From the NCBI GenBank assembly GCA_050184115.1, contig JBFXAQ010000011.1, forward strand, positions 88,692-152,691: a stretch of DNA of 64,000 bases, in the 5' to 3' direction. Positions within the stretch are counted from its first letter, which is position 1. Each line of letters begins with the position of its first letter. The notes under the pieces were generated by a model that made no database searches, had not been told where the DNA came from, and saw only the letters and a list, made by a program, of their open reading frames with translations. Positions 1 to 64,000 of the stretch are shown here, piece by piece. The DNA is from Gammaproteobacteria bacterium (GTDB lineage Bacteria; Pseudomonadota; Gammaproteobacteria; Ga0077536). A program made the position numbers and the translations under genes.

Positions 1-1
1 C

Positions 2-3000
2 CATGGACCAGTCACCGATCAATTCATAGATGGTCTGCATCGAGCGCGGCCGCTCGGCCTGCGCCGCCACGCTCGGCACGTGCAGGGCTTTACGCGTCTG
101 CAGCACAAGCGAGGTCGCGGTATCGACGAGCGGGATGGGATAAACGGCCTCCGCCGCCGCTATCACCTCGGTCGGGCCTCGGATTGCGCCCACGCTGACT
201 TGTTCGCGCTCGTCGACCAGGAAGATGATTTGAGATTCGGCCTCGACCAACTGCTCACTGCGGTCGAGGATGGTCTCGAACACCGGCGCGGTGTCTTCGA
301 CCGAGCCGCCGATGACGCGCAGGATGTCGGCCATCGCCGTCTGTTGCTCCAGCGCTTCGTGGGTCTCGCGGAACAGCTGCGCGTTCTGGATGGCGATCAC
401 GGCCTGGTCGGCGAAAGTCGACATCAGGTCGATCTCGCGCTTCGAGAACGGCCGCGAGGTGCCGCGAGCGGCGCCGATCGAACCCACCACCCGGCCGCGC
501 AGGACGAGCGGCGCGATGACCGCGGCGTAATCGCCGAACTGCTCGGCGATCCGTTTCATCGTCGGCACCCCCTCGGCGTTCATCACGCTCGGCACGCAGA
601 GCGTCTCGCCGTCCTTGGCAACGAGTGCCGTCACCGAGTCCTCGAAACGCACCGGGTAGGTCTGCTCGGCGGCCGCGACCATGGCGGCCGGCGCGCGAAT
701 CGCGGCCAGTTGCACCAGGCCGCGCTCGTCAACGAGGCTGATCATCTGGGTTTCGGCTTCGATGAGCTTCTGGCAGCGCTCGATGATGGTCTCGAACACC
801 GGCGCGGTGTCTTCGACCGAGTTGCCGATCACGCGCAGGATGTCGGCCGTGGCGGTCTGCTGTTCGAGCGCCTCCTCGGTCTGTTTGAACAGCCGCACGC
901 TGGCGATCGCGATCGCCGCCTGGTCGCCGAAGGTGCGCAGCAGGGCCAGCTCGCGTTCGCCGAATGGCCGCAGCTCCTGGCGGCGCAGCAGCAGCGCACC
1001 GAACGCACGCCCTTCGCGCATCAAGGGCGCGGCCACGGTGCTGCGGTGGCCGAGCTGGCGGGCGATCTCGCTGCTGCGCGCGTACTCGGCGGTCTCGGCC
1101 TGCATGTCGTCGACCGCGATGGTGCGCCGGTCGAGGATCGCGCGGCCAGTCATGGAGCCGCGGTCGATGGGGAAGGGCGAGACGGAGCCGGCCTGGTCGG
1201 CGCGCGGGCCACGCGAGGCAACGTGCTGCAGCAAGTCGTCCTCGGCGAGGAAGATCGAGGCCGAGGACGCGTCGCACAGGCGTGCGGCGTGTTCGGCGAT
1301 GGCGCCGAGGATAGGTTCGACGTCACTCGGCGACTCGGTGGTCACGCGCAGGATGTCGCTGATGGCGGTCTGGCGGTCGAGCGCGTCGCGGGTTTCGTTG
1401 AACAGGCGCACGTTGTCGATGGCGATGACGGCCTGGGCGGCGAAGGTTTCGAGCAGCTGGACGAGGTTGTCGGGGTACTCGCTGGCTTCGCTGCGCGAGA
1501 CGAAGATGGCGCCGATGACCTCTTTGCCCGAGATCATCGGCGCGGCGAGGCCGCTGCGCAGGCCGGTGGCGAGGTAGGAATCCTTCAACGCCGCGGTGAA
1601 CTCGGCATCGTCGAGGACGTCGCGGATCTGCACGGGCTTCTGCGCGAGCATGGCGCGCGTGCTCAAGGAGGTGCGGCGGTCCATGGCCATCGGGAACAGC
1701 GCCTCGATCTGGGCCACGGTGTCCTGGCTCGCGCCGTCGACCCCCACCAGGCGCACCTGGTCGCCGTCCAGCCGCGTCACCATGCACAGGCTGGCCCGGG
1801 CCAACGCGCGGCCGCGCTCGGCGATGGCCTGGAACACCGGGGCGACGTCAGTCGGCGAGTTGCTGATGACGCCGAGCACCTCGGCGGTGGCGGTCTGACG
1901 TTCGAGCGCTTCCTGCGTTTCCGTGAACAGGCGGGTGTTCTCGAGCGCGATCACCGCCTGGTCGGCGAAAGTCTGCAGCAGGCGTACCTGGGCATCCGGG
2001 AATGGCCCGGTTTCGCGGCGCATCAGCGCGATGGTGCCGACGGCCTCGCCGCCTCGCAGGAGCGGCACGGACAGGGCGCTGTTCATGTCCGAGGAGAATC
2101 CGATGGCGTAGTCCGGGTCCGCCTTGAGATCGGGGATCTGGACGGGCGCGCGTGCGAGTACCGCGCGCCCCTGCACGGTCGCGTTGGTCGGCGCACGCGG
2201 ATAGGCCGCGGCCCCGGCGGCCACGTCGACTTCGTTCATGCCGCGGGTACAGGTGATGTGGAGCATCTCGCCGTCGAAGCGCGTGGCCGCGCCGTACTCC
2301 GCATCGCACAGCGCCATCGCGCGCGCGAGGATGGCCTCGAACACCGGCTGCACGTTGGTCGGTGAACTGCTGATGACTTCGAGCACCTCGGCCGTGGCCG
2401 TCTGCCGCTCCAGCGCCTCCTGCGTTTCCGTGAACAGGCGGGTGTTCTCGAGCGCGATCACGGCCTGGTCGGCAAAAGTCTGCAGCAGCGCAACTTCCTT
2501 GGCATCGAAGGGTCGCGGCGGACGGTGCGAGAGCCACAATGCGCCAAGCGCGTGGCCCTCGTGCAGCAATGGCGCGCACAGCATGGAATAGTTGCCGATG
2601 CGTTCCACGAGCCGACGGCTGTTTTCTGGCAGCCCGGATTCAGCCTGAGCGTCAGGGACGTAAATCACCCGCTTCTCGATCACCGCCCGCCCGGAAATGA
2701 ACGAATCGAGCGGAACGGCTTCGTCCGGCAAGCCCTCTGCCGGGGTATCCGCCTGTATGCGCCGCGCGACGAAACGCCCCAGGCCGTTGCCTTCGGCGAG
2801 CAGGATGCCGTAGTTCGGCACCTTGAACAGCCGCTGGCAGCTCTCCAGGATGACCTCGAACACGGGCCCGGTTTCCTTGACCGAGCTGCTGATCACGCGC
2901 AGCACATCGGCGGTGGCCATCTGCCGTTCGAGGGCTTCCTGCGTCTCGTTGAACAACCGTGTGTTCTCGATGGCGATCACGGCCTGGTCGGCGAAGGTTT

Positions 3001-6000
3001 CGAGCAGCGCGATTTCTTTGTCGTCGAAGGGCCGTGGCGGGCGGTGCCACAGGCACAGCGCGCCGAGCGCGCGGCCCTCGTGCAGCAGGGGTGCGCACAG
3101 CAGGGAGTAATTGCCGAACTGCTCGAGCAGCCGCCGGGTGTTCTCCGGCGCATCGGTTTCGGCCTCAGCATCCGGCACGTACACCACGCGGCGCTCGAGT
3201 ACCGCCTGGCCGGAGACCAGTGAATCGAGGGGGACGGCCTCGGCCTCGAACGGCAGGGTTTTCAGTGCCGGGTCGGCGTCGGTGTCGAGCCGCGCGACGA
3301 AGCGGCCGAGGCCATCGCCTTCGGCGAGCAGGATGCCGTAGTTGGCCACCTTGAACAGGCGCTGGCAGCTGTCGAGGATGGCCTCGAACACGGGCTCGGT
3401 TTCCTTCACCGAGCTGCTGATGGTGCGCAGGACCTCGGCCGTCGCGGTCTGGCGTTCCAGCGCCTCCTGGGTCTCATTGAACAAGCGCGTGTTCTCGAGC
3501 GCGATGACTGCCTGGTCGGCAAAGGTTTCGAGCAGGCGCACCAGGTTGGGCGGGAACGCGCCGGCTTCGGCGCGGCCGACCGCGATCGTGCCGATGCAGC
3601 GTCCCTGGCGCAGCATGGGCACGGCGACCAGGCTGCGGTAACCGTCAAGAGTCGCGCGGGCGCTCAGCCCATATTCCGGATCGGTATCGACATCGGGGAT
3701 TTCGATCGTGCGGCCTTCGAGGATCGCGCGGCCCTGGCCGATGCCGCGCTCCGGCGCCACGCCCTGCCACTGGTCGAGCGGGTTGCTGTCGCGGAATCCG
3801 CGTGCCGCCGCGAGGTGCATGAGCCGGCCGTCGTAGCGCACGGCCATGCCGAAGTTCGCGCCGCAGAGGTTCATGGCGCGCTCGACGATGGCGTCGAACA
3901 CCGGCTGCACATCGGTCGGCGAGCTGCCGATGACCGCGAGCACCTCGGAGGTCGCCGTCTGGCGTTCGAGCGCGGCCTGGGTCTCGTTGAACAACCGCGT
4001 GTTCTCAATCGCGATCACCGCCTGGTCGGCGAAGGTTTCGAGCAGCTGCGCGTCCTTGTCGGTGAACGGCGTGCCGTCGTTGCGGCCGACGAAGATGGCG
4101 CCGACAATCTCGGTGCCGCGCCGCATCGGGGTCGCGATGGCCGTCGGCGACAAACCTGCGCGGCGTGCGGTGGCCTTGGCCTGCGGATCGAAGTCCGGGT
4201 CGTTCTGGTAGTCCGTGATATGGATGGTCGTGCCATCCACCATCGCGCGCGTACCCGCCACGCTGCGGTCGATCGGGCGCGGGAACATCGCCCGGTACGC
4301 ATCCTCGGCCTCCGGCACCGGCATGACGAAGGCCACGAGGTGGGCGAGGCCGTCGCGCGCGACCTCGACGCCGGCCCCGTCACCCCCGCAAAGCACCCGC
4401 GCGCGCTCGGCGATGGCGTCGAACACCGGCTGCACGTCGGTTGGCGACTGGCTGATTACGCGCAGGACGTCGGCGGTCGCGGTCTGGCGTTCGAGGGCCT
4501 CGGTGGTGTCGCGGAACAATTTCGCGTTCTGGATGGCAATCACGGCCTGGTCGGTGAAGGTCCGCAGCAAGTCGATTTCCTGGTCCGAGAACGGCCGGGC
4601 GGGGAAACGCCCGAGGAAGATCGAACCAATGCCTGCACCCTTCCACAGCAAGGGCGCGACCAGCAGCGAGAAATGCCCGTAGCGCTCGACGCTCTGGCGC
4701 TGGATGCCATCCAGCTGGGGCTCGCGGGCCGTGTCCGGAATGTGCACAACCCGGCGCTCCCGGATGCTCAAGCCGGTCACGGTGTCGTCCAGCGCGTGCT
4801 CGTCACTCACGCTGACATCGACGCCGCGCCGCGCGCTGAGATCGAGCGTGCCGTCGTCGCGCAATTGCGCGATGCCGACGACGTCGGCGCCGAACAGGGC
4901 CTCGCAGCTGTCGAGGATCTTCTCGAACACGGGTGCCGCGTCCTCGACCGAGCTGCTGATGACCTGTAGCACGCCAGCGGTCGCGGTCTGGCGTTCGAGT
5001 GCTTCCTGGGTCTCGCGGAACTGGCGCGCGTTCTGAATGGCGATCACGGCCTGGTCGGCGAAGGACTTGAGTAGCGCGATCTCCTGCTCGCTGAAGGCTT
5101 TCGACGGGCAACGCACCACCAGCAACACACCGCTGAACTGGCCATTGACCATCAACGGCGCGCGGACGATTGAGTAGGGGCCGATCGCCCGCGCCCATTC
5201 GCGCAAATCGGGGTCGGCGGATTCGCTGGTGACTTCCGGGTGCTGGACGGTCTCACCTTTCGCGATGGTCGCAAGATAGGGTGCGGAATCCACGCGCACG
5301 CTCGTGGGTACGTCGTCCAGATTCAGGGTGGTATAGGGTTGCCCAACGATTGCTGCGAGTGCCACCTGGTCGCCGTCTTTCACCATCCAGATTTGCGCAC
5401 CGTCGGCGCCGAAAAGCTGCAGGCAGCGCGCGACGATGGTGTCCATCACCGGTTGTGCATCCGTCACCGAGCGGCTGATGACCTGCAGAACCTCGGCGCT
5501 CGCGGTCTGCTGTTCCAACGCCTCCTGCGTCTCGTTGAACAGGCGCGTGTTCTCGATGGCGATGACGGCCTGGTCAGCGAACGTGGCGAAGAGCGCCTGC
5601 TCCTTGGCTGAAAACGGCCGCGGCGGCGTCGCATAGAGCCAGAGCACGCCGAGCCCACGGCCCTCGCGCAGCATCGGCGCGACCATCATCGAGTAATCGC
5701 CCACCAGCCGCTGGGCCTGCTTGAGCGACACAGGTACGTCGCTGCGGGCACTGACGTGCGGATAGATCACCGTGTGTCCCGCGTGGAAAGCCGCCGGCAG
5801 GTTGCTCTCGTCGATGGGAATGGGCGCGGAGAACAGTTGCTGAATGTCGTCGGAAGACGGCCCGCGCACCGCGACCAGCCGTGCCGTGAGGTGCTGGTCG
5901 TCGGTGACGCTGATGCCAACCTGATCGGTATGGAACAACCGTGCACAGCTCTCGACGATGGCCTCGAACACCGGCTGCGCGTCTTCGACCGAACCGCTGA

Positions 6001-7705
6001 TCACCCGCAGGACCTCGGCCGAAGCCGTCTGCTGCGCAAGCGCTTCCTGCGTCTCGCGGAACAGGCGCGCGTTCTGGATGGCGATCACGGCCTGGTCGGC
6101 GAAGCTCTTCAGCAACGCGATTTCCTTGTCCGTGAAAGGCTTCGGCGGGTAGCGCCCTACCAACAACACACCGCTGAACTGGCCATTGACCATCAGTGGC
6201 GTACGGAGGCCTGAAGCGGAGCCGGCCTTCCGCGCCCATTCGCGCATGGCCTCGCTGCCGATTTCGGCGGTGACTTCCAGGTCGTGGACCGTCTGGCCCT
6301 GCGCAATCAGCGCCAGCGCGGGATCGGAGTCCATGCTCACGCGGGTCGGCAAGTCATGCAGATCGAGCTTGGAGTAGGGCGCGCCACCCAGCGCAACCAG
6401 GGTCAACTGGTCGTTGCCCTCCAGCATCCAGATTTGCGCAGCGTCGGCGCCGAAGAGCTGCAGGCAACGCTCGACGATCGTGTCCATGACCGGTTGCGCG
6501 TCCGTCACCGATTGACTGATGACGGCGAGCACCTCGGCGCTCGCCGTCTGCTGCTCGAGCGCCTCCTGCGTCTCGTTGAACAGGCGCGTGTTCTCGATGG
6601 CGATCACGGCCTGCGCGGCGAAGGTCTCGAGCAGTTCGATCGCTTCGTCGGGCCACCGGCCACTGGTCTCGCGTCCGACATAGATACTGCCCAACGCTTG
6701 GCCAGCGCGCAGCATGGGGACGGCAATACCGCTAGCGGCGGAGAATCCGCGCGCAATCCCAGCGGCCTTCATGGCCGGATCGAGTTCGGGATCGCCGAAA
6801 TAATCGTCCACGCGGACCGGCGCGCACGTGAGAATGGCGCGCCCCGTGACGCTGCTGCGATCGACCGGGCGCGGGTACTGCGCCCACAGGTCGGCCCCCA
6901 TCTCCGCCGAAGGTCCCTGCATGGCCCTCATGTGTACCAGCGTGCCGTCGAAGTGGGTCACGACACCGAACGCCCCGCCGCACAAGACGCGCGCACGCTC
7001 GGCGATGGCGTCGAACACCGGCTGCAGGTCAGCGGGCGAGCGACTGATGACTTCCAGCACTTCGGCGGTCGCCGTCTGCCGCTCCAGTGCCTGGCGTGCC
7101 TGGTTGAACAGGCGCGCGTTCTCGATGGCGATGACGGCCTGGTCGGCGAAGATCAGCAGGGCGGCGACGAATTCGTCGGCGAAGTCTCCGGCCGAGGCCC
7201 GGCCGACGCTGATCGCGCCGACCACGCGCCCGGCGTGCCGGAGCGGCACACCCAATGCACTACGCGCGTCCTGGCTGCGTGCCAGCTCGCGGACCTCGGG
7301 CGGGTAGCCGGGGTCGTTCCAGAGGTCGGTGCTCTGCACCGGGGCGCACTGCAGCACCGCGCGGCCGACCATGCTGCCGTGGTCCGGAGCGTGCGGGAAC
7401 ACCGCGTACGCGTTTTCGGCGGCGCGGCCATACAGCGCAGCCTGGTGCAGCAGCTGGCCATCGAAATGCACGATGACCCCACTGTTGCCGTCCGCGAGCG
7501 TCACCGCGCGTTCGAGGATGGCCTCGAGCACGCGCTGGCTGTCACCCGGTGAGTCGCCGATGATGCGCAGCACCTCGGCCGTCGCCGCGTGGTGCTCGCC
7601 GGCGATGCGTGCCGCCGCCAGCTCCGCGTCTCGCTTCTCGAGTTCGGCCGTCCTGGCCGCAAGCTCCCGTTGCAGCGCCCGGAGCGCTTCGGCCGATGCT
7701 TTCAT
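2..7705 (-). CDS. Giant multi-GAF signalling protein (14 complete + 1 partial GAF domains; continues beyond the left edge, output domain not seen)
   Basis: Manual translation from ATG at 7705 (MKASAEALRALQRELAAR...) reads open to the edge (...IGDWSM, same frame). The unit 'F(A/T/G)(D/A)QAVIA(I/L)(E/Q)N(T/A)RLFxETxEALExQTA(T/S)A(E/D)VLxVIxxS' recurs every ~510-530 bp (near 7136, 6608, 6089, 5566, 5048, 4543, 4020, 3509, 2981, 2462, 1955, 1430, 918, 402). Probably missing from the ORF track because it has no stop in the window. Confidence 0.92.
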   Translation of the reverse strand, partial: MKASAEALRALQRELAARTAELEKRDAELAAARIAGEHHAATAEVLRIIGDSPGDSQRVLEAILERAVTLADGNSGVIVHFDGQLLHQAALYGRAAENAYAVFPHAPDHGSMVGRAVLQCAPVQSTDLWNDPGYPPEVRELARSQDARSALGVPLRHAGRVVGAISVGRASAGDFADEFVAALLIFADQAVIAIENARLFNQARQALERQTATAEVLEVISRSPADLQPVFDAIAERARVLCGGAFGVVTHFDGTLVHMRAMQGPSAEMGADLWAQYPRPVDRSSVTGRAILTCAPVRVDDYFGDPELDPAMKAAGIARGFSAASGIAVPMLRAGQALGSIYVGRETSGRWPDEAIELLETFAAQAVIAIENTRLFNETQEALEQQTASAEVLAVISQSVTDAQPVMDTIVERCLQLFGADAAQIWMLEGNDQLTLVALGGAPYSKLDLHDLPTRVSMDSDPALALIAQGQTVHDLEVTAEIGSEAMREWARKAGSASGLRTPLMVNGQFSGVLLVGRYPPKPFTDKEIALLKSFADQAVIAIQNARLFRETQEALAQQTASAEVLRVISGSVEDAQPVFEAIVESCARLFHTDQVGISVTDDQHLTARLVAVRGPSSDDIQQLFSAPIPIDESNLPAAFHAGHTVIYPHVSARSDVPVSLKQAQRLVGDYSMMVAPMLREGRGLGVLWLYATPPRPFSAKEQALFATFADQAVIAIENTRLFNETQEALEQQTASAEVLQVISRSVTDAQPVMDTIVARCLQLFGADGAQIWMVKDGDQVALAAIVGQPYTTLNLDDVPTSVRVDSAPYLATIAKGETVQHPEVTSESADPDLREWARAIGPYSIVRAPLMVNGQFSGVLLVVRCPSKAFSEQEIALLKSFADQAVIAIQNARQFRETQEALERQTATAGVLQVISSSVEDAAPVFEKILDSCEALFGADVVGIAQLRDDGTLDLSARRGVDVSVSDEHALDDTVTGLSIRERRVVHIPDTAREPQLDGIQRQSVERYGHFSLLVAPLLWKGAGIGSIFLGRFPARPFSDQEIDLLRTFTDQAVIAIQNAKLFRDTTEALERQTATADVLRVISQSPTDVQPVFDAIAERARVLCGGDGAGVEVARDGLAHLVAFVMPVPEAEDAYRAMFPRPIDRSVAGTRAMVDGTTIHITDYQNDPDFDPQAKATARRAGLSPTAIATPMRRGTEIVGAIFVGRNDGTPFTDKDAQLLETFADQAVIAIENTRLFNETQAALERQTATSEVLAVIGSSPTDVQPVFDAIVERAMNLCGANFGMAVRYDGRLMHLAAARGFRDSNPLDQWQGVAPERGIGQGRAILEGRTIEIPDVDTDPEYGLSARATLDGYRSLVAVPMLRQGRCIGTIAVGRAEAGAFPPNLVRLLETFADQAVIALENTRLFNETQEALERQTATAEVLRTISSSVKETEPVFEAILDSCQRLFKVANYGILLAEGDGLGRFVARLDTDADPALKTLPFEAEAVPLDSLVSGQAVLERRVVYVPDAEAETDAPENTRRLLEQFGNYSLLCAPLLHEGRALGALCLWHRPPRPFDDKEIALLETFADQAVIAIENTRLFNETQEALERQMATADVLRVISSSVKETGPVFEVILESCQRLFKVPNYGILLAEGNGLGRFVARRIQADTPAEGLPDEAVPLDSFISGRAVIEKRVIYVPDAQAESGLPENSRRLVERIGNYSMLCAPLLHEGHALGALWLSHRPPRPFDAKEVALLQTFADQAVIALENTRLFTETQEALERQTATAEVLEVISSSPTNVQPVFEAILARAMALCDAEYGAATRFDGEMLHITCTRGMNEVDVAAGAAAYPRAPTNATVQGRAVLARAPVQIPDLKADPDYAIGFSSDMNSALSVPLLRGGEAVGTIALMRRETGPFPDAQVRLLQTFADQAVIALENTRLFTETQEALERQTATAEVLGVISNSPTDVAPVFQAIAERGRALARASLCMVTRLDGDQVRLVGVDGASQDTVAQIEALFPMAMDRRTSLSTRAMLAQKPVQIRDVLDDAEFTAALKDSYLATGLRSGLAAPMISGKEVIGAIFVSRSEASEYPDNLVQLLETFAAQAVIAIDNVRLFNETRDALDRQTAISDILRVTTESPSDVEPILGAIAEHAARLCDASSASIFLAEDDLLQHVASRGPRADQAGSVSPFPIDRGSMTGRAILDRRTIAVDDMQAETAEYARSSEIARQLGHRSTVAAPLMREGRAFGALLLRRQELRPFGERELALLRTFGDQAAIAIASVRLFKQTEEALEQQTATADILRVIGNSVEDTAPVFETIIERCQKLIEAETQMISLVDERGLVQLAAIRAPAAMVAAAEQTYPVRFEDSVTALVAKDGETLCVPSVMNAEGVPTMKRIAEQFGDYAAVIAPLVLRGRVVGSIGAARGTSRPFSKREIDLMSTFADQAVIAIQNAQLFRETHEALEQQTAMADILRVIGGSVEDTAPVFETILDRSEQLVEAESQIIFLVDEREQVSVGAIRGPTEVIAAAEAVYPIPLVDTATSLVLQTRKALHVPSVAAQAERPRSMQTIYELIGDWSM

Positions 7706-7800
7706 CCTTTGCTGCCCCTCCCCAAAGGCGCGCGGGATTTGCGAGTGCCGCCAGTCTAATCGACCTGGGACCGGTTCAGGTTATGGCTAAAACCACACGA

Positions 7801-8124
7801 GGAATTCGGTGGGGAATTCGGTGACAGTTACTGTATTTCGGCCAGCATCGACCGACCCCACTGCGGGTGCTGCGCGGTAGGCCGACACCGCACCCTTGCC
7901 CTCACGCCCACGATGCGACGGTGCCGTCATTTATGCGGTTCCTGCCGCCGCCCCTCTATCCGGCATTTGGGGACAGTATATGTATGCGTTTATACAGTGA
8001 CTGTCACCGATTTATGGTCACCGATTTTTTTCGCGCTGACACCGTGGTTTTGTCTCTCCGCCGGCGCTGAAGCGGCCGTGGCGCTTATACAGTAACTGTC
8101 ACCTTTTTCGCCCTGTCCCCAAAT
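7801..8124. repeat. Cluster of palindromic REP-like elements (nested/interleaved inverted copies)
   Basis: AATTCGGTGACAGTTACTGTATTTC 7815-7839 (+); ATTTGGGGACAGTATATGTAT 7965-7985 (+); ATACAGTGACTGTCACCGATTT 7992-8013 (-); ATACAGTAACTGTCACC 8087-8103 (-); CTGTCCCCAAAT 8113-8124 (exact reverse complement of 7965-7976). Confidence 0.85.
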
Positions 8125-8170
8125 CCCCGCAAAGCCCCCGAGAGGCCCGCAGCGTCGGCATACATCACCG

Positions 8171-8959
8171 TCAAATCGACTTCGGGAACCCGCCGTCGAC
8201 GTCGAAACTGCTGCCCGTGATGAACGACCCGCGCGCGGAGACGAGGAAGGCGACCAGGCCGGCGACTTCGTCGGGGCGGCCGAAGCGCTTCACCGCGATG
8301 TACTGGTTGGTGAGGTTGGCGAAGACCTCGGCGCGGTCCTTGCCCAGCATCGGCACCATCTGGTCGGCGATGGAATCCCACAAGGGGGTGTGGATGAAGG
8401 CGGGGCACACGCAGTTGATGAGGATGTTGTGTGCGGCGAGCTCGACCGAGAGGGTCTTGGAGAAGGTCAGCATGGCGGCCTTGGCGCTGTCGTAGTCGAT
8501 CAGCATGGGTGGTGGCGTGTGCGCACCCACGGTCGAGATGTTGATGATGCGGCCGCCGCCCTGCTCACGCATCAGCGGCACCACGCCGCGGGTGAAACGC
8601 ACGGTACTGAAGAAATTCACCTCCATGCTCTGCAGCCAGACCTCGTCGTCGCTGTCGAGGCCGTGATCGAGCCACGCCGTGCCGACGTTGTTGACCAGGA
8701 TGTCGATGCGGCCGAGCGCGGCGCGGGCGCGCTCGATGACCATCGGTGCGGCCTCGCGCGTCGCCGCATCCGCCTCGATGGCCTCGACGCGCACGCCATG
8801 GCGCCGCAAATCCGCCGCCGCCGCGTCGAGCCCGGCCTTGCCACGGGCACAGATGGCGACATGGACACCCTCGCGGGCGAGTTCGTCGGCAATGGCGCGG
8901 CCGAGGCCCTGGCTACCACCGGTGATGAGTGCGCACTTGTCGCGTAGACCGAGTTCCAT
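8171..8959 (-). CDS. Short-chain dehydrogenase/reductase (SDR, FabG-like)
   Basis: TGGSQGLG Rossmann motif, DILVNN, YxxxK (YDSAK), 262 aa; AGGGGG RBS-like sequence upstream. Confidence 0.92.
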   Translation of the reverse strand: MELGLRDKCALITGGSQGLGRAIADELAREGVHVAICARGKAGLDAAAADLRRHGVRVEAIEADAATREAAPMVIERARAALGRIDILVNNVGTAWLDHGLDSDDEVWLQSMEVNFFSTVRFTRGVVPLMREQGGGRIINISTVGAHTPPPMLIDYDSAKAAMLTFSKTLSVELAAHNILINCVCPAFIHTPLWDSIADQMVPMLGKDRAEVFANLTNQYIAVKRFGRPDEVAGLVAFLVSARGSFITGSSFDVDGGFPKSI

Positions 8960-9067
8960 CGTGGGTTCCCCCTGGGGTTTGGCGGAAAGGGTTCGACGCT
9001 GCGGATATTACGCGGTCGACGGGGTGCCGGCGGTGCTTGGCGAAATCGTCGCCGGCCTGAGGAGTCC

Positions 9068-9083
9068 GGCGACAGTAACCGTA
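9068..9083 (+). repeat. Degenerate single copy of the palindromic element
   Basis: GGCGACAGTAACCGTA versus consensus GGTGACAGTNACTGTA (2 mismatches). Confidence 0.4.
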
Positions 9084-9200
9084 CGCGACTATCCGCCGAA
9101 AATCGGCGTCGCAGGCTCGCCATGCGGACGGGCCTGGCCTGGCGCCGAGGCCGCAAACACCCCCGTTTCTTGAACGCCGATGACGTTCATACGCTCACGG

Positions 9201-12200
9201 TCAGCATTCTTGAATTCGTTGCAACCGCGCCACCTGGTACGGCGCCTCCATCGCGGCGTAGCCGTCTATGGCGGCGTCGATGAGCGCCCGGCGGGCAGTG
9301 TCGTCGCCCTGGGCGGCGGCGAGTTCCGCCTGCCATTCGGCCAGGGCGGGTTCCAGGACACGGAGTTTCATGCTGGCAATCCATTGCCCGGCCGCGTGCA
9401 GTTCGCGTGCCGCTGCGTCGGCCGCGCTCGCGCCGTCGCGCCGGAGCATCGCGCGCGCGACGACGCTATGGGCGATCGCTTCGAAGTAGTGCCGGCAGGA
9501 GCGCTCGCAGTGGGCGATGACCTGGCGGGCGGTGTCGATGGCAGCGGTGTGGTCGCCGGATTCCATCAGAGCCTCGGCGAGGATGCTGCCGGACCATGCC
9601 GCGTGAACGTGTTCGACGTGATGAAGGTGGCGCTCGAAGGCATCGGCCGCGGCTGCTACCGCGCCGGCGAAGTCGCCGCTGACGAGAGCGGCATAACCAC
9701 GCATCAAGGCGACCAGGGCGACCGTGTTGGCCGGCTCACCTAGGTTGCGTGACCACGCTTCGAATGCCTGGGCGTTGGCACGCAGGGTTTCGGCATCGTG
9801 CGCAATGTGTGCACGCAACGAGTCCGTCAAAAGTGAATAAGCATCGAGCTCCGGCACCTGTTCGCGCTGCGCCTGCCGACGCAACTCCTCGAGCGCGGCC
9901 CTGGCGGCCGCCAGGCGGCCGCCCATGACGAGGAAACCGGCGCGCCACAACAACGCGAAGAGACGCGAGTGGAATACGTGCAGAAGGCCCGTGGCAAGTG
10001 CGGTCGATGGCGCCACCGCAAGTGCCGCATCGCAGGCATCGAGTGCCGCGTCCACCGCCTGCGTCCCAAACGAATCGATAAAGCCGCGAGCGACGTAGGC
10101 CTCGATGACGAGTTCGCGATCGTCTTGTTCGCGGGCGTAATGTTCGGCCGGCTCGAGCGCCGTACTCGCCGCGCGGACGTCGCCGATCGCGGACAACGCA
10201 TGTGCATAAGCCATCGACAGCACATGGCGGTTGCGCACGTCGCCAACGACCGTGGCAAAACGCTGGCCGTCGCATAGAAGGCCTGCAGTGCGCTCGGTGT
10301 CGATACGCAGGCGGTACGAGAATTGGAGCAGGTTCCTGCAGGCAGCGACTCCGAGCGTTGCGGCCTCCTCGTCGATCGGGCCCTCGCGCAGCAACTCGCG
10401 GACATGCTCCCAGTGCATGTGCGCCGCCGGCAGGTCCGTACGCCCGACCCAATCGGCAGCCCGCCAGTGCCACCGCGCCGCGAGCGGCCGCTCGCCGGCT
10501 GCCTGCCAGTGATGGGCGAGCTGTGCGGCCCGTTCGTCGAGCTTGTCGCCGGCCCGGGCCTCGATGGCTCGGGCGACCGCAGCATGCAGCGCGGCGCGCC
10601 GGCTCTGCAGCAGCGACTGGTAAGCCACCTCGTGGGTCAGCGGGTGCTTGAAGGCGTACTCGAACACCGGGTAGAGCGCACGCTCGTAGACGAAGTCACC
10701 GGCCTTGAGCCGTTCGAGCGCGGTGGCGTGCGTGCCGGTGTCGAGGTCGCTGACGGCTTCGAGCAGCGGCCCCGCGAACTCGCGGCCAATCACCGCCGCC
10801 GTCTGCAGCAGGCGCTTGGCCATCTCCGGCAGACGGTCGATACGCGCGGCGAGCACGGCGCGTACGCTGGTCGGCACCACGATGGCGTCGATCGCGCTGA
10901 CCAGGCGGTAGTGCCCCGGTTGGCCGACGAGGTCGCCTGACTCGACCAGCGCGTTGACCACTTCCTCGGTGTAGAACGGGTTGCCCGCCGTCCATTTCAC
11001 GATGCGTGGCACGAGTTCCCCGAGCGAGGCATCGGTCCCGAGCAGGTCACCGAGCAGCTCACCGAGGGCGTCCGCGCCGAGCGGCACCAGCGGCAGTTGC
11101 TGGTAATGCGCCTTGCCGGCGAAGGCCGCCTGGTACTCCGGCCGGAAGTTCAGCACCACCAGGCTCCGCCGCCCCGCCGCCGCCGCCACCAGCTGGTTGA
11201 CGAAGGCGTCGCTGCCGGGGTCGATCCAGTGCAGGTCGTCGATGAGGGTCACGGCGAGCTGACCACCGGCATCCTGGGCTTCGACCAGGCGATGCACCAG
11301 CTCGTAGAGCTGGCGCTGGCGAGCCTCGGCATCCATGCGCGGCGCCGGCTGCTGTGGGTCGGCCACGCCCATGAAATCGAGCAACACCGGCAGCGCGTCG
11401 TGCAGCCTGGCGTCGAGCAGCGCCAGGGTGCCGGCGATCTTCCGGCGCGCCTGCACGGCATCGTCGTCGGCGCGGACGTCGAAGTAGTTCCGGAACAACT
11501 CGAGCACCGGCAGGTAGGGGATGTTCCTGCCGTGCGCCGGGCAGTGCGCCTCGTAGACCGGCAGGCCGCGCCGCCGGCAGTCCTCGACGAACTCGTAGCA
11601 GAGCCGGCTCTTGCCGAGGCCCGCCTCGCCGACGATACCGACCACCTGGCCGTGCCCGCGCCCGGCGTTGGCGAGCGCGGTCTCGAGCACCTGCATCTCG
11701 GCCGCACGCCCGACGAAGCGCGACAGGCCGCGCGCCACTGACACATCCAGGCGGCTGCGCACCGTGCCCGGCGCCTCCAGCTCGAACAGCGCCACGGCCT
11801 CGGCCAGGCCCTTCAGGTTCGTCTCGCCCATCGCGCGCAGGCGGAAATAACCGTGCACCAGGCGCTCGGTCGCACCGCCCAGGTACACGCAGCCCGGCGC
11901 CGCCAGTTGCTCGATGCGCTGCGCGATACCCACCGTCGCGCCCTGCGCGGTGTAGTCCATGCGCAGGTCGTCGCCGATTTTGCCGACTACCACCTCGCCC
12001 GAGTTCAGGCCCAGGCGGAAGCTGAAGTTGAGCCCGTCGGTCAGGCGCAGCTCGTCGGCATAGGTCCGCAAGGCGTCACGCGCGGCGAGCGCGGCGTAAC
12101 ACGCCCGCTGGGCGTGGTCTTCGTGGGCCAGCGGCGCACCGAACAGGGCCATGATGCCGTCGCCGGTGTACTGGTTCACGGTGCCTTCGTAGCGGTGCAC

Positions 12201-12584
12201 GGCCTCGGTCAGGATGGCGAAGTAGCGTTCCAACAGCCGGTGCCAGTGCTCGGGATCCAACTGCTGGGCGAGCTGCATCGAGCCCTGGATGTCGCAGAAC
12301 AGCACCGTCACCTGCTTGCGCTCGCCTTCCAGCGCCGTCTTCGACTGCAGGATCTTCTCGGCCAGGTGCTTCGGCGTGTAGTCGCGCGGCAGGCGTGGCG
12401 CGGCTGAACCGGCCGGCTGCGCTGCTTCGGCGGCTTGCAACGGCGTGCCGCAAGCGCCGCAGAAGTGGTGATCGGGCGGATTCGAGCGAGCGCAGGACGG
12501 GCAGGTGCGTTCGAGGGCCGTGCCGCAGCCGCCGCAGAAGGCGTTCTCCGGCGGGTTATCGCGGCCGCAACGTGCGCAGTTCAT
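9201..12584 (-). CDS. Double zinc ribbon - class III nucleotide cyclase - STAND AAA ATPase - TPR-like protein (paralog A)
   Basis: CxxC/FCxxCG twice at the N-terminus; cyclase motifs VLFCDIQGS and YTGDGIMALFG; Walker A GEAGLGKS; Walker B LIDDLHWID; YAFKHPLTHEVAY; Ala/Leu-rich helical C-terminus; 1127 aa. Confidence 0.93.
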   Translation of the reverse strand: MNCARCGRDNPPENAFCGGCGTALERTCPSCARSNPPDHHFCGACGTPLQAAEAAQPAGSAAPRLPRDYTPKHLAEKILQSKTALEGERKQVTVLFCDIQGSMQLAQQLDPEHWHRLLERYFAILTEAVHRYEGTVNQYTGDGIMALFGAPLAHEDHAQRACYAALAARDALRTYADELRLTDGLNFSFRLGLNSGEVVVGKIGDDLRMDYTAQGATVGIAQRIEQLAAPGCVYLGGATERLVHGYFRLRAMGETNLKGLAEAVALFELEAPGTVRSRLDVSVARGLSRFVGRAAEMQVLETALANAGRGHGQVVGIVGEAGLGKSRLCYEFVEDCRRRGLPVYEAHCPAHGRNIPYLPVLELFRNYFDVRADDDAVQARRKIAGTLALLDARLHDALPVLLDFMGVADPQQPAPRMDAEARQRQLYELVHRLVEAQDAGGQLAVTLIDDLHWIDPGSDAFVNQLVAAAAGRRSLVVLNFRPEYQAAFAGKAHYQQLPLVPLGADALGELLGDLLGTDASLGELVPRIVKWTAGNPFYTEEVVNALVESGDLVGQPGHYRLVSAIDAIVVPTSVRAVLAARIDRLPEMAKRLLQTAAVIGREFAGPLLEAVSDLDTGTHATALERLKAGDFVYERALYPVFEYAFKHPLTHEVAYQSLLQSRRAALHAAVARAIEARAGDKLDERAAQLAHHWQAAGERPLAARWHWRAADWVGRTDLPAAHMHWEHVRELLREGPIDEEAATLGVAACRNLLQFSYRLRIDTERTAGLLCDGQRFATVVGDVRNRHVLSMAYAHALSAIGDVRAASTALEPAEHYAREQDDRELVIEAYVARGFIDSFGTQAVDAALDACDAALAVAPSTALATGLLHVFHSRLFALLWRAGFLVMGGRLAAARAALEELRRQAQREQVPELDAYSLLTDSLRAHIAHDAETLRANAQAFEAWSRNLGEPANTVALVALMRGYAALVSGDFAGAVAAAADAFERHLHHVEHVHAAWSGSILAEALMESGDHTAAIDTARQVIAHCERSCRHYFEAIAHSVVARAMLRRDGASAADAAARELHAAGQWIASMKLRVLEPALAEWQAELAAAQGDDTARRALIDAAIDGYAAMEAPYQVARLQRIQEC

Positions 12585-12745
12585 GCTTCGATCGACCGTG
12601 CATAGGCTTCCCAGCCGGCCACGCCCATCGCGGCCAGCAGTTGGGGCAATTCGGCCAATTCGGTGACAGTTACTGTATTTTCGCGGACGGAAATACAGTA
12701 ACTGTCACCGAATTGGCGGCAGTGGCCGCAGCGTGTGCAGTTCAT
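12581..12745 (-). pseudogene. 54-aa vestigial cyclase-STAND paralog: paralog N-terminus + palindromic doublet + paralog C-terminus, in frame
   Basis: Translates MNCTRCGHCRQFGDSYCISVRENTVTVTELAELPQLLAAMGVAGWEAYARSIEA*. Start resembles paralog A (MNCARCG); end resembles paralog B (LLAAMGVTGWEAYARSIEA). ATGA overlaps with both neighbours. Confidence 0.7.
12654..12717. repeat. Inverted doublet of the palindromic element
   Basis: GCCAATTCGGTGACAGTTACTGTATTT-TCGCGGACGG-AAATACAGTAACTGTCACCGAATTGGC, perfect 27-bp arms. Confidence 0.93.
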
Positions 12746-15700
12746 GCTTCGATCGACCGCGCGTAGGCTTCCCAGCCGGTCACGCCCATCGCGGCCAGCA
12801 GTCGCCGTGCTTCGGCGAGATCCTGCGCCATGGCCTGCGGGTCACCGCGCAGCCGGGCGAGCCCGGCACGTTCCAGCAGGATGAACGGCAGCCACAGCTG
12901 GGCATCCGTGCGTCGAATGATTTCGAGCGCCTCCTCGATCTGCGCTTCGAGCTCGGCGGCGAGATCTGCTTCACCCAGCATGCGCAGCACGCGCGCGCGC
13001 TCGCGACCGTTCGTCATCAACGCGATGTCCAGGCCGTTGGCACGCGCCCGCTCGGTGCCGCGCTCGGCCAGTCGCAATGCTTCCGCAGGCTGGCCCAGGC
13101 CGGCTTTGCACACGGCCTGGTAGCCGTCCATGAGGATGTCCCACTCGCGGCCGGTGCCGCTATCGGCGATGAGCTGGCGTGCACGCGCGAAGAACTCGTC
13201 GGCCTCGATCCATCGTTCCGCGAGGTAGTTCGCCAGCCCGCGCCCGAGCAACGCGAACACCACGTTGTTGTTGGCGCCGAAGCGCTCGGCGATGCGCAAC
13301 GACTCGAGCGACGTGGTTTCGGCTTGCTGCGCATCTCCCAGGCCCCAATACAACCAGGCGCGATCGCTGAGGACATAGGAAGCATCCCAGTGTGAACCGA
13401 TGCGGCGTAGCAGCTCCGAAAGTCGCTTGAAGAACGCATCGAAGTGCGCGGGCGATCCGAGCTGAAAGGCAACGTTGCCACGCAGCGTGAGGGATTCCAG
13501 GTAGGGCCGGTGGCCGAGGATCTCGACGTGGATGGCGTCGTCACTCCCGCCGATCGCGAGAACCTCGTCCAGCACCGCGGCACAGTCGTGCAGGCGGACT
13601 TGCCAGAGCAGTCCGCGCGCAAGGGTATAGCGCGCATGGAGTTGGATCGCTTGGACGGCTTCGGCGTCGGCCAGGGTGATTGCGCGCTTCGCGTGGGATT
13701 CCACCGCTCGCCAGTCGGCCTGCCCGGTCATGAGCCAGGCGTAGGCGGCTTCGATCAAGGATTCGGCTGACCGATCTTCGGCCGACTGCGCCAGCGCGAT
13801 GGCGGTGTGGTAGAGCGCTTCGGACCGGGGCGCCTCGGTGCCGAGGCGATCGAGCGTCGACAGCAACTCGGGGTAGACCTCGAGCAAAAGGCGCGTGGCG
13901 TCCGCGTTGCCGGTGAGCGGCTCCACGAGCGCGCGCGCCTGGTTCCAATGCCGATAGGAGGCGGCGAGGTCGGTGCGCTGGACCCAGCGCGCGGCACGCA
14001 CGTGCCAGGTCGCGGCGACCAGGGACTCGCCGGCCTGTTCGTAGTGGTGCGCGAGGAGGCCAGCCTGTTCATCCGGCCGCGCCGCGACCGCAGCCGCGAT
14101 GGCCTGGGCGATCGCCGCATGGCGCGCGCGGCGGGCGGCTCCGAGTTGCGCATGTAGTGCCACTTCGTGGGTCAGGGGGTGCTTGAAGGCATATTCGGCG
14201 ACCGGGTAGAGGGCCCGTTCGTGCACGAGTTCCGCGGCGAGCAGGTTCGCGAGCGCGCCATCGAACGCGTCGCCGAGATCAGGCAGCACCGTCTCGAGCA
14301 GCGGCCGCGGGAACTCCCGCCCGATGACCGCGGCGGTATAGAGAACCTGCTTCTCGCGCTCGCCGAGGCGGTCGATGCGCGCCGCGAGCAGGGCCTGCAC
14401 GGTGGGCGGGACCTGCAACGATTCCAGCGCCGTGACCAGCTGGTAGGCGCCGCGCGTGCCCGCCAGCGCGCCGGTCTCGAGCAGGGACAACACGATCTCC
14501 TCGGCGAAGAAGGGATTGCCGCCGGATCGTGTGCCGATGAGCACCGGCAGATCGGCGACGGAGGCGTGCGAACCGACCCAGTCCTGCACTAGGGCCGTGA
14601 GTTCGTCCGGCCCGAGCGGCGCCATCGGTAATTGCAGCACCCACGACTTGCGCAGCCAATCGGCCGTGTACTCCGGGCGGAAATTGACCAGCAGCAGGGT
14701 GCGCGTGGTGCTGACCGCCTCAACGATTTGGGTAACGAATTGATCGCTGCCCGGATCGATCCAGTGCAGGTCGTCGATCAGGAGTACCAACGGTGTCGAC
14801 TGCGAGCGCAGGTGGACCAGGCGGCGCAGGAAGGTGAACAAACGCTGCTGACGCACCGCGGGTTCGAGCTGCAACGAAGGTGTGTTCGGATCGGCGACGC
14901 CGAGGAAATCGAGCACGAGCGCGCGATCGTCGGCGAAGTCGTCGTCGAGCAGGGCGAGCTCGCCGGCGATCTTCTGCCGCGCCTCGCGCAGGCCGTCCTG
15001 CTCGGTGATGCCGAACAGGTTGCGCAGGAGCTCGAGCAGCGGCAGGTAGGGGATGGTCTTGCCGTGCGCCGGGCAATGCGCCTCGTAGACCGTGAGCCCC
15101 TGACCGCGGCAGCGCTCGACGAACTCGGCGCACAGGCGGCTCTTGCCGACGCCGGCCTCGCCGACCACCGCGGCCACCCGACCGGTACCGTCGAGGGCGC
15201 GTTGCAGTGCGACGTCCAACGCTTCCATCTCCTCGTCGCGTCCGACGAAGCGCGACAGGCCGCGTGCGCGCGAGGTGTCCAGGCGCGAGCGGTAGCGACC
15301 GGGCGCTTCCAGCACGTGCACGCCGACGGGCGCATCGAGGCCCTTGATCGGCACCGCGCCGAGCGCGCGCAGCGCGAAGTAGCCGTCCACCGCACGGCGT
15401 GTGTGCTCGGACAGGGCGATGCCATCGGCGGGCGCGAGCTGCTCCATGCGTTGGGCCAGCCCGACGGTCTGGCCCTGCGCGGTGTAGTCCATGCGCAGGT
15501 TGTCGCCGATGCGCCCGACCACCACTTCACCCGAGTTCATGCCGAGGCGGAAGGAGAAGTTGACGCCCGGCGATATGCGCAGCTCGTCCGCGTATTCACC
15601 AAGCCGTTCGCGCAGGTGGAGCGCCGCGTAGCAGGCACGCTGGGCGTGGTCCTCGTGCGCGATGGGCGCGCCGAACAAGGCCATGATGCCGTCGCCGGTG

Positions 15701-16110
15701 TACTGGTTGACCGTGCCCTCGAAGCGGTGCACACCCTCGGCGAGGATGGCGAAGAAGCGGTCGAGGATCCCGTGCCAGGTCTCGGGATCGAGCTGGCCGG
15801 CGAGTTCCATCGAACCCTTGACGTCGGCGAACAGCACCGTGACCTGCTTGCGCTCGCCTTCGAGCGCGGACCTGGTCTGCAGGATCTTCTCGGCGAGATG
15901 CGGCGGGGTGTAGTCGCGCGGGACGCGGGCGGGGACGGCAGGCGCTTGCGGTGGCGCTGCCGTCACCGGGGTGCCGCAGCTCGCGCAGAAGCGCGCGGCG
16001 GGTGGCAGCTCGGTATTGCAGTTCGTGCAGTGCGCGGCGCAGGCGGTGCCGCAGTTCGGGCAGAAGCGGGCGCCGCCCGGCAGTGGATGATGGCAGGCCG
16101 CGCAATTCAT
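12742..16110 (-). CDS. Double zinc ribbon - class III nucleotide cyclase - STAND AAA ATPase - TPR-like protein (paralog B)
   Basis: Same architecture as A: VLFADVKGS, YTGDGIMALFG, GEAGVGKS, LIDDLHWID, YAFKHPLTHEVA; 1122 aa. Confidence 0.93.
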   Translation of the reverse strand: MNCAACHHPLPGGARFCPNCGTACAAHCTNCNTELPPAARFCASCGTPVTAAPPQAPAVPARVPRDYTPPHLAEKILQTRSALEGERKQVTVLFADVKGSMELAGQLDPETWHGILDRFFAILAEGVHRFEGTVNQYTGDGIMALFGAPIAHEDHAQRACYAALHLRERLGEYADELRISPGVNFSFRLGMNSGEVVVGRIGDNLRMDYTAQGQTVGLAQRMEQLAPADGIALSEHTRRAVDGYFALRALGAVPIKGLDAPVGVHVLEAPGRYRSRLDTSRARGLSRFVGRDEEMEALDVALQRALDGTGRVAAVVGEAGVGKSRLCAEFVERCRGQGLTVYEAHCPAHGKTIPYLPLLELLRNLFGITEQDGLREARQKIAGELALLDDDFADDRALVLDFLGVADPNTPSLQLEPAVRQQRLFTFLRRLVHLRSQSTPLVLLIDDLHWIDPGSDQFVTQIVEAVSTTRTLLLVNFRPEYTADWLRKSWVLQLPMAPLGPDELTALVQDWVGSHASVADLPVLIGTRSGGNPFFAEEIVLSLLETGALAGTRGAYQLVTALESLQVPPTVQALLAARIDRLGEREKQVLYTAAVIGREFPRPLLETVLPDLGDAFDGALANLLAAELVHERALYPVAEYAFKHPLTHEVALHAQLGAARRARHAAIAQAIAAAVAARPDEQAGLLAHHYEQAGESLVAATWHVRAARWVQRTDLAASYRHWNQARALVEPLTGNADATRLLLEVYPELLSTLDRLGTEAPRSEALYHTAIALAQSAEDRSAESLIEAAYAWLMTGQADWRAVESHAKRAITLADAEAVQAIQLHARYTLARGLLWQVRLHDCAAVLDEVLAIGGSDDAIHVEILGHRPYLESLTLRGNVAFQLGSPAHFDAFFKRLSELLRRIGSHWDASYVLSDRAWLYWGLGDAQQAETTSLESLRIAERFGANNNVVFALLGRGLANYLAERWIEADEFFARARQLIADSGTGREWDILMDGYQAVCKAGLGQPAEALRLAERGTERARANGLDIALMTNGRERARVLRMLGEADLAAELEAQIEEALEIIRRTDAQLWLPFILLERAGLARLRGDPQAMAQDLAEARRLLAAMGVTGWEAYARSIEA

Positions 16111-16117
16111 CGCGGCC

Positions 16118-18094
16118 TCAGTCCAGCCCGGCCTGGCGTAATGCGGCGTTGCGGCGCGCGTCGACGGCCGGGCGAGAAATGCAGAGGTACCCCTGCATCA
16201 GGGCCAGTGAGAGATCGGGCCGTATGCGTCGGCCTTCGACAATCGCTTCGCGCGCCTCGTCCACACGGCCGAGCGCAACATGGTTCATGGCCAGGTAGAT
16301 GTAACCCGTGAAATAACCTGGCTGTACCGCAAGCAAGCGCCTCGCTTCTTCGAGTGCGTCCTCGTGGCGACCGAGTTCCCAATAGGCGAGCGCGAAGTTG
16401 TCGTGGATCCACACCGTGTCCGCGCGAGGATTCAGCCGCTGGGCCCGTTCAGTAGCCATCAGCGCGCCCTCGGCATCGCCGGACACGGCGAAAACGAAAC
16501 CGAGCATGATCCAGGCCATCGGCATACTCGGGTTGAGTTCGATCGCGCGATTCATCGCCTCGAGGCTGGGCGCGATATCGCCGAGGGCAAGATGAAGACA
16601 GCCCACGGCCAGGTGCGCCACCGGATCACGCGGGTCGAGCTCCACGGCCATGCGCGCATCGCGCACCAGTGGCTGAACGAACGCTTCTCGCGCCCCCGGG
16701 GCCATCAGAAAGGGTTCGATGCAACCGGCAAAGGCGGCATACGCAAACGCCGTGGCAAAGCGGGGATCCCGTTCGGTCGCGCGGGTGAACAGTTCACGTG
16801 CCGCACGAAAATCCTCTCCGGTGTAACGATCGAAATGCTGCAAACCGAGCTGGTACAGGCCCCAGGCCTGGAGATCGTGGGTGCCCCGTTGACGAGCTCG
16901 TTCGCCCTCGGCGCGGGTTAGATCGTCGACCAGCGATGCCGCCACGACCTCGCTGATCTCGTCCTGCAGCGCGAAGACGTCCTCGACATCGCGATCGTAG
17001 GTCTCGGCCCACACGTGTTCGGCACGCTGCGCATCGATGAGCTGCGCCGTGACCCGGATGCGATCGCCGCCGCGGCGCACGCTGCCCTCCACCAGATAAC
17101 GGGCGCCGAGCGCACGCCCGACCTCCTTCAAGTCCTGATTGCCACCCCGATACTGGAAGCTGGAGTTACGCGCGATGACCGGGAACGCGCGCCACGCGGC
17201 AAGCCGGGTGATGAGGTCCTCGGCGAGGCCGTCGGCGAAGAAGGCCTGCTCGGGATCGGGCGAAAGATTGTCGAATGGCAGCACGGCGATGGCCGGGCGC
17301 TCGCTGAACGCACCCGCGGTGTCCGTCATGTCGGCGGTCGGCGCGGTGGGGTTGGCGAGCGCGGGTGCCGGGCCTGGCGAAGCCGCGTCGCGCTGGCGAT
17401 GCAGCACGGCGCCGACCGTCAGTAGCAGTGCCGCGACCAGCATCGCGGCTGCCACCAGGCGCGCGTTCGATGCCTGCCATCGCCGCACGGGCGACTGCGC
17501 CATGGCGTCGGGCCGCGCCGGCGGTTCGAGGTTGCCGAGACCTTCGAGACCCACCGTGTGCAGTTCGACCTCGCCGGAAATCCCTTTCAGCCGGTAGCCG
17601 CCACAGTTGCGCCAGGTGATCGCGCGGCGGAACAAGCGATTGTCCACGCGCTGCCGCGCGCTCTCGGCGACGGCGGCCGAGACGAGCACTTGTGCCGGCC
17701 GTGCGAGCGCGGCGATACGCGCCGCGAGGTCGACGGCCAGGCCCTCCACGCGCCGCTGAGGCGTGCCACCATCCGCGGCGTGCTCACTGACCTCGCCGAT
17801 GTGCATGCCCACCCGCACACCCGGCAGCTCGCTGGCCTCGGCGTGCGCGGCCTGGAGCTGCAACGCGAAGTGCATGGCCGCACTCGCCGACTCGAAGGTG
17901 AGAAAGCATCCGTCGCCGGCCCAGTCGACGATCTGCCCGTCGTGTGCGGCGGCGAGTCCTTGCACTAGCGCGCGATGCCGGCTGAGCAGCTCGGCGGCAG
18001 GGTGGTCGCCGTGGCGGGCCTTCAAGGCCGTCGAGGCGACGAGATCGGTGAAGACCAGCGTCAGGATCCGCGACAGGGTGGCGGCCTGGCTCAT
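16118..18094 (-). CDS. Class III cyclase - transmembrane helix - TolB-like - TPR protein (copy 1)
   Basis: LVFTDLVAST / WAGDGCFLTF / RVGMHIGEV cyclase motifs; hydrophobic LVAAAMLVAALLLTVGAVL; RPAIAVLPFDNLS...FFADGLAEDLIT...YLVEGSVRR TolB-like signature; TPR repeats (AVELDPRDP, AIELNPS). Confidence 0.9.
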   Translation of the reverse strand: MSQAATLSRILTLVFTDLVASTALKARHGDHPAAELLSRHRALVQGLAAAHDGQIVDWAGDGCFLTFESASAAMHFALQLQAAHAEASELPGVRVGMHIGEVSEHAADGGTPQRRVEGLAVDLAARIAALARPAQVLVSAAVAESARQRVDNRLFRRAITWRNCGGYRLKGISGEVELHTVGLEGLGNLEPPARPDAMAQSPVRRWQASNARLVAAAMLVAALLLTVGAVLHRQRDAASPGPAPALANPTAPTADMTDTAGAFSERPAIAVLPFDNLSPDPEQAFFADGLAEDLITRLAAWRAFPVIARNSSFQYRGGNQDLKEVGRALGARYLVEGSVRRGGDRIRVTAQLIDAQRAEHVWAETYDRDVEDVFALQDEISEVVAASLVDDLTRAEGERARQRGTHDLQAWGLYQLGLQHFDRYTGEDFRAARELFTRATERDPRFATAFAYAAFAGCIEPFLMAPGAREAFVQPLVRDARMAVELDPRDPVAHLAVGCLHLALGDIAPSLEAMNRAIELNPSMPMAWIMLGFVFAVSGDAEGALMATERAQRLNPRADTVWIHDNFALAYWELGRHEDALEEARRLLAVQPGYFTGYIYLAMNHVALGRVDEAREAIVEGRRIRPDLSLALMQGYLCISRPAVDARRNAALRQAGLD

Positions 18095-18259
18095 CCCGGT
18101 GTGACGCGCAAGCCGGGCACCGGGGTTACCCGGCTACGGCCGCTGCGGCCTGGGGACGGAAAGCGCCCGTGGCCTGGGTGTCGCGCGCAGCGGGTCCTGC
18201 CGTGATCCCGTACCGGTTCGCGGCGCTTTGCGGGGCGGCGACGGTCGCACATAACACGT

Positions 18260-19177
18260 TCACGGCGGCAGCGTGCCCCCCGTGTAGAACCAGCGCAAGG
18301 CCCGTTCGTCCGGGCACATCGATGCCCCGAGGGCACGGAGGTCGGCGGCGATGGTAGCCGTCATGCCGTCGGCGTGTGCACCGCCGGCCTGGCCTTTGCG
18401 CACCATCGCCCCGGGATTCAGGATGGGTGTCTCGCCGAGTGTCACGCCGTCGAACTTGACGTTGTGCCGCTTCATCCACGCGAACGACGTGTACTCACGG
18501 ATCGCGGCCCAGGATGCCGCATCCGGCGTCACACCGATGAAATCCGCCACGCGGCGCAGGGTGCCCTCGTGATCGCGGGTCATGTCGGCGTAATGCATGC
18601 ACAAGACGTTGGGTTGATGGCGCAGTGGCCACCAGCCATTGAGAAACTCGAACAGGCCGCGATTCATCCCGCTCGCCTCGGCGACGTCGCGGTAGAAGCT
18701 CTCGAAGTCCGGGCGGACGATCGCCGCCCGCGGTATCTGCCACAGTTCGAACCAGGCGTCGCTGTGCTGGTCGAGGAAGTGCTTCATCGACACCAGCGCT
18801 TCTTCCGGGTTGCGCATCACCACGACGTAGCGCACGTCGCGGTCAGCGCCCGGCGCGACGTAGTCGAGTTCCGGGGGCGCGGAGTGCATCTTGAACGCGC
18901 GCGGACGATCCGCCGGCATCCGTGCCACGCGCTCGATCAATTCCTCCACCGGCATGCCGGGGCGGTTCACGAACTCCAGCCACAACACCTCGGCATAGAT
19001 ATCGAGGAAGTCCGCATCCCCGCCGCTCAGCAGCTGGTGGACGATGTTCATCGTCCAGGTCGTACCGCTCTTGACCGGTACCGAGATCACGATGTCCTGG
19101 TCGCGCCACGGGATACGGCGCTGCATGTCGTGGTTGATCCACGGCGGCGGGCCGCCGGGCTGAGCAGGGTTACTCAA
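18260..19177 (-). CDS. PAPS-dependent sulfotransferase (Sulfotransfer_1-like)
   Basis: 5'-PSB motif VPVKSGTTW, 3'-PB motif MRNPEEALVS, C-terminal RKGQAG. Start taken as TTG at 19177 behind GGAG; alternative GTG at 19210. Confidence 0.85.
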   Translation of the reverse strand: MSNPAQPGGPPPWINHDMQRRIPWRDQDIVISVPVKSGTTWTMNIVHQLLSGGDADFLDIYAEVLWLEFVNRPGMPVEELIERVARMPADRPRAFKMHSAPPELDYVAPGADRDVRYVVVMRNPEEALVSMKHFLDQHSDAWFELWQIPRAAIVRPDFESFYRDVAEASGMNRGLFEFLNGWWPLRHQPNVLCMHYADMTRDHEGTLRRVADFIGVTPDAASWAAIREYTSFAWMKRHNVKFDGVTLGETPILNPGAMVRKGQAGGAHADGMTATIAADLRALGASMCPDERALRWFYTGGTLPP

Positions 19178-19277
19178 GGCGATACTCCAAGCGAGCGGGG
19201 CCGGCGGCACCGCGTTGACAGGTATCCGCGTTCAAAGCGTCGTTCGCGCCAGGGGAGGCGGCAGGTTCGCAAGCACG

Positions 19278-20039
19278 TCAGCGCCCGCGCCAGTTCGGCG
19301 CGCGTTTCTCGGCGAAGGCCGCCGCGCCCTCCTTCGAATCCTCGGTGGTGCGCAGGAAGGCCATGTTGGCGCGCTCGAGTTCGAGGCCGTCGGCAAGCGG
19401 CAGGTCGAGCCCACGCAGCGCCGCTTCGCGGATCTTCTGCACCGCCAGCGGCGCGCCGCGGCAGATGGCCTCGGCGATGGCTTCGCATTTCGCCATCAGC
19501 TCGGCGCGTGGCACGACGTGGTCCACCAGGCCGAGACGCAGGGCTTCCGCCGCATCGATGCGCGCGCCGGTGTAGAGCATCTCCAGTGCGCGACCGAGCG
19601 GGATCAGGCGTGGCAGGCGCTGGGTACCACCGCCGCCCGGCAGCACGCCGAGCAGCACCTCGCCCAGGCCGAACTTGGAATCGTCCGCCGCGACGCGGAT
19701 GTCGCAGGCCAGGGCCTGTTCGAGGCCGCCGCCGTTACAGTGGCCGTGGATGGCGGCGATGATGGGCTTGGTCATGGCGTTCATGGCCGGGAACAACTCC
19801 CCGCCCGGGATACGCCCCGGCTTGCCGAAGGACTCCGAGCGGATATCGCTGCCGGCGCAGAAGGCGCGCTCACCGGCGCCGGTGAGGATGCCGACGCGCA
19901 GTTCGGCGTCTTCGCATACCTGCCGCCAGGTCGCGGCCAGGGTGTTGTAGGTCTCCTCGTCACAGGCGTTCAAACGCTCGGGGCGGTTGATGGTGACGTA
20001 GGCCACCTGGCCGCGCTTCTCGAACAGGACTTTCTTCAT
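19278..20039 (-). CDS. Enoyl-CoA hydratase/isomerase (crotonase family)
   Basis: ITINRPERLNA, AFCAGSD, KPIIAAIHGHCNGGGLEQALACDIR, GGGGTQRLPRLI. Confidence 0.93.
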   Translation of the reverse strand: MKKVLFEKRGQVAYVTINRPERLNACDEETYNTLAATWRQVCEDAELRVGILTGAGERAFCAGSDIRSESFGKPGRIPGGELFPAMNAMTKPIIAAIHGHCNGGGLEQALACDIRVAADDSKFGLGEVLLGVLPGGGGTQRLPRLIPLGRALEMLYTGARIDAAEALRLGLVDHVVPRAELMAKCEAIAEAICRGAPLAVQKIREAALRGLDLPLADGLELERANMAFLRTTEDSKEGAAAFAEKRAPNWRGR

Positions 20040-20083
20040 GGCGTTTCCTTGTGCGGCACGGGTGTGGGGGCAGGGCTATGGGT

Positions 20084-20169
20084 GGTTATGGGGACAGTCT
20101 ATGTATGTCCCTTACCGGCATCACCGGAGACGAAGCACTTCCGGGCATACATATACTGTCCCCATAACC
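20084..20169. repeat. Inverted doublet of the GGGGACAG variant element
   Basis: GGTTATGGGGACAGTCTATGTATG (20084-20107) ... CATACATATACTGTCCCCATAACC (20146-20169); 1 mismatch between arms. Confidence 0.88.
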
Positions 20170-20186
20170 CGGCCCACAACAGGTAT

Positions 20187-20543
20187 CTAGAGCGTCATGC
20201 CCAGCAGCCGTGCGTACTCCTCGCTCGGCCGCGGGTTGGTGCCGCCGGCCGGGGCGATGCTGAGATTGACCGAGTCGAAATACTCGTACCAACCGGCCTG
20301 CTGCACGAGCTCGTGGAAGGCGTGGATGTCGGCGGCGCTGCTCAGCGCGAACACGCCGACGTAGCCCTGCGGCGGCGCCTTGGCCAGGCTGCGATCGACC
20401 TCGCTCCAGCCCAAGGTCATCACGCCCTGGGCGCGCGCGGCGTTCACGGCCTGGTCGAGTCCCAGCACGTAGCGGCGCTGTTCGTCCGCCGACAGCGCAT
20501 GCCATTTCTCGTTCGGTTCCCACAGGATGATGACGGTCTGCAT
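20187..20543 (-). CDS. Small conserved hypothetical protein (DUF6616-like)
   Basis: 118 aa with host-like codon bias, co-oriented in the operon; WHALSADEQRRY and GWYEYFDSVN resemble DUF6616 proteins (from memory, unverified). Confidence 0.7.
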   Translation of the reverse strand: MQTVIILWEPNEKWHALSADEQRRYVLGLDQAVNAARAQGVMTLGWSEVDRSLAKAPPQGYVGVFALSSAADIHAFHELVQQAGWYEYFDSVNLSIAPAGGTNPRPSEEYARLLGMTL

Positions 20544-20592
20544 GCCTGAACCTTCCCCTCTTCGAAGCGCTGGCGAAACGTCGCCGGCGCCG

Positions 20593-21789
20593 TCAGCCGA
20601 TCACCTTGGCCGCCGTCAGCGCGTCCAGCGCCGTCTCGTCCAGCCCGAGCTCGGCGGCGAGCACTTCACGGGTGTGGGCGCCGAGCGCCGGCGCGAGTTC
20701 GATGTCCACCGAGCTTTCCGACATCCGCGCCGGCCAGCCGAGCAGCGTGGCCTGGTGCTCGCCGTTGGCATCGCTCACGCGGCGGATGAAGTTGCGCTCG
20801 TTCAGGTGCGGGTCGGAGAAGAGATCGCGGGTATCGAACACGGCACTGGCCGGGATGCCGGCCGCGCACAGCTCGTGCATCGCCTCGTGCTTGGTACGCG
20901 CGGCCATCCAGGCGGCGATGATCGGTTTCAGCTCCGCGCCGTTCTGCTTGCGCGCGGCGACCTCGGCGAAACGCGGGTCGGCAGCCAGCTCCGGCCGGCC
21001 GATGGCCTTGCACAACGCCACCCAGTGATTCTCCATCAGGCTCATGAGGTAGACGTAATCGTTGGCGCCGAAAGGCTTGCAGGCGAACAGGTTGACGGTG
21101 GGTTCGAAGTCGTTGCCGAGCCGCGGCGCGACCGCCTGCCCACCCTTGGCGCCGAGCGCGATCATGGTGCGCATGTAGTAGGTCACTGCTTCCTGCATCG
21201 AGAGTTCGATGTGCTGGCCGATGCCCTCGCGCAGCTTCTGCGCGTAGGCGGCGGTGATGGCAAGCGCCATCTGCACCCCGGTGCCGGAATCGCCGACGGT
21301 CGGGCCGGGCCGCATCGGCGGGCCATCGGGCTCACCGGTGATCGACAGCGCGCCGGCGGCAGCCTGGGCAACCATGTCGAAACACTTGTAGCCGGCGTAG
21401 GGACCGCTCAGGCCGAAACCCTTGATCTGGGCGTAGATGATGCCGGGATGGGCGGCCTTGATGACGTCGTAACCGAGGTTCAGCTTCTCGACCACGCCGG
21501 GGCCGAAGTTCTCCACCAGCACGTCGAAGCGCGGCACCATCTCGAGCAGCAGCTCGCGCCCGCGCGCCTCGCGCAGGTTCAGTACCACGCTGCGCTTGTT
21601 CGAGTTCCAGTTGAGGAAATACTCGGAGTCCTCCCACAGATCCCGTGCCATGGCGCGGCCGGGGTCACCACCATTGGGCGGTTCGACCTTGACGACCTCG
21701 GCGCCGAGCCAGGCCAGCGCCTGGGTGCAGGAGGTGCCGGACTCCCACTGGGTGAGGTCGAGTACGCGTAATCCGGAGAGCGCTGCCAT
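20593..21789 (-). CDS. Class III CoA-transferase (CaiB/BaiF; formyl-CoA transferase-like)
   Basis: LSGLRVLDLTQ...LGAEVVKVE, NSNKRSVVLNL, DVLVENFGPG, catalytic Asp region PGPTVGDSGTG, APALGAHTREVL; ATG at 21789. Confidence 0.9.
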   Translation of the reverse strand: MAALSGLRVLDLTQWESGTSCTQALAWLGAEVVKVEPPNGGDPGRAMARDLWEDSEYFLNWNSNKRSVVLNLREARGRELLLEMVPRFDVLVENFGPGVVEKLNLGYDVIKAAHPGIIYAQIKGFGLSGPYAGYKCFDMVAQAAAGALSITGEPDGPPMRPGPTVGDSGTGVQMALAITAAYAQKLREGIGQHIELSMQEAVTYYMRTMIALGAKGGQAVAPRLGNDFEPTVNLFACKPFGANDYVYLMSLMENHWVALCKAIGRPELAADPRFAEVAARKQNGAELKPIIAAWMAARTKHEAMHELCAAGIPASAVFDTRDLFSDPHLNERNFIRRVSDANGEHQATLLGWPARMSESSVDIELAPALGAHTREVLAAELGLDETALDALTAAKVIG

Positions 21790-22080
21790 GTCGAATGCTT
21801 CCTCGTGCAGGTGCCTGGGGGCGGCTGCCATGCCAGGCACTGTGCCGGCCGATCGTTGAAGGGCGTCGTGAGTCGTGCATGGCGGGTGACACGGAGCCGG
21901 CCGCGCAAGGAAGCCGACCGATCCGAGCGCGGCGTAAACCGGCGTCTCGCGTGACAGGCGGCCTCCCCGCCAGCCTGGCGTCAGCGCGCTAGCCTAACAG
22001 AGCCGCCACCAACCGGCAGCCGGCCTCGCGAGACGCGTGCTAGCATCGCGCCATCGTTCGACATCGAGGGGAGGCAGTCC

Positions 22081-23727
22081 GTGGGCGTACATGGTGGCAG
22101 GCTGGCGGCGCGCGCGCTGAAGAACGCAGGCGTCGAGTGCATCTTTACCCTGAGTGGCGGCCACGTGATGGCCATCTACGACGGCTGCATCGACGAGGGC
22201 ATCGAGGTCGTCGACGTGCGTCACGAACAGGCCGCGGTGCATGCCGCCGACGCCTGGAGCCGCCTGAAGCCCGGCCGCATCGGCTGCGCGGTGCTCACTG
22301 CCGGGCCCGGCGTGACCGACGGCGTTACCGGTGTCGCCAACGCCTGGCGCGCCAACAGCCCGATCCTCGTCATCGGCGGCCAGGGCCCGTTCAGCAACTT
22401 GCGCCGCGGATCGTTGCAGGAGATGGATCACGTCGCCGTGATGAAACCCATCACCAAGTGGGCCGACGCCTGCTACGACACCAAGCGCATCCCCGACTAC
22501 ATCGAGATGGGCATCCGCCACGCGGTATCCGGCAACCCCGGACCGGCCTTCCTCGAGATCCCGATGGACGTGATGATGGGCGAGGCCGAGTGGGCAGACG
22601 TGCGCATGCCCGACATCCGCACCACCCCGCCCATGCGCGTGCCGGCGCCGAGCGACGTCGACGAGGCTCTCGCCATTCTCGCCAAGGCCGAGCGGCCGGT
22701 GATGATGGTCGGCACCAGCGCCAAGTGGTCGAACGCGGCCGCCGCCGTGCAGGGTTTCATCGAGCAGACCCACATCCCGACTTTCGTCAACGGCATGGGC
22801 CGCGGCATGGTGAAACCGGGCACACCTGAGTTGCTCAACCGCGTGCGCAAGGAGGCGATGTCGCAATGCGACGTCTTCGTCTGCGCCGGTGTGCTGCTCG
22901 ATTTCCGCCTCGGCTACGGCAAGACCATTCCGGCCAACGCCAAGATCATCCAGCTCGACATCGAGGACACCCTGATCGGCACCAACCGCTCGCCCGCGGC
23001 GGCGGTGGTCGGCAATCTCGGCGCGACCTTCGATGCCATGCGAACGTCCCTGGCCAAGGGCGGCGCGCCCGACTTCAGCGCCTGGCGCGACCAGCTCGCC
23101 ACGCGCGAAGCGGAACTCGAAGCGGCCTTCGCCAACGAACTGAATTCCGACGAGGTACCGATCGATCCCTTGCGCCTGTGCCGCGAGATCCGCGACTTCG
23201 TCGCCGGCCAGGACCTCATCATCATCGGCGACGGCGGCGACATCGTCGCCCAGGCCTCCAAGGTGCTGCCGGTGCCGGCGGAGAACGGTTGGATGGACCC
23301 GGGCCCGCTCGGCACGCTCGGCGTCGGCATGCCGTTCGCCCTCGCCGCCCAGCTCGCCTGCCCCGACAAGCGCGTGCTGATCATCTACGGCGACGGCGCC
23401 TTCGGCTTGAACGGTTTCGAGTACGACACGGCCGTGCGATTCAACCTGCCCATCGTCGGCATCGTCGGCAACGACGGCGCCTGGGGCCAGATGGTGCGCC
23501 CGCAGGCCGCCACCTACGGCGCCGAGCGGGTCATCGCGACCAAGCTCAACTACACCCGCTATGACCAGATCGTCGCCGCCATGGGCGGACACGGCGAGCA
23601 CTGCGAACGGCCCGAGGAGATCCGCCCGGCACTGGAACGCGCCTTCGCCAGCGGCAAGCCGGCGCTGGTCAACGTCAACATGCGCCAGGACGTCATCACG
23701 GGGATGAAGGGCAGCACCTACGTGTAG
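22081..23727 (+). CDS. ThDP-dependent enzyme (2-hydroxyacyl-CoA lyase / oxalyl-CoA decarboxylase / IlvB-like family)
   Basis: VRHEQAAVHAADA, TAGPGVT, GPLGTLGVGMPFA, ThDP motif GDGAFG...GND; 548 aa. Confidence 0.88.
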   Translation: MGVHGGRLAARALKNAGVECIFTLSGGHVMAIYDGCIDEGIEVVDVRHEQAAVHAADAWSRLKPGRIGCAVLTAGPGVTDGVTGVANAWRANSPILVIGGQGPFSNLRRGSLQEMDHVAVMKPITKWADACYDTKRIPDYIEMGIRHAVSGNPGPAFLEIPMDVMMGEAEWADVRMPDIRTTPPMRVPAPSDVDEALAILAKAERPVMMVGTSAKWSNAAAAVQGFIEQTHIPTFVNGMGRGMVKPGTPELLNRVRKEAMSQCDVFVCAGVLLDFRLGYGKTIPANAKIIQLDIEDTLIGTNRSPAAAVVGNLGATFDAMRTSLAKGGAPDFSAWRDQLATREAELEAAFANELNSDEVPIDPLRLCREIRDFVAGQDLIIIGDGGDIVAQASKVLPVPAENGWMDPGPLGTLGVGMPFALAAQLACPDKRVLIIYGDGAFGLNGFEYDTAVRFNLPIVGIVGNDGAWGQMVRPQAATYGAERVIATKLNYTRYDQIVAAMGGHGEHCERPEEIRPALERAFASGKPALVNVNMRQDVITGMKGSTYV

Positions 23728-23757
23728 CCGTCCCCCGCCGCCCCGTCGGTGGCAGGA

Positions 23758-23876
23758 TAAATCGGTGACATAAATCGGTGACAGTCACTGAATTTTGCGA
23801 GGTACCGCCGCGGGAGCCCCGGGCAGCCGATGACGACCGCTGCGCTTAGAGAAATACAGTTACCGTCACCAGATTT
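23758..23876. repeat. Inverted doublet of the palindromic element with a tandem partial duplication of the outer end
   Basis: TAAATCGGTGACA-TAAATCGGTGACAGTCACTGAATTT (23758-23795) ... AAATACAGTTACCGTCACCAGATTT (23852-23876). Confidence 0.85.
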
Positions 23877-23930
23877 GGTGCTTGTCCCGGGCGCGGGTTG
23901 CGCCGCCCACACGGAGAGGGAACCTGGACC

Positions 23931-25199
23931 ATGAACGCCGCCTCGAGTACCAGCAGCTTCGACGCTGCCCGCATCGCCCCCGTGCGCTACGGCACGCCGG
24001 AACTCGCAACGCTGCTGGCCGCCATCGCCGAGAGCGCCGCGGCCAGCAAGGCCCGTGGCGAAAACCCCTTCGCGGCCATCGACCTCGTGCGCGCCTCGCG
24101 GCTCGGCGCGCTGCGCGTGCCCGCGGCCGAAGGCGGTGGCGGCTGCAGCGTGCGCGAATTCTTCCAGATGCTGCTCGCGCTGGCCGCGGCAGACTCCGAC
24201 GTCGCCCAGATCCTGCGCGCGCACTTCTGGTTCACCGAGGAACGCATGCGCTCGCACGACCCGGCAGTGCGCAAACGCTGGATCGACCGCGTGCTGGCCG
24301 GCGAGATCTTCGGCAACGCCATGGTCGAGATCGGTACCGCGGACGCGGTTGGCAAGTTCGTCACCCGCACGCGCCTCGAGCGCGACGGCGACCACTACCG
24401 ATTGAACGGCACCAAGTACTACTGCACCGGCAGCCTGTTCTCCGACTGGGTGTGGGTGCTGGCCTCGACCGCGGACGGCGAACTGCTCTCGGTGGTGGTG
24501 CCGATCGATCGCGCGGGCGTGACTCTGGAGGACGACTGGGATGGCGTCGGCCAGCGCCACACCGGCAGCGGCACGGGACGTTTCGAGCACGTCGTCGTGT
24601 ACGAGGAGGAGATCCTACGCTCGCCGCTCGATGCCGAGGTCGAGGGTGCAGTCGAGCCCGAGCGCCGGCTGAGCGAGCCCTATCTCGTGGGCCAGTTCGT
24701 CCAGCTCATCCTGACCACGGTCATCGCCGGCAACCTGCGCGCGGCGGCGGCCGAGGCCATCCGCCTGGTGCGCAACCGCAAGCGCACCTTCACCCACGCC
24801 AGCGCCGAGACCGCCGCCGACGATCCGCAATTGCAGGAACTGGTCGGGCGCATCTCGGCGCACAGCCAGGCCGCCGAGGCCCTGGTGCTGGCCGCAGCCG
24901 ACGCCCACCAGGCCGCGCTCGACAGCATCGTCGACGGCCGCGCCGAGTTCGCCCTCGCCCACGAGGCCTCGCTGCGCGCCGCCCAGGCCAAGGTCTTCGT
25001 CGACGAGGTGGCGCCGCGCGCGGCGAGCCAGATGTTCGAGCTCGGCGGCGCCTCGACCACCCTGCGCACGCTCGAACTCGACCGTTACTGGCGGAACATG
25101 GTCACCATCGCCGCCCACAACCCGACTGCGTTCAAGGCCCGCGCCGTCGGCGACTGGCTGATCAACGGCACCGAGCTGCCGATGAACGGGTTCTTCTGA
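23931..25199 (+). CDS. Acyl-CoA dehydrogenase-fold flavin monooxygenase (DszC/SfnB-like)
   Basis: LGALRVPAAEGGGG, LAAADSDVAQILRAHF, LNGTKYYCTGSLFSDW, DDWDGVGQRHTGSGT, LDRYWRN...HNP; GGAGAGG RBS upstream of ATG 23931. Confidence 0.88.
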   Translation: MNAASSTSSFDAARIAPVRYGTPELATLLAAIAESAAASKARGENPFAAIDLVRASRLGALRVPAAEGGGGCSVREFFQMLLALAAADSDVAQILRAHFWFTEERMRSHDPAVRKRWIDRVLAGEIFGNAMVEIGTADAVGKFVTRTRLERDGDHYRLNGTKYYCTGSLFSDWVWVLASTADGELLSVVVPIDRAGVTLEDDWDGVGQRHTGSGTGRFEHVVVYEEEILRSPLDAEVEGAVEPERRLSEPYLVGQFVQLILTTVIAGNLRAAAAEAIRLVRNRKRTFTHASAETAADDPQLQELVGRISAHSQAAEALVLAAADAHQAALDSIVDGRAEFALAHEASLRAAQAKVFVDEVAPRAASQMFELGGASTTLRTLELDRYWRNMVTIAAHNPTAFKARAVGDWLINGTELPMNGFF

Positions 25200-25327
25200 T
25201 TCGGTGACAGTTACTGTATTTCCCGGTGCACGCCACGGGCTAATTCGGTGACAGTTACTGTATTTCGGAGTCAGCGCGAAAGGTGGCGGATTTCATCGGG
25301 AAATACAGTAACTGTCACCGAATTAGC
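25199..25327. repeat. Triplet of the palindromic element (+,+,-) between convergent genes
   Basis: ATTCGGTGACAGTTACTGTATTTC 25199-25222; GCTAATTCGGTGACAGTTACTGTATTTC 25239-25266; GAAATACAGTAACTGTCACCGAATTAGC 25300-25327. Confidence 0.93.
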
Positions 25328-28300
25328 GCGGCCACGCGTGCGGTCCGGGTGCTCATACCGAAGCGTGCGTATTCGTCATGCGCGGTCTGTAACGCCGCGA
25401 GTCGCGCTTGACGATCGCCTTCCCGGCCCGCCAGCTCGGCACGCAACTCGTGCAATTCGCCGGCGTAGAGGCCAAAGCCAGTGCGCTCGAGCAGCGCCTC
25501 GTATTCGTCCAGGGTGTCGTCGATCGCGGCGCGCGGTTCGCCCAGCGCGAGCTGGGCACGGGCCAACAAAGCGTAGGCATGTGGATTCCACACCCCGCCC
25601 GAATCGCGCATGAGCTGGACGCCGGCCCCTGCACTCTCGCGCGCAGCGATGGCGTTACCCAGGCCGAGCTGCGCGCTCGCCAGCAAGGCGTGGAAGCGCG
25701 GCGCGTAGATCTCGCCAGCGCCGAGTTCGCCGATGCGTTCGAGCGCCGCAGAAGCCGTGGCGATAAGCGCCGTCCAGTCTTCGCCGTAGAGAAGGGCGTC
25801 GCACTGGGCGATCGTGGCAACGAGTTCCCACATCACACCCATGTTGCGCGACCAGCGCGAGGTCACTTCGACCCGCATGGCGGCATCTTCACCCCGGCCG
25901 AGTCCGTAGCGGAGATCGATTTCGAGCGCGAGTGAAAAGAAGGCGTTCTCGAGGTAACCGGCCTCGAACGCGGCTGCGCGCACCTGCGGCAACTCGCGCA
26001 GCGCCGCGTCCGGGTCGCGTTGGTGACCCAGGACGTGCAGGCGTGCGTTGCGTGCGGCGAACAACGGGCTGTTGCCCCACACCTCCGCGCCACTGTGCGG
26101 ATCGTTCGGCACCAGGGCGATGACCTCGTCGGCGAGCCGCATGGCTTCCGCCAGCACACCACAGTAGAGGTAGCCCCAGGCGAGCGGCGCACGCGCCCCG
26201 GCGCGCAGCCCGACATCGCCGCTGTCATCGGCAATGCGCACCGCCCTGCCGCAGTATTCGAAATAGTCGCCCCAGGCGTCGTCCACCCAACCCCGTGCGG
26301 TGCCGTAATTGGTATGCAGGATGACGGCGACGTCTGGCACCTCGGCGCGCGCCGCAGCCCGGTTGCCTTCTTCGAACAAAGCGTGGAATTCCTCTTGCCC
26401 GGTACCGGTTCGCGAGGCCAGGTTGAGGGCCCGCGCACAGGCCAGCGCGAGCTGCGCGACCGTCTCGACGCCATCCTCGAGACGCGCCAGATCACGCACG
26501 CGTAACCAGTGGCCGAGCGCAGCTTCGCGATCGCTGCGCTCGCTCCATTCGGCGGCACGCTGATGCCAGTGCGCGGCTGCGCGGGTGTCGCCGGCCGCTT
26601 CGCAGTGATGGGCGATGAGCGCGGCCTGCTCGTCGAGCTTGTCACCGGCCAGGACCTCGACTGCACGGGCGACCGCGCCATGCAACTGTGTACGGCGCGA
26701 TTGAAGCAGCGACTGGTAGGCCACCTCGTGGGTCAGCGGGTGCTTGAAGGCGTACTCGAACACCGGGTAGAGCGCACGCTCGTAGACGAAGTCACCGGCC
26801 TTGAGCCGTTCGAGCGCGGTGGCGTGCGTGCCGGTGTCGAGGTCGCTGACGGCTTCGAGCAGCGGCCCCGCGAACTCGCGGCCAATCACCGCCGCCGTCT
26901 GCAGCAGGCGCTTGGCCATCTCCGGCAGACGGTCGATACGCGCGGCGAGCACGGCGCGTACGCTGGTCGGCACCACGATGGCGTCGATCGCGCTGACCAG
27001 GCGGTAGTGCCCCGGTTGGCCGACGAGGTCGCCTGACTCGACCAGCGCGTTGACCACTTCCTCGGTGTAGAACGGGTTGCCCGCCGTCCATTTCACGATG
27101 CGTGGCACGAGTTCCCCGAGCGAGGCATCGGTCCCGAGCAGGTCACCGAGCAGCTCACCGAGGGCGTCCGCGCCGAGCGGCACCAGCGGCAGTTGCTGGT
27201 AATGCGCCTTGCCGGCGAAGGCCGCCTGGTACTCCGGCCGGAAGTTCAGCACCACCAGGCTCCGCCGCCCCGCCGCCGCCGCCACCAGCTGGTTGACGAA
27301 GGCGTCGCTGCCGGGGTCGATCCAGTGCAGGTCGTCGATGAGGGTCACGGCGAGCTGACCACCGGCATCCTGGGCTTCGACCAGGCGATGCACCAGCTCG
27401 TAGAGCTGGCGCTGGCGAGCCTCGGCATCCATGCGCGGCGCCGGCTGCTGTGGGTCGGCCACGCCCATGAAATCGAGCAACACCGGCAGCGCGTCGTGCA
27501 GCCTGGCGTCGAGCAGCGCCAGGGTGCCGGCGATCTTCCGGCGCGCCTGCACGGCATCGTCGTCGGCGCGGACGTCGAAGTAGTTCCGGAACAACTCGAG
27601 CACCGGCAGGTAGGGGATGTTCCTGCCGTGCGCCGGGCAGTGCGCCTCGTAGACCGGCAGGCCGCGCCGCCGGCAGTCCTCGACGAACTCGTAGCAGAGC
27701 CGGCTCTTGCCGAGGCCCGCCTCGCCGACGATACCGACCACCTGGCCGTGCCCGCGCCCGGCGTTGGCGAGCGCGGTCTCGAGCACCTGCATCTCGGCCG
27801 CACGCCCGACGAAGCGCGACAGGCCGCGCGCCACTGACACATCCAGGCGGCTGCGCACCGTGCCCGGCGCCTCCAGCTCGAACAGCGCCACGGCCTCGGC
27901 CAGGCCCTTCAGGTTCGTCTCGCCCATCGCGCGCAGGCGGAAATAACCGTGCACCAGGCGCTCGGTCGCACCGCCCAGGTACACGCAGCCCGGCGCCGCC
28001 AGTTGCTCGATGCGCTGCGCGATACCCACCGTCGCGCCCTGCGCGGTGTAGTCCATGCGCAGGTCGTCGCCGATTTTGCCGACTACCACCTCGCCCGAGT
28101 TCAGGCCCAGGCGGAAGCTGAAGTTGAGCCCGTCGGTCAGGCGCAATTCGTCGGCATAGGTACGCAAGGCGTCACGCGCGGCGAGCGCGGCGTAACACGC
28201 CCGCTGGGCGTGGTCTTCGTGGGCCAGCGGCGCACCGAACAGGGCCATGATGCCGTCGCCGGTGTACTGGTTGACGGTGCCTTCGTAGCGGTGCACGGCT

Positions 28301-28674
28301 TCGGTCAGGATGGCGAAGTAGCGTTCCAACAGCCGGTGCCAGTGCTCGGGATCCAACTGCTGGGCGAGTTGCATCGAGCCCTGGATGTCGCAGAACAGCA
28401 CCGTGACCTGCTTGCGCTCGCCTTCCAGCGCCGTCTTCGACTGCAGGATCTTCTCGGCGAGATGCTTCGGGGTGTAGTCGCGCGGGACGCGGGCGGGGGC
28501 GGCAGGCGCTTGCGGTGGCGCTGCCGTCACCGGGGTGCCGCAGCTCGCGCAGAAGCGCGCGGCGGGTGGCAGCTCGGTATTGCAGTGGGTGCACTGGGCG
28601 GCGCACGCGGTTCCGCAGTTCGGGCAGAAGCGGGCTCCGTCCGGCAACGAATGCTTACAGGCGGCGCAGTTCAT
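25315..28674 (-). CDS. Double zinc ribbon - class III nucleotide cyclase - STAND AAA ATPase - TPR-like protein (paralog C, mosaic)
   Basis: Start MNCAACKHS at 28674. N-terminus matches paralog B, cyclase/ATPase core matches paralog A, C-terminus is unique. The stop codon lies inside a palindromic element. Confidence 0.92.
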   Translation of the reverse strand: MNCAACKHSLPDGARFCPNCGTACAAQCTHCNTELPPAARFCASCGTPVTAAPPQAPAAPARVPRDYTPKHLAEKILQSKTALEGERKQVTVLFCDIQGSMQLAQQLDPEHWHRLLERYFAILTEAVHRYEGTVNQYTGDGIMALFGAPLAHEDHAQRACYAALAARDALRTYADELRLTDGLNFSFRLGLNSGEVVVGKIGDDLRMDYTAQGATVGIAQRIEQLAAPGCVYLGGATERLVHGYFRLRAMGETNLKGLAEAVALFELEAPGTVRSRLDVSVARGLSRFVGRAAEMQVLETALANAGRGHGQVVGIVGEAGLGKSRLCYEFVEDCRRRGLPVYEAHCPAHGRNIPYLPVLELFRNYFDVRADDDAVQARRKIAGTLALLDARLHDALPVLLDFMGVADPQQPAPRMDAEARQRQLYELVHRLVEAQDAGGQLAVTLIDDLHWIDPGSDAFVNQLVAAAAGRRSLVVLNFRPEYQAAFAGKAHYQQLPLVPLGADALGELLGDLLGTDASLGELVPRIVKWTAGNPFYTEEVVNALVESGDLVGQPGHYRLVSAIDAIVVPTSVRAVLAARIDRLPEMAKRLLQTAAVIGREFAGPLLEAVSDLDTGTHATALERLKAGDFVYERALYPVFEYAFKHPLTHEVAYQSLLQSRRTQLHGAVARAVEVLAGDKLDEQAALIAHHCEAAGDTRAAAHWHQRAAEWSERSDREAALGHWLRVRDLARLEDGVETVAQLALACARALNLASRTGTGQEEFHALFEEGNRAAARAEVPDVAVILHTNYGTARGWVDDAWGDYFEYCGRAVRIADDSGDVGLRAGARAPLAWGYLYCGVLAEAMRLADEVIALVPNDPHSGAEVWGNSPLFAARNARLHVLGHQRDPDAALRELPQVRAAAFEAGYLENAFFSLALEIDLRYGLGRGEDAAMRVEVTSRWSRNMGVMWELVATIAQCDALLYGEDWTALIATASAALERIGELGAGEIYAPRFHALLASAQLGLGNAIAARESAGAGVQLMRDSGGVWNPHAYALLARAQLALGEPRAAIDDTLDEYEALLERTGFGLYAGELHELRAELAGREGDRQARLAALQTAHDEYARFGMSTRTARVAALIR
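26720..28145. repeat. ~1.43-kb direct repeat apparently identical to 10624-12049
   Basis: Offset 16096. Shadow ORFs in the track are identical at both places (e.g. 10696/26792, 11097/27193, 11249/27345). First mismatches seen at 10623/26719 and 12050/28146. Confidence 0.9.
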
Positions 28675-28681
28675 CCCGTCA

Positions 28682-30664
28682 TCATTCCAACCCGGCCTGG
28701 CGCAGCGCGGCGTCGCGGCGTGCATCGACCTCAGGGCGCGCGACGCTGTACAGGCGCTGCACCACCGCGAGCGTCAGCGACGGGTATACCCGCCTGGCCT
28801 CGGCCACCGCGGCGCGCGCGGCGTCGAGCCGGCCGAGCGCCACTTCGTTCAGGGCGACATAGAGATGGCCCCAGTAGTAGTTCGGTCGCGCGGCGACGAT
28901 GCGGCGGGCCGCGACCATGGACTCGGCGTAATTGCCGAGCTCCCACTGGCCGCCGGCGATGTTGTCGTCGGCGAACCAGGCATGGGCGCCGTGAGGATCG
29001 AGTGCGCGGGCACGTTCGCTCGCTGCGAGCGCGGCAGTCGAGTCACCGTTGAGGATGTTCAACCAGCTGAACGCGAGCCACGCCTCTGGTGAGCTGGGGT
29101 TCAGTTCGATGGCGCGGCGGCCAGCGGCGAGGCCCGACGGTACGTCGCCACCCAGCGCCAGGAGCGAGGCCAGCGCAGCATGCGCCATCGGCTCGCGCGG
29201 GTCGACGGCGATGGCCTGGCGCGCGACCTCGATCGCGGCCGCAAGCCACTTCGCCGTGAGCTCTTGCCAGCCGAAATAGACGGCGAACGTTTCGGTGTTT
29301 GCCTGGTGGGCCAAGGCCGCAGCGAAGTCCGGATCGAGCTCCAGCGCACGGGCGAAGTGGGCGCGCGCCTCGGCAAAGGCTTCGCGGGTGTAGCGGTCAT
29401 GGCTCTGCAAGCCGAGTTGGTAGGCGCCCCAGGCGTCGAGGTCGGCCGTGCCGCGCTGACGCGCGCGCTCGGCCTCGGCGCGCGTGACGTCACCGGCGAT
29501 CGAGGCGGCGATGGTCGAACTGATCTCGTCCTGCACCGTAAACATGTCGCTAAGCGCGCGGTCGTAGCTCTTCGCCCACAGGTGTTCGCCGGAGCGGGTA
29601 TCGATGAGCTGGGCGGTGACGCGGATGCGCTCGCCGCCTCGCCGCACGCTGCCCTCCACCAGGTAGCGCGCGCCAAGTTCACGCCCGACCGCCTTCAGAT
29701 CCCGGTTGCCTCCCCGGTACTGGAAGCTCGAGTTGCGCGCGATGACAGGGAAGGCCCGCCAGGCAGAGAGACGAGTGATGAGGTCTTCGGCGAGGCCGTC
29801 GGCGAAGAAGGCCTGCTCGGGATCGGGCGAGAGATTGTCGAATGGCAGCACGGCGATGGCCGGGCGGGACTCGATGTCGTTCATCGGCACGAGCGGGGTG
29901 GCATCTCGTGCAGCGACGAGTGACGCGGCTGCGGGCGGCGCCTCGGTGATCGAGGGCGGCTTCGCCATATGGAAGGCAAGCCCGAGTCCGGCCAGGAGAG
30001 CGGCCACCAGAACGGCCGTCACCGTGGTGCGCAAGGTGGTGGATGCCAGGCCACGCGCCTGCGCGGACCGCCCCTTCCCGCTGCCTGCCGGCGGCTTCAT
30101 GGAGGACAGCCCATCGAGCCCCACAGCACGGATCTCGACCGGTTCGGCGACGCCTTTGAGCACGTAGCTGCCGCAGGCCTGCCACACGATCGGCCGGCGC
30201 AGGCCGCTGTGGTCGATACGCGGCCGCGCGCTGTCGGCGGCGGCTGCCGACAGCAACACTTGTGACGGCCCGGCCAGCGCCGCAATGCGGGCGGCAACGT
30301 CGACCGCGAGCCCGGCGACCTGCACGCGCGCTTCGCCCTCGCCGCCGGGTATCTCGCCGACCTCACCCAGGTGAAGGCCCACCCGCACCGCCGGCAGCTC
30401 GGCATCGTCACCATGGGCCTGCTGCAGGCGCAGGGCGAAATACACGGCGGCACTGGCGGTTTCGAACGTGAGGAAGCAGCCGTCACCGGCCCAGTCGACG
30501 ATGCGGCCGCCGCCGTCCGCGGCGAGCTGGCGCACGAGCGCGCGGTGCCGCGCAATCAAGGTGCCGGCGAACTCGTCACCGTGGCGGGTCTTGAGCGCGG
30601 TCGAATCGACGAGGTCGGTAAAGACCAGCGTTAGAATGCGCGTTCTGGCGGGGTCGTCGGGCAT
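28682..30664 (-). CDS. Class III cyclase - transmembrane helix - TolB-like - TPR protein (copy 2)
   Basis: LVFTDLVDST, WAGDGCFLTF, TM segment VTAVLVAALLAGLGLAF, RPAIAVLPFDNLSPDPEQAFFADGLAEDLITRL, TPRs. Ends AALRQAGLE like copy 1 (AALRQAGLD). ATG 30664 (alternative TTG 30673). Confidence 0.9.
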   Translation of the reverse strand: MPDDPARTRILTLVFTDLVDSTALKTRHGDEFAGTLIARHRALVRQLAADGGGRIVDWAGDGCFLTFETASAAVYFALRLQQAHGDDAELPAVRVGLHLGEVGEIPGGEGEARVQVAGLAVDVAARIAALAGPSQVLLSAAAADSARPRIDHSGLRRPIVWQACGSYVLKGVAEPVEIRAVGLDGLSSMKPPAGSGKGRSAQARGLASTTLRTTVTAVLVAALLAGLGLAFHMAKPPSITEAPPAAASLVAARDATPLVPMNDIESRPAIAVLPFDNLSPDPEQAFFADGLAEDLITRLSAWRAFPVIARNSSFQYRGGNRDLKAVGRELGARYLVEGSVRRGGERIRVTAQLIDTRSGEHLWAKSYDRALSDMFTVQDEISSTIAASIAGDVTRAEAERARQRGTADLDAWGAYQLGLQSHDRYTREAFAEARAHFARALELDPDFAAALAHQANTETFAVYFGWQELTAKWLAAAIEVARQAIAVDPREPMAHAALASLLALGGDVPSGLAAGRRAIELNPSSPEAWLAFSWLNILNGDSTAALAASERARALDPHGAHAWFADDNIAGGQWELGNYAESMVAARRIVAARPNYYWGHLYVALNEVALGRLDAARAAVAEARRVYPSLTLAVVQRLYSVARPEVDARRDAALRQAGLE

Positions 30665-30671
30665 CACGCTC

Positions 30672-30756
30672 AAATTCGGTGACAGTAACTGTATTTCTTG
30701 CGAAATTCCGTCCGCTTCGAACGCATGGCGGAAATACAGTTACTGTCACCGAATTT
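30672..30756. repeat. Inverted doublet of the palindromic element at the right edge of the accessory region
   Basis: AAATTCGGTGACAGTAACTGTATTTC (30672-30697) ... GAAATACAGTTACTGTCACCGAATTT (30731-30756), perfect 26-bp arms. Confidence 0.93.
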
Positions 30757-31044
30757 CCGTCGCGCCCGGGAGGAATGTGCCCGTGAAGACGGGCACGCGC
30801 AAGCACCGCCTGGGAGGGGCCCCGGCGGCCCCACCCGCCAAGCCCGGGTGCCCACGCTCAAGCGCCGATGGGTTCATGGAAGCGCTCATCTGAGCGAGAA
30901 TAGCGCCCGTTGTGCCGGCCGGGACCGATATCCCGCCGGCCCGCCTCCGTGTCGGGACATCAGGCGTTGGCGCTTGGCCGGAGTACTGTCGCAGGCAGTA
31001 TCCGGATGCCAGTCCATGGCCCCAACTATGAAGAAGTGCTCGTC

Positions 31045-31638
<594 letters not shown>

Positions 31639-31646
31639 ACACCGCC

Positions 31647-32666
31647 ATGGACGTCCAGAGCGCGATCCGCGCCGCCGTCGAACGCCGCGACCTCAGCTTC
31701 GCCGAGATGCACGACGTGATGGCGAGCATCATGTCGGGCGACGCCACCGACGCCCAGATCGCGGGGCTGCTCGTCGCGCTGCGCATGAAGGGCGAAACCA
31801 TCGACGAGATCGCCGCCGCCGCCACCGTCATGCGTGAATTCGCCGCCCACGTCGAAGTCGACATGCACCCGCTCATCGACACCTGCGGCACCGGTGGCGA
31901 CGGCATCGGCACCTTCAACATCTCGACCGCCGCGGCTTTCGTCACCGCCGCCGCCGGCGGTCACATCGCCAAGCACGGCAACCGCGCGGCGAGCGGCAAG
32001 AGTGGCAGTGCCGACGTGCTCGAAGCAGCCGGCGCGCGCATCGACCTGAACCCGGCCCAGGTGGCCACGTGCGTACGGCGTTGCGGCGTCGGCTTCATGT
32101 TCGCACCGGCCCATCATGGCGCTACGCGGCACGCCGCCGGCCCGCGCCGTGAACTCGGCACGCGCACCCTGTTCAACGTGCTTGGCCCGCTGACCAATCC
32201 GGCCAATGCGGACGCCCAGTTGATGGGCGTGTTCGATCCTGCCTGGGTGCCGCGCGCGGCGGAGGTCCTCAAACGGCTCGGCGTGTCGCGTGCGATGGTC
32301 GTCTGCGCCGCCGACGGCATGGACGAGATCAGCATCGGCAGCGCGACCCACGTCGCGGAGCTCCGCGACGGCGCGATCGACACCTACGACATCGAACCGG
32401 AGGCGTTCGGCGTCGCCCGCCAGTCACTGGCGCCGCTCGCCGCCGCCGACGCCGCCGCCAGCCTCGCCATCATCCGCCGCGTGTTCGATGGCGCACCGGG
32501 CCCGGCGCGCGACATCGTCTGTCTCAATGCCGGTGCCGCCATCTACGTCGGCGGCCTGGCGCCGACGCTGGCCGCGGGCGTCGAACGTGCGCGCGAGGTC
32601 ATCGACGACGGCAGCGCGCGGGCGAGCTTCGCGCGCTTCGTCGCCTGCACCCACGAATTCGACTGA
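31647..32666 (+). CDS. trpD: Anthranilate phosphoribosyltransferase
   Basis: DTCGTGGDG, FNIST, KHGNR, GSADVLE; ATG 31647. Confidence 0.96.
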   Translation: MDVQSAIRAAVERRDLSFAEMHDVMASIMSGDATDAQIAGLLVALRMKGETIDEIAAAATVMREFAAHVEVDMHPLIDTCGTGGDGIGTFNISTAAAFVTAAAGGHIAKHGNRAASGKSGSADVLEAAGARIDLNPAQVATCVRRCGVGFMFAPAHHGATRHAAGPRRELGTRTLFNVLGPLTNPANADAQLMGVFDPAWVPRAAEVLKRLGVSRAMVVCAADGMDEISIGSATHVAELRDGAIDTYDIEPEAFGVARQSLAPLAAADAAASLAIIRRVFDGAPGPARDIVCLNAGAAIYVGGLAPTLAAGVERAREVIDDGSARASFARFVACTHEFD

Positions 32667-32678
32667 CAGGGCTTTCTC

Positions 32679-33473
32679 ATGGCCGACATCCTCGCCGAGA
32701 TCACCGCGCACAAGGCCACCGAGGTCGCCGCGCGTCGTGCCGCCCGTCCGTACGCGGAGGTCGAAGCGGCAGCACGCGCTGCCGACGCCCCGCGCGGCTT
32801 CCTCGCCGCGCTCAGGGCCCGCGTCGCCGCGGGCGAGGCCGGGGTCATCGCCGAGTGCAAGAAGGCGTCGCCGAGCAAAGGCGTGATCCGCGCTGACTAC
32901 GATCCGGCCGCGATCGCGCCGAGCTACCAGCGCGGCGGCGCGGCCTGCCTTTCGGTGTTGACCGACGAGCGCTTCTTCCAGGGATGCGACGCCGATCTCA
33001 TCGTCGCACGCGCGGCCTGCACGTTGCCGGTGATCCGCAAGGATTTCATGATCGACTCCTACCAGGTGGCCGAGGCACGCGCGCTCGGCGCCGATTGCAT
33101 CCTGCTCATCGTCGCCTGCTTGTCCGATACTCAACTCGACGAGCTGGCGAGCGCGGCGCGGGATTTCGATCTCGACGTGCTGGTCGAAGTCCACGATCGG
33201 ACCGAGCTCGAGCGCGCGCTGCGCCTGCGTACACCGCTGATCGGCGTCAACAACCGCGATCTCAAGCGCTTCGTCACCGATCTCGACACCACCGTCGGCC
33301 TGCTCGACGACATCCCCTCCGATCGCTTCGTGGTCAGCGAATCGGGCATCCACACCCCGGCCGACGTCGCCCACCTGCGCGATCACGGCGTGCACGCCTT
33401 CCTGGTCGGCGAGGCCTTCATGCGTGCCGAGGACCCCGGCGCCCGGCTGCGCGAACTGTTCTTCGCCGCTTGA
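32679..33473 (+). CDS. trpC: Indole-3-glycerol phosphate synthase
   Basis: [34 protein letters not shown]. Confidence 0.96.
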
Positions 33474-33484
33474 GGCAGGGCCCG

Positions 33485-33946
33485 CTACTGCGGGCGGAAG
33501 ATATCCGCCGGATCGCGGAAGGCCTTGAACTCGAGACAGTTGCCGGAAGGGTCCTCGAGGAAGAACGTGGCCTGCTCGCCGGGCAGGCCCTGGAAGCGGA
33601 TGTGCGGCGCGACGCGGAAACTGACACCGATATAGTTCATGTGATCGACTGCGCGGTGCCAGTCCTCCCAGCCCATGATGAGACCGAAATGCGGCACCGG
33701 GATGTCGTGTCCGTCGACCGGGTTGTGGGCACCCGTGTGCGCGGCTGCGACCTTGTGCGCCGTGATCTGGTAGCCGAAGAAATCGAAATCGATCCAGGTC
33801 GCGCTCTCGCGCCCGACGCGGCAGCCGAGCACGTCGACATAGAACGTGCGCGTCCGTTCGAGGTCGACGACCGGGAAGGCGAGATGAAACAGGGGGCGCT
33901 GGCGGAATTCCTCGACCGCCGCCGACTGCGCTTTACTCTTCGCCAT
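33485..33946 (-). CDS. VOC/glyoxalase superfamily protein
   Basis: FHLAFPVVDL...FYVDVLGC, VPHFG, EQATFFLEDPSGNCLEFK. Confidence 0.85.
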   Translation of the reverse strand: MAKSKAQSAAVEEFRQRPLFHLAFPVVDLERTRTFYVDVLGCRVGRESATWIDFDFFGYQITAHKVAAAHTGAHNPVDGHDIPVPHFGLIMGWEDWHRAVDHMNYIGVSFRVAPHIRFQGLPGEQATFFLEDPSGNCLEFKAFRDPADIFRPQ

Positions 33947-34595
33947 AACGCGCTCCGTAGTGCTTGAACTTTTCAATGACGACGTCCATCTCGACCGCCG
34001 ACAGCAGCACGGGTTCACCGAGCTGGCGCGCGAGCAGGTACTGGTGGGCCAGTTCCTCGACCTCGACGGCTAGATCCACCGCCTCTTCGAGGCTGCGGCC
34101 GAGGGCGATCTGGCCGTGGTTGGCCAGCAGGCAGGCACGCCGGCCGGCGAGGGCGGCGACGGCGGCATCGGACAGGGCCTGCGTGCCGAAGGCTGCGTAG
34201 GCTCCACAGCGGATGTCGGCGCCGCCGGCCCGCGCCACCATGTAATGAAACGACGGGATGTCCTGGCGCAGGCAGGACAGCGCTGCGGCGTGCGAGGAAT
34301 GCACGTGGACGATGGCGGCGACCTCGGGCCGTGCCACGTAGATATCGCGGTGGAAGCGCCATTCGCTGGACGGCCGCGCAGCGGTCTCACGCGGCGCACC
34401 GTCAGTGTCGAGGGCGACCATGGCGGCCGCCGCCAGCGCTTCCGGCTTGAGCCCGCTCGGCGTGATCAACAAGCCATCGGCCGTACGCACGCTGGCGTTG
34501 CCCGCGGTCCCGCGATTGAGGCCGAGCGCCACCAACCGGCGCATGGTGCCGGCCAGCGCGTCGCGCGGATCGGGAGGGGGCGAGACCGCCGCCAT
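33933..34595 (-). CDS. Class II aldolase/adducin family (FucA-like)
   Basis: GTAGNASVR, ITPSG, PSSEWRFH, HVHS, LLANHG. Confidence 0.9.
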   Translation of the reverse strand: MAAVSPPPDPRDALAGTMRRLVALGLNRGTAGNASVRTADGLLITPSGLKPEALAAAAMVALDTDGAPRETAARPSSEWRFHRDIYVARPEVAAIVHVHSSHAAALSCLRQDIPSFHYMVARAGGADIRCGAYAAFGTQALSDAAVAALAGRRACLLANHGQIALGRSLEEAVDLAVEVEELAHQYLLARQLGEPVLLSAVEMDVVIEKFKHYGARYGEE

Positions 34596-34596
34596 G

Positions 34597-36111
34597 TCAG
34601 TTGAGGAACAACCGGTAGGCCGGGTTGTTGGTTTCGTCCTCGAAGCGCATGTCGAGTTCCTGCAACAAGGCCTCGAACGCCACCATCTCGCCGGGCGGCA
34701 CCTGGATCCCCATCAAGACCCTCCCGTAGGCCGCACCGTGGTTGCGGTAGTGGAACAGGCTGATGTTCCACCGTTCACCCAAGTGACTCAGGAACAACAG
34801 TAGGGCGCCGGGGCGTTCGGGAAACTCGCAGCGTAACAGGCGTTCGTCGCTGACCCCGCCGGCGTGCCCACCGACCATGAACCGCACGTGCATCTTGGCG
34901 ACATCGTCATCGGTCATGTCGATGGGCTGGTAGCCCTTTTCGCGCAGGTTCTCGATCAGCAGCCGCCTTTCCTGCTCGCGATCGCGTACCTGCACACCGG
35001 CGAAGACCGTCGCCGAATGGCTGTCGGAATAGCGATAGTTGAACTCGGTGATGAGGCGCGGCCCCAGTGCATGGCAGAACTCGCGAAAACTGCCAGGGCG
35101 TTCGGGAATAGTCGCCCCGATCAGCACTTCGCGCTGCTCGCCGAGCTCGGCCAGTTCGGCGATGTGGCGCAGGCGGTCGAAGTTGACATTGGCGCCGCTC
35201 AGGATGGCGACGTACTCGCGTCCGCTGCCACCGTCCCGTGCGACGTACTGCTTGAGCCCGGCGAGGGCCAGCGCGCCGGCCGGCTCGGCGATGGAGCGGG
35301 TGTCCTCGAAGATGTCCTTGACCGCAGCGCAGATCTCGTCGATGGACACCGTCACCATCTCGTCGACGTAACGTCGGGCGATGGCGAACGGTTCGGCGCC
35401 GACCTGCCGCACGGCGGCACCGTCGGCGAAGATCCCGATGCGATCGAGGGTGATGCGTTCGCCGACCTCGAGCGCCCGGGTCATGCTGGCGGCCTCGTCC
35501 GCCTCGACGCCGATGATCTTGATCTCCGGCGCCAGGGCCTTGACGTAGGCCGCGACGCCGGCGATGAGCCCCCCGCCGCCGACCGGCACGAAAATCGCCG
35601 CGAGCGGCCGTGAGTGCTGGCGCAGGATCTCCATCGCCACCGTACCCTGCCCGGCGATGACCAAGGGATGGTCGAACGGTGGCACGTAGGTCAGGCCGTG
35701 CTTCTCCTCGAGCTTGTGGGCATAAGTGCTGGCCTCGTCGTAGGTGTTGCCGTGGAGCACGATCTCGGCACCGAGCCGGCGCACCGACTCGACCTTGATC
35801 TCGGGCGTGGTCTTGGGCATGACGATGGTCGCGGTGCAATCGAGCACGCGCGCGGCCAGCGCGACGCCCTGCGCGTGGTTGCCGGCCGACGCCGTGATGA
35901 CTCCGCGCCCGCGCTCATCCGCCGACAGCGCCGCCATCATGGTGTAGGCACCACGAATCTTGTAGGAGAACACCGGCTGCATGTCCTCGCGTTTGAGCCA
36001 CACGCGATGCCCGAGGCGGCGCGAGATCGCCGGCGCTTCGTCGAGCGGGGTTTCGCGTGCGACGTCGTAGACCGGCGCGCGCAGGATCATCTTCACGTAG
36101 TTGTCGAGCAT
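34597..36111 (-). CDS. ilvA: Biosynthetic threonine dehydratase
   Basis: [31 protein letters not shown]-terminal ERPG regulatory repeats; ATG 36111. Confidence 0.96.
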
Positions 36112-36180
36112 GCCGATAAGATACCATCTGCACCCGCCGCCCCGGCGGCTTTCCACCCTCACCACGGGCAGCAGGCTGAC

Positions 36181-36840
36181 ATGACGACGCAGGACGAGAA
36201 GAAGCGCGCGGTGGCGCGCGCGGCGCTGGAGTTCGTCGAGGACAAGACCTTCGTCGGCGTCGGCACGGGCAGTACCGCGAACTGTTTCATCGACGAGCTG
36301 GCCGCCTTCAAGGGGCGCATCGAGGGCGCCGTGGCAAGCTCGGAAGCCAGCGCCGAGCGCCTGCGTGGCCACGGCATACCACTGGTCGAGTTGAACGGCG
36401 TCAGCGAACTGATTGTCTACGTCGACGGCGCCGACGAAGCCACCCGTCACCGACACCTTGTCAAGGGTGGTGGCGGCGCACTCACCCGCGAGAAGATCGT
36501 GGCCGAGGCGGCTCGCACCTTTGTCTGCATCGTCGACGACAGCAAGCTGGTCGAGCGTCTCGGAACCTTCCCGCTGCCGGTCGAGGTCATCCCCATGGCG
36601 CGCAGCATGGTCGCACGCGAAATGGTCAAGCTGGGCGGCAGTCCAGAATGGCGGGCCGGATTTGTCACCGACAACGGTAACGTCATCCTCGACGTCCACG
36701 ATCTGGTCATCGACGATCCGGTCGCCGTCGAACGCGCCATCAACGACATCCCGGGGGTGGTCACCAACGGCCTCTTCGCGCGCCGGCCGGCCGATGTCCT
36801 GCTGGTCGCCACGAACACCGGCGTCGACCGCATCGATTGA
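36181..36840 (+). CDS. rpiA: Ribose-5-phosphate isomerase A
   Basis: [26 protein letters not shown]; divergent from ilvA. Confidence 0.96.
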
Positions 36841-36855
36841 CCACCGGCGCGAGGG

Positions 36856-37656
36856 TCAGTCGTCGAGATCCTCGGGCTTGATGGTCAGCTTGCACAGCAG
36901 CAGGCCGAGTTCATAGAGCAGCCACATCGGCACCGCCAACAGGGTCTGGGAGATGACGTCGGGCGGCGTCAGCAGCATGCCGACCACAAAGGCCCCAACG
37001 ATGATGTAAGGCCGCTTGGTGCCGAGCGACTCGACCGAGGTGATCCCCGTGCGCACCAACAGGTAGGTCGCGACCGGAACCTCGAAGGCCGCGCCGAAGG
37101 CGAGGAACAGCATCAGCACGAAGTCGAGGTAGTGAGTGATGTCGGTCATGATGGTCACGCCCTCGGGGGCGATGGCCGTGAAGAAGCCGAACACCAGCGG
37201 GAACACCACGAAGTAGGCGAACGCGCAGCCGAGATAGAAGAGCAGGGTGCTGGAAACCAGCAGGGGCATGGCCAGGCGCCGCTCGTGCAGGTAAAGGCCT
37301 GGCGCGACGAAGGCCCAGGCCTGGTAGAAGATGTAAGGCACGGAGATCAGTACAGAGACGAACACCGTGAGTTTGAACGGTGCGAGAAAGGGCGAGGCGA
37401 CCTGAGTCGCGATCATCGTGCCCGAGCCCGGCAGCTTGGACAGCAGCGGGTCGGCCAGCCATACATAGAGTTCGTTCGAGACCGGCATCAGGCAGAGCAG
37501 CACCGCGAACACGCACACCAGCGTGCGCAACAGGCGGTTGCGCAGTTCGACCAGGTGCGCGACGAACGGCTTCTCGGTCGGATCCGGGCCATCGGCCGGG
37601 TCCGAACCACCGGGCGCAGCAGCGGAAGATGAAGGTATCAGATCGTTGCTCGACAT
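36856..37656 (-). CDS. tatC: Twin-arginine translocase TatC
   Basis: [28 protein letters not shown]. Confidence 0.96.
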
Positions 37657-37689
37657 GGGACGGGGAACCTCGGCCGCGGGCCGCGGGGC

Positions 37690-38100
37690 TCAGGCGTTCT
37701 GCTGACTGGGGGCGCGTTCCTGCTCGGCCGCGGACGCCACCGGTTCGGGCCGCGTCGCCGCCGCCGTGTCGCCGTGGTTATCGTCATGCCCGTCTTCGCC
37801 GGTGTCCGCGGCATCCTCGGCGGCCAGCGACGGTTGCTGGACGCGCGCCGTGGTCGCACTGGCCTCACGCACGCTCGCCTTGAGGCGGCGGTCCTCCTCG
37901 AGGAAATCCTGGTTGAGTTTGCGGAACTCTTCGGTCTGTGCCTCGCGCTCGATTTCCCGGCGCAGGTCGCGGGCCAGGCGCTGGATGTGACCGACCCATT
38001 TCCCGGTCGTGCGGATCAGGCTCGGCATGCGTTCCGGACCGACGACCAGGAGCGCGATCACGCCGATCAGGGCGAGTTCCCAGAAACCGATATCGAACAT
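37690..38100 (-). CDS. tatB: Twin-arginine translocase TatB
   Basis: MFDIGFWELALIGVIALLVVGPERMP. Confidence 0.95.
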   Translation of the reverse strand: MFDIGFWELALIGVIALLVVGPERMPSLIRTTGKWVGHIQRLARDLRREIEREAQTEEFRKLNQDFLEEDRRLKASVREASATTARVQQPSLAAEDAADTGEDGHDDNHGDTAAATRPEPVASAAEQERAPSQQNA

Positions 38101-38110
38101 CGGGGCGCGA

Positions 38111-38329
38111 TCAGACGCGTTCCTTCTCAGTCCGCGCTTCACCTTCGATGACACGGCGATTGTCCGCCGTCGGCGTGTCGTCGTCCGCCGACGTGTCGTC
38201 CTTCATCGCCTTGCGGAAGTCGCGGATCCAGCCCCCGACGTCACCGCCGATGTTCTTGATCTTCTTAGTGCCGAACACCAGCACCACGATGATCAGGATG
38301 ACGACCAGCTCTTTGATACCGAATCCCAT
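38111..38329 (-). CDS. tatA: Twin-arginine translocase TatA
   Basis: N-terminal TM then FGTKKIKNIGGDVG...FRKAM. Confidence 0.93.
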   Translation of the reverse strand: MGFGIKELVVILIIVVLVFGTKKIKNIGGDVGGWIRDFRKAMKDDTSADDDTPTADNRRVIEGEARTEKERV

Positions 38330-38368
38330 GCTTGCCTCCGTTGCACGTGGCGCTAATCTGACCGTCGG

Positions 38369-38692
38369 TCAGCCTTTCGCCTGCCGTGCCGCTTTTTCTT
38401 CCAGACCTGAACGACCGAAGCGCCGCTCGAGTTCCGCCAAAACTTCGCCGGGCTCGATATCGAGATACTTGAGCATCACCACGGAATGAAACCATAAATC
38501 CGCAGTCTCGTATATCACCGCACCACGCTCGCCGTTCTTGCCCGCGATGATCGTTTCCGTGGCCTCTTCGCCCAGCTTTTTCAGGATCTTGTCGATGCCC
38601 GCATGAAGCAACGAGGCGACGTAGGACGAGTCCGGATCGCTGTCGCGACGCTCGTCGACGACCGCGGCGAGACGCTCGAGTACTTCGCTCAT
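38369..38692 (-). CDS. hisE: Phosphoribosyl-ATP pyrophosphatase
   Basis: [26 protein letters not shown]; ATG 38692. Confidence 0.95.
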
Positions 38693-38720
38693 GTCATCAC
38701 CCCATGGACCGTCGGCGCGG

Positions 38721-39103
38721 TCATTGGTTGCCGTATATGTCTGCCGGATCGCGCAGCACCGGGTCGGTCTCGCGCCATGCCCCGTCCTCGAGACGACGGT
38801 AGAAGCAGCGGGCCCGCCCGGTGTGGCAAGCGATGCCGCCGGCCTGCTCGACCAGCAGGAGGATCGCATCGGCATCGCAGTCGAGTCGCACCTCGCGCAG
38901 GTGTTGCACGTGCCCGGATTCCTCGCCCTTGCGCCACAGCTTGTTGCGCGAGCGCGACCAGTAAACCGCGCGCCCTTCCGCTAAGCTCGCTTCCAGCGCC
39001 AAACGGTTCATCCAGGCCAGTGTCAGCACCTGGCCCGAGACGGCATCCTGCGTGATCACGGGGGCAAGGCCACGGTCGTCCCAGGCCACTTCGTCCAGCC
39101 AGC

Positions 39104-39107
<4 letters not shown>
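38721..39107 (-). CDS. hisI: Phosphoribosyl-AMP cyclohydrolase
   Basis: [27 protein letters not shown]. Confidence 0.95.
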
Positions 39108-39871
<764 letters not shown>

Positions 39872-40621
39872 TCAGGGTGCCGCATCGCCGCACAGTTCGT
39901 CGGCGAGGCGCTGAGCCTCACCGAAATCGAGCGTCCCCTCGTAGATCGCGCGCCCGGTAATCGCGCCCGTGATGCCTTCCGGGAACACGTTGCACAGCGC
40001 CCGGATGTCGTCGAGATTGGTCACACCGCCGGAGGCGATGACCGGGATGGTGAGCTGCCGCGCGAACTCGACGGTGGCCTCGATGTTGAGGCCGGTCATC
40101 ATGCCGTCGCGGCCGATGTCAGTGAAAACGATGGCGGCGACGCCGTCAGTTTCGAAATGCTGCGCGAGGTCGATCGCATCGTGGCGCGACAGCTTCGACC
40201 AGCCGTCGATGGCGACCTTGCCATCGCGCACATCGAGCCCGACGATGATGTGGCCGGGAAATTCGAGGCAGACGTCGGACACGAAGTGCGGCGCGGTCAC
40301 CGCCTTGGTACCGAGAATGACGAACCGCACCCCCGCATCGAGGTAGCGCTGGATGGTGTCCTCGTCACGAATGCCGCCACCGACCTGGATCGGCACCTGC
40401 GGACAGGCCTCGCAGATGGCGTGGATGATCTCGGAGTTGATCGGTCGCCCGTCGGTGGCTCCATTGAGATCGACGATGTGCAGGCGCCGTGCGCCGGCCT
40501 CGGCCCACCGCCGGGCGACGGCGACGGGATCGTCGGAGTAGACGGTACCCTGCGACATGTCTCCCTGGCGCAGGCGGACGCATTTACCGTCCTTGATATC
40601 AATGGCGGGTATCAACAGCAT
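39872..40621 (-). CDS. hisA: ProFAR isomerase
   Basis: [36 protein letters not shown]. Confidence 0.97.
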
Positions 40622-40744
40622 GGGACTGTGAGCGCGGACGATGGCTGGAGTGGGCGTCGGCGTTGGGCTTGTTATAGCTCTATGCTCAAAATGTTAGCAC
40701 AAGCGACCGGGCGTTATGCATCCGCGGCGTTCGTCACCGCGGGA

Positions 40745-43444
40745 TCAATGGGCTTCATCCCAGTTCGCGCCGCGCCCGACCTCGACGATGAGCGGTACGG
40801 CGAGGTCCGCCGCCCCTTCCATGATGCCGCGCACGGCCTCGGCCACGCCATCGACGGCGTCGCGCTCGACCTCGAGCACCAGTTCGTCGTGGACCTGCAT
40901 GATCAGCGCGGCGTCGTGCCCGCACCCGGCCAGCCACGCATCGACGGCGATCATGGCACGCTTGATGATATCGGCGGCTGTGCCCTGCATGGGAGCGTTG
41001 ATGGCGGTGCGCTCGGCGTACTGGCGCATCTGCGGGTTCCGGGCGTTGATGTCTGGCAGGTAGAGGCGCCGTCCGAACACGGTTTCGACGTAGCCCTGCT
41101 CGCGGGCACGTTCCCGGGTGCCGTCCATGTAGGCGCGAACGCCGGGATAGCGGGCGAAGTAGCGATCGATGTAATCCTGTGCAGCACCACGCTCGATGCC
41201 GAGCTGGCGCGCCAGGCCGAAAGCCGACATGCCGTAGATTAGGCCGAAATTGATTGCCTTCGCAGCGCGGCGCTGGTCGTCGCCGACCTCGTCCAGGCTA
41301 GCGCCAAAGACCTCGGCCGCGGTCGCCCGGTGGACGTCCAGTCCTTGTTCGAAGGCTCCCAGCAGCCCGGCATCTCCCGACAGGTGGGCCATGATGCGCA
41401 GCTCGATCTGCGAGTAGTCGGCGGCCAGCAGCAGCTTGCCCGGCGGCGCCACGAAGGCCTGGCGTATGCGTCTGCCCTCGGTGGTGCGCACCGGGATGTT
41501 CTGCAGGTTCGGATCGGACGACGACAGGCGCCCGGTGGCAGCGACGGCCTGGTGGTAGCTGGTGTGTACCCGTCCGGTGTCGGGGTCGACCTGGCCCGGC
41601 AGCTTGTCGGTATAGGTCGACTTGAGTTTCGCCAGGCCACGGTGGTCGAGGATGAGGCGCGGCAGGTCGTAATCGTGGGCCAGCTCGGCGAGCACCGCTT
41701 CGGCGGTCGAGGGCTGGCCCTTGGGCGTCTTCTGCAGCACCGGCAGCCCGAGCTTGTCGAACAAGATCGCCTGGATCTGCTTGGGCGAACCGATATTGAA
41801 TACCTCGCCCGCCGCGTCGTGGGCGCGTACCTCGATCTCTGCCATGCGCTGCTCTAGCTCGGCGCTCTGCTCGAGCAGCATGCGGGTGTCGACATAGACA
41901 CCCCGTCGCTCCATATCGGAGAGCACCGGCACCAGCGGGATCTCGATGGCGCCGTAGACCGCCGCCAGGCCCGGCGTGTCGGCAATCTGTGGGTGCAATG
42001 CCTGATGCAGGCGCAGGCAGACCTCGGCGTCCTCGGCGGCATAGGGCGTGGCGTCGGCGATGGCCACCTCGGCGAAACCGATCTGCTTGGCACCCCTGCC
42101 GGTTACGTCCTCGTAGTGGATGGTGCGGTGATTGAGGTATTTCTGCGCGACCGAATCGAAATCGTGACGTGACGCCGTCGAATTCAGCACGTAGGACTCG
42201 AGCATGGTGTCGTGCGCGATACCGCGCAGCACGATGCCATGATTGGCGAGCACGTTGCGATCGTACTTGAGATTGTGGCCGACCTTGGCCCGCGCCGGAT
42301 CCTCGAGGAGTGGCCGCAGACGCTCCAGTACCTCGGTGCGCGGCAGTTGCTCCGGGCATCCGGGATAGTCATGGGCCAGCGGCACGTAGGCCGCGCGGCC
42401 GGTCACGGTGGCGAAAGAGACCCCGACAATCTCGGCCTGCATGTAATCGAGCGAGGTGGTCTCGGTATCGAAAGCGAAGTACGAGGCCGCCTCCAGCATC
42501 GCCAGCCAGCGATCGAGGCCCGCCTCGTCGAGGACCGACTCGTACTCCGCTGTGGGCGCGTCGGGCGGTGCCAGGCGAGACTCGGCGACACCACTGTCTT
42601 CCAGTTCCTTGAGCCAGCTATTGAACTCGAAGGTGCGGTAAAGCTCGACCAGTCGCGTGGCATCGAGTGGTGCGCGGACCAACTGACGAACATCGGCGTC
42701 GACCTCGACATCGCGCAGAATCGTGACCAGTTTGCGCGACAGCGGCAGTTGCTCGAGGGCGTCACGCAGGTTGTCTCCGATCTTGCCCTTGATGTCCTCG
42801 GCATGGGCGACGATGGCATCGAGACTGCCGTACTCCGCGAGCCATTTCACCGCCGTCTTAGGCCCGACCTTGGGTACACCGGGAATGTTGTCGACGGTGT
42901 CGCCGACCAGGGTCAGGTAGTCGATGATGCGATCCGGCGGGACGCCGAACTTGGCCTCGACACCCGCGCGGTCGAGCACCGAGTCATCCATGGTATTGAC
43001 CAGCGAAACGTGGTCATTGACCAGCTGGGCGAGGTCTTTGTCACCAGTCGATATGACGACCTCCATGTCGGCGGCCTCGGCACGGGTCGCCAGCGTACCG
43101 ATGACGTCGTCGGCTTCGACACCGGCAACCTGCAGCAATGGATAGCCGAGCGCACGGATGATGTCGTGCAGCGGCTCGATCTGGACGGCGAGTTCGTCCG
43201 GCATGGGCGGCCGATTGGCCTTGTATTCGGCGTACCACGCGTCACGCAACGTCGGCCCACGCGGATCGAACACCACCGCGAAATAGTCCGGCTGATAGGT
43301 CTGGACCAAGCGCCGCAACATGGCGATGACGCCGTGCATCGCGCCCGTGGGGTGATGCTTCGAGTTCGTCAGCATCGGCAAGGCATGAAAAGCCCGGTAC
43401 AAGTAGGACGAGCCGTCGACCAGAACGAGGGTTTTGCGAGCCAT
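40745..43444 (-). CDS. polA: DNA polymerase I
   Basis: 5'-3' exonuclease VDGSSYLYRAFH, 3'-5' exonuclease FDTETT, polymerase ADYSQIELR, KAINFGLIYG, QVHDEL; 899 aa. Confidence 0.98.
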   Translation of the reverse strand: MARKTLVLVDGSSYLYRAFHALPMLTNSKHHPTGAMHGVIAMLRRLVQTYQPDYFAVVFDPRGPTLRDAWYAEYKANRPPMPDELAVQIEPLHDIIRALGYPLLQVAGVEADDVIGTLATRAEAADMEVVISTGDKDLAQLVNDHVSLVNTMDDSVLDRAGVEAKFGVPPDRIIDYLTLVGDTVDNIPGVPKVGPKTAVKWLAEYGSLDAIVAHAEDIKGKIGDNLRDALEQLPLSRKLVTILRDVEVDADVRQLVRAPLDATRLVELYRTFEFNSWLKELEDSGVAESRLAPPDAPTAEYESVLDEAGLDRWLAMLEAASYFAFDTETTSLDYMQAEIVGVSFATVTGRAAYVPLAHDYPGCPEQLPRTEVLERLRPLLEDPARAKVGHNLKYDRNVLANHGIVLRGIAHDTMLESYVLNSTASRHDFDSVAQKYLNHRTIHYEDVTGRGAKQIGFAEVAIADATPYAAEDAEVCLRLHQALHPQIADTPGLAAVYGAIEIPLVPVLSDMERRGVYVDTRMLLEQSAELEQRMAEIEVRAHDAAGEVFNIGSPKQIQAILFDKLGLPVLQKTPKGQPSTAEAVLAELAHDYDLPRLILDHRGLAKLKSTYTDKLPGQVDPDTGRVHTSYHQAVAATGRLSSSDPNLQNIPVRTTEGRRIRQAFVAPPGKLLLAADYSQIELRIMAHLSGDAGLLGAFEQGLDVHRATAAEVFGASLDEVGDDQRRAAKAINFGLIYGMSAFGLARQLGIERGAAQDYIDRYFARYPGVRAYMDGTRERAREQGYVETVFGRRLYLPDINARNPQMRQYAERTAINAPMQGTAADIIKRAMIAVDAWLAGCGHDAALIMQVHDELVLEVERDAVDGVAEAVRGIMEGAADLAVPLIVEVGRGANWDEAH

Positions 43445-43553
43445 GCCGAAATTGCCTGCGCGAGCGCGTGGCGGCGCTGATTTGCCGGGGGTTCGATGCT
43501 ATTCTATCGCCCCACCGACGCCCAAAGATCATGTCGCCGAGAACGTCAGCCCC

Positions 43554-43916
43554 ATGAAATTCCGCGCCACCGTCTTGCTGCCCGCCATCCTTCTCGCGAG
43601 CTTCGCGCAGGCCGACGAGGAAGCGACGGCACCCGAGTTCGTCGAGGTTCCGCCGCCGCCGCCGGTCAACATCGACCCGCAAGCTGGAGTGGAGGGCGAC
43701 GAGGAACTCGAACCCGAAGTGACCATCATCAATCGCAAGGACGCCACCTACGAGGAATACCGGCTCAACGGACGTCTCTACATGGTGAAGGTCAAGCCAG
43801 TGGTCGGACCGCCCTATTACTACGTCGACCGCGATGGTGATGGCCTCATGGAAACCCGCATGAACGAGCGCACGTCGAAGCCGACGGTGCCACAATGGGT
43901 GATTTTCAGCTGGTAG
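43554..43916 (+). CDS. Exported DUF2782-like protein
   Basis: Signal peptide, EPEVTII, EEYRLNGRLYMVKVKP..GPPYY, VPQWVIFSW; located between polA and thrB. Confidence 0.85.
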   Translation: MKFRATVLLPAILLASFAQADEEATAPEFVEVPPPPPVNIDPQAGVEGDEELEPEVTIINRKDATYEEYRLNGRLYMVKVKPVVGPPYYYVDRDGDGLMETRMNERTSKPTVPQWVIFSW

Positions 43917-44258
43917 GGGCTGGGTCCGAAACCCGATCGTCTGCCCCCTGCCACGATTGACGCGGTGGCTCGGCGACGCGGAGCAAGAACCGTGCGACGC
44001 GGCTGCATGAGTCGGCGATGGCATCGCCAGACGCGAAACCAGTTGCGAACCGTGGGTATCCGCCGTCCGGCATGCGCCGTGGCAAAGCGGCCTTCGGGAG
44101 CCCTAGCGCTGTACCCTGCACACCTCACCCCGTGCGATGCGCTCGGCGGGACAAGCTTGATATCGACGATTGGGCATCACGCGCAGAGCGTGCGCGGCGG
44201 GCAGCCCATCGCTTTCGCCGCCTGATGGCGCGTCGCAGCCGAGACCTGCCGCACGATC

Positions 44259-45212
44259 ATGTCCGTATTCACCATCGTCAGGCGTCCTGAACTCGAGGAG
44301 TTCCTGCGCGGCTACGACGTCGGCGAGCTGCTCGACTTCGAAGGTATCGAGGCAGGAATCGAGAACACCAACTACTTCGTCACCACCTCCGCGGGACGTT
44401 TCGTGCTCACCTTGTTCGAGGCCACGCCACGAGCTGAACTGGGCTATTTCCTCGACCTCATGGCGTTCCTCGCCGAGCATGGACTACCGAGCGCACACCC
44501 CATCGCGACTCGCAGCGGAGACTTCCTCGGCGCACTCAACGGTCGCCCGGCGGCGCTGGTCGTGCGCCTTCCGGGGCGCAGCGTGCCCTCTCCCAGCGCT
44601 GTGCAATGCGGTGCAATCGGTGCCGCACTCGCCACCATGCACCGGGCGGTGGGTGAATTCGGCGGTTTCCGCGCCAACGACCGGGGTGCCGCCTGGCGGC
44701 ACGCGGTCGCACTTCGCATCTCGCCGCATCTGGACGAGGCCGACCGTACACTGCTCGGAGCCGCGCTCGCCGACGACGAACTCGAGCGCGCGTACGACCT
44801 CCCCGGCGGGGTCATCCACGCGGACCTGTTCCATGACAATGCCTTGTTCGAGGGCGCTCGACTGACCGGCATCATCGATTTCTACTACGCCCACAATGGG
44901 CCGTTCATCTACGATCTAGCTGTCACCGTCGCCGATTGGTGTTTCGTCGATGGCGGCCTCGATCCGACGCGGGCGCATGCATTGGTAACGGCATACGCTG
45001 GCGGACGAACCGTGGACGCGGAGGAACGCGCCTGCTGGGCTGCGGCGGTACGGGCGGCTGGCGCGCGATTCTGGATCTCGCGCCTGCAGGATCAACTCTT
45101 CCCGCGTGATGCCGCGCTCACCTTCATCAAGGATCCAGCCCCGTTCCGGGCCGTACTGGTGGCGGGATTCGAAGACCGGGCGGCGCTGGATCGCGTCTGG
45201 GAAGCAAGCTGA
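44259..45212 (+). CDS. thrB: Homoserine kinase type II (APH-like fold)
   Basis: MSVFT, GIENTNYF, VIHADLFHDN, IIDFYYA. Confidence 0.92.
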   Translation: MSVFTIVRRPELEEFLRGYDVGELLDFEGIEAGIENTNYFVTTSAGRFVLTLFEATPRAELGYFLDLMAFLAEHGLPSAHPIATRSGDFLGALNGRPAALVVRLPGRSVPSPSAVQCGAIGAALATMHRAVGEFGGFRANDRGAAWRHAVALRISPHLDEADRTLLGAALADDELERAYDLPGGVIHADLFHDNALFEGARLTGIIDFYYAHNGPFIYDLAVTVADWCFVDGGLDPTRAHALVTAYAGGRTVDAEERACWAAAVRAAGARFWISRLQDQLFPRDAALTFIKDPAPFRAVLVAGFEDRAALDRVWEAS

Positions 45213-45259
45213 GCGACGCGGAAAGCTTTCGTCGTCCGGCGCGCGTTGCTCGGTCTCCC

Positions 45260-45290
45260 AAAAAACAAGCCCCGCCGAAGCGGGGCTTGT
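45260..45290 (-). terminator. Rho-independent terminator of the OmpA-family gene (possibly bidirectional)
   Basis: ACAAGCCCCGC-CGAA-GCGGGGCTTGT 11-bp stem with an A-run at 45260-45265 (U-tract on the minus strand), between convergent genes. Confidence 0.88.
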
Positions 45291-45313
45291 CAGTGCTGGG
45301 CGGGATGCCCGGC

Positions 45314-46054
45314 TCAGTTTTTCGTCACGACCAGATCGACGCGACGATTCTTATACATGTTCTCCGCGGTGTCGTTCGGTGCAACCGGAGCCGACTCGCC
45401 GTAACCGATGGCTGCCAAGCGACCTGCGGCGATGCCCTTGCCGACCAGATAGGCGACAACCGCTTCGGCGCGTCGCTGCGACAGCTTCTGATTGTAGGCA
45501 TCCGAACCACGGCTGTCGGTGTGACCTTCCACGCGCACGTGGACTGACGGATTCTCGTTCAGTGCCTTGACGGCGCCGTCGAGGATCGTGGCCGATTCCG
45601 GCTTGATCGTCGCCTTATTGGTGTCGAAGTTGACACCTTCGAGACGCATCAGGGTCTCGCCGACCTCGGGGCAGCCTTTGGCGTTGACCTTGACGCCCGC
45701 GGGGGTTCCCGGGCATTCGTCGTTCGGGTCGATGACGCCATCACCGTCGGTGTCTTTCGGCGGCGGCGGGGGCGGCGGCGGGGCCGGCTTGGCGACAGGC
45801 TTGGGCGCCGGCTGGGGTGCCGGCGGCTCGGTGCGGTCTTGGCACAGGAAGTAGCCGAGGCCCGCGCCGATTACGGCACCGGCCGCCATCGGGCCCGCGT
45901 CGTCGCCACCCAGGCCACCGGCAACGACGCCGGCACCGAGCACCGACCCGAGCAACGGGCACAGCACGGTTGTTGGTTTGACGTTCTGCTCGGCGCAGCC
46001 CGTGGCGAGCGCGCCGAGGACGAGAAGCGTCACGAGTCTCGAAAGTTTGCTCAT
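45314..46054 (-). CDS. OmpA-family lipoprotein with thrombospondin type 3-like Ca-binding repeat
   Basis: Lipobox-like LATGC, Pro-rich linker, DTDGDGVIDPNDECPGTP, OmpA domain EGHTDSRGSDAYNQKLSQRRA...NRRV. Confidence 0.9.
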   Translation of the reverse strand: MSKLSRLVTLLVLGALATGCAEQNVKPTTVLCPLLGSVLGAGVVAGGLGGDDAGPMAAGAVIGAGLGYFLCQDRTEPPAPQPAPKPVAKPAPPPPPPPPKDTDGDGVIDPNDECPGTPAGVKVNAKGCPEVGETLMRLEGVNFDTNKATIKPESATILDGAVKALNENPSVHVRVEGHTDSRGSDAYNQKLSQRRAEAVVAYLVGKGIAAGRLAAIGYGESAPVAPNDTAENMYKNRRVDLVVTKN

Positions 46055-46250
46055 AGCCGATGTCCCCAAAGATTCTTGTGGCTCTTTACATTCCATGCCC
46101 ACTCGGGCGGCGCCCGCGCCGCGGGCGATCGCGGAAAAGTTGACGTGTTGCTTTTACGCTACAACTAAACCGCAACAACAATGTTACCACATCGCTCGCC
46201 GATTCCCAGCGTTTCCTGCGGTTACGCGCTGGGAAGCGTTCCCGCTACTT

Positions 46251-47603
46251 TCAAACCAGGAACTGTGACGCCAGGCCGAGAAACGCGAAGAAGCCTACGA
46301 CGTCGGTGACCGTCGTCAGGACGACACCCCCCGCAAGTGCCGGGTCGATCTTCATCCAACGCAGGGCGATCGGTATGGCTGCCCCGGCCAGACCGGCGGT
46401 GAACAGGTTGAGCACCATCGCGCAGCCGATGACGGCCCCGAGGCGGGCGTCGTTGAACCAAGCCGCGGCAATCAGGGCGACGACGACCGCCCAGATCGCC
46501 CCGTTGATGACACCGACCGCCACTTCCCGCCGTAACACCGAACGCGCGTTGGCCGGCCCGACCTGGCCGAGGGCGAGCCCCCGAACGACGATGGTGAGGG
46601 TCTGACTGCCCGCGATACCGCCCATGCTCGCGACCACCGGCATCAGCACCGCCAACGCGACCAATCGGTCGATGGTGGCCTCGAACAGGCCGATGACCCA
46701 CGCGGCGAGAAACGCCGTGCCGAGGTTGATCGCCAACCACAGCGCGCGCTGTCGGGCGGTGACCAGCAACGGCGCGAAAAGATCGTGCTCCTCGTCGAGA
46801 CCGGCGGCGGACATCAGCGAGCGGTCGCTCTCCTCGCGGATGACGTCGACGACGTCGTCGATGGTGATTCGCCCGAGCAGATGTCCACCCTCGTCCACTA
46901 CCGGTGCTGAGATCAGGTCGCGTTGCTCGAACAGCAGCACGACTTCGGAAACCGGGCTATCCGCCGGAATCGGGCGTTCGTCGACAGACATGACTGCCTC
47001 GACCCGGCTTTCAGGACTGGCCAGCACCAGGCTGGTCAGGCGCAGGACACCGAGGTAGACATTGCCGCGGTCGACGACGAACAACTGGTCGGTGTTGTCT
47101 GGCATACGCGCCATGCGCCGCAGGTAGCGCAGCACCACCTCGACCGAGATATCGCTGCGCACGGTGACCGCATCCGGATTCATCAAGCCGCCGGCGCTGT
47201 CGTAGGGGAAGGTCAGGACCGCCGCGATACGCTGCCGGTTCTGTTCGTCCATGGACAGCAGGACCTCGTCGGCGAGATCCTCGGGCAGGTCCTGCAGGAT
47301 ATCGGCGACGTCGTCCGAGTCGAGCTGGCTGGTCGCCTGCGCCACCTGCTCGGGTGCCATGTCTTCGAGCAGGCTGTTGCGTACCGCCGTGCTGGCATGC
47401 GAGAGCACGTCGCCCTCGATGGCCGAGTCGAGATGCACCCAGAGTTCGGCGCGGATCGGCCCTGGCAGAGACTCGAGGAGGTCGGCGACTTCGGACGGGT
47501 GCAGTTCGGCGAGGAACTCGCGCACGCGCCGGATCTCGTTCGCCTCCAGGGCATCCTGGACGGCCTGTACGAACTCCTGGGTACGGCTGAACTGCTCTGC
47601 CAT
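46251..47603 (-). CDS. mgtE: Magnesium transporter MgtE
   Basis: HPSEVAD, SAGGLM, CBS pair, GRITIDDV, MGGIAGSQT, DPALAGG...TTVTDV. Confidence 0.95.
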   Translation of the reverse strand: MAEQFSRTQEFVQAVQDALEANEIRRVREFLAELHPSEVADLLESLPGPIRAELWVHLDSAIEGDVLSHASTAVRNSLLEDMAPEQVAQATSQLDSDDVADILQDLPEDLADEVLLSMDEQNRQRIAAVLTFPYDSAGGLMNPDAVTVRSDISVEVVLRYLRRMARMPDNTDQLFVVDRGNVYLGVLRLTSLVLASPESRVEAVMSVDERPIPADSPVSEVVLLFEQRDLISAPVVDEGGHLLGRITIDDVVDVIREESDRSLMSAAGLDEEHDLFAPLLVTARQRALWLAINLGTAFLAAWVIGLFEATIDRLVALAVLMPVVASMGGIAGSQTLTIVVRGLALGQVGPANARSVLRREVAVGVINGAIWAVVVALIAAAWFNDARLGAVIGCAMVLNLFTAGLAGAAIPIALRWMKIDPALAGGVVLTTVTDVVGFFAFLGLASQFLV

Positions 47604-47717
47604 GGCGTGTTTTCCGGCTCCGCGCCGCACCGCGCGGGTGGGCCAGGCAGTGTAGCAACTAAGCCTTGCGCCGAGTGAACCGTTCAGCCATCGCGGCCGC
47701 TCACCGGCAACCCTCCG

Positions 47718-49444
<1,727 letters not shown>

Positions 49445-49448
<4 letters not shown>

Positions 49449-49714
49449 GACGACTCCCCGAAGCGGTCGGCAATCAGCGCCTCCAGGGCGGTCAGCGCTT
49501 CCTCGGCGTCGTCGCCCTCGGTGTGGATCTCGAGTTCCGCGCCCTGACCTGCCGCGAGCATCATCACGCCCATGATGCTCTTGCCGTTGATTTCCTTGTC
49601 GTTACGTCGCACCAGCACCGAGCAACCGTAGTGCCCTGCCGTCTGCACGAACTTCGCGGCCGCCCGTGCATGCAACCCCAGACGATTGATGATGGTGACT
49701 TTGCTGGTTGGCAT
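49445..49714 (-). CDS. ptsH: Phosphocarrier protein HPr/NPr
   Basis: INRLGLHARAAAKFV, NGKSIMGVMML; ATG 49714. Confidence 0.9.
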
Positions 49715-49891
49715 GCGAAGTGCCCTCAATCGGCGCGAACAGCGCACATGTCGACCACCCGCGCGGTGCGCCCCCCGTGTCGTCTGCACGACCCAAGACT
49801 CATTGCGTTCGCCCGTTCGCCGATACGAGGGCGTTTCGTCCTGCCAGCGACCGGCGCGGCCGCGTCTCCTCCTGCGACCATAACGTCCTCG

Positions 49892-50779
49892 CTACGTGTC
49901 GCGGTGACTGATCACCGCCTTGCGCCCACGCGCCGCGAAGTGCCGCGCGACGGTTTCGACCATGTAGACCGAGCGGTGCCGCCCGCCCGTGCAACCGAAG
50001 GCGACCGTGAGATAACTGCGATTGACGGCCTCGAACCGCGGTACCCAGGCATCGAGGTAGACGGTGACATCGGTGACCATCTCCCGTACCAGCGGCGACG
50101 CCTCGAGGAAGGCGCGAACCGGGCCGTCCCGTCCGCTCAGGTCACGCAGATCCATCTCCCAGTAGGGATTTGGTAGCGCACGCATGTCGAAAACGAAATC
50201 GGCATCGGCCGGCACACCGTTCTTGAAGCCGAACGATTGAAGCTGCAACGCCATCGTACCGACGGTGCGTCCGGTCACCAGTTCGCGGATCGTGTTGCGC
50301 AACTGGTGAACGTTCATGTGCGTTGTGTCGAGCCGCAGATCGGCGCGCCGTGTCAGCGGATCGAGCAGGATGCGTTCGCGCTCGATGGCATCGGCAAGCG
50401 CGAATTCCTCGGTCGACAAGGGATGCTTGCGGCGCGTCTCGCTGAAGCGCTTGAGCAGGGTTTCGTCGCTGGCATCGATGAAGAGGAGTTCGGCGGCAAC
50501 ACCCGCGCGCGCGAGGTTATCCAACGTGGCCGGCAGCTGCGCGATGGCGGACGGCAGGTTGCGGGCGTCAACACCGACCGCGACGCGATCGAAATGCGGC
50601 AGGTCGTGGCCCTCGAGATGGGTGGCGAAAGTCTCCAGAATGCCGACCGGCAGGTTGTCGACGCAGTAGAAGCCGGCGTCCTCGAGCGCGTGCAGAGCGA
50701 CGGTCTTGCCCGCGCCCGACAGGCCCGAAATGATCAGGAAACGATGCCCATCGTCCATGGCGCGCGGCCGGTCAATCAC
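49892..50779 (-). CDS. rapZ: RNase adapter RapZ (P-loop NTPase)
   Basis: GLSGAGKT, LEDAGFYCVDNLP, SFGFKNG, GCTGGRHRSV. Confidence 0.95.
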   Translation of the reverse strand: MIDRPRAMDDGHRFLIISGLSGAGKTVALHALEDAGFYCVDNLPVGILETFATHLEGHDLPHFDRVAVGVDARNLPSAIAQLPATLDNLARAGVAAELLFIDASDETLLKRFSETRRKHPLSTEEFALADAIERERILLDPLTRRADLRLDTTHMNVHQLRNTIRELVTGRTVGTMALQLQSFGFKNGVPADADFVFDMRALPNPYWEMDLRDLSGRDGPVRAFLEASPLVREMVTDVTVYLDAWVPRFEAVNRSYLTVAFGCTGGRHRSVYMVETVARHFAARGRKAVISHRDT

Positions 50780-51236
50780 CGCCCGTGCCGTCGGCGGTCA
50801 GCTCGGCGAACACCGTGGCCGGCTCCTCCGCGGCACGGAGCCGAGCGACGAACCCGCCGTCGGACAGCTTGCCGGCCAGCGCCGCCAAGAGGTCGAGGTG
50901 CTCCTGCCGCGCCTCCGTCGGAACGCAAAGCGCGAAGAAGAGATCCACCGGCGCGTTGTCCACGGCGTCGAATCCGATCGGCGCGGCGGTGCGAAGGAAC
51001 GCGCCAACCGGACTGGCAGCGCCGCTGGCGCGGCCGTGCGGGATGGCGATGCCGGCGCCGAGCCCGGTGGTGCCGAGACGTTCACGGGCGATCAGGCTGT
51101 CGAACACGTCCTTGCTCTTCAGCGTCGGCGCTGCCGAGGCCAGCATCCCGGCCAGGCGCTCGAGCACCGCCTTCTTGCTGGCCAGGTCGACGCCGATAGC
51201 GACGCGATCCGGGGCGAGGATTTGCACGATTTTCAT
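50772..51236 (-). CDS. ptsN: PTS EIIA-Ntr
   Basis: SKKAVLE, RERLGTTGLGAGIAIPHGR, FDAVDNAPVDL. Confidence 0.93.
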   Translation of the reverse strand: MKIVQILAPDRVAIGVDLASKKAVLERLAGMLASAAPTLKSKDVFDSLIARERLGTTGLGAGIAIPHGRASGAASPVGAFLRTAAPIGFDAVDNAPVDLFFALCVPTEARQEHLDLLAALAGKLSDGGFVARLRAAEEPATVFAELTADGTGGD

Positions 51237-51271
51237 GGTTTCGTGGCCATCATCGGGCGCTGCGTCCCACT

Positions 51272-51565
51272 TCAACCGCGGTGGTTGGTGATCTTTTCCT
51301 TGTGCTTCTTGACCTGGCGGTCGAGTTTGTCGAGCAGCAGGTCGATGGCGGCATACATGTCGTCGTTCTCGCTGTGGGCATGGATGTTGTTGCCGGCGAC
51401 GTGCACGGTGGCTTCGGCCTTGTGTCGTTGTTTCTCGACGCTCAAGACGACGTGGATGTCCACGACCTGGTCGAAATGGCGTTCGATGCGCGTGATCTTG
51501 CTGCGAATGTAGTCCTGCATCGAGTCGGTGACGTCGACGTGATGGCCATCAATACTGAGCTGCAT
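51272..51565 (-). CDS. hpf: Ribosome hibernation promoting factor
   Basis: MQLSIDGHHVDVT, DMYAAIDLLLDKLDRQVKKHKEK; downstream of rpoN. Confidence 0.95.
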   Translation of the reverse strand: MQLSIDGHHVDVTDSMQDYIRSKITRIERHFDQVVDIHVVLSVEKQRHKAEATVHVAGNNIHAHSENDDMYAAIDLLLDKLDRQVKKHKEKITNHRG

Positions 51566-51643
51566 GGGTTCCTCCTGGGTAGCATTCAGGATGCCGCGTC
51601 GTGAGGCGCGGCATTAAACTGGCGGGCGCCATGCCGGGCGCGT

Positions 51644-53158
51644 TCATGCCAGTCGCTTTCTCTCGTTCGAAGGTGGGATCGACATCGCCTCGCGATACTT
51701 CGCCACGGTACGTCGCGCGACCTGCACCCCCTGCTCGGAGAGGATCGCGGCAATCTTGTTGTCACTGAGCGGTTTGGCATTGTTCTCGGCGGCGATGAGC
51801 TTCTTGATCACGGCGCGGATGGCCGTCGACGACGCTTCGCCGCCGAGCGTGGTGCTGACGTGGCTCGAGAAGAAATACTTGAGTTCGAAGATGCCGCGAG
51901 GGGTGTGCATGTACTTGCGCGTGGTCACGCGCGAGATGGTCGATTCGTGCAGTTCGAGGACTTCGGCGATGTCGTGCAGGACCAGGGGTCGCATCGCCTC
52001 TTCGCCGTGCTCGAGGAAAGCGCGCTGGCGCTCGACGATCGCGGTGGCAACGCGCAGCAGGGTTTCGCTTCGGCTCTGTAGGCTCTTGATGAACCAGCGT
52101 GCCTCCTGCATGTGCGCACGCATCGTGGCGTTGTCATCGCTGGCGTCGGCGCGCTTGATGAGGCTCGCGTAGTAGGGGTTGATGCGCAGCGCCGGCATCA
52201 CGTCCGGGTTGAGTTCGACACGCCAGCGGTCTTTGTGCTTGAACACGAACACGTCGGGCACGATGTACTCGGGCTGTTCGCTGCTGAACTGGCTGCCGGG
52301 CCGCGGATTGAGGGTCTGGACGAGGGCCAGCACCTGGGCGAGTTCGTCCTTCGACAGCTTGAGCCTGCGCATCAGCTGGTTGTAGTCGCGTGCGCCCAGC
52401 AGCTCCATGAAATCGCCGCAGCAGCGCTGCGCCTCGGCCAGCCATGGCGTCGCCGGATCGAGCTGGGCGAGCTGCAGGACCAGGCACTCGCGCAGGTCAC
52501 GGGCGGCGACACCGACCGGGTCGAGGCTCTGGACCTGGCGCAGCACCGCGCGCACCTCGTCTTCCTCGGGGCTGCCGTCGTCGCCAGCGAGCGCGGCGCA
52601 GATTTCTCCGAGGTCCATCGACAGGTAGCCGTCATTGTCGATGGCGTCGACGATGGCAAGCGCAATGGCACGGTCGGTGTCACTCATCGGCAGGAGATTG
52701 AGCTGCCAAGCGAGGTGTTCGATCAGCGTTTCGCCCACCGGGCTGCCGCGCTCGTACTCTGAACCATCGTCGTCACGCGTCGGCGCGGTCGAACCCGAAG
52801 TGAGCAGCGTGTCGTAAATCTCGTCCCACTCGGTATCGACCGGCAGTTCGTCCGGGATATCGGCCGCCGCGGGCGGCGCTTCGTCGTCGCCGGGATCGCC
52901 GCCGCCCACTTCGTATGGCGTTTCATATTCGGAATCCTCGCCGGCGGTCGCGCTGTCGCGCTCGGAGGTGCCACGCTCGTCCCAGGCCGCGTCATCACCG
53001 TCGCCATCGGCGACTTCCAGCATGATGTTGGAGTCGAGCGCCTCCTGGATTTCGGTCGACAACTCCATCGCGGACAGCTGGAGCAGGCGGATGGCCTGCT
53101 GCAGCTGCGAGGTCATCGTCAGATGCTGCCCCAGCTTGAGTTGTAACGACTGCTTCAT
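51644..53158 (-). CDS. rpoN: RNA polymerase sigma-54 factor
   Basis: Gln-rich region [10 protein letters not shown], RpoN box [10 protein letters not shown]. Confidence 0.98.
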
Positions 53159-53331
53159 GTCCAGGTTCGGCGTGATGGCCGGCGGAGCCGGGAGGATCTA
53201 GTTTAGCGCAAGGCCAACCCGTCCGGATCGACGCGACTCCCGAGTCACGAGCGGCATGGACCCGCAGCGGGTAGCGGCTGACGCGGTCACGTACTTGACC
53301 ACGAGCAGGCCGGCGGGTGGCCGCCAGAGGG

Positions 53332-54057
<726 letters not shown>

Positions 54058-54071
54058 CGCCGCGCTCCGGG

Positions 54072-54734
54072 CTAGCGCGGAACGAAGGTCGGGGCGTCGG
54101 CAGTGGGGGCATCCGCGGCCTTCTTCTTCGGCGGGATGATGATGCGCACGCGGCCGGATTCGGCCGCCGGGACGTCGCCCTTGTCGACCTTGCCCGCACG
54201 CGCCGAGCGCACCGTGACGATGCTGCGCGCGGTGTCGTAATTGATGCGATGCCCCTGGGTAAGGCGCTGGCCCTGAGTGACCTTGGCCTTGTCAATCAGG
54301 TAGATCATGTTCTCCAGCGCGTGGTACTCGATGAGCAAAGCCTCACCCTCGACGTCTTCCTGGCCGTCATCCGGGGTCTGCTTGAACGTCGCCAGGCGGC
54401 CCTCCAAGTAGGCGTCCTTCAACTCCCGCTCCGGGGTGAAATTGACGCGCAGGCGATCGCCGGTCATCCGGATCGAACCCTGTACCACGACCACGTTGCC
54501 GATGTAGATCGTGGTGCCTTCCTCGTCGTCGAGTTCGGCGAAGTCGGCCTCTATTTCGATCGGTTGTTCGAAATCTGTCGACAACGCCAGGCACGGGCCG
54601 GACAGCCACGGCAGCAGGAGCAGCAGCAAGCCCCGTATGAGGACGCGCAAACGCTGCGAGGTATTACGCGCCGCCGCCCGCGGGTGACGCGGCCACGTGT
54701 TCAGAGCTTGCTTAGCCGGGAGGCTTGCCTTCAT
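54072..54734 (-). CDS. lptA: LPS transport periplasmic protein LptA
   Basis: [35 protein letters not shown]; between lptC and lptB; start uncertain. Confidence 0.9.
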
Positions 54735-55278
54735 ACCTGCTTCTTACGCGATTGATCAGTTCGACGCGGTCGTGCGCGAAATTGGCCCGCATGCCAATCG
54801 CATGAGCGACTGCCGCGGGGCTCACGATGATGGTTGGATTGTCGGTCTCTGCGTATTGTTCCTTGGGCAGGACGCGCAACTCGGTGGTCAGGACCTGGTA
54901 GGCACGCTCACCGTCCGCGCCGTAGCGCCAGATCTCGACCTCGCCGTGGAGCAGCACGACATCGTTACCGGCGCTGATCCAGCCGCGTTCGGCGATGACA
55001 TGCCAGGGTTCGGCCGCGCCATTGTAAATCTCGAGATGAGGACTGGCCAATTCCGTCGTGTCGTCGTCGGGGAAGTGCTCGACGTGGCTGGCCCGCAAGA
55101 CGTTGCGCAACTCCCCGTTCACCCCGGTGGTGCGACGGACCATTTGATCGACGTAGTAGTCCGGCTCGTGGCGCACGCGGCGTTCGGCGACGACATCGGC
55201 CTCCTCCAGGTTGCGGAGCAGCCAGAAGGACAGCACCCCACAGAGGAGGACGGCGAGCGCGGTAGCCCAGGCATTCAT
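54712..55278 (-). CDS. lptC: LPS export protein LptC
   Basis: N-terminal TM, EPDYY, HFPDD; operon position. Confidence 0.88.
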   Translation of the reverse strand: MNAWATALAVLLCGVLSFWLLRNLEEADVVAERRVRHEPDYYVDQMVRRTTGVNGELRNVLRASHVEHFPDDDTTELASPHLEIYNGAAEPWHVIAERGWISAGNDVVLLHGEVEIWRYGADGERAYQVLTTELRVLPKEQYAETDNPTIIVSPAAVAHAIGMRANFAHDRVELINRVRSRYEGKPPG

Positions 55279-55317
55279 GGTCGGTCGAAACCCCGCCGCC
55301 TGCGCCCGGCGCGGCGC

Positions 55318-55845
55318 TCAGGCGGCCCCGTCATCGGGCAGGCCCGCATTCAGCGCGGCCCGGATGACGTCGCAGATTTCGCGTACGGCGCCGCGGCCGC
55401 CACGAGCCCCGGTGACCCAGTCGGCGGCGGCGCGCGCCTCGGCGCAGGCATCGGCTACCGCGATCCCCAGGCCGGCCAGCTCCAGCGCACCAATATCGGG
55501 CAGATCGTCACCGACATAGCAGGCGACGCCGGGCTCGAATCCGAGCGTGTCGAGCAGCGCGCCGAGGCAGGCGCGTTTGTCCCTGACACCCTGGAAGACG
55601 CGTTCGATGCCAAGTTCGCGCATGCGCCGCTCGACCACCGCCGAACGCCGCCCGGTGATGATGGCCAGAATGACGCCGGTCTCGCGCAGCGCGACGAGGC
55701 CGGCGCCGTCACGCACGTCGAAGGCCTTGTACTCGTCACCCGCGGGGCCAAGGATGATGCGTCCGTCGGTGAGTACGCCGTCGACGTCGAAAACGGCGAG
55801 GCGCGTGCGTGCAGCCCGGCTCATCAGGGCCTCGCGGTCGAGCAC
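55318..55845 (-). CDS. kdsC: KDO 8-phosphate phosphatase
   Basis: FDVDGVLTDG, ITGR, YVGDDLPD, GGRGAVRE. Confidence 0.95.
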   Translation of the reverse strand: MLDREALMSRAARTRLAVFDVDGVLTDGRIILGPAGDEYKAFDVRDGAGLVALRETGVILAIITGRRSAVVERRMRELGIERVFQGVRDKRACLGALLDTLGFEPGVACYVGDDLPDIGALELAGLGIAVADACAEARAAADWVTGARGGRGAVREICDVIRAALNAGLPDDGAA

Positions 55846-55847
55846 GC

Positions 55848-56858
55848 TCAGATCACCCGCGCGCGCAGGAGGTCGTGCATGTTGAGCACCCCTGCCAGGC
55901 GCGCGTCGGCGTCGACCACGAGCAGGGCGTTGATCTTGTGCTCCTGCATCATCCGCAGCGCCTCGGCGGCGAGCATGTCCGGATCGGCGGTCTTGCAGCG
56001 GCGCGTCATGACTTCCTCGATGGGCGTCGCGCGCAGGTCATGACCGCGTTCGAGGACGCGGCGCAGGTCGCCGTCGGTGAAGATGCCGACAACACGGTCA
56101 TCAGCGGTGGTGACGGCCGTCATGCCGAGCCCTGAGCGTGTCATCTCGACCAGGGCTGCAGCGACCGTCGCCTGCGGCCGCACGGTGGGCATGTCGGTGC
56201 CGGAATGCATGAGGTCGTCGATCTTGAGCAGCAGGCGGCGGCCGAGCGAACCGCCGGGGTGGGCACGGGCGAAATCGCGTTCGGTGAAACCGCGGGCCTG
56301 CAGCAAGGCGATGGCCAGCGCGTCGCCCATGGCCAGTGCCGCCGTCGTGCTCGAAGTCGGCGCCAGGCCAAGCGGACAGGCCTCCTCGCGCACCTCGACG
56401 TGGACGAACACCGTCGCGCCGCGGGCGAGTGTGGAATCGGGGTTGCCGGTGATCGCGATGAGGGGGACGCCGAGTCGCTTGATCAAGGGCAACAGGACGG
56501 TCAGCTCCTCGGTTTCGCCGGAGTTCGACAGCGCCAGGGCGACGTCCTGGCTGGTCAGCATGCCCATGTCGCCGTGGCTGGCCTCGCCTGCGTGGACGAA
56601 GAAGGCCGGCGTGCCAGTGCTCGCGAGGGTGGCGGCGATCTTGCCCCCGATATGCCCCGACTTGCCCATGCCGAGCACCACCACGCGGCCGCGGCAGGCG
56701 AGCATGATGCGCGCCGCGTCGACGAACGCGCTGTCGATCCGGTGAGCCAGCGCGGCCAGGGTGCGGGCCTCGATTTCGAGCACGGCGCGGCCCATGTCGG
56801 CCAAGGCCTTGGCTTCCGGGTCGCTGCTCAGCTCGGGATAGTCGGTTGCGGTCGTCAT
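55848..56858 (-). CDS. kdsD: Arabinose 5-phosphate isomerase (SIS + CBS)
   Basis: GMGKSGHIG, ASTGTP, HGDMG, APTSST, HPGGSLG. Confidence 0.96.
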   Translation of the reverse strand: MTTATDYPELSSDPEAKALADMGRAVLEIEARTLAALAHRIDSAFVDAARIMLACRGRVVVLGMGKSGHIGGKIAATLASTGTPAFFVHAGEASHGDMGMLTSQDVALALSNSGETEELTVLLPLIKRLGVPLIAITGNPDSTLARGATVFVHVEVREEACPLGLAPTSSTTAALAMGDALAIALLQARGFTERDFARAHPGGSLGRRLLLKIDDLMHSGTDMPTVRPQATVAAALVEMTRSGLGMTAVTTADDRVVGIFTDGDLRRVLERGHDLRATPIEEVMTRRCKTADPDMLAAEALRMMQEHKINALLVVDADARLAGVLNMHDLLRARVI

Positions 56859-56896
56859 GTCCTAGCTCCGTGGTGTGCGCGCCGCTCCAGCCCCGC

Positions 56897-57868
56897 TCAA
56901 CGGGCGCCGAACAGCAGCAGCTGGTAGGCGCAGAACCCCGCCAGCAGCACACCACCGTCGAACCGCCCGATCCGCCGCTGCCCAGCGCGCGCGCGGCACA
57001 TCATAAGAAGCGCGAGGCTCAAGAGGAACATGCACGGCAGGTCACGGCTGATCACCTCGGCGTCGAAAGCGGTTGGCGCGAGCAGGCCCGGCAGGCCCAG
57101 CACCCCGAGCGCATTGAACATGTTCGAACCGAGGACGTTGCCAAGCGCGATGTCGGGTTCGTTCTTGAGCGCACTGGCGACCGATGCTGCGAGTTCCGGC
57201 AGGCTGGTGCCGATGGCGACGACGGTCAGCCCGATGACGACGTCGCTGAGGCCGAAACCCTGCGCGATGGCGACGGCGCCGCTGACGACGAGGCGCGAAC
57301 CACCGAGCAGGAGCACGAGGCCGAGGACCAGCCAGGCCAGCGCACGCGGCATCGACATCGGTGGCGCGAGGGCGGCGAGCTCATGGTCGACTTCGGCGAC
57401 GATCGGGTCGCGCGGCGAGGTGTTGCGGCCCAACCACACGAGCGCACCGACGACGACGAACAGCCCGCCGACCAGCAGGATGCCGTCGGCGCGGCTCAGG
57501 TAGCCGTCGGCAAGCAGGGCCGCGGCGATGGCGAGGACGGTGAACAGCAGCGGGAACTCGCGGCGCAGTAAGCTCGATCCGACCGCCATCGGCGCGGCGA
57601 GCGCGCTGGCGCCGATGACGAGGCCGACATTGGTGATGTTGGACCCGATGGCGTTGCCGATGCCGAGGCTCGGGGCGCCATCCAAGGCGGCGACCGCGGA
57701 GACCAGCATCTCGGGCGCGCTGGTCGCGAAACCGACGATGACCAGACCGACGAGCAGCGACGGCACGCCGAGATTGCCTGCCGCGGCCGCCGCGCCTTCG
57801 ACGAAACGATCGGCGCCGTAGGTGAGCAGGGCGAGCCCGCCGCAGAGTACGAGGAATTCGAGGGCCAT
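56897..57868 (-). CDS. yrbG: Calcium/sodium antiporter (YrbG-like)
   Basis: ATSAPE and GTSLPE alpha repeats, GNAIGSN / GNVLGSN; upstream of kdsD. Confidence 0.9.
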   Translation of the reverse strand: MALEFLVLCGGLALLTYGADRFVEGAAAAAGNLGVPSLLVGLVIVGFATSAPEMLVSAVAALDGAPSLGIGNAIGSNITNVGLVIGASALAAPMAVGSSLLRREFPLLFTVLAIAAALLADGYLSRADGILLVGGLFVVVGALVWLGRNTSPRDPIVAEVDHELAALAPPMSMPRALAWLVLGLVLLLGGSRLVVSGAVAIAQGFGLSDVVIGLTVVAIGTSLPELAASVASALKNEPDIALGNVLGSNMFNALGVLGLPGLLAPTAFDAEVISRDLPCMFLLSLALLMMCRARAGQRRIGRFDGGVLLAGFCAYQLLLFGAR

Positions 57869-57971
57869 GGACGTGAATGGATTCGGCTCAGGACACCGCG
57901 CGCATCAGCTCGGGTGCGGAGGTTCCCGCATCGGGAGGCGTCTCTCCGGCGCGCGCGGCGCAGCGGCATGA

Positions 57972-58718
<747 letters not shown>

Positions 58719-58842
58719 CCCTGGCGCTAGACCTGGGCCATCATCCGCCACCGCAGAACAACAGCCCCTCCAGGGACCGGTCCCCATCCCAGCCCGGTAC
58801 CCGACGATCTGCTTGCTTTCCCACCTGGATGGCCGCAATGCC

Positions 58843-60909
58843 ATGACGCCCTCGCGCGCGCATTGCCGGCAGGCCCAGTGTCGCCGGCCCCCTCGTGTCC
58901 GCCGCTACGGCGCCGGGCTGCTGTGCGTGGTGCTGATGGCTTGCACGGCGGTCTTCGCGCCGCGCGTAACGGCCGGCGAAGGCGTACTGCGGGTGCTCAA
59001 ACTGCGTCACCAGGAAGCCAACCACCCCTACCGGGACATCGCCGGAGAGTTCCGGCTGCTCAGCGATTTCGCGCGTCAGGAGGGTCTCGTGCTCGAATGG
59101 CTCGACGCCGTGCAGCCAGGCGAACTCGAAAACCGCCTGCGCGCGGGCGAGGGTGACGTCGTCCTGGCCGACCTGCCACCCGGCCCCGAACATACCCGCG
59201 GCCTGCTGCCAGGGATCGGCATGGGTACCTACCGCGAAGTGGTCTATGGCATGCAAGACCTCGATGTCCGTGACCCACGCGGGCTGGCTGGGCTGCGCGT
59301 CGCGGTCAGCATCGCTTCGCCGTTATGGCCCTATCTCAACGCTCTATCCGAGCAGATCCCCGGGCTTGTGGTGGCGGCCCAACCCGATACCGCCAGCCGC
59401 GACGAGCTGCTTGCGGGAGTCGCCGACCAGCGTTACGACGCCGTCGTCATCAGCCTGCGTCCGAACGAGAACCCGATCGAGTCCCTGCCCCGGCTCAAGG
59501 CCTTGTTCGAGCTCAGCCCGACCAGTGTCTCGCGCTGGCACTTCGCGCCCGGGGCCGATGCCCTGCGCCAGCGCCTGGACGGCTACCTGACGCGCTTCCA
59601 GGCCGCGGTACCGGCGCTCGCGCCGGCGTTCGGCGACCTCGACGTCATCCGCCAGCGCCACGTGCTGCGCGTCATCACCCGCATCGATGCGCACAACTAT
59701 TTCGTACGCAACGGTCGGCCGGCCGGTTTCGAGTACGAACTCGTGCGCCAGTTTGCCCGCAGCCGTGGTCTCGGCCTGGAATTCCTGGTCGCCGACAGTG
59801 ACCAGGAGGTGACCGACTGGCTGCGTCGCGGCGTCGGCGACCTGGTGACGACCCGAATCAACGGTGCGCAGGTCCGCGCCGATCCCGGACTCGAACAATC
59901 GCGACCCTACTTCCACTCGGCTTCGGTCATCGTCCAGCGCAGCGACCGCCCGCGCCTGACCGGCGACACCCTGACGGGGCTCCGCGTGGGGGTCCTCGCC
60001 AACAGCGTGCAGCACCGTGCGCTGGGTGAACTGATGGCCGCCGGGCTCGAGTGTGAGACACGGGTCTATCCCGCCGACATGTCCCCGGTCGCGCTTGCCG
60101 GGCGTGTCCAGCGTGGCGAGATTGCCGCCGCCATCCTCGATGCCTATACCCTCGAAGCCGTGCGAGGGCAGTATCCACGCCTGCTTGCCGGCACCTCGCT
60201 GGCCACACCGTTCCGCTACGCCTGGACGCTGCGCGCGGGGGACAAGGCCCTGAAATCGAGCGTGAACGGCTTCCTGCGCGCGCAGTTCCGCGAGTCGACC
60301 TACAACCTCCTCGCCAGGCGCTACTTCGAGACGCCGGCCGAGCCGCGCCTGGCCGGCGCCGGCGACATCTCACCCTACGACGCCCTGGTCCGTCGGCACG
60401 CCGAGGCCAATGACTTCGACTGGCGCTTGATCGTCGCCCAGATGTACCAGGAGAGTCGCTTCAACCCGCGTGCCGAGTCGCGCACGGGCGCGCGTGGTTT
60501 GATGCAGCTGCAGCCGAACACCGCGCGGGCGCTCGGCGTGCGCGATGCCTTCGACCCGGAATCTGCGATCCGCGGTGGGATCACCTACCTCAAACGCCTG
60601 CGCCAGCGCTTCGACCCCGCCATCGCGCCGCGCGAACGCACCTGGTTCGCGCTCGCCGCCTACAACGTCGGGTTCGGTCCGGTCGAGCGCGCGCGACGGC
60701 GCACTGCCGCCGAAGGCCTCGATCCGAATCGCTGGTTCGGCAATGTCGAAGTGGTCATGAAACGCCTGGCGCGCAATGCACAGACGCGCCGCTGGGGCCA
60801 GCCGGTGATCTACGTGCGTGCCATCCGTTCGCTCTACAACACCTACAACCGCCTGCACGAGACGCTCACGGCTGGCATCGATCTCGCGCGCCCGACACCG
60901 GCGGGCTGA
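58843..60909 (+). CDS. MltF-like lytic transglycosylase with two substrate-binding domains and an SLT domain
   Basis: Two PBP-like modules (GEFRLLSDFA; GFEYELVRQFA), SLT motifs QMYQESRFNP, GARGLMQL, ALAAYNVG; start uncertain. Confidence 0.85.
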   Translation: MTPSRAHCRQAQCRRPPRVRRYGAGLLCVVLMACTAVFAPRVTAGEGVLRVLKLRHQEANHPYRDIAGEFRLLSDFARQEGLVLEWLDAVQPGELENRLRAGEGDVVLADLPPGPEHTRGLLPGIGMGTYREVVYGMQDLDVRDPRGLAGLRVAVSIASPLWPYLNALSEQIPGLVVAAQPDTASRDELLAGVADQRYDAVVISLRPNENPIESLPRLKALFELSPTSVSRWHFAPGADALRQRLDGYLTRFQAAVPALAPAFGDLDVIRQRHVLRVITRIDAHNYFVRNGRPAGFEYELVRQFARSRGLGLEFLVADSDQEVTDWLRRGVGDLVTTRINGAQVRADPGLEQSRPYFHSASVIVQRSDRPRLTGDTLTGLRVGVLANSVQHRALGELMAAGLECETRVYPADMSPVALAGRVQRGEIAAAILDAYTLEAVRGQYPRLLAGTSLATPFRYAWTLRAGDKALKSSVNGFLRAQFRESTYNLLARRYFETPAEPRLAGAGDISPYDALVRRHAEANDFDWRLIVAQMYQESRFNPRAESRTGARGLMQLQPNTARALGVRDAFDPESAIRGGITYLKRLRQRFDPAIAPRERTWFALAAYNVGFGPVERARRRTAAEGLDPNRWFGNVEVVMKRLARNAQTRRWGQPVIYVRAIRSLYNTYNRLHETLTAGIDLARPTPAG

Positions 60910-60916
60910 GCGCCGC

Positions 60917-61612
60917 TCAGCGTGCCTCTTCCTGGTAGGCCGTGGGGTCGGCGATGCCAGCCGCAAGGAAACCCTCTCGTCGCAGCCGGCAGGCATCACA
61001 GCGACCGCAGGCACGGCCAGCGCCGTCGGCGCTGTAGCAACTCACCGTCATGCCATAGTCGACGCCGAGCGCCACGCCGGCGCGGATGATCTCCGCCTTG
61101 CTCATGTCGACCAGCGGTGCGTGCACGCGGATGCCGGTTCCCTCGACGCCGACACGAGTCGCAAGCGCCGCAAGGCGCTCGAAAGCCGCGATGAATTCCG
61201 GCCGGCAGTCGGGATAACCCGAGTAATCGACGGCATTGACGCCGATGTGGATCTCGCTCGCCGCGACGATCTCGGCCCAACCGAGCGCCAGCGCCAGCAT
61301 GATGGTGTTGCGCGCCGGGACGTAGGTGACAGGGATGCCGCTGGTCGGCTGCTGCGGTACGGCGATGGAAGCATCGGTCAGAGCAGACCCGCCGAACTGG
61401 CCGAAATCCACGCTGACCACGCGATGCTCGACGGCGCCCAGCGCGCCTGCAAGGCGGGCCGCGGCAGCGAGTTCCGCGTTATGGCGCTGGCCGTAGTCGA
61501 CGCTCAGCGCGTGGCAGCACAAGCCCGCGGCCCGCGCCCGTGCAAGCACCGTAGCGGAATCGAGGCCGCCCGAGAGCAGCACCACCGCCCGCCGCTCAGC
61601 GTCCCGGCTCAT
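60917..61612 (-). CDS. queC: 7-cyano-7-deazaguanine synthase
   Basis: [32 protein letters not shown]. Confidence 0.96.
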
Positions 61613-62261
61613 CGCCCCACAGGTACTTGTGCAGCTGGATCTGGAAACGCACCGGCAGACGGTCGGCGACAATCCAGTCAGCGAGGTCACGGGCGGCCAG
61701 GCTGCCATGACCAGGGGAGAAGAGAATCTCCGCCGCGGTGCCGAGCTCAGCCATCCGTGCGCGGCTCCAGTCGTAGTCGGCGCGATCGCAGATGACGAAC
61801 TTGACCTGGTCACGCGCAGTCAGGTCGGTGAAGTTCGACCACAGGTTGCGCTCGACCTCCCCCGAGGCCGGCGTCTTGACGTCCACCACCCGGACCACGC
61901 GCCGGTCGAGCACGCTGACATCGAGCGCGCCGCTGGTTTCGATCGAGACGACGTACCCGGTATCGCAGAGGCGGCTCAGCAGCGCCGGCGTCGATGGTTG
62001 GGCGAGCGGTTCGCCACCGGTCACGGTGACGTGCCGAACGCCATGCTCGGCAACGCGGGCGAGGATGTCGTCATGGTCCATCACCTTGCCACCGGAGAAC
62101 GCGTAGGCGGTATCGCAGTAGCTGCAGCGCAAGGGACAACCGGTCGTACGCACGAACACGGTGGGGTAGCCGACCGTGTTCGATTCCCCTTGCAGGGAGA
62201 GAAAGATCTCGGTGACGCGCAGCGTCAGCGACGACGCCACGGTTGCCGCTTCGCGCGACAT
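61596..62261 (-). CDS. queE: 7-carboxy-7-deazaguanine synthase (radical SAM)
   Basis: [32 protein letters not shown]. Confidence 0.96.
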
Positions 62262-62291
62262 CTCACGCGCGCCCGCGGCGCGACGACGGGC

Positions 62292-63452
62292 TCACGGGGC
62301 CTGCGCGCGGATGCGCTGGATGCGCTCGTCTGCAAGGCGTGCCGCGGCGGAGCCGGGGAAGCGGGCCTTCAGATCGTTCAGTACCGCCAGCGCCTGGTCG
62401 TTGAGGCCGAGTTCGGAGTAGCTGTAGGCGATCTTGAGCAGCGCATGGGACTGCTTCTGGCTCGCCGGGTAGTTCTGTACCAGCTTCTGGTACTGCTCGA
62501 TGGCGGGTTCGAACTGGCGCAGAACGTAGTAGGCCTCACCCAGCCAGTACTGCGCGTTGTCGGCGAACTGGCTGCCCGGGTATTGCTGCAGATAGGTATT
62601 GAACGCCGCGATCGAATCCTCGTACTGACCGGCCTTGAGCATGGTGAAGGCATCGCGGTAGGCCGCTTCCGATTCGGGACTGTCGGTGCCCACCGCCGCC
62701 GCCCCGGCTGGTGCCGGTGGTGCGGCATTGACGACCATCGCCGGTGCGAGCGCTGCGGGCGCGACGACCTGTTGAGGGGCGCTCACGGGAACTTCGCCCA
62801 AGGTGGCGCCCGTGCTACCGGGTGGTGCGGACGGCAGCACGGAACTCGGAGCGGGTGGCTGCGGGACGGCATTGGCCACGATCGCTCCCGGTGGCAGGGT
62901 GCCGCCCGGCGAGACCGTCGGCACGGGTGCGACAGGCGGTGCTTGGTAGACCGGGCTGCCCTCGACCGCGAGCGCCATGGTCTGCTCGGCCGGCTGACCG
63001 GCGACGCTGCTACCGCCGGTGGCGGGCAGGGTCGGCAGCGGAGGGTCGACCTGGGCCGGCGCGGTGGGGTTCGCGCCGTAGGCACCGGCCGCCGCCGTGG
63101 CGCCCGGCACGCTGATCGTCCCGCCCTGCTCCAGCACGCCCAGGCGACTGTCGAGGTTGGCGTAGACGTCGCGCTGCCCGTTGCGCAACTGTTCGATCGT
63201 GTAGGCTTGATTCTCGATCTCGCCGCGCAGACGCCGCACTTCCTGCTGCAGCTGGTCGAGTTGGCGCACGAGATCGAGCAACCCGGCATTGTCGAGCTTG
63301 CGCTCGAGGCGTTGCAGACGGGCGTCGACGGCCTCGCCGTCGGCGGCATAGACCATCGGCGGGAGTGACGCGAACGCGCCGAGGATGCAGACGCCGAGGG
63401 CGAGCCGCGCGCACTGGCGCACGCCGCGCCTTACGGACCGGGCCGCCATCAA
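62292..63452 (-). CDS. cpoB: Tol-Pal coordinator CpoB/YbgF
   Basis: Coiled coil LQQEVRRLRGEIE, TPRs with YPGSQFADNAQYWLGE, ALLKI; follows pal. Confidence 0.92.
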   Translation of the reverse strand: MMAARSVRRGVRQCARLALGVCILGAFASLPPMVYAADGEAVDARLQRLERKLDNAGLLDLVRQLDQLQQEVRRLRGEIENQAYTIEQLRNGQRDVYANLDSRLGVLEQGGTISVPGATAAAGAYGANPTAPAQVDPPLPTLPATGGSSVAGQPAEQTMALAVEGSPVYQAPPVAPVPTVSPGGTLPPGAIVANAVPQPPAPSSVLPSAPPGSTGATLGEVPVSAPQQVVAPAALAPAMVVNAAPPAPAGAAAVGTDSPESEAAYRDAFTMLKAGQYEDSIAAFNTYLQQYPGSQFADNAQYWLGEAYYVLRQFEPAIEQYQKLVQNYPASQKQSHALLKIAYSYSELGLNDQALAVLNDLKARFPGSAAARLADERIQRIRAQAP

Positions 63453-63997
63453 TAGACCATCTCGACGCGGCGATTCAACGCGTAGGCCGACTCGTCGTGG
63501 CCGTCGGTCGCCGGGCGCTCCTCACCGTAGCTGACCGAACGAACCTGGCCGGCCGAAGCGCCGAGCAGGACCAACTGGCGACGCACCGCCAACGCGCGAC
63601 GTTCGCCGAGCGCGAGGTTGTACTCGCGCGAGCCGCGCTCGTCGGCATGGCCCTCGAGGGTCACGCTGATGGTCGGGTTGGCGGCGAGGAAGGCGGCATG
63701 CGCGGCAACCGTGTCGGCGAAGTCGCCGCGGATGTTGGCGCTGTCGTAGTCGAAATAGATGATGCGCACCGCGAGCGGGCTATCGGGATCGTTCAACGCC
63801 GCGGGCGTCAGGTCAGGGCGCCCGTCGAGCCCGCTGGTCTGGGCACCGTCGCTGCCATCGCCACCCTGTGACATCGTCCGATCTTCGACCGCGGCGCGAC
63901 TCTGCGCGTCGTCGGTCTTGGTCGCGCGCGAACTGCAGCCGGTCACCAGGAACGCGGCCAACACGACAACCAACAGTTTCAGGCCAGCCCCTTTCAT
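63449..63997 (-). CDS. pal: Peptidoglycan-associated lipoprotein
   Basis: Lipobox LVTGC, IYFDYDS, EGHADERGSREYNLALGERRA, NRRV. Confidence 0.97.
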   Translation of the reverse strand: MKGAGLKLLVVVLAAFLVTGCSSRATKTDDAQSRAAVEDRTMSQGGDGSDGAQTSGLDGRPDLTPAALNDPDSPLAVRIIYFDYDSANIRGDFADTVAAHAAFLAANPTISVTLEGHADERGSREYNLALGERRALAVRRQLVLLGASAGQVRSVSYGEERPATDGHDESAYALNRRVEMVY

Positions 63998-64000
63998 GTG

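Follow-up and report, generated by a model that had tools for sequence, protein, structure and literature searches.

Inverted repeats concentrated in a strain-variable accessory island and their probable link to a Y1 HUH transposase

The 64-kb window, i.e. the whole stretch of gammaproteobacterial DNA analysed here, carries short repeats at the gene junctions of its accessory part, which raises the question of whether they add and remove the genes between them or are passive residents of intergenic DNA. The predominant unit (family A) is 25 nt long (AATTCGGTGACAGTNACTGTATTTC), and a 22-mer search allowing up to five mismatches located 12 copies in the window. Three further units represent a GGGGACAG variant (variant E) with arms GGGGACAGTNTATGTATG, so the total is 15 units in six clusters, all between 7.8 and 30.8 kb (Table 1). 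The composite cluster also includes a partial GGGGACAG at 8113-8120 (-). The core ACAGTNACTGT occurs 10 times, from 7824 to 30746, against an expected 0.01, and none of 100 shuffles contained 10 or more; GGKGACAG was observed 18 times versus 3.7 expected. Complete family-A or variant-E units are absent from the right-hand 33 kb of the window, where the two GGKGACAG matches (44920 and 61325) are bare 8-mers without the remaining unit sequence. These results are in agreement with the earlier note, in which about 15 copies in six clusters, mostly inverted doublets with unrelated spacers, were described in the accessory region and none in the 33 kb of core genes. The repeat-bracketed blocks that it had listed (the monooxygenase-like gene, the cyclase pair and the CoA-transferase/ThDP pair) were found as well.

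Table 1. Repeat units, clusters and neighbouring features in the window
Feature	Position	Strand	Context
Family-A units, first cluster	7817-7838, 7990-8011, 8085-8106	+, -, -	
Composite cluster	7817..8106		Giant GAF-repeat gene start to SDR gene stop
Variant-E units	7969-7986, 20090-20107, 20146-20163	+, +, -	
Family-A units, 12.65-kb cluster	12659-12680, 12691-12712	+, -	
Tight family-A doublet, 10-nt spacer	12659..12712		Cyclase B stop (12742) / cyclase A start (12584)
Direct repeat, 93 nt, 88% identical	12563-12655 and 12724-12816 (span 12563..12816)		
Variant-E doublet	20090..20163		Gap between enoyl-CoA hydratase and DUF6616 genes
CoA-transferase/ThDP pair	20593-23727		Repeat-bracketed
Family-A units, 23.8-kb cluster	23774-23795, 23852-23873	+, -	
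Family-A doublet, diverged arms (2 and 3 mismatches)	23774..23873		Gap between ThDP-enzyme and acyl-CoA-dehydrogenase-like genes
Monooxygenase-like gene	23898-25199		Repeat-bracketed
Family-A units, 25.2-kb cluster	25200-25221, 25244-25265, 25301-25322	+, +, -	
Family-A triplet	25200..25322	+, +, -	Gene 23898-25199 to cyclase C
Cyclase C (cyclase, AAA_16, TPR) and 663-aa cyclase/TPR gene, 5.4-kb block	25315..30673	-	
Family-A units, 30.7-kb cluster	30675-30696, 30732-30753	+, -	
Family-A doublet, perfect 26-nt arms	30675..30753		Upstream of 663-aa cyclase/TPR gene

Architecture and folding of the repeat units

Each 25-nt unit contains a small internal palindrome and has the head GGTGACAG, which is one base off the motif GGGG[AT][CG]A[CG]; neither of the tetranucleotides GTAG and CGTC is present in the unit. 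Most units are paired as inverted doublets, with spacers of ∼10 to 110 nt that have no common sequence. Doublets of the genome from which the window derives (G000) are 48-99 nt long and share no interior. The 5-bp stem of a single unit is weak, and it is the doublets that fold well: compared with shuffled sequences, four of them have z values of -8.8 to -13.9. The tight doublet at 12.65 kb folds with -34.5 kcal/mol (z = -13.9), the inner doublet of the triplet with -35 kcal/mol (z = -12.7), and the doublet with perfect arms, whose distance to the island's right edge is ∼290 nt, with z = -9.2. The degenerate doublet at 23.8 kb reaches only z = -3.5. All units in the window are intergenic or overlap the last codons of genes only. 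For example, the first unit of the triplet begins at the stop codon of the monooxygenase-like gene, and the TGA inside GGTGAC of its last unit is the stop codon of cyclase C (25315-28725).

Scores for flanking direct repeats stayed within the control range at 43 of the 44 sites taken from G000 and two relatives, G003 and G012. The single site with a flanking duplication is the one at 12.65 kb, where a 93-nt repeat duplicates the overlap junction of cyclases B and A on either side of the doublet; this junction is single-copy in the relative G004. A long target duplication was thus rejected as a general signature of the units.

A cognate Y1 gene and its homologues

The earlier note had pointed out that repeats of this type resemble those found beside Y1/HUH (RAYT-like) nucleases, and this link was borne out beyond the window. 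A profile search with PF01797 (Y1_Tnp) identified four matching places in the G000 genome, and one of them, a gene on another contig (C13:110087-110752, 222 aa, E 1e-12), is flanked by family-A units at C13:109933 (+) and 110829 (-), the heads of which (GGTGACAG or AGTGACAG) are one base off GGGG[AT][CG]A[CG]. Y1_Tnp (residues 14-123) is the only Pfam domain of the protein at E <= 1e-3, with ∼95 C-terminal residues beyond it. The match to Escherichia coli TnpA_REP (PDB 4ER8) is weak (E 7e-4), with the H-x-H and Y-I-x-x-N-P-V stretches aligned. The same arrangement is observed in other genomes. A 69%-identical Y1 gene of G003 (C243:32700-33359) is located between units at 32617 and 33369, a 60%-identical gene of G012 (C29:44982-45635) adjoins a doublet at 44863-44909 whose repeat has an exact GGGGACAG, and in G002 a partial Y1 gene lies between units on C303. 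Among 80 homologue loci from many phyla, 48 had both flanks available; GG[GT]G[AT][CG]A[CG] was inverted on both flanks in 26 of these, present on one flank in 16 and on neither in 6. A scan for TIRYT-type loci gave at least 599 matching stretches, at least 581 of which encode a relative. G000 itself contains three sister families, each flanking a different Y1 gene: B (92 units), C (60 units) and D (296 strand-hits of a palindromic pattern), of which B and C are dispersed in the genome. Operator sites for the cyclase-STAND proteins had been considered as another identity of the units, and this idea was abandoned, given that Y1 genes in unrelated surroundings are bordered by the units.

Across 41 genomes, unit counts were 57 in G012, 36 in G000, 21 in G003, 9 in G005, 5 in G002, 3 in G004, 1 in two genomes and 0 in 33; the reversed-pattern control gave at most 1 in the same genomes. 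G001, with no units, has a best Y1 homologue that is 34% identical, and the corresponding value for G004 is 54%. Homologues that are 54-58% identical are present in G016, G017 and G020, yet these genomes contain no units of the family-A pattern, so the co-occurrence of enzyme and repeat is imperfect. The whole-genome motif scan that the earlier note had proposed revealed a non-uniform distribution: the 36 units of G000 are spread over 20 sites on 8 contigs, and 24 of them, including 13 exact copies of the 22-mer consensus, are located in a 44-kb stretch of the accessory island. There is no remnant of the Y1 gene in the island (best tblastn E-value 0.89), and a distance of 130 kb or more would separate the cognate gene from the dense cluster even with the two contigs directly joined. 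The cluster is therefore not explained by simple local hopping of units from the existing gene copy.

Taken together, the units are very probably the cognate hairpin/inverted repeats of a Y1 HUH TIRYT (TnpA_REP-like) transposase that is encoded once, on another contig. Paired inverted units would form a long DNA hairpin, and the enzyme may bind and cut single-stranded units and then move or copy them in an IS200/IS605-like manner without target duplication. The units would settle between transcription units, in many cases at a gene's last codons or inside them. Family A may have spread recently and locally in the G000 lineage, which could account for its clustering. Since it occupies 11 of 19 gene junctions across 46 kb of the strain-variable island, the genes in between look 'bracketed'.

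Repeat-occupied junctions in related genomes

The island spans 60.5 kb (G000:C11:59207-119730), and positions 1..31039 of the window belong to it. It is missing from G003 and G005, where its flanks are directly adjacent, and from G001, where 2.6 kb of other DNA lies between them; G004 has a variant form. A search of metagenome contigs for closer relatives, with the monooxygenase-like protein as the query, gave a best match of 66% identity, too distant for a useful comparison. In G004, gene adjacency is the same at 7 of the 11 junctions that are occupied by family A in G000, without a repeat remnant there. Among the 11 orthologous junctions tested, 10 had no family-A remnant above background: eight were blank, two matches reflect variant-E units, and the one real match is located beside an FAD gene. 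The G004 gap orthologous to the composite cluster keeps a variant-E-like unit and lacks the family-A unit, and the 23.8-kb doublet is missing from a 46-bp orthologous gap. The variant-E doublet at 20.1 kb is conserved at its orthologous place, next to which G004 lacks the DUF6616 gene. In an orthologous doublet common to G000 and G004 the arms are conserved and the spacer is unalignable; this could mean selection for host function, which counts against the preferred reading.

The earlier note had proposed that the elements add and remove whole genes like integron cassettes or pdif modules, rather than being passive REPs. This proposal receives only partial support, and the island data do not sustain it. 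None of the 28 island ORFs scanned with Pfam has a recombinase or integrase domain (three gave no match at E <= 1e-3), G004 keeps the gene order without the repeats at the seven junctions described above, and breaks within the island are not enriched at repeats (5 of 12 junctions with a repeat and 2 of 7 without one, p = 0.66). Combined with the general lack of flanking duplications, these observations leave the phrase 'rather than passive REPs' unsupported. The expected coincidence of breakpoints with the elements, not seen as an enrichment inside the island, was found in the genome as a whole: G000 and G004 differ by an indel of 1 kb or more at 8 of 15 repeat loci, compared with 12 of ∼159 neighbouring junctions (p = 3e-5), with 4 of 8 loci for family A, 1 of 4 for B and 3 of 3 for C. 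Outside the island, repeats and indel edges are thus genuinely co-located. A purely passive repeat would not lead one to expect such an excess, which also runs counter to the preferred reading.

Another reading is that the Y1 enzyme and its repeats contribute to gene gain and loss. Segments with a repeat at one end, or at both ends like the cyclase C block, would then be copied, inserted or deleted as units, much as other HUH elements capture DNA in a one-ended manner. We consider this unlikely. A sharpened form of the proposal of the earlier note, in which an active system (the Y1 enzyme or another recombinase) cuts out, copies or inserts whole genes at the repeats, so that repeat-bounded or repeat-headed segments are cassettes and the repeats cause gene gain and loss, is quite improbable. 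Besides the indel excess, this form draws on six of the eight indel-edge loci, in which G000 has extra DNA with a repeat just inside one edge. None of the six segments has an orthologous colinear match in five congeners (E 1e-50 or 1e-60); matches at other places are limited to the transposase gene itself in G003 and paralogue-level hits of 68-71%. However, a clear repeat is missing at the second edge in five of the six, one of these edges having a weak family-B-like match (score 11 versus a control maximum of 10). Units border the cyclase C block on either side, and G004 lacks this block; presence and absence of the DUF6616 gene differ directly at the outer end of the conserved variant-E doublet, and the segment with the Y1 gene ends, relative to G004, within ∼3 nt of the outer end of a unit. 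In G004, a doublet and the FAD gene lie between 133-bp direct repeats of the target, but the doublet of this gene is found on opposite sides of it in the two genomes. Mobilisation of genes at the repeats is further at odds with the unchanged adjacency in G004, the lack of in-island enrichment, the repeat-free sulfotransferase indel and 9.5-kb left-hand difference, and the G003 repeat cluster, which shares no matching DNA with the island contig (C11). Moreover, junctions of new DNA may be merely permissive landing sites. We read the indel-edge association in this way: repeats would have inserted, or been tolerated, at the junctions that newly acquired DNA creates, possibly with a further contribution of hairpin-prone deletion. 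We favour these explanations over a dedicated cassette mechanism.

The units might instead be elements kept by host selection and no longer mobile, serving as transcript-end stabilisers, insulators or protein-binding sites. The conserved arms and variable spacers of doublets orthologous in G000 and G004 would fit such a role, as would the doublets of G012, which have identical stems around unrelated 7-8-nt loops in all five doublets shown, and the position of the repeats at gene ends, with the divergent promoter gap at 21840-22081 free of them. We nevertheless judge it very unlikely, as the same genes of G004 manage without repeats at seven junctions, and the units flank a Y1 gene in several genomes and follow its presence in number. 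The hairpins of the window clusters are not followed by a T-run, and a search of positions 7000-31500 against Rfam yielded four sub-threshold matches only: three to microRNA families on the hairpins and one to a snoRNA family within the SDR gene (8387-8453). It is highly improbable that the units are miniature derivatives of a DDE-type (cut-and-paste) transposon or that they result from misassembly at short repeats: although the doublets have the geometry of terminal inverted repeats and G000 is a metagenome-type assembly of 18 contigs, target duplication is missing at all sites except one, the doublets have no shared interior, their arms match the flanks of Y1 genes, G004 confirms gene adjacency across seven junctions, and three runs of one study contain 94-97% of the sampled words of 22000-31500, a measure of content, not of contiguity.

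Relation to known repeat systems and implications

In the 'peel and paste' pathway of IS200/IS605 elements, a Y1 HUH enzyme acts on hairpin-bearing ends of single-stranded DNA, and no target-site duplication is produced. The Y1 HUH enzyme, the hairpins and the absence of target-site duplication at 43 of 44 sites are shared by the repeats described here, but the latter are non-autonomous 25-nt units with a weak stem of their own, and the enzyme gene is single-copy. Integron attC arrays and pdif modules consist of imperfect inverted repeats with variable centres that are located between the genes of an accessory array. The island repeats have the same features; unlike these systems, however, the island has no integrase or Xer-type gene, its genes occur on either strand, and the same array persists in a relative that lacks the sites.

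The closest similarity is to TIRYT/TIRtron elements, which are characterized by a GGGGWSAS motif and by repeats 'organized as REPs in dimers or clusters', according to the accessible part of the original description (Di Nocera, De Gregorio & Rocco 2013, PMC3733652), and which have been equated with TnpA_REP subclass 2.1 in the corresponding part of a later classification (Quentin et al. 2018, PMC6006769). Common features are a Y1 HUH homologue between inverted repeats with a GGGG[AT][CG]A[CG]-type head (an exact fit for G012 and for the variant-E units, one base off in GGTGACAG), repeats elsewhere in the genome as singles, dimers and clusters, a moderate copy number and the absence of a GTAG tag. 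The differences are that two thirds of the units are packed in one 44-kb stretch of the accessory island and that an excess of repeats at indel edges was measured. A possible further difference is the unassigned C-terminal region of the protein, in which no helix-turn-helix of the TIRYT type (Bac_DnaA_C, HTH_23 or HTH_28) was found by Pfam at E <= 1e-3. REPIN-RAYT systems resemble the present one in their hairpin-forming inverted doublets and in a single-copy Y1 gene flanked by its own repeats. Repeat clusters are found beside the gene in Pseudomonas fluorescens SBW25, as far as the accessible text reports (Bertels & Rainey 2011, PMC3116915; Bertels et al. 2017, PMC5581495), and likewise in G003 and G012. 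In contrast to REPINs, the spacers are unrelated and of variable length, copies number tens rather than hundreds, and the 222-aa protein scores 63.4 bits with the NCBIfam model of REP-associated tyrosine transposases (NF047646), below the cut-off of 80. Because spacers are unrelated even between identical arms, the model of whole-doublet copying proposed for REPINs is a poor fit; the doublets of G012 are uniformly spaced, yet their loops are unrelated. As far as the accessible descriptions go, E. coli REP/BIME with TnpA_REP (PDB 4ER8; PMC3333891, PMC3479197, PMC8266576) shares the enzyme fold family but differs by its GTAG guide, its unit sequence and a far higher copy number. In the passages of the literature covered, no account was found of comparable repeats that reside in islands or move genes.

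In summary, we regard the units as a known kind of repeat (TIRYT/TIRtron) with an unusual distribution, in strain-variable DNA and at indel edges. This is the opposite of the situation in Pseudomonas, where REPs mark old, stable DNA and strain-specific DNA is described, in the part of the source available, as 'REP deserts' (PMC3390384). TIRYT-type transposases are widespread, and their effects on genomes have barely been studied. Were the association causal, small hairpin repeats and a domesticated-looking transposase would constitute a route of gene turnover, and should the enzyme and repeats indeed contribute to gene gain and loss, the repeat-saturated island would serve as a workshop for the shuffling of receptor and enzyme genes. 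Without a causal link, the repeats would still be useful for recognising junctions that changed recently in the G000 lineage.

Repeat units and the accessory island

Ten copies of the core motif ACAGTNACTGT are present in the window, against 0.01 expected, and none of 100 shuffles gave as many. Reading of the six clusters defined a 25-nt unit, AATTCGGTGACAGTNACTGTATTTC (family A). A 22-mer scan with up to five mismatches detected 12 such units in the window, and a GGGGACAGTNTATGTATG variant (variant E) contributes three more. The family-A units are mostly arranged as inverted doublets, with no sequence common to their spacers, and every unit is intergenic or at most touches the final codons of a gene. 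The stop codon of cyclase C, one of the cyclase/AAA_16/TPR genes, is the TGA within the GGTGAC of a unit, and a unit-borne TGA also terminates two genes upstream of the window and one cyclase gene on contig C3. A motif scan of the right-hand 33 kb of the window found no unit, and the two bare GGTGACAG 8-mers there are in line with chance (3.7 expected per window). The earlier note's description of the repeats, including their absence from 33 kb of core genes, is therefore correct.

The window corresponds to C11:88692-152691 of the genome under study (G000; 5.7 Mb, 18 contigs). The whole genome contains 36 units at 20 sites (19-mer, up to two mismatches), with 24 units (11 sites) packed into one stretch of contig C11, so that the array runs on for 13 kb upstream of the window as six more doublets. 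Uniform scatter would place 0.28 units in this stretch (Poisson P ∼6e-38); the genome-wide scan that the note had asked for thus revealed clustering in accessory DNA. Family A is present at 11 of the 19 gene junctions of the stretch and the variant at one more. Left free are junctions between co-directional genes that overlap or lie close together, a divergent promoter gap and three further junctions.

The sequences at C11:59206 and C11:119735 lie 139 bp apart in G003 and 292 bp apart in G005, and 2.6 kb apart in G001 (all congeners), which sets the limits of the island. According to ORF and GC3 heuristics, it encodes acetone-carboxylase-like proteins with a sigma-54 activator, oxidoreductases, a beta-lactamase-fold protein, an MFS transporter, a response regulator, a 4073-aa GAF-repeat protein, four cyclase/AAA_16/TPR and two cyclase/TPR proteins, a sulfotransferase, and CoA-transferase and ThDP enzymes. 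No recombinase was found among the 28 island ORFs scanned.

Locations of the repeats, genes and loci described (positions without a contig count within the window; genome G000 unless stated)
Feature	Location	Details
Accessory island	C11:59207-119730	60.5 kb; right end at window position 31039
Dense family-A stretch	C11:75398-119441	
Span of core motif copies	7824-30746	
Partial outer-end copies	7800-7827; 8001-8031; 12644-12669; 23757-23785	outer 9-13 nt
Doublet with flanking duplication	12659-12712	
Acetone-carboxylase-like genes	C11:64300-73790	left of window; alpha, beta, gamma genes; sigma-54 activator (GAF, AAA+, HTH_8)
4073-aa ORF	2-7705 (-)	onward upstream to C11:84175; at least 14 GAF domains
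Cyclase A	10.6-12.4 kb (stretch compared with cyclase C)	
658-aa gene	16118-18094	
Cyclase C	26.7-28.5 kb (stretch compared with cyclase A)	
663-aa gene	28682-30673	
Y1 gene, family A	C13:110087-110752	222 aa; units at 109933 (+) and 110829 (-)
Y1 gene, family B	C14:70246	GGGGACAGTWTACTTTT
Y1 gene, family C	C5:263891	TCGGGGACAGACCACGATTTCC
Y1 gene, family D	C3:476454	GGGGTCWGACCCC
Second cyclase/AAA_16 array (L136)	C3:447009-463506	four genes in tandem
Orthologous doublet	C1:150432; G004 C2:443712	
FAD-oxidase locus (L010)	G004:C4:310884-312845	
Doublets around Y1 gene (L143, L144)	G012:C29:30330-67282	
Tandem doublets	G003:C243:39187-39655	two, wide-spaced; period ∼239 bp

The Y1 transposase and its repeat class

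The Pfam Y1_Tnp profile matches four places in the genome. One is a gene on C13, outside the window, located between two family-A units of opposite orientation, which bears out the link to Y1/HUH (RAYT-like) nucleases that the note had suggested and proposed to search for. The protein matches PF01797 with an E-value of 1e-12 and scores 63.4 against the NCBIfam REP-associated tyrosine transposase model (cut-off 80); a weak alignment to E. coli TnpA_REP (4ER8) pairs the HUH and tyrosine stretches of the two proteins. The gene lies away from the dense cluster, in a G000-specific segment that ends no more than ∼3 nt from a unit. Each of the remaining three Y1 genes is accompanied by its own GGGG-headed inverted-repeat family. 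Of these sister families, B, with 92 units over 48 sites, and C, with 60 units over 28 sites, are dispersed, and no member of B, C or D was found on contig C11.

RAYT-like genes with terminal inverted repeats at their flanks are named TIRYT and TIRtron by Di Nocera et al. (PMC3733652), and Quentin et al. (PMC6006769) treat them as equivalent to TnpA_REP subclass 2.1, with a C-terminal HTH domain. Family A fits this class; in its enzyme, Pfam lists Y1_Tnp alone, and ∼95 residues at the C terminus have no domain assigned. It differs from REPIN-RAYT systems in that it has no GTAG tag, no shared spacers, a low copy number and an enzyme below the equivalog cut-off. Its distribution is also the reverse of the ‘REP desert’ described for strain-specific DNA in Pseudomonas (PMC3390384), as the units lie in strain-variable DNA, and contrary to the assertion that abundant GTAG repeats are confined to core regions (PMC3733652).

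The family-A pattern is present in 8 of the 41 genomes searched (36 units in G000, 57 in G012, 21 in G003, 9 in G005, 5 in G002, 3 in G004 and 1 each in G026 and G027), and a reversed-pattern control gave at most one. The closest enzyme homologues are those of G003 (69%), G012 (60%), and G005 and G016 (58%). The G003 gene has a unit on each side and belongs to a 14-kb cluster with at least 15 of the 21 units of that genome, and in G012 the gene adjoins a doublet on a 137-kb contig with 28 of the 57. The presence of the enzyme gene in the densest cluster of both genomes suggests that the repeats spread over short range. The best homologue of G001, which has no units, is 34% identical. Co-occurrence is imperfect, as G016, G017 and G020 encode 54-58% homologues yet contain no unit of the family-A pattern. 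Among 48 homologue loci with both flanks available, out of 80 sampled from many phyla, GG[GT]G[AT][CG]A[CG] is inverted on both flanks in 26, present on one in 16 and on neither in 6, against a chance level estimated, rather than derived from shuffles, at ∼0.1 per flank.

Gene order in related genomes

The congener G004 carries a variant form of the island in reverse orientation on its contig C4, at 80-91% identity, a level similar to that of the core flanks (84-90%). G004 shows the same pair of neighbouring genes at 7 of the 11 junctions that hold family A in G000: 146-aa gene/beta-lactamase, luciferase-like gene/cyclase D, cyclase D/MFS, MFS/response regulator, giant gene/SDR, cyclase A/cyclase B and ThDP/monooxygenase-like gene. 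A search of these seven G004 gaps found no family-A remnants above background, and the arrangement of the genes therefore does not depend on the repeats. Either the G000 line acquired the family-A units or G004, which has no cognate enzyme, lost them cleanly; both variant-E sites are kept in the two genomes. Among the differences between the islands, the replacement on the left side (9.5 kb versus 2.4 kb) and a sulfotransferase indel have no repeat, a DUF6616 indel falls directly at the outer end of a variant-E doublet, and the block of cyclase C and the 663-aa gene has units at both ends. The FAD-oxidase gene has a different position in G004, where it is accompanied by a degenerate family-A doublet; the two are enclosed by a pair of direct repeats (133 bp, 89% identical) that match the 3′ terminus of the luciferase-like gene. 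Counted junction by junction, breaks fall at 5 of the 12 occupied positions and 2 of the 7 free ones (p = 0.66).

Indel edges were also assessed across the genome. For 12-kb windows centred on all 8 non-island family-A loci and on 7 randomly chosen control loci, four from family B and three from family C (four were picked from C, but two shared one window), the colinear G004 blocks were listed. Indels of at least 1 kb lie at 8 of 15 repeat junctions (family A, 4/8; B, 1/4; C, 3/3) versus 12 of ∼159 others, an approximate denominator that assumes one junction per kb (Fisher's test, p = 3e-5). With a 300-bp threshold, the counts are 9/15 and 14/∼159, one of the nine being merely the length of the repeat cluster itself. 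The association is real and common to all three families. In six of the eight cases, the extra DNA is on the G000 side and a repeat lies immediately within one of its edges. At the opposite edge, a clear repeat is present in a single case, and a second case shows a weak family-B-like match at about control level. No colinear counterpart of this extra DNA was found in the five congeners (E 1e-50 or 1e-60); the matches, all at other places, were the transposase gene itself, on the contig of the G003 cluster, and paralogue-level hits of 68-71%. As the relatives belong to different species (74-91% identity), events cannot be finely ordered. The genomes are draft assemblies.

The acetone-carboxylase-like 9.5-kb block is missing at the corresponding place in G004, and the 4073-aa GAF gene, preceded by a small response-regulator gene, differs by ∼2.6 kb between the two genomes through internal repeats. 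Cyclases A and C are 99.5-100% identical across ∼1.4 kb that comprises the cyclase and AAA_16 portion. The initial 200 nt of cyclase C resemble cyclase B (90%), and its C-terminal 1.6 kb is only ∼50% identical to A. This mosaic points to recent gene conversion among receptor paralogues. The 663-aa protein is closer to the single G004 orthologue of the 658-aa gene (74%) than to the 658-aa protein itself (55%), so these partner genes may also be recombinant or differently sorted paralogues. A family-A unit lies within 33 nt of the 3′ end in 4 of the 9 cyclase/AAA_16 loci of the genome; in the second array, the sole family-A doublet of contig C3 overlaps the stop codon of the fourth gene.

Fine structure and spread of the repeats

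As single strands, the doublets fold strongly; a single unit does not. A flanking direct repeat is absent at 43 of 44 sites. The exception has, on either side, a 93-nt copy of the junction at which cyclases B and A overlap; this junction is single-copy in G004, and such duplication may be the sole way for an insertion into overlapping genes to survive. Several units adjoin incomplete copies of their own outer end, arranged in tandem (AATTCGGTG..., GTCACCGATTT...); similar ones occur beside the Y1 gene and on C8. These copies could be footprints of cutting or re-insertion at the outer end. The G012 doublets have identical arms and 7-8-nt loops that all differ, and a doublet orthologous between G000 and G004 has retained its arms around an unalignable spacer; together with the other fine-structure features, this argues that the arm rather than the doublet would be the conserved or copied entity. 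Eight G012 doublet sites in 37 kb around the Y1 gene have perfect 19-nt cores at a constant start-to-start spacing of 28-29 nt, and the G003 pair has the appearance of a doublet duplicated in tandem together with its flank.

The IS200/IS605, IS91/ISCR/Helitron, integron and pdif mechanisms provide the background for comparison. The earlier note had proposed a palindrome-delimited gene-cassette system. The genome-wide excess of indel edges at repeats speaks for this proposal; however, the island itself displays no such excess and no recombinase among its scanned ORFs, and G004 keeps most of the junctions without repeats. In summary, the units are very probably TIRYT-dependent hairpin repeats whose spread in the accessory island was recent and local, and their bracketing of genes would be a by-product of near-saturated gaps between transcription units.

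Follow-up and report, generated by a model that had tools for sequence, protein, structure and literature searches.

A mobile palindrome and a duplicated gene junction probably account for a 54-codon bridge ORF between two cyclase-STAND paralogs

Results

In a 64,000-nucleotide stretch of a gammaproteobacterial genome (contig JBFXAQ010000011.1; the whole stretch is called the window and the genome G000), two adjacent genes for cyclase-STAND paralogs are bridged by a short open reading frame that consists of parts of two copies of the gene junction and, between them, a palindrome. It is likely that this arrangement is specific to the lineage of G000, having arisen by junction duplication and palindrome insertion after the split from the related genome G004, with the palindrome a mobile element and the mini-ORF an accidental product.

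Every gene at the junction locus lies on the minus strand. Gene B (12742-16110) encodes an 1122-aa protein that, from the ORF list and Pfam (DZR, Guanylate_cyc, AAA_16, TPR), consists of a zinc ribbon, a class III cyclase, an AAA_16 (STAND-type) ATPase region and TPRs, and its last residues before the stop are ...LLAAMGVTGWEAYARSIEA, with SIEA at the C terminus. The TGA of gene B overlaps an ATG (ATGA, 12742-12745) that starts the bridge mini-ORF (12581-12745), whose translation, MNCTRCGHCRQFGDSYCISVRENTVTVTELAELPQLLAAMGVAGWEAYARSIEA, matches no Pfam family. The TGA of the mini-ORF overlaps in turn, in a second ATGA (12581-12584), the ATG of gene A (9201-12584), a paralog of B whose 1127-aa product (ORF list and Pfam) has the N terminus MNCARCGRDNPPENAFCGGCG. 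Each link is a -4 nt overlap and the 54 codons between them contain no stop, as a first-pass annotation of this DNA had described.

The junction itself is present twice. Copy 1 (12724-12802) contains the genuine 3′ end of B (59 nt), the ATGA and a 20-22-nt A-type start stub, which is the start of the mini-ORF; copy 2 (12563-12641) contains a second B 3′ end, which is the mini-ORF tail, followed by ATGA and the genuine start of A. When the window was compared with itself by blastn, the two copies aligned over 79 nt at 93.7% identity (E 2.5e-27), with a period of 161 nt. Position counts give 5 mismatches in these 79 nt and 6 in 81 nt (12563-12643), transitions throughout, so that the 81-nt direct repeat with six transitions reported at first pass is confirmed, as are the synonymous nature of three of the six differences (TAC/TAT, GCG/GCA, CGC/CGT) and the 80 nt that separate the copies. 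CGGC is found at either border of the duplicated unit, and ACTGC, the first 5 nt of that unit, can be read directly from the sequence immediately after copy 1 and again after the insert.

The insert (12644-12723; 80 nt) is not present in relatives; besides the palindrome, it contains one partial arm repeat (CCGAATTG) and a few flanking bases, and no stretch resembling the body of a cyclase gene was seen in it. The palindrome is a compact inverted doublet of 64 nt (12654-12717), a REPIN-like TIR dimer with 29-nt arms (12654-12682 and 12689-12717) and a 6-nt loop. Although the doublet is present as first described, it is not perfect, since its arms pair at 28 of 29 positions and the odd position is a G-T pair. 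The RNA fold of the region has a free energy of -85.5 kcal/mol (z = -6.9 versus shuffles), with the stem in both the MFE and the centroid structures, and of the three mRNA-strand frames only one runs open across the palindrome. Neither promoter-like nor terminator-like sites were found in 12300-13000. A LexA-type operator was considered and rejected, as the CTGT...ACAG spacing is wrong compared with the consensus.

Logan contigs from three runs bridge the whole structure (X1, 3344 nt, depth 84; X2, 3344 nt, depth 43; X3, 1405 nt, depth 4), with no differences over 12333-13000 and no alternative joint reported among them; the three runs belong to one study, possibly that of the source sample, and their contigs were assembled separately per run. 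As far as these contigs show, the assembly artefact raised as a concern at first pass is not indicated. A fourth run, X4, yielded a contig too short and shallow to interpret (151 nt, depth 2), which is 98% like 12734-12839 and diverges from the window after ATGAACTGCAC; for its 30-nt loose end, G000 has no counterpart even with 5 mismatches allowed. Runs X5-X11 contained only small shares of the sampled words, and one listed RNA run had only a 0.06 share.

Related genomes have the junction only once. A junction 22-mer, allowing up to 3 mismatches, matched 4 of 81 genomes of the family, with two copies in G000 only, and junction 21-mer scans returned the G004 contig alone among genome contigs, one contig among metagenome contigs and no closer relative. 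In G004, which is of the same genus, an 1122-aa B ortholog ending in SIEA is followed by ATGA and a full A ortholog of ~1126 aa, with one junction and no insert; positions 2177-2099 of its contig L002 align to both G000 junction copies, as expected of a single junction. B is 88% identical in nucleotides to its G004 ortholog (dS 0.32, dN 0.068), and A is 86% identical over 10448-12641. The metagenome contig L014 also has one junction and no insert, followed by an open zinc-ribbon start, MNCPACQHDNRPDRRFCTACG... (29 codons on the contig). Neither G015 nor G051 has a second junction. In G051, the ATGA of the B-like gene and a short stub are directly followed by a palindrome of a related family, and the downstream cyclase is absent; in G015, the downstream gene is likewise gone after a stub. 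Thus, a full-length gene at the position of the insert was found in none of the four relatives with a B-type junction (G004, L014, G015 and G051), of which two only keep the downstream gene at the junction and all are MAGs or metagenome assemblies.

These comparisons bear on the main claim of the first-pass annotation, that a full-length fourth cyclase-STAND gene had probably been deleted here, which relatives might reveal as a gene starting MNCTRCG and ending SIEA at this position. In G004 and L014, there is a single B-A junction with no gene between, the outcome that the annotation had itself named in advance as speaking against such a gene. Its argument that both junctions evolved as coding sequence also fails, since the three synonymous differences of six are uninformative and both clear nonsynonymous changes lie in the halves used by the mini-ORF only. 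When polarized by G004 and L014, those halves have 3 derived changes, of which 2 are nonsynonymous (Thr to Ala and Ala to Thr), and the functional halves have 1, a synonymous change in the real B end; 1 further site is ambiguous. Change in the mini-ORF-only halves, as shown by these polarized sites, appears relaxed, with no sign of constraint. The two G000 copies share states unlike those of G004, yet differ from one another at 5 sites. Such a pattern is expected of a duplication that postdates the G000/G004 split, and a rough estimate from 5/79 and the dS of 0.32 would place the event about one third of the way back to it.

The palindrome belongs to a repeat family. Its arm, AATTCGGTGACAGTTACTGTATTTC, contains no GTAG, has an internal symmetry of just 5 bp about 1 nt and forms no stable hairpin singly. 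A search of the window for the arm core, with as many as 3 mismatches allowed, gave 11 matches compared with 0 in 100 shuffles, which together with the z score of the fold excludes chance. The same search of all of G000 gave 34 matches, 23 of them on C11, the contig of the window, and two thirds within one 45-kb stretch, mostly as inverted pairs 47-100 nt apart and between genes. Elsewhere in the window are an arm cluster between a giant GAF histidine-kinase gene and an SDR gene (7820-8103), a more degenerate doublet with 2-3 mismatches per arm (23777-23870), three arms that occupy the gap between two convergent genes (25203-25319) and a doublet upstream of a 663-aa cyclase-TPR gene (30678-30750), the spacer of which has the 10-mer TTCCGTCCGC in common with the loop region of the junction doublet. 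The stop codons of paralogs C (25315-25317, in the three-arm group) and D fall within arms, placing elements of the family at extreme gene ends.

Related arms extend to several other species of the genus and to one other genus. With at most 2 mismatches allowed, a 22-nt arm pattern had 21 matches in G003, 4 in G005, 5 in G002, 1 (degenerate) in G004 and 56 in G012, and a reversed-pattern control had none in any of the five; G012 contains ~28 compact doublets resembling that at the junction. The doublet, taken at first pass for the scar of a deletion, is thus a member of a mobile repeat family. No donor copy with flanks identical to those of the insert appeared in our arm-flank listing, where the nearest was C11:75471 (...CTACCGCCAATTCGG versus ...ACTGCCGCCAATTCGG). 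A long flanking repeat was found at 1 of 40 element clusters, the junction, which scored 64; the others scored 6-12, not above noise, in a scan that is blind to repeats shorter than ~8 nt. The 5-nt flanking repeat was not seen at the other element copies inspected. At three other sites, filled in G000 and compared with syntenic G004 DNA, divergence between the intergenic sequences is too great for the borders of the insert to be located.

A candidate for the enzyme that moves the family is encoded on contig C13. A 222-aa ORF there contains a Pfam Y1_Tnp match (G000:C13:110384-110713; 50.2 bits, cut-off 23) of the IS200-like Y1 (HUH) type, and the gene lies between inverted arms at C13:109933 (+) and C13:110847 (-), with partial arm copies adjoining the ORF. 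Against the RAYT model NCBIfam NF047646 (REP_Tyr_transpos), the same protein scored 63.4 bits, under the cut-off of 80. The motif GGGGWSAS has been reported for some TIRs of TIRYT genes (PMC3733652), and GGTGACAG, carried by the arms of G000, fits it at 7 of 8 positions and GGGGACAG, carried by those of G012, at 8 of 8. The family best fits a kind spread by an IS200-like Y1 (HUH) transposase, possibly that of C13. Because its arms lack a GTAG head and do not fold into hairpins singly, and because inverted arms flank a Y1 transposase gene, the best-fitting description is REPIN-like and closest to the TIRYT/TIRtron class, a likeness drawn from the repeats, with the transposase itself compared by its 222-aa length and its sub-cut-off RAYT score.

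Integron attC sites were considered because doublets recur at regular intervals between single genes on C11, and were rejected, as the arms lack the attC core GTTRRRY/RYYYAAC. A REP unit has a GT(A/G)G head and is itself imperfectly palindromic (PMC2817692; PMC3733652), and a classical REP/REPIN with its RAYT fits only in its inverted, hairpin-forming doublet, as there is no GTAG/GTGG head, no one-arm hairpin and no transposase score above the RAYT cut-off.

Discussion

How might a palindrome have entered a junction in which two genes overlap? In the origin that we favor, a stretch of 79-81 bp over the B stop and the A start was duplicated in the G000 lineage, and the doublet came to sit between the copies. 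Insertion and duplication would have been linked, either in a single template-switch-like event or through a small tandem duplication at whose joint the palindrome then inserted. Because the junction would then be present twice, B could retain its own final 19 codons and stop, and A could retain its own start together with the sequence upstream of it; the remaining halves and the palindrome would by chance make one open frame of 54 codons with ATGA overlaps at both ends. Since there is no intergenic DNA at this site, we infer that only a version rebuilding both gene ends could survive. No intermediate allele was found among relatives. By our rough dating, the structure is old, and if it is neutral, such long persistence counts against this origin.

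The target-site duplications of IS elements and MITEs are usually 2-14 bp. As in those cases, a direct repeat flanks the insert, but the junction repeat of 79-81 bp is far longer and occurs at one of 40 sites. For Y1 (IS200/IS605-type) transposition, sizeable target duplications are not known, as far as the available text of PMC2817692 goes, and this, together with the single flanked site among 40, means that the duplication needs a second process. The alternative to a lost gene that the first-pass annotation had offered, insertion with a long target-site duplication, therefore holds in its first part, insertion with duplication being the better fit, and not as an ordinary target-site duplication.

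It is also possible, although rather unlikely, that two steps occurred without any extra gene: a tandem duplication of ~80 bp by slippage at short repeats (CGGC), which gave this junction its only dispensable DNA, then insertion of the palindrome into that DNA. Small tandem duplications are frequent mutations, elements of this family occur at extreme gene ends, as at the C and D stops, and the ACTGC restart after copy 1 and again after the insert looks as if the element lies 5 nt inside a second tandem unit. However, for an element to land within ~5 nt of the joint in an 80-nt permissible stretch is a coincidence of ~1 in 10, the predicted joint is one base off that observed, other inspected copies show no such 5-nt repeat, and the intermediate was not found.

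The lost gene of the first-pass annotation is improbable. Unequal recombination of tandem paralogs could have given B|X|A, in which X was a chimera that started like A and ended like B; later deletion of its body would have left the palindrome at the joint. This course would account for both junction copies with no need of a long target duplication. Recombination between paralogs does occur here, as A and C are 96.8% identical over 10441-12403 and 26537-28498 and not beyond, the 5′ end of C being B-like, and loss of the downstream gene adjoining such elements occurs in G051 and G015. Against it, none of the four relatives has a gene at this place, the insert shows nothing like a cyclase body, the mini-ORF-only halves look unconstrained, and at least three events would be needed: unequal crossover between genes now ~70% identical, insertion and a deletion with both of its endpoints at the element.

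It is very improbable that the duplicated junction and palindrome are ancestral and were lost in G004 and others by recombination between the 79-bp repeats, since, although such a deletion would give exactly the single junction of G004 and G004 is nearly devoid of the repeat family (one degenerate arm), the more distant L014, G015 and G051 are also single-junction and the G000 copies share non-G004 states while differing at 5 sites, or that the structure is an assembly error, given that the copies are 6% diverged and contigs of three runs bridge the region with no variants.

If the palindrome entered by duplication and insertion, is A still coupled to B? The -4 NTGA spacing is the commonest coupling arrangement and an efficient one, and coupling declines as spacing grows over tens to hundreds of nt (Brown and Wade, 2025; PMC12548453). 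The canonical ATGA is present at both ends of the mini-ORF and also at the ancestral B|A junction. Ribosomes ending B might reinitiate on the mini-ORF, unwind the hairpin, terminate at the second ATGA and then reinitiate on A. Our tentative proposal is that the mini-ORF relays translational coupling from B to A by this chain; otherwise, the hairpin would uncouple A or dampen it relative to B. A chain of two overlaps through an accidental 54-codon ORF with a 29-bp hairpin is not among the arrangements described in the available portion of PMC12548453 and is known here from sequence only. As one in three frames is open and one in three phases reaches its stop at the second ATGA, the open frame has a chance expectation of ~1 in 9 and is weak evidence for selection. 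A more speculative possibility, which we regard as doubtful, is that a selected, self-healing insertion took place, in which a Y1-type palindrome entered by a template switch during replication, leaving a copy of the junction to either side of it, and the mini-ORF relay keeps or retunes coupling and the B:A ratio. If true, selection for the relay would account for the survival of an 80-bp direct repeat around a hairpin over roughly one third of the time since the two species diverged.

The family resembles the TIRtrons, the TIRs of TIRYT genes (Di Nocera, De Gregorio and Rocco, 2013; PMC3733652), in that a Y1 gene is flanked by inverted motif copies, the arms are not GTAG-tagged REP hairpins and the motif also occurs without the gene, there as single, dimeric or grouped copies and here as 34 arm matches, mostly in inverted pairs. 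A dimer in a duplicated gene junction or within an ORF is particular to the present case and not reported in the parts of that source available to us. With REPINs and RAYTs (Bertels and Rainey, 2011, PMC3116915; Nunvar et al., 2010, PMC2817692), the family shares an inverted doublet forming a long hairpin, intergenic location, a cognate Y1 gene flanked by inverted repeats and vertical persistence. It differs in being low-copy (34 arm matches) and clustered, and the long flanking duplication at the junction has no counterpart in what those two accounts, as available, describe. Rickettsia palindromic elements (RPEs) and intragenic MITEs (PMC10969869) are likewise palindromic mobile elements read in frame. 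However, RPEs, as portrayed in the accessible text, sit in pre-existing functional genes and add a peptide segment, whereas the junction ORF would itself be a product of the event, with no protein function known for it.

These findings leave the biology of the cyclase-STAND proteins themselves as it was. Mini-ORFs may originate by accident in this way, and gene callers would then annotate such frames as genes; where a duplicated gene end lies beside a repeat, relatives should be checked before a lost paralog is called. If the relay is real, it would be a natural example of coupling through an ORF made by chance. Finally, to our knowledge, REPIN/TIR-type mobile palindromes are thought to persist only in spare intergenic DNA. 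At this junction, a palindrome probably lodged where no spare DNA existed, and an 80-bp duplication restored both gene ends, a small but clear case of a route by which such elements may enter tightly coupled operons.

A duplicated stop/start junction encloses a palindromic doublet

Genes A and B are cyclase-STAND paralogs that lie on the minus strand, as do all genes around their junction, in a 5.7-Mb genome (G000; about 68% G+C, 18 contigs; the window is G000:C11:88692-152691). Gene B (12742-16110, 1122 aa) encodes a double zinc ribbon, a class III nucleotide cyclase, an AAA_16 (STAND-type ATPase) domain and TPRs, and gene A (9201-12584, 1127 aa) is a paralog of B with an identical domain order. 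The C terminus of B is ...LLAAMGVTGWEAYARSIEA, and its TGA stop is overlapped by an ATG (ATGA) that opens a mini-ORF of 54 codons (12581-12745, minus strand), the TGA of which overlaps the ATG of A. A direct repeat, containing the final 59 nt of B through the first 20–22 nt past the ATG, is present as copy 1 at the real B end (12724-12802) and copy 2 at the real A start (12563-12641), with a period of 161 nt; the copies differ at 5 of 79 nt, or 6 of 81, by transitions throughout. Between the 81-nt copies are 80 nt that contain a palindrome, with 28 of 29 complementary positions between its arms (12654-12682 and 12689-12717, with a loop of 6 nt). The first-pass annotation had described this structure correctly, apart from calling the doublet perfect.

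Logan contigs from three sequencing runs speak against assembler error, as they span 12333-13000 without any difference or alternative joint (bridging-contig depth 84, 43 and 4 in runs X1, X2 and X3); the three runs belong to one study, possibly the source of the genome, and do not show that the structure occurs independently. Collapse or mis-joining is also made less likely by the 6% divergence between the copies.

Relatives carry a single junction

The first-pass annotation proposed that a full-length fourth cyclase-STAND gene had been deleted between B and A, leaving the doublet as a scar. We find no support for this reading: the doublet is a member of a repeat family, and relatives carry a single junction, which the proposal itself had named as evidence against it. 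Among 41 genomes searched with 12000-13400, both flanks were matched only in G004, another species of the same genus, where the two flank alignments overlap on one 79-nt stretch. There, the B ortholog (1122 aa, also ending ...LLAAMGVTGWEAYARSIEA) is followed by one ATGA and a full A ortholog (about 1126 aa, starting MNCAQCGRENPPENAFCGGCG), and the surrounding genes are syntenic with the window at 82–90% nucleotide identity. Scanning with junction 21-mers returned the G004 contig as the sole match among species-representative genomes and one metagenome contig (L014), which has a B-like end (...MGVTGWDDYARSIEA), an ATGA and a zinc-ribbon start that is open over the 29 codons present. At up to 3 mismatches, the junction is matched in 4 of 81 genomes of the family, with two copies in G000 only.

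The other two matching genomes, G015 and G051 of another genus, have a B-like end and an ATGA, then a short stub (MIC..., MNCA...) comprising at most about 15 nt of the downstream start, with no downstream cyclase after it; these B-like genes (G051:C24 around 22424, locus L055; G015:C17 around 9598, locus L054) end YARSIEA/YARSIET before the stop. A few bases past the G051 stub begins a palindrome from a related family (motif GGGGACAGTTTACGG, 26 matches in this genome versus 5 for the control). Because relatives carry a single junction, the tandem B/A junction with its −4 overlap is, on these comparisons, the older state, and only the G000 lineage has the duplicated form.

Breakpoints just within the downstream gene are found repeatedly, in several lineages. 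An unrelated metagenome (run X4) yielded a 151-nt contig, at a depth of only 2, that is 98% identical to the B end plus ATGAACTGCAC (window 12734-12839) and continues past ATGAACTGCAC into sequence without a match in G000; a third arrangement of the junction may exist in a close relative.

When G004 and L014 are used as references to polarize the repeat differences, the halves found only in the mini-ORF have three derived changes (ACC to GCC, TAC to TAT and GCA to ACA), two of them nonsynonymous, and the real B end has a single, synonymous change (GCA to GCG); one difference has no polarity (CGC/CGT versus CAG). Tiny as these numbers are, they point to constraint on the B end and the A start only and not on the mini-ORF, and they do not bear out the earlier claim of coding-sequence evolution at both junctions. 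The two copies share states unlike G004, and when their 5 differences in 79 sites are set against the dS of 0.32 between B and its G004 ortholog (dN 0.068, 1122 codons), the duplication would have roughly one third the age of the species split and hence not be recent.

The doublet belongs to a mobile repeat family

With up to 3 mismatches allowed, a 20-nt core of the arm is found 11 times in the window, versus not once in 100 shuffles, and 34 times across G000, with 23 of these inside about 45 kb of C11. Nearly all G000 arms are intergenic and form inverted pairs, 47–100 nt apart; along C11, doublets set apart, in order, genes for an FAD oxidase, a beta-lactamase-fold protein, a luciferase-like monooxygenase, cyclase-STAND paralog D and a giant GAF histidine kinase. 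Other species of the genus share the arms (22-nt pattern, up to 2 mismatches: G003, 21 matches; G005, 4; G002, 5; G004, 1), as does G012, from another genus, with 56 matches and about 28 compact doublets; a reversed-pattern control gave 0 in each of the five genomes.

On contig C13 of G000, a 222-aa ORF lies between inverted arms. Its score for Pfam Y1_Tnp (IS200-like HUH tyrosine transposase) is 50.2 bits (cut-off 23), and that for the NCBIfam model of classical REP-associated transposases is 63.4 bits, under the cut-off of 80. The arms have no GTAG head and do not form hairpins singly; they contain the motif GGTGACAG, with GGGGACAG as the counterpart in G012. In their account of TIRYTs (TIRtrons), Di Nocera et al. 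2013 (PMC3733652) describe RAYT-like genes with flanking TIRs in place of REPs, a GGGGWSAS motif common to some TIRs, and some TIRs that are also found as dimers and clusters. Since the TIR-type flanks, the dimers and clusters and the arm motif fit that description, we provisionally assign the junction element to the TIRYT class as a REPIN-like TIR doublet. TIR/REPIN-type doublets of Y1 transposases are a described kind, and palindromic elements lying in frame, as in the mini-ORF, are reported from Rickettsia (PMC10969869).

Partial tandem copies of the arm's outer 8–12 nt (AATTCGGTG, CACCGAATAT) adjoin many arms (window 7800-7830, 12640-12662 and 23760-23790; loci L029 and L043 of G003), with as many as three in a row in G003, and look like stutter at the element's outer cleavage end. 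On C100 and C303 of G002 (L016, L024), arms about 390 nt apart surround an apparently truncated Y1 transposase ORF (...HVTQRGNQRQTTFF...), perhaps a degraded version of the transposase unit. Another doublet family (GGGGACAGTTTACTT), whose arms are spaced by about 51 nt, has 28 matches in G004 and 26 in G000 (on C1, C2, C3, C5, C6, C7, C9 and C14); one of its doublets adjoins another Y1_Tnp gene (C5:264212-264544), and G000 has four Y1_Tnp genes altogether. The stop and last 2–3 codons of paralog C (...AALIR; window 25315-25317) and of paralog D (...LSNR; G000:C11:78874-78876, or L053 6875-6877) lie inside arms (AATTCGGTGA and AAATCGGTGA, respectively), so the element provides gene ends at other loci too.

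Origin of the duplication

IS200/IS605-type Y1 transposases are said to make no larger target duplications (PMC2817692). We scanned 40 element clusters with 160-nt flanks (22 in G000 and 18 at loci of G003, G005, G002, G004 and G012) for direct repeats. As a long flanking repeat was present at only one, the junction site (score 64 versus 6–12 elsewhere), the duplication is peculiar to this site and does not characterize the element.

We considered three routes and decide for none. One possibility is a single event that gave insert and duplication together: the nascent strand would quit the junction, copy a doublet elsewhere and then re-enter about 80 nt upstream. It is also possible that an 80-bp tandem duplication came first and doublet insertion second, in keeping with the unit's opening 5 nt, ACTGC, which restart after copy 1 and recur after the insert, and with CGGC at both unit borders. 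The third route, implied by the first-pass annotation, in which a chimeric third gene was made and later deleted, is not impossible, given that recombination among the paralogs does occur at this locus (A and C share a tract of only about 2 kb at 96.8% identity) and that a downstream gene was lost beside such elements in G051, but it requires more events than the other two and finds no backing in relatives. Since the junction has no spare DNA, survivors would be limited to forms that rebuild both gene ends and so keep B and A intact; selection of this kind explains the outcome under any of the three routes.

The tract shared by A and C (10441-12403 and 26537-28498) resembles the product of a recent gene conversion between paralogs; the first 180 nt and the last third of the two genes are unrelated at the nucleotide level, and the 5′ end of C is B-like. 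The 3′ (TPR) third of A does not align with the G004 ortholog, and dS is saturated. Paralog C and a 663-aa cyclase-TPR gene form a 5.7-kb block (25200-30868) with doublets of the junction element's family on either side. The syntenic site in G004 is without this block, its flanking genes being about 144 nt apart. With about 72–77% nucleotide identity to the 658-aa plus B module, the block is an old paralog of that module and not a recent copy. The giant histidine-kinase gene (window 2-7705 and upstream, L053 12176-16798) encodes numerous GAF domains in tandem, of which a scan of a 1540-aa part counted at least 8, and its DNA contains strong internal repeats with a period of about 520 nt.

Possible consequences for translation of A

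The doublet is predicted to form a 29-bp stem in the mRNA (−85.5 kcal/mol for a 176-nt region; z = −6.9 versus shuffles) that begins about 28 nt past the mini-ORF ATG and ends about 70 nt ahead of the ATG of A. The junction region has no terminator-like T-run and no promoter-like site, and reading by eye revealed no clear Shine-Dalgarno sequence upstream of the ATG of A (...CGATCGAAGCATG). A therefore probably relies on coupling to the upstream frame. The −4 overlap is described as the commonest coupling motif, with coupling efficient at −4 to +3 nt and declining with spacings of tens to hundreds of nucleotides (PMC12548453); behind 161 nt of untranslated spacer containing a strong hairpin, A should be translated less well.

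A narrow literature search found no such doublet flanked by the two copies of a duplicated stop/start junction, and no chance-made ORF joining two −4 overlaps. The observation is real and the element ordinary; it is the local arrangement that is unusual.

What might the mini-ORF do? The hairpin may simply lower translation of A or uncouple it, and perhaps in addition protect the B message. Alternatively, a translated bridge ORF, with an ATGA at either end, could hand ribosomes on from B to A. Of the three frames, a single one crosses the palindrome without meeting a stop, and a single phase terminates at the second ATGA, so an open bridge frame would arise by chance about 1 time in 9, which is weak evidence for selection. 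We regard it as possible, and somewhat doubtful, that the mini-ORF acts as a relay in the translational coupling of A to B.

Follow-up and report, generated by a model that had tools for sequence, protein, structure and literature searches.

Tracts of differing age shared with two paralogs in a bacterial cyclase/STAND NTPase gene: probable gene conversion of a receptor-like engine

The window analysed here, a 64,000-nucleotide stretch of a gammaproteobacterial contig, carries several members of a dispersed family of genes for predicted sensor-enzymes that numbers nine in this genome. One of them, paralog C (25315-28674), encodes a 1119-residue protein made of a double zinc ribbon, a class III cyclase domain, a STAND NTPase of the AAA_16 type and a helical-repeat C-terminus; its frame is open upstream up to 28725, and the start at 28674 aligns with those of paralogs A (9201-12584) and B (12742-16110). 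Gene X2 (28682-30673; cyclase, TolB_N-like and TPR regions) lies 7 nt upstream of C, and its paralog X1 (16118-18094; 55% protein identity) is the upstream partner of B in an X1-B-A cluster. All these genes, and the tracts described below, are on the minus strand. An adjacent gene for a poly-GAF histidine kinase of 4073 residues is syntenic in this genome and in G004, a genome of the same genus. A reading of the locus as a defence island was rejected, since the PADLOC matches are confined to the cyclase domain and the surrounding genes serve acyl-CoA and tryptophan metabolism.

Pfam recognizes DZR, Guanylate_cyc (PF00211; 72.4 bits for a cut-off of 21.9) and AAA_16 (74 bits, cut-off 32.6). The best solved relatives of the cyclase domain are 2w01 and 3r5g. 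From alignment to solved relatives, we take D96 and D140 to be the metal-binding aspartates and R221 the transition-state arginine; they are present in C and throughout the family (44/44, 45/45 and 47/47 filled rows, respectively). The canonical adenine-specifying lysine is replaced by Gln136 (Q in 41 of 45 rows, K in four) and the transition-state asparagine by Gly217 (G in 41 of 47 rows, N in four, S in two), so that the product and the activity of the cyclase are uncertain. The idea that X1 or X2 supplies the Lys and Asn within a heterodimer, as in the mammalian C1/C2 pair, was abandoned because X1, aligned with 1ybt and 4wp8, has Asp at both positions. In the NTPase, the Walker A Lys is found in 49/49 filled rows, D or E at the Walker B position in 51/51 and a conserved His likewise in 51/51. 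The C-terminal module of C (458 residues, 25318-26691) is a predicted 24-helix TPR-like solenoid (pLDDT 94), as a helical solenoid is predicted for the C-terminus of A (9204-10595; pLDDT 92), and at E ≤ 0.001 there are 137 matching PDB chains, those listed at the top being TPR proteins. The AAA_16 match, the Walker residues and the two predicted solenoids bear out the STAND NTPase and repeat-sensor architecture of the original prediction, in which the repeat module would act as the sensor.

The youngest tract of C (26720-28145) spans the remainder of the cyclase domain and the entire NTPase, ends at the conserved ...FKHPLTHEV motif and matches A 10624-12049 over 1426 nt without a single difference, exactly as predicted. 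The adjoining tract (28146-28441), which encodes the linker and the first half of the cyclase domain, differs from A 12345-12050 at 7 of 296 nt, and the few silent changes expected there proved to be just that: the seven differences fall in seven codons and all are synonymous. Residues 73-661 (C numbering), that is, the whole cyclase and NTPase engine, are consequently identical in A and C, which differ in their zinc ribbons and TPR-like C-termini. The zinc ribbon of C had been attributed to B. This holds for the second ribbon and the linker (28441-28586), which differ from B 16022-15877 at 3 of 146 nt, with three differences in the 135-nt range (about 28451-28585) first noticed as nearly identical. 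It does not hold for the first ribbon (28587-28674), which is B-like but old: the first 88 nt of the gene have 16 sites differing from B (82% identity), and the codons differ at 9 of its 25 identical residues, compared with 0 of 40 in codons 30-72 of the B-type tract. A maximum chi-square test on A, B and C gives 418.9 (0 of 2000 permutations as high) with a breakpoint at C 28471/28467; B-like sites scattered farther on, at 28405 and 28369, may reflect one event in which mismatch repair was patchy, and not several events.

The identity to A was said to stop abruptly at its other end. This is true of the DNA, at 26720, but not of the protein, which stays identical for 10 further codons (652-661, AYQSLLQSRR; first codons beyond the breakpoint, 26692-26719). 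Six of these 10 codons differ silently, including an AGC/TCG serine, and these differences go back to the old divergence that originally separated C from A; on the 3' side of the identical tract, the two genes differ by 24, then 38, nucleotides per 100. Counted over identical residues, the silent-codon divergence of C from A rises from 0/474 in the core to 6/104 in the 5' zone and to 33/68 just past the breakpoint, the ortholog reference being 135/534 for A and Ag4 (the gene at A's position in G004, after B and before an SDR gene) and 107/550 for B and its G004 counterpart. At the rate of 7/296 nt, about 34 differences would be expected over the 1426 nt where none was observed. This gradation indicates tracts of different age, all younger than the split from G004. 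Both junctions fall in the two motifs that the family conserves best, PRDYTPKHLAEKILQ ahead of the cyclase domain and YAFKHPLTHEV closing the NTPase module. Most simply, this would be because strand exchange depends on similarity, which the zinc-ribbon and sensor sequences on either side are too diverged to offer.

Such sharing is exceptional within the genome and could hardly arise by chance. When the 28 pairs formed by eight of the paralogs were compared in 120-nt windows, 58 windows reached 0.88 identity for A-C and seven for B-C; the cores of the other 26 pairs are 0.609-0.712 (61-71%) identical at the nucleotide level, and no long tract at or above 0.88 was found among them, four pairs having 1-3 isolated windows on a conserved motif. 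Likewise, no donor for the 3' half of X1 or the 5' half of X2 was found elsewhere in the genome (best, 69-77% over short stretches). The core shared with A lies about 16 kb from C. Near-identity between dispersed paralogs whose flanks have diverged is the pattern by which gene conversion is recognized, and it is the pattern that these sequences display.

The genome was drafted from a metagenome, in 18 contigs, and one might suspect that an assembler or polisher collapsed, duplicated or evened the core, the real core of C being its own and diverged. The repeat was checked with short-read contigs of three runs (run X1, run X2 and run X3), all from one study and possibly the source of the assembly; four further runs (X4-X7) contain only 0.05-0.08 of the sampled words. 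Support for two copies thus comes from short-read contigs, no read being seen across the 1426 nt, and inside the repeat the contigs of each run disagree with the assembly at 1-4 sites (e.g. 27100 G>A in run X1), meaning that the copies may differ in some cells or that polishing may have evened them. The positions at which the runs vary are 10782, 11004/27100, 11106, 11124, 11706 and 11757. Against an artefact, read depth over the 1.4-kb repeat, a check proposed at the outset, is about twice that of the flanks in all three runs (163 vs 84-88 in run X1, 74 vs 40-43 in run X2, 8.7 vs 4.1-8.0 in run X3), and unique contigs from both C-termini overlap the repeat by exactly 30 nt, as far as 10653 in A and 26749 in C. 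Together, the twofold depth and these entering contigs make a duplication created by the assembly unlikely. Two direct copies with single-copy flanks and a single-copy middle allow one linear path only, none of the contigs listed joins an alternative, diverged core to the C-terminus of C, and the seven silent differences in the adjoining 296 nt mean that the assembler did separate the copies where they differ. Depth, junction contigs and repeat topology support two copies of the core, which may well be linked as assembled, and a diverged core of C hidden by the assembly is extremely improbable.

The last 450 or so residues are strongly diverged among the three paralogs, as anticipated (25.9-45.7% identity by segment): over the first ~129 residues and the rest, identity is 45.7% and 29.0% for A-C, 33.3% and 25.9% for B-C, and 36.4% and 27.2% for A-B. 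The C-terminus of C is not private to it, however, as had been supposed. It is matched by 31 other database proteins (P0002-P0032) at 37-57% identity over 94-100% of its length, about 30 of them at 42-57%, and sits in a starred 33-row clade of the C-terminus tree. A close relative of C was sought among 5.8 billion proteins and none was found (best, 57%); among species representatives, the best relatives of the C-termini of C and A, both in G004, are no closer than 43% and 30%, respectively. Rather than being congruent across domains, the core and C-terminus trees have conflicting topologies, in agreement with a mosaic, and an AU test rejects the grouping of A-type sensor carriers on the core (lnL difference 447, p 2e-62; a group named post hoc).

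Among the 29 carriers of C-type sensors placed in the core tree, 21 have cores that group in the clade sister to the A/C core and six fall in a separate starred core clade, so that this sensor is associated with at least two distinct core lineages. Since most of these carriers have a sister-clade core, the original core of C probably belonged to the same subfamily; conversion would then probably have homogenized two related paralogs, without joining unrelated modules or creating a new combination. Of the recent conversion and domain swapping originally proposed, the conversion is thus upheld by sharp tracts, unequal ages and incongruent trees, and the assembly of new modules in C is not. The C-terminus of A does belong to a sensor subfamily different from that of its core, and true sensor swapping at the junction is seen between A and its G004 counterpart and in the wider family.

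The direction of transfer was examined with G004, where the gene order is X, B ortholog, Ag4, SDR, poly-GAF. The B ortholog is 88% identical to B over its full length. Over the N-terminus and core, A and Ag4 are 0.70-0.94 identical per 90-nt window, all windows but one being at or above 0.79, which is the ortholog level also seen for B; the sensor is replaced between them at the same junction that ends the core tract of C. A partial protein, P0049, combines the A/C core (90-92% amino-acid identity) with the start of an A-type C-terminus (83%). When the seven differences of the 28146-28441 tract are polarized by the G004 gene, four fall on the C side, two on the A side and one is ambiguous. The exchange appears to have been non-reciprocal, A keeping its vertical relation to Ag4 and the B, A, SDR synteny being conserved. 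A is thus the likely donor of the core (10624-12345) and C the recipient. For the B-type tract, either gene may have been the donor, B and C being equally far from the G004 B ortholog (0.81). Among the five further genomes in the genus, only one has the family (E ≤ 1e-100), and the polarity is accordingly drawn from a single outgroup genome and one partial protein.

The opposite course, in which C gave its core to A, or in which the core of C is a recent duplicate of A's brought by an X2-C cassette, would account for the fact that the A/C core belongs to a subfamily usually found with C-type sensors, while the sensor of A is of another subfamily. It would also fit the absence from G004 of the 5.7-kb X2-C block and the palindromic elements (assigned to neither strand) associated with it. 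The downstream boundary of the block is a three-armed palindromic repeat element (25203-25319), which overlaps the stop of C and abuts that of an acyl-CoA dehydrogenase gene; the same element, with one mismatch per arm, occurs just upstream of the X2 start (30678-30750), just inside the other end of the block, since G004 synteny ends at 30869. It is also found between B and A (12662-12709), within an insert of 161 nt that has the two copies of a 93-nt direct duplication (12563-12655 and 12724-12816) as its ends; the B ortholog and Ag4 of G004 overlap by ATGA. Nevertheless, the core of A is ortholog-like to Ag4 and continuous with A's own N-terminus, which is absent from C, and P0049 implies that the combination of this core and an A-type sensor is older than the present genome. 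Moreover, the same peptide just past the breakpoint with saturated silent differences indicates that an old homologous gene was already at the locus of C and that no fresh junction was made there. X2 is old as well, and so are the initial 88 nt of C. Donation by C, or arrival of the core by cassette, is therefore very improbable.

The best explanation, which we regard as quite probable, is repeated ectopic gene conversion into C from the X1-B-A cluster, with A as the core donor. C would be a long-standing member of a family with zinc ribbon, class III cyclase, STAND NTPase and TPR-like repeats, patched repeatedly by non-reciprocal homologous recombination, presumably of the RecA type, which would have left at least three tracts: an A-type tract of intermediate age (28146-28441), a very recent A-type tract (26720-28145) and a recent B-type tract (28441-28586). 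If C works as STAND proteins do, a ligand or partner would bind to its C-terminal solenoid; binding would release nucleotide-dependent oligomerization and bring the cyclase domains into dimers. Class III cyclases need dimers.

It could be asked, in line with the generation of receptors originally proposed, whether selection keeps the mosaic, identical A and C engines being needed to co-assemble or share an output while the sensors diversify. The silence of all seven differences in the older tract, the sensor swaps found at this junction both from one species to another and in the wider family, and the presence of C-type sensors on at least two core lineages (six carriers in the separate starred clade) are consistent with it. 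But silent-only changes reflect purifying selection on the protein and not selection for conversion, the mechanical limits of homologous recombination by themselves predict tract ends in conserved motifs, the conversion may be a by-product of recombination confined to paralogs that have stayed similar, and a long tract is seen in one pair of 28 only; we find such selection rather unlikely. A bolder scheme, in which the flanking motifs would be family-wide recombination joints through which zinc-ribbon heads and TPR sensors change places around a shared engine within genomes (C) and between species (A and its G004 counterpart; C-type sensors on two core lineages), and in which conversion-matched engines would let differently tuned receptors co-oligomerize and feed one cyclic-nucleotide signal, possibly read by the poly-GAF histidine kinase, is unlikely.

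Several known systems resemble parts of C. Pycsar cyclases share homology in the cyclase domain (PADLOC PycC models; PDLC00734, 65-78 bits), which reflects no more than the general fold; Pycsar does not include the NTPase and TPR modules, an effector gene of that system was not seen near C, and PADLOC returned PycC cyclase-domain matches and none to a defence-system NTPase model (Avs, bNACHT). The NCBIfam model TIGR03903 (TOMM system kinase/cyclase fusion) aligns with the cyclase, the NTPase and the early repeats over positions 281-953 of 1267 (264-265 bits), but 265 bits is below the cut-off of 705.75 and the N-terminal kinase part is missing. Gene X2 scores below the cut-off of 400 with TIGR04510 (putative peptide modification system cyclase), and no peptide-modification gene is among the scanned neighbours. 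MalT-type STAND regulators have an AAA_16 NTPase, a helical-repeat sensor and a C-terminal DNA-binding domain. Set against this general description rather than the MalT sequence, C has the NTPase followed by the sensor, but its output is an N-terminal cyclase and it lacks the C-terminal DNA-binding domain. The glutamine-asparagine substrate pair probably belongs to Rv0386. Mycobacterial Rv0386-type proteins combine a cyclase, a MalT-like ATPase, TPRs and a LuxR HTH, in the part of the account considered here (bioRxiv 10.1101/2024.03.06.583649). To that extent, C resembles them in the succession of class III cyclase, AAA_16/MalT-type NTPase and TPRs, and in the Gln at the adenine-specifying lysine position; it differs in its N-terminal double zinc ribbon and in the Gly at the transition-state asparagine in 41 of 47 aligned members. 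No HTH family is among the Pfam matches of C at E ≤ 0.01.

Gene conversion between paralogs is textbook knowledge, and plants and fungi offer familiar examples of mosaic NLR genes. To our knowledge, such conversion has rarely been documented for bacterial receptors like C. Clustered plant NLR paralogs such as the RPP8 family undergo interlocus gene conversion and intergenic exchange (PMC6771003), and fungal NLRs show diversity-enhancing evolution (PMC13449251). As far as the portions of these papers considered here go, the likeness is that paralogs of STAND-type receptors exchange tracts and become mosaics with a common nucleotide-binding module and divergent repeats. Unlike those receptors, C is bacterial, has a cyclase effector and carries TPR-like repeats instead of LRR, WD or ANK; it is the conserved engine that was converted, not the repeats, and its metabolic neighbours and the PADLOC match to the cyclase domain alone give no sign of a role in defence. 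The field's view would change only if the adaptive or co-assembly role held. C is a clear case of a known process and an unusually clean bacterial example in a widespread family of predicted receptors. Its tracts are dated relative to one another, an outgroup provides the direction, and in a sister species a sensor has been replaced independently at this junction. A and C form a natural sensor-swap pair on an identical catalytic engine, well suited to asking what the TPR modules sense.

Three minus-strand paralogs, A (9201-12584), B (12742-16110) and C (25315-28674), share one layout, in which a double zinc ribbon is followed by a class III cyclase domain (72 bits in Pfam, against a cut-off of 21.9), an AAA_16 NTPase (74-100 bits) and a C-terminal part of about 450 residues; in this last part, Pfam finds TPR repeats weakly in A and B, but not in C. 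Genes X1 (16118-18094) and X2 (28682-30673), on the same strand, lie 7 nt upstream of B and C, respectively, and encode proteins of about 660 residues with cyclase, TolB_N-like and TPR domains. The family has nine members in this genome (G000; 18 contigs, 5.7 Mb): A, B, C and H on the window's contig, E, F, G and I on another and D on a third. Paralog D (G000:C4:88012-91387) is split into two reading frames, with open frames of 811 and 464 residues, and is either a pseudogene or the product of a sequencing error; it is 75% identical to C in the core (cyclase plus NTPase) and 38% in the C-terminus.

Nucleotide comparison reproduces exactly the coordinates originally predicted for the tracts that C shares with A and B. 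A 10624-12049 and C 26720-28145 are identical over all 1426 nt. In the adjoining 296 nt (C 28146-28441), where a few silent changes had been predicted, C differs from A at 7 sites, spread over 7 codons and all synonymous. Identity had also been said to stop abruptly; that of the DNA ends at 26720, while the encoded peptide remains identical for 10 more codons, 6 of them silently different, including an AGC/TCG serine pair. The proposed B origin of C's zinc ribbon holds for C 28441-28586, where 3 of the 146 sites separate C from B 15877-16022, but not for the first ribbon (first 88 nt), just 82% identical to B. In an alignment of eight paralogs, the other 26 pairs show core nucleotide identities of 0.609-0.712, and none of them contains a long tract of at least 0.88 identity. 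Along the 744 informative sites of the A/B/C triplet, a stretch with 75 sites of type b and 4 of type a gives way to type a with hardly an interruption; in this recombination test, the maximum chi-square is 418.9, a value reached in none of 2000 permutations. Both junctions fall within the best-conserved stretches of the family, PRDYTPKHLAEKILQ and YAFKHPLTHEV, the latter holding an invariant His. Outside these two stretches, DNA identity between the paralogs is 30-55%, too low for exchange by homologous recombination. That the tracts end at domain borders is sufficiently accounted for by this mechanical constraint, so that selection need not be invoked.

The age of the tracts was gauged by the use of different codons among identical residues. 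Between C and A, this count is 0/474 in the 1426-nt tract, 6/104 in the 5' zone and 33/68 just past the 3' breakpoint; between C and B, it is 0/40 in codons 30-72 and 9/25 in codons 1-29. In the cores of orthologs from G004, another genome of the genus, it amounts to 135/534 for A and Ag4, the gene at A's position, and to 107/550 for B and its ortholog Bg4. By these counts, the C locus is an old backbone with younger patches of at least two ages, all of which postdate the split from G004. By our own arithmetic, 7 differences per 296 nt would give about 34 in 1426 nt, where none is seen. When the 7 differences are polarised by the G004 gene, 4 are assigned to C and 2 to A, site 28146 being ambiguous; changes on both sides fit mutation in each copy following an earlier conversion.

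Perfect identity over 1.4 kb could also arise from collapse or misjoining of repeats during assembly. Three metagenome runs of one study contain 0.90-0.94 of the region's sampled words; they may be the assembly's own source and hence not independent support. In their short-word contigs, the repeat (26720-28063 or 10624-11967) has a depth of 163, 74 and 8.7 in runs X1, X2 and X3, above the 84-88 (plus one of 100), 36-43 and 4.1-8.0 of the listed single-copy contigs around it. Unique contigs coming from the C-termini of A and C stop at 10653 and 26749, each exactly 30 nt inside the repeat, and two direct copies with single-copy flanks and a single-copy middle allow one linear order alone. We therefore take both core copies as real, judging from short-word contigs rather than from a molecule spanning the 1.4 kb. 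Inside the repeat, the run contigs differ from the assembly at 1-4 sites per run (e.g. 27100 G>A in run X1), so that the copies may not match strictly in every cell. The sites (10782, 11004/27100, 11106, 11124, 11706 and 11757) vary between runs, which could be due to strain variation or to minor mismatches of the two copies that contig simplification hides.

At E<=1e-100, the family occurs in one of five other genomes of the genus, G004, as a single cluster in the order GATase, acyl-CoA dehydrogenase (ACAD), TPP enzyme, CoA-transferase, enoyl-CoA hydratase, X, Bg4, Ag4, SDR and poly-GAF gene. B is 88% identical to Bg4 over its full length, and the start of Ag4 overlaps Bg4 by ATGA. Over the N-terminus and core, A and Ag4 share 0.70-0.94 nucleotide identity per 90-nt window (at least 0.79 in all windows but one), with an N-terminus that C does not share. 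P0049, a partial database protein, combines the same core (90-92% amino acid identity) with an A-type C-terminal start (83%). The match to Ag4 and the pairing in P0049 indicate that the core is at home at A's position and that C received it. In the B-type tract, B and C are equidistant (0.81) from Bg4, so that either could have been its donor. C was most probably patched repeatedly by ectopic gene conversion, A supplying the core.

The C-terminal helical-repeat module, or sensor, of C had been considered private to this gene. However, 31 database proteins besides C itself (P0002-P0032) align to 94-100% of it, with 37-57% identity; A's C-terminus has 5 matches at 34-40%, plus P0049. The trees of the two domains are incongruent. 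In the C-terminus tree, C pairs with P0002 (support 100, starred) within a 33-row clade (100, starred) that also contains Ag4 and D, whereas A groups with the A-type hits (100, starred). The core tree unites A=C with P0049 and Ag4 in a clade (99, starred) whose sister comprises 22 rows, namely 21 carriers of a C-type sensor and D (91%, unstarred); the two together are a starred clade (100), and the cores of the A-type hits are placed elsewhere (100, starred). A core tree constrained to unite A and P0049 with the A-type hits is worse by 447 log-likelihood units (AU p 2e-62), for a group picked after the tree had been seen. These placements mean that C's sensor and present core belong to one subfamily, conversion having homogenised C with a related neighbour. 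A is, by the same trees, the deeper chimera, joining a C-subfamily engine to an A-type sensor. After ...HEVAYQSLLQSRR, identity between A and Ag4 drops from about 0.9 to 0.3-0.5, whereas that between B and its ortholog stays at 0.70-0.96; judged from this alignment, the sensor is replaced between species at the very junction used in C. A 9204-10623 and its G004 counterpart (L110 ~14560-15946) hold C-terminal modules of different subfamilies, N-terminus and core being at ortholog level. Six carriers of a C-type sensor (P0010, P0012, P0017, P0019, P0020 and P0023) have a distant core.

The X genes (16118-18094 and 28682-30673; L110 7220-9199) are, to judge from their ortholog-like identities, also mosaic between species: the 5' half of the G004 gene resembles X1 (0.73-0.91, and not below 0.78 in the first 990 columns) and its 3' half X2 (0.80-0.93), and no other donor was found in G000. 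X2 and C form a 5.7-kb block between 30869, where synteny with G004 breaks, and 25199, where it resumes. Palindromic elements lie at the ACAD end of the block (25203-25319), where one copy supplies C's stop codon, and just upstream of X2 (30678-30750), about 120 nt inside the other end. Another (12662-12709) sits between B and A within a 161-nt insert, and three further intergenic sites of the window carry the element; copies lie in 7820-8103 and 23777-23870. Its arms of about 19-26 nt each contain the near-palindrome ACAGTWACTGT; G000 has 16 exact arms, 12 of them on the window's contig, and the element occurs in 4 of 5 other genomes of the genus, against 0 for a reversed-pattern control. A 93-nt direct duplication of the B-end/A-start junction (12563-12816, 88% identical) flanks the element there; B's stop and A's start evidently once formed an ATGA overlap, as they still do in G004. 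One candidate origin of the block is a crossover between tandem paralogs that excised a circle, followed by reinsertion, which would explain both why C has a B-like N-terminus and why the 3' half of X2 is orthologous to the G004 gene. In the syntenic stretch of G004, nothing scored above 150 bits against the sulfotransferase gene (18260-19210) or the DUF6616 gene (20187-20543).

The NTPase retains the Walker A Lys and Walker B acidic residues, and the cyclase both metal-binding Asp and the Arg. At what we take to be the adenine-specifying Lys and transition-state Asn positions, the family has Gln (C residue 136, ~28267-28269; 41/45 rows) and Gly (residue 217, ~28024-28026; 41/47 rows); Lys and Asn occur in 4 rows each, counted per position. 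A departure conserved to this extent suggests an active enzyme of unusual chemistry, and makes its product uncertain. In agreement with the predicted repeat architecture, the C-termini of C and A are modelled with high confidence as helical solenoids (pLDDT 94 and 92). A PDB comparison of the model for C gives 137 chains at E<=0.001, with TPR proteins, APC5 and LGN among them, as the top matches listed. On the pattern of STAND proteins, a ligand or partner might bind the solenoid and permit nucleotide-dependent oligomerisation, hence pairing of the cyclase domains. Neither the neighbouring genes nor a PADLOC scan gave any indication of a defence role. The giant poly-GAF gene (window 1-7705, minus strand; whole gene G000:C11:84175-96396) encodes 4073 residues with tandem GAF domains and a terminal histidine kinase; the part inside the window alone shows 14 repeat units in the DNA, each about 504-528 nt long. 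Since it adjoins the cyclase cluster in both G000 and G004, its product is a candidate cyclic-nucleotide reader.

The original prediction had seen conversion as generating receptors with a common output and different inputs. Conversion is upheld by the tracts, their differing ages and the incongruent trees; in C it would have evened out two related paralogs, and a sensor swap is seen between A and Ag4. An adaptive receptor generator is a possible reading of the mosaic. The mosaic itself adds a clear case to an evolutionary process that is already known, in a protein architecture that is likewise known but has yet to be characterised.
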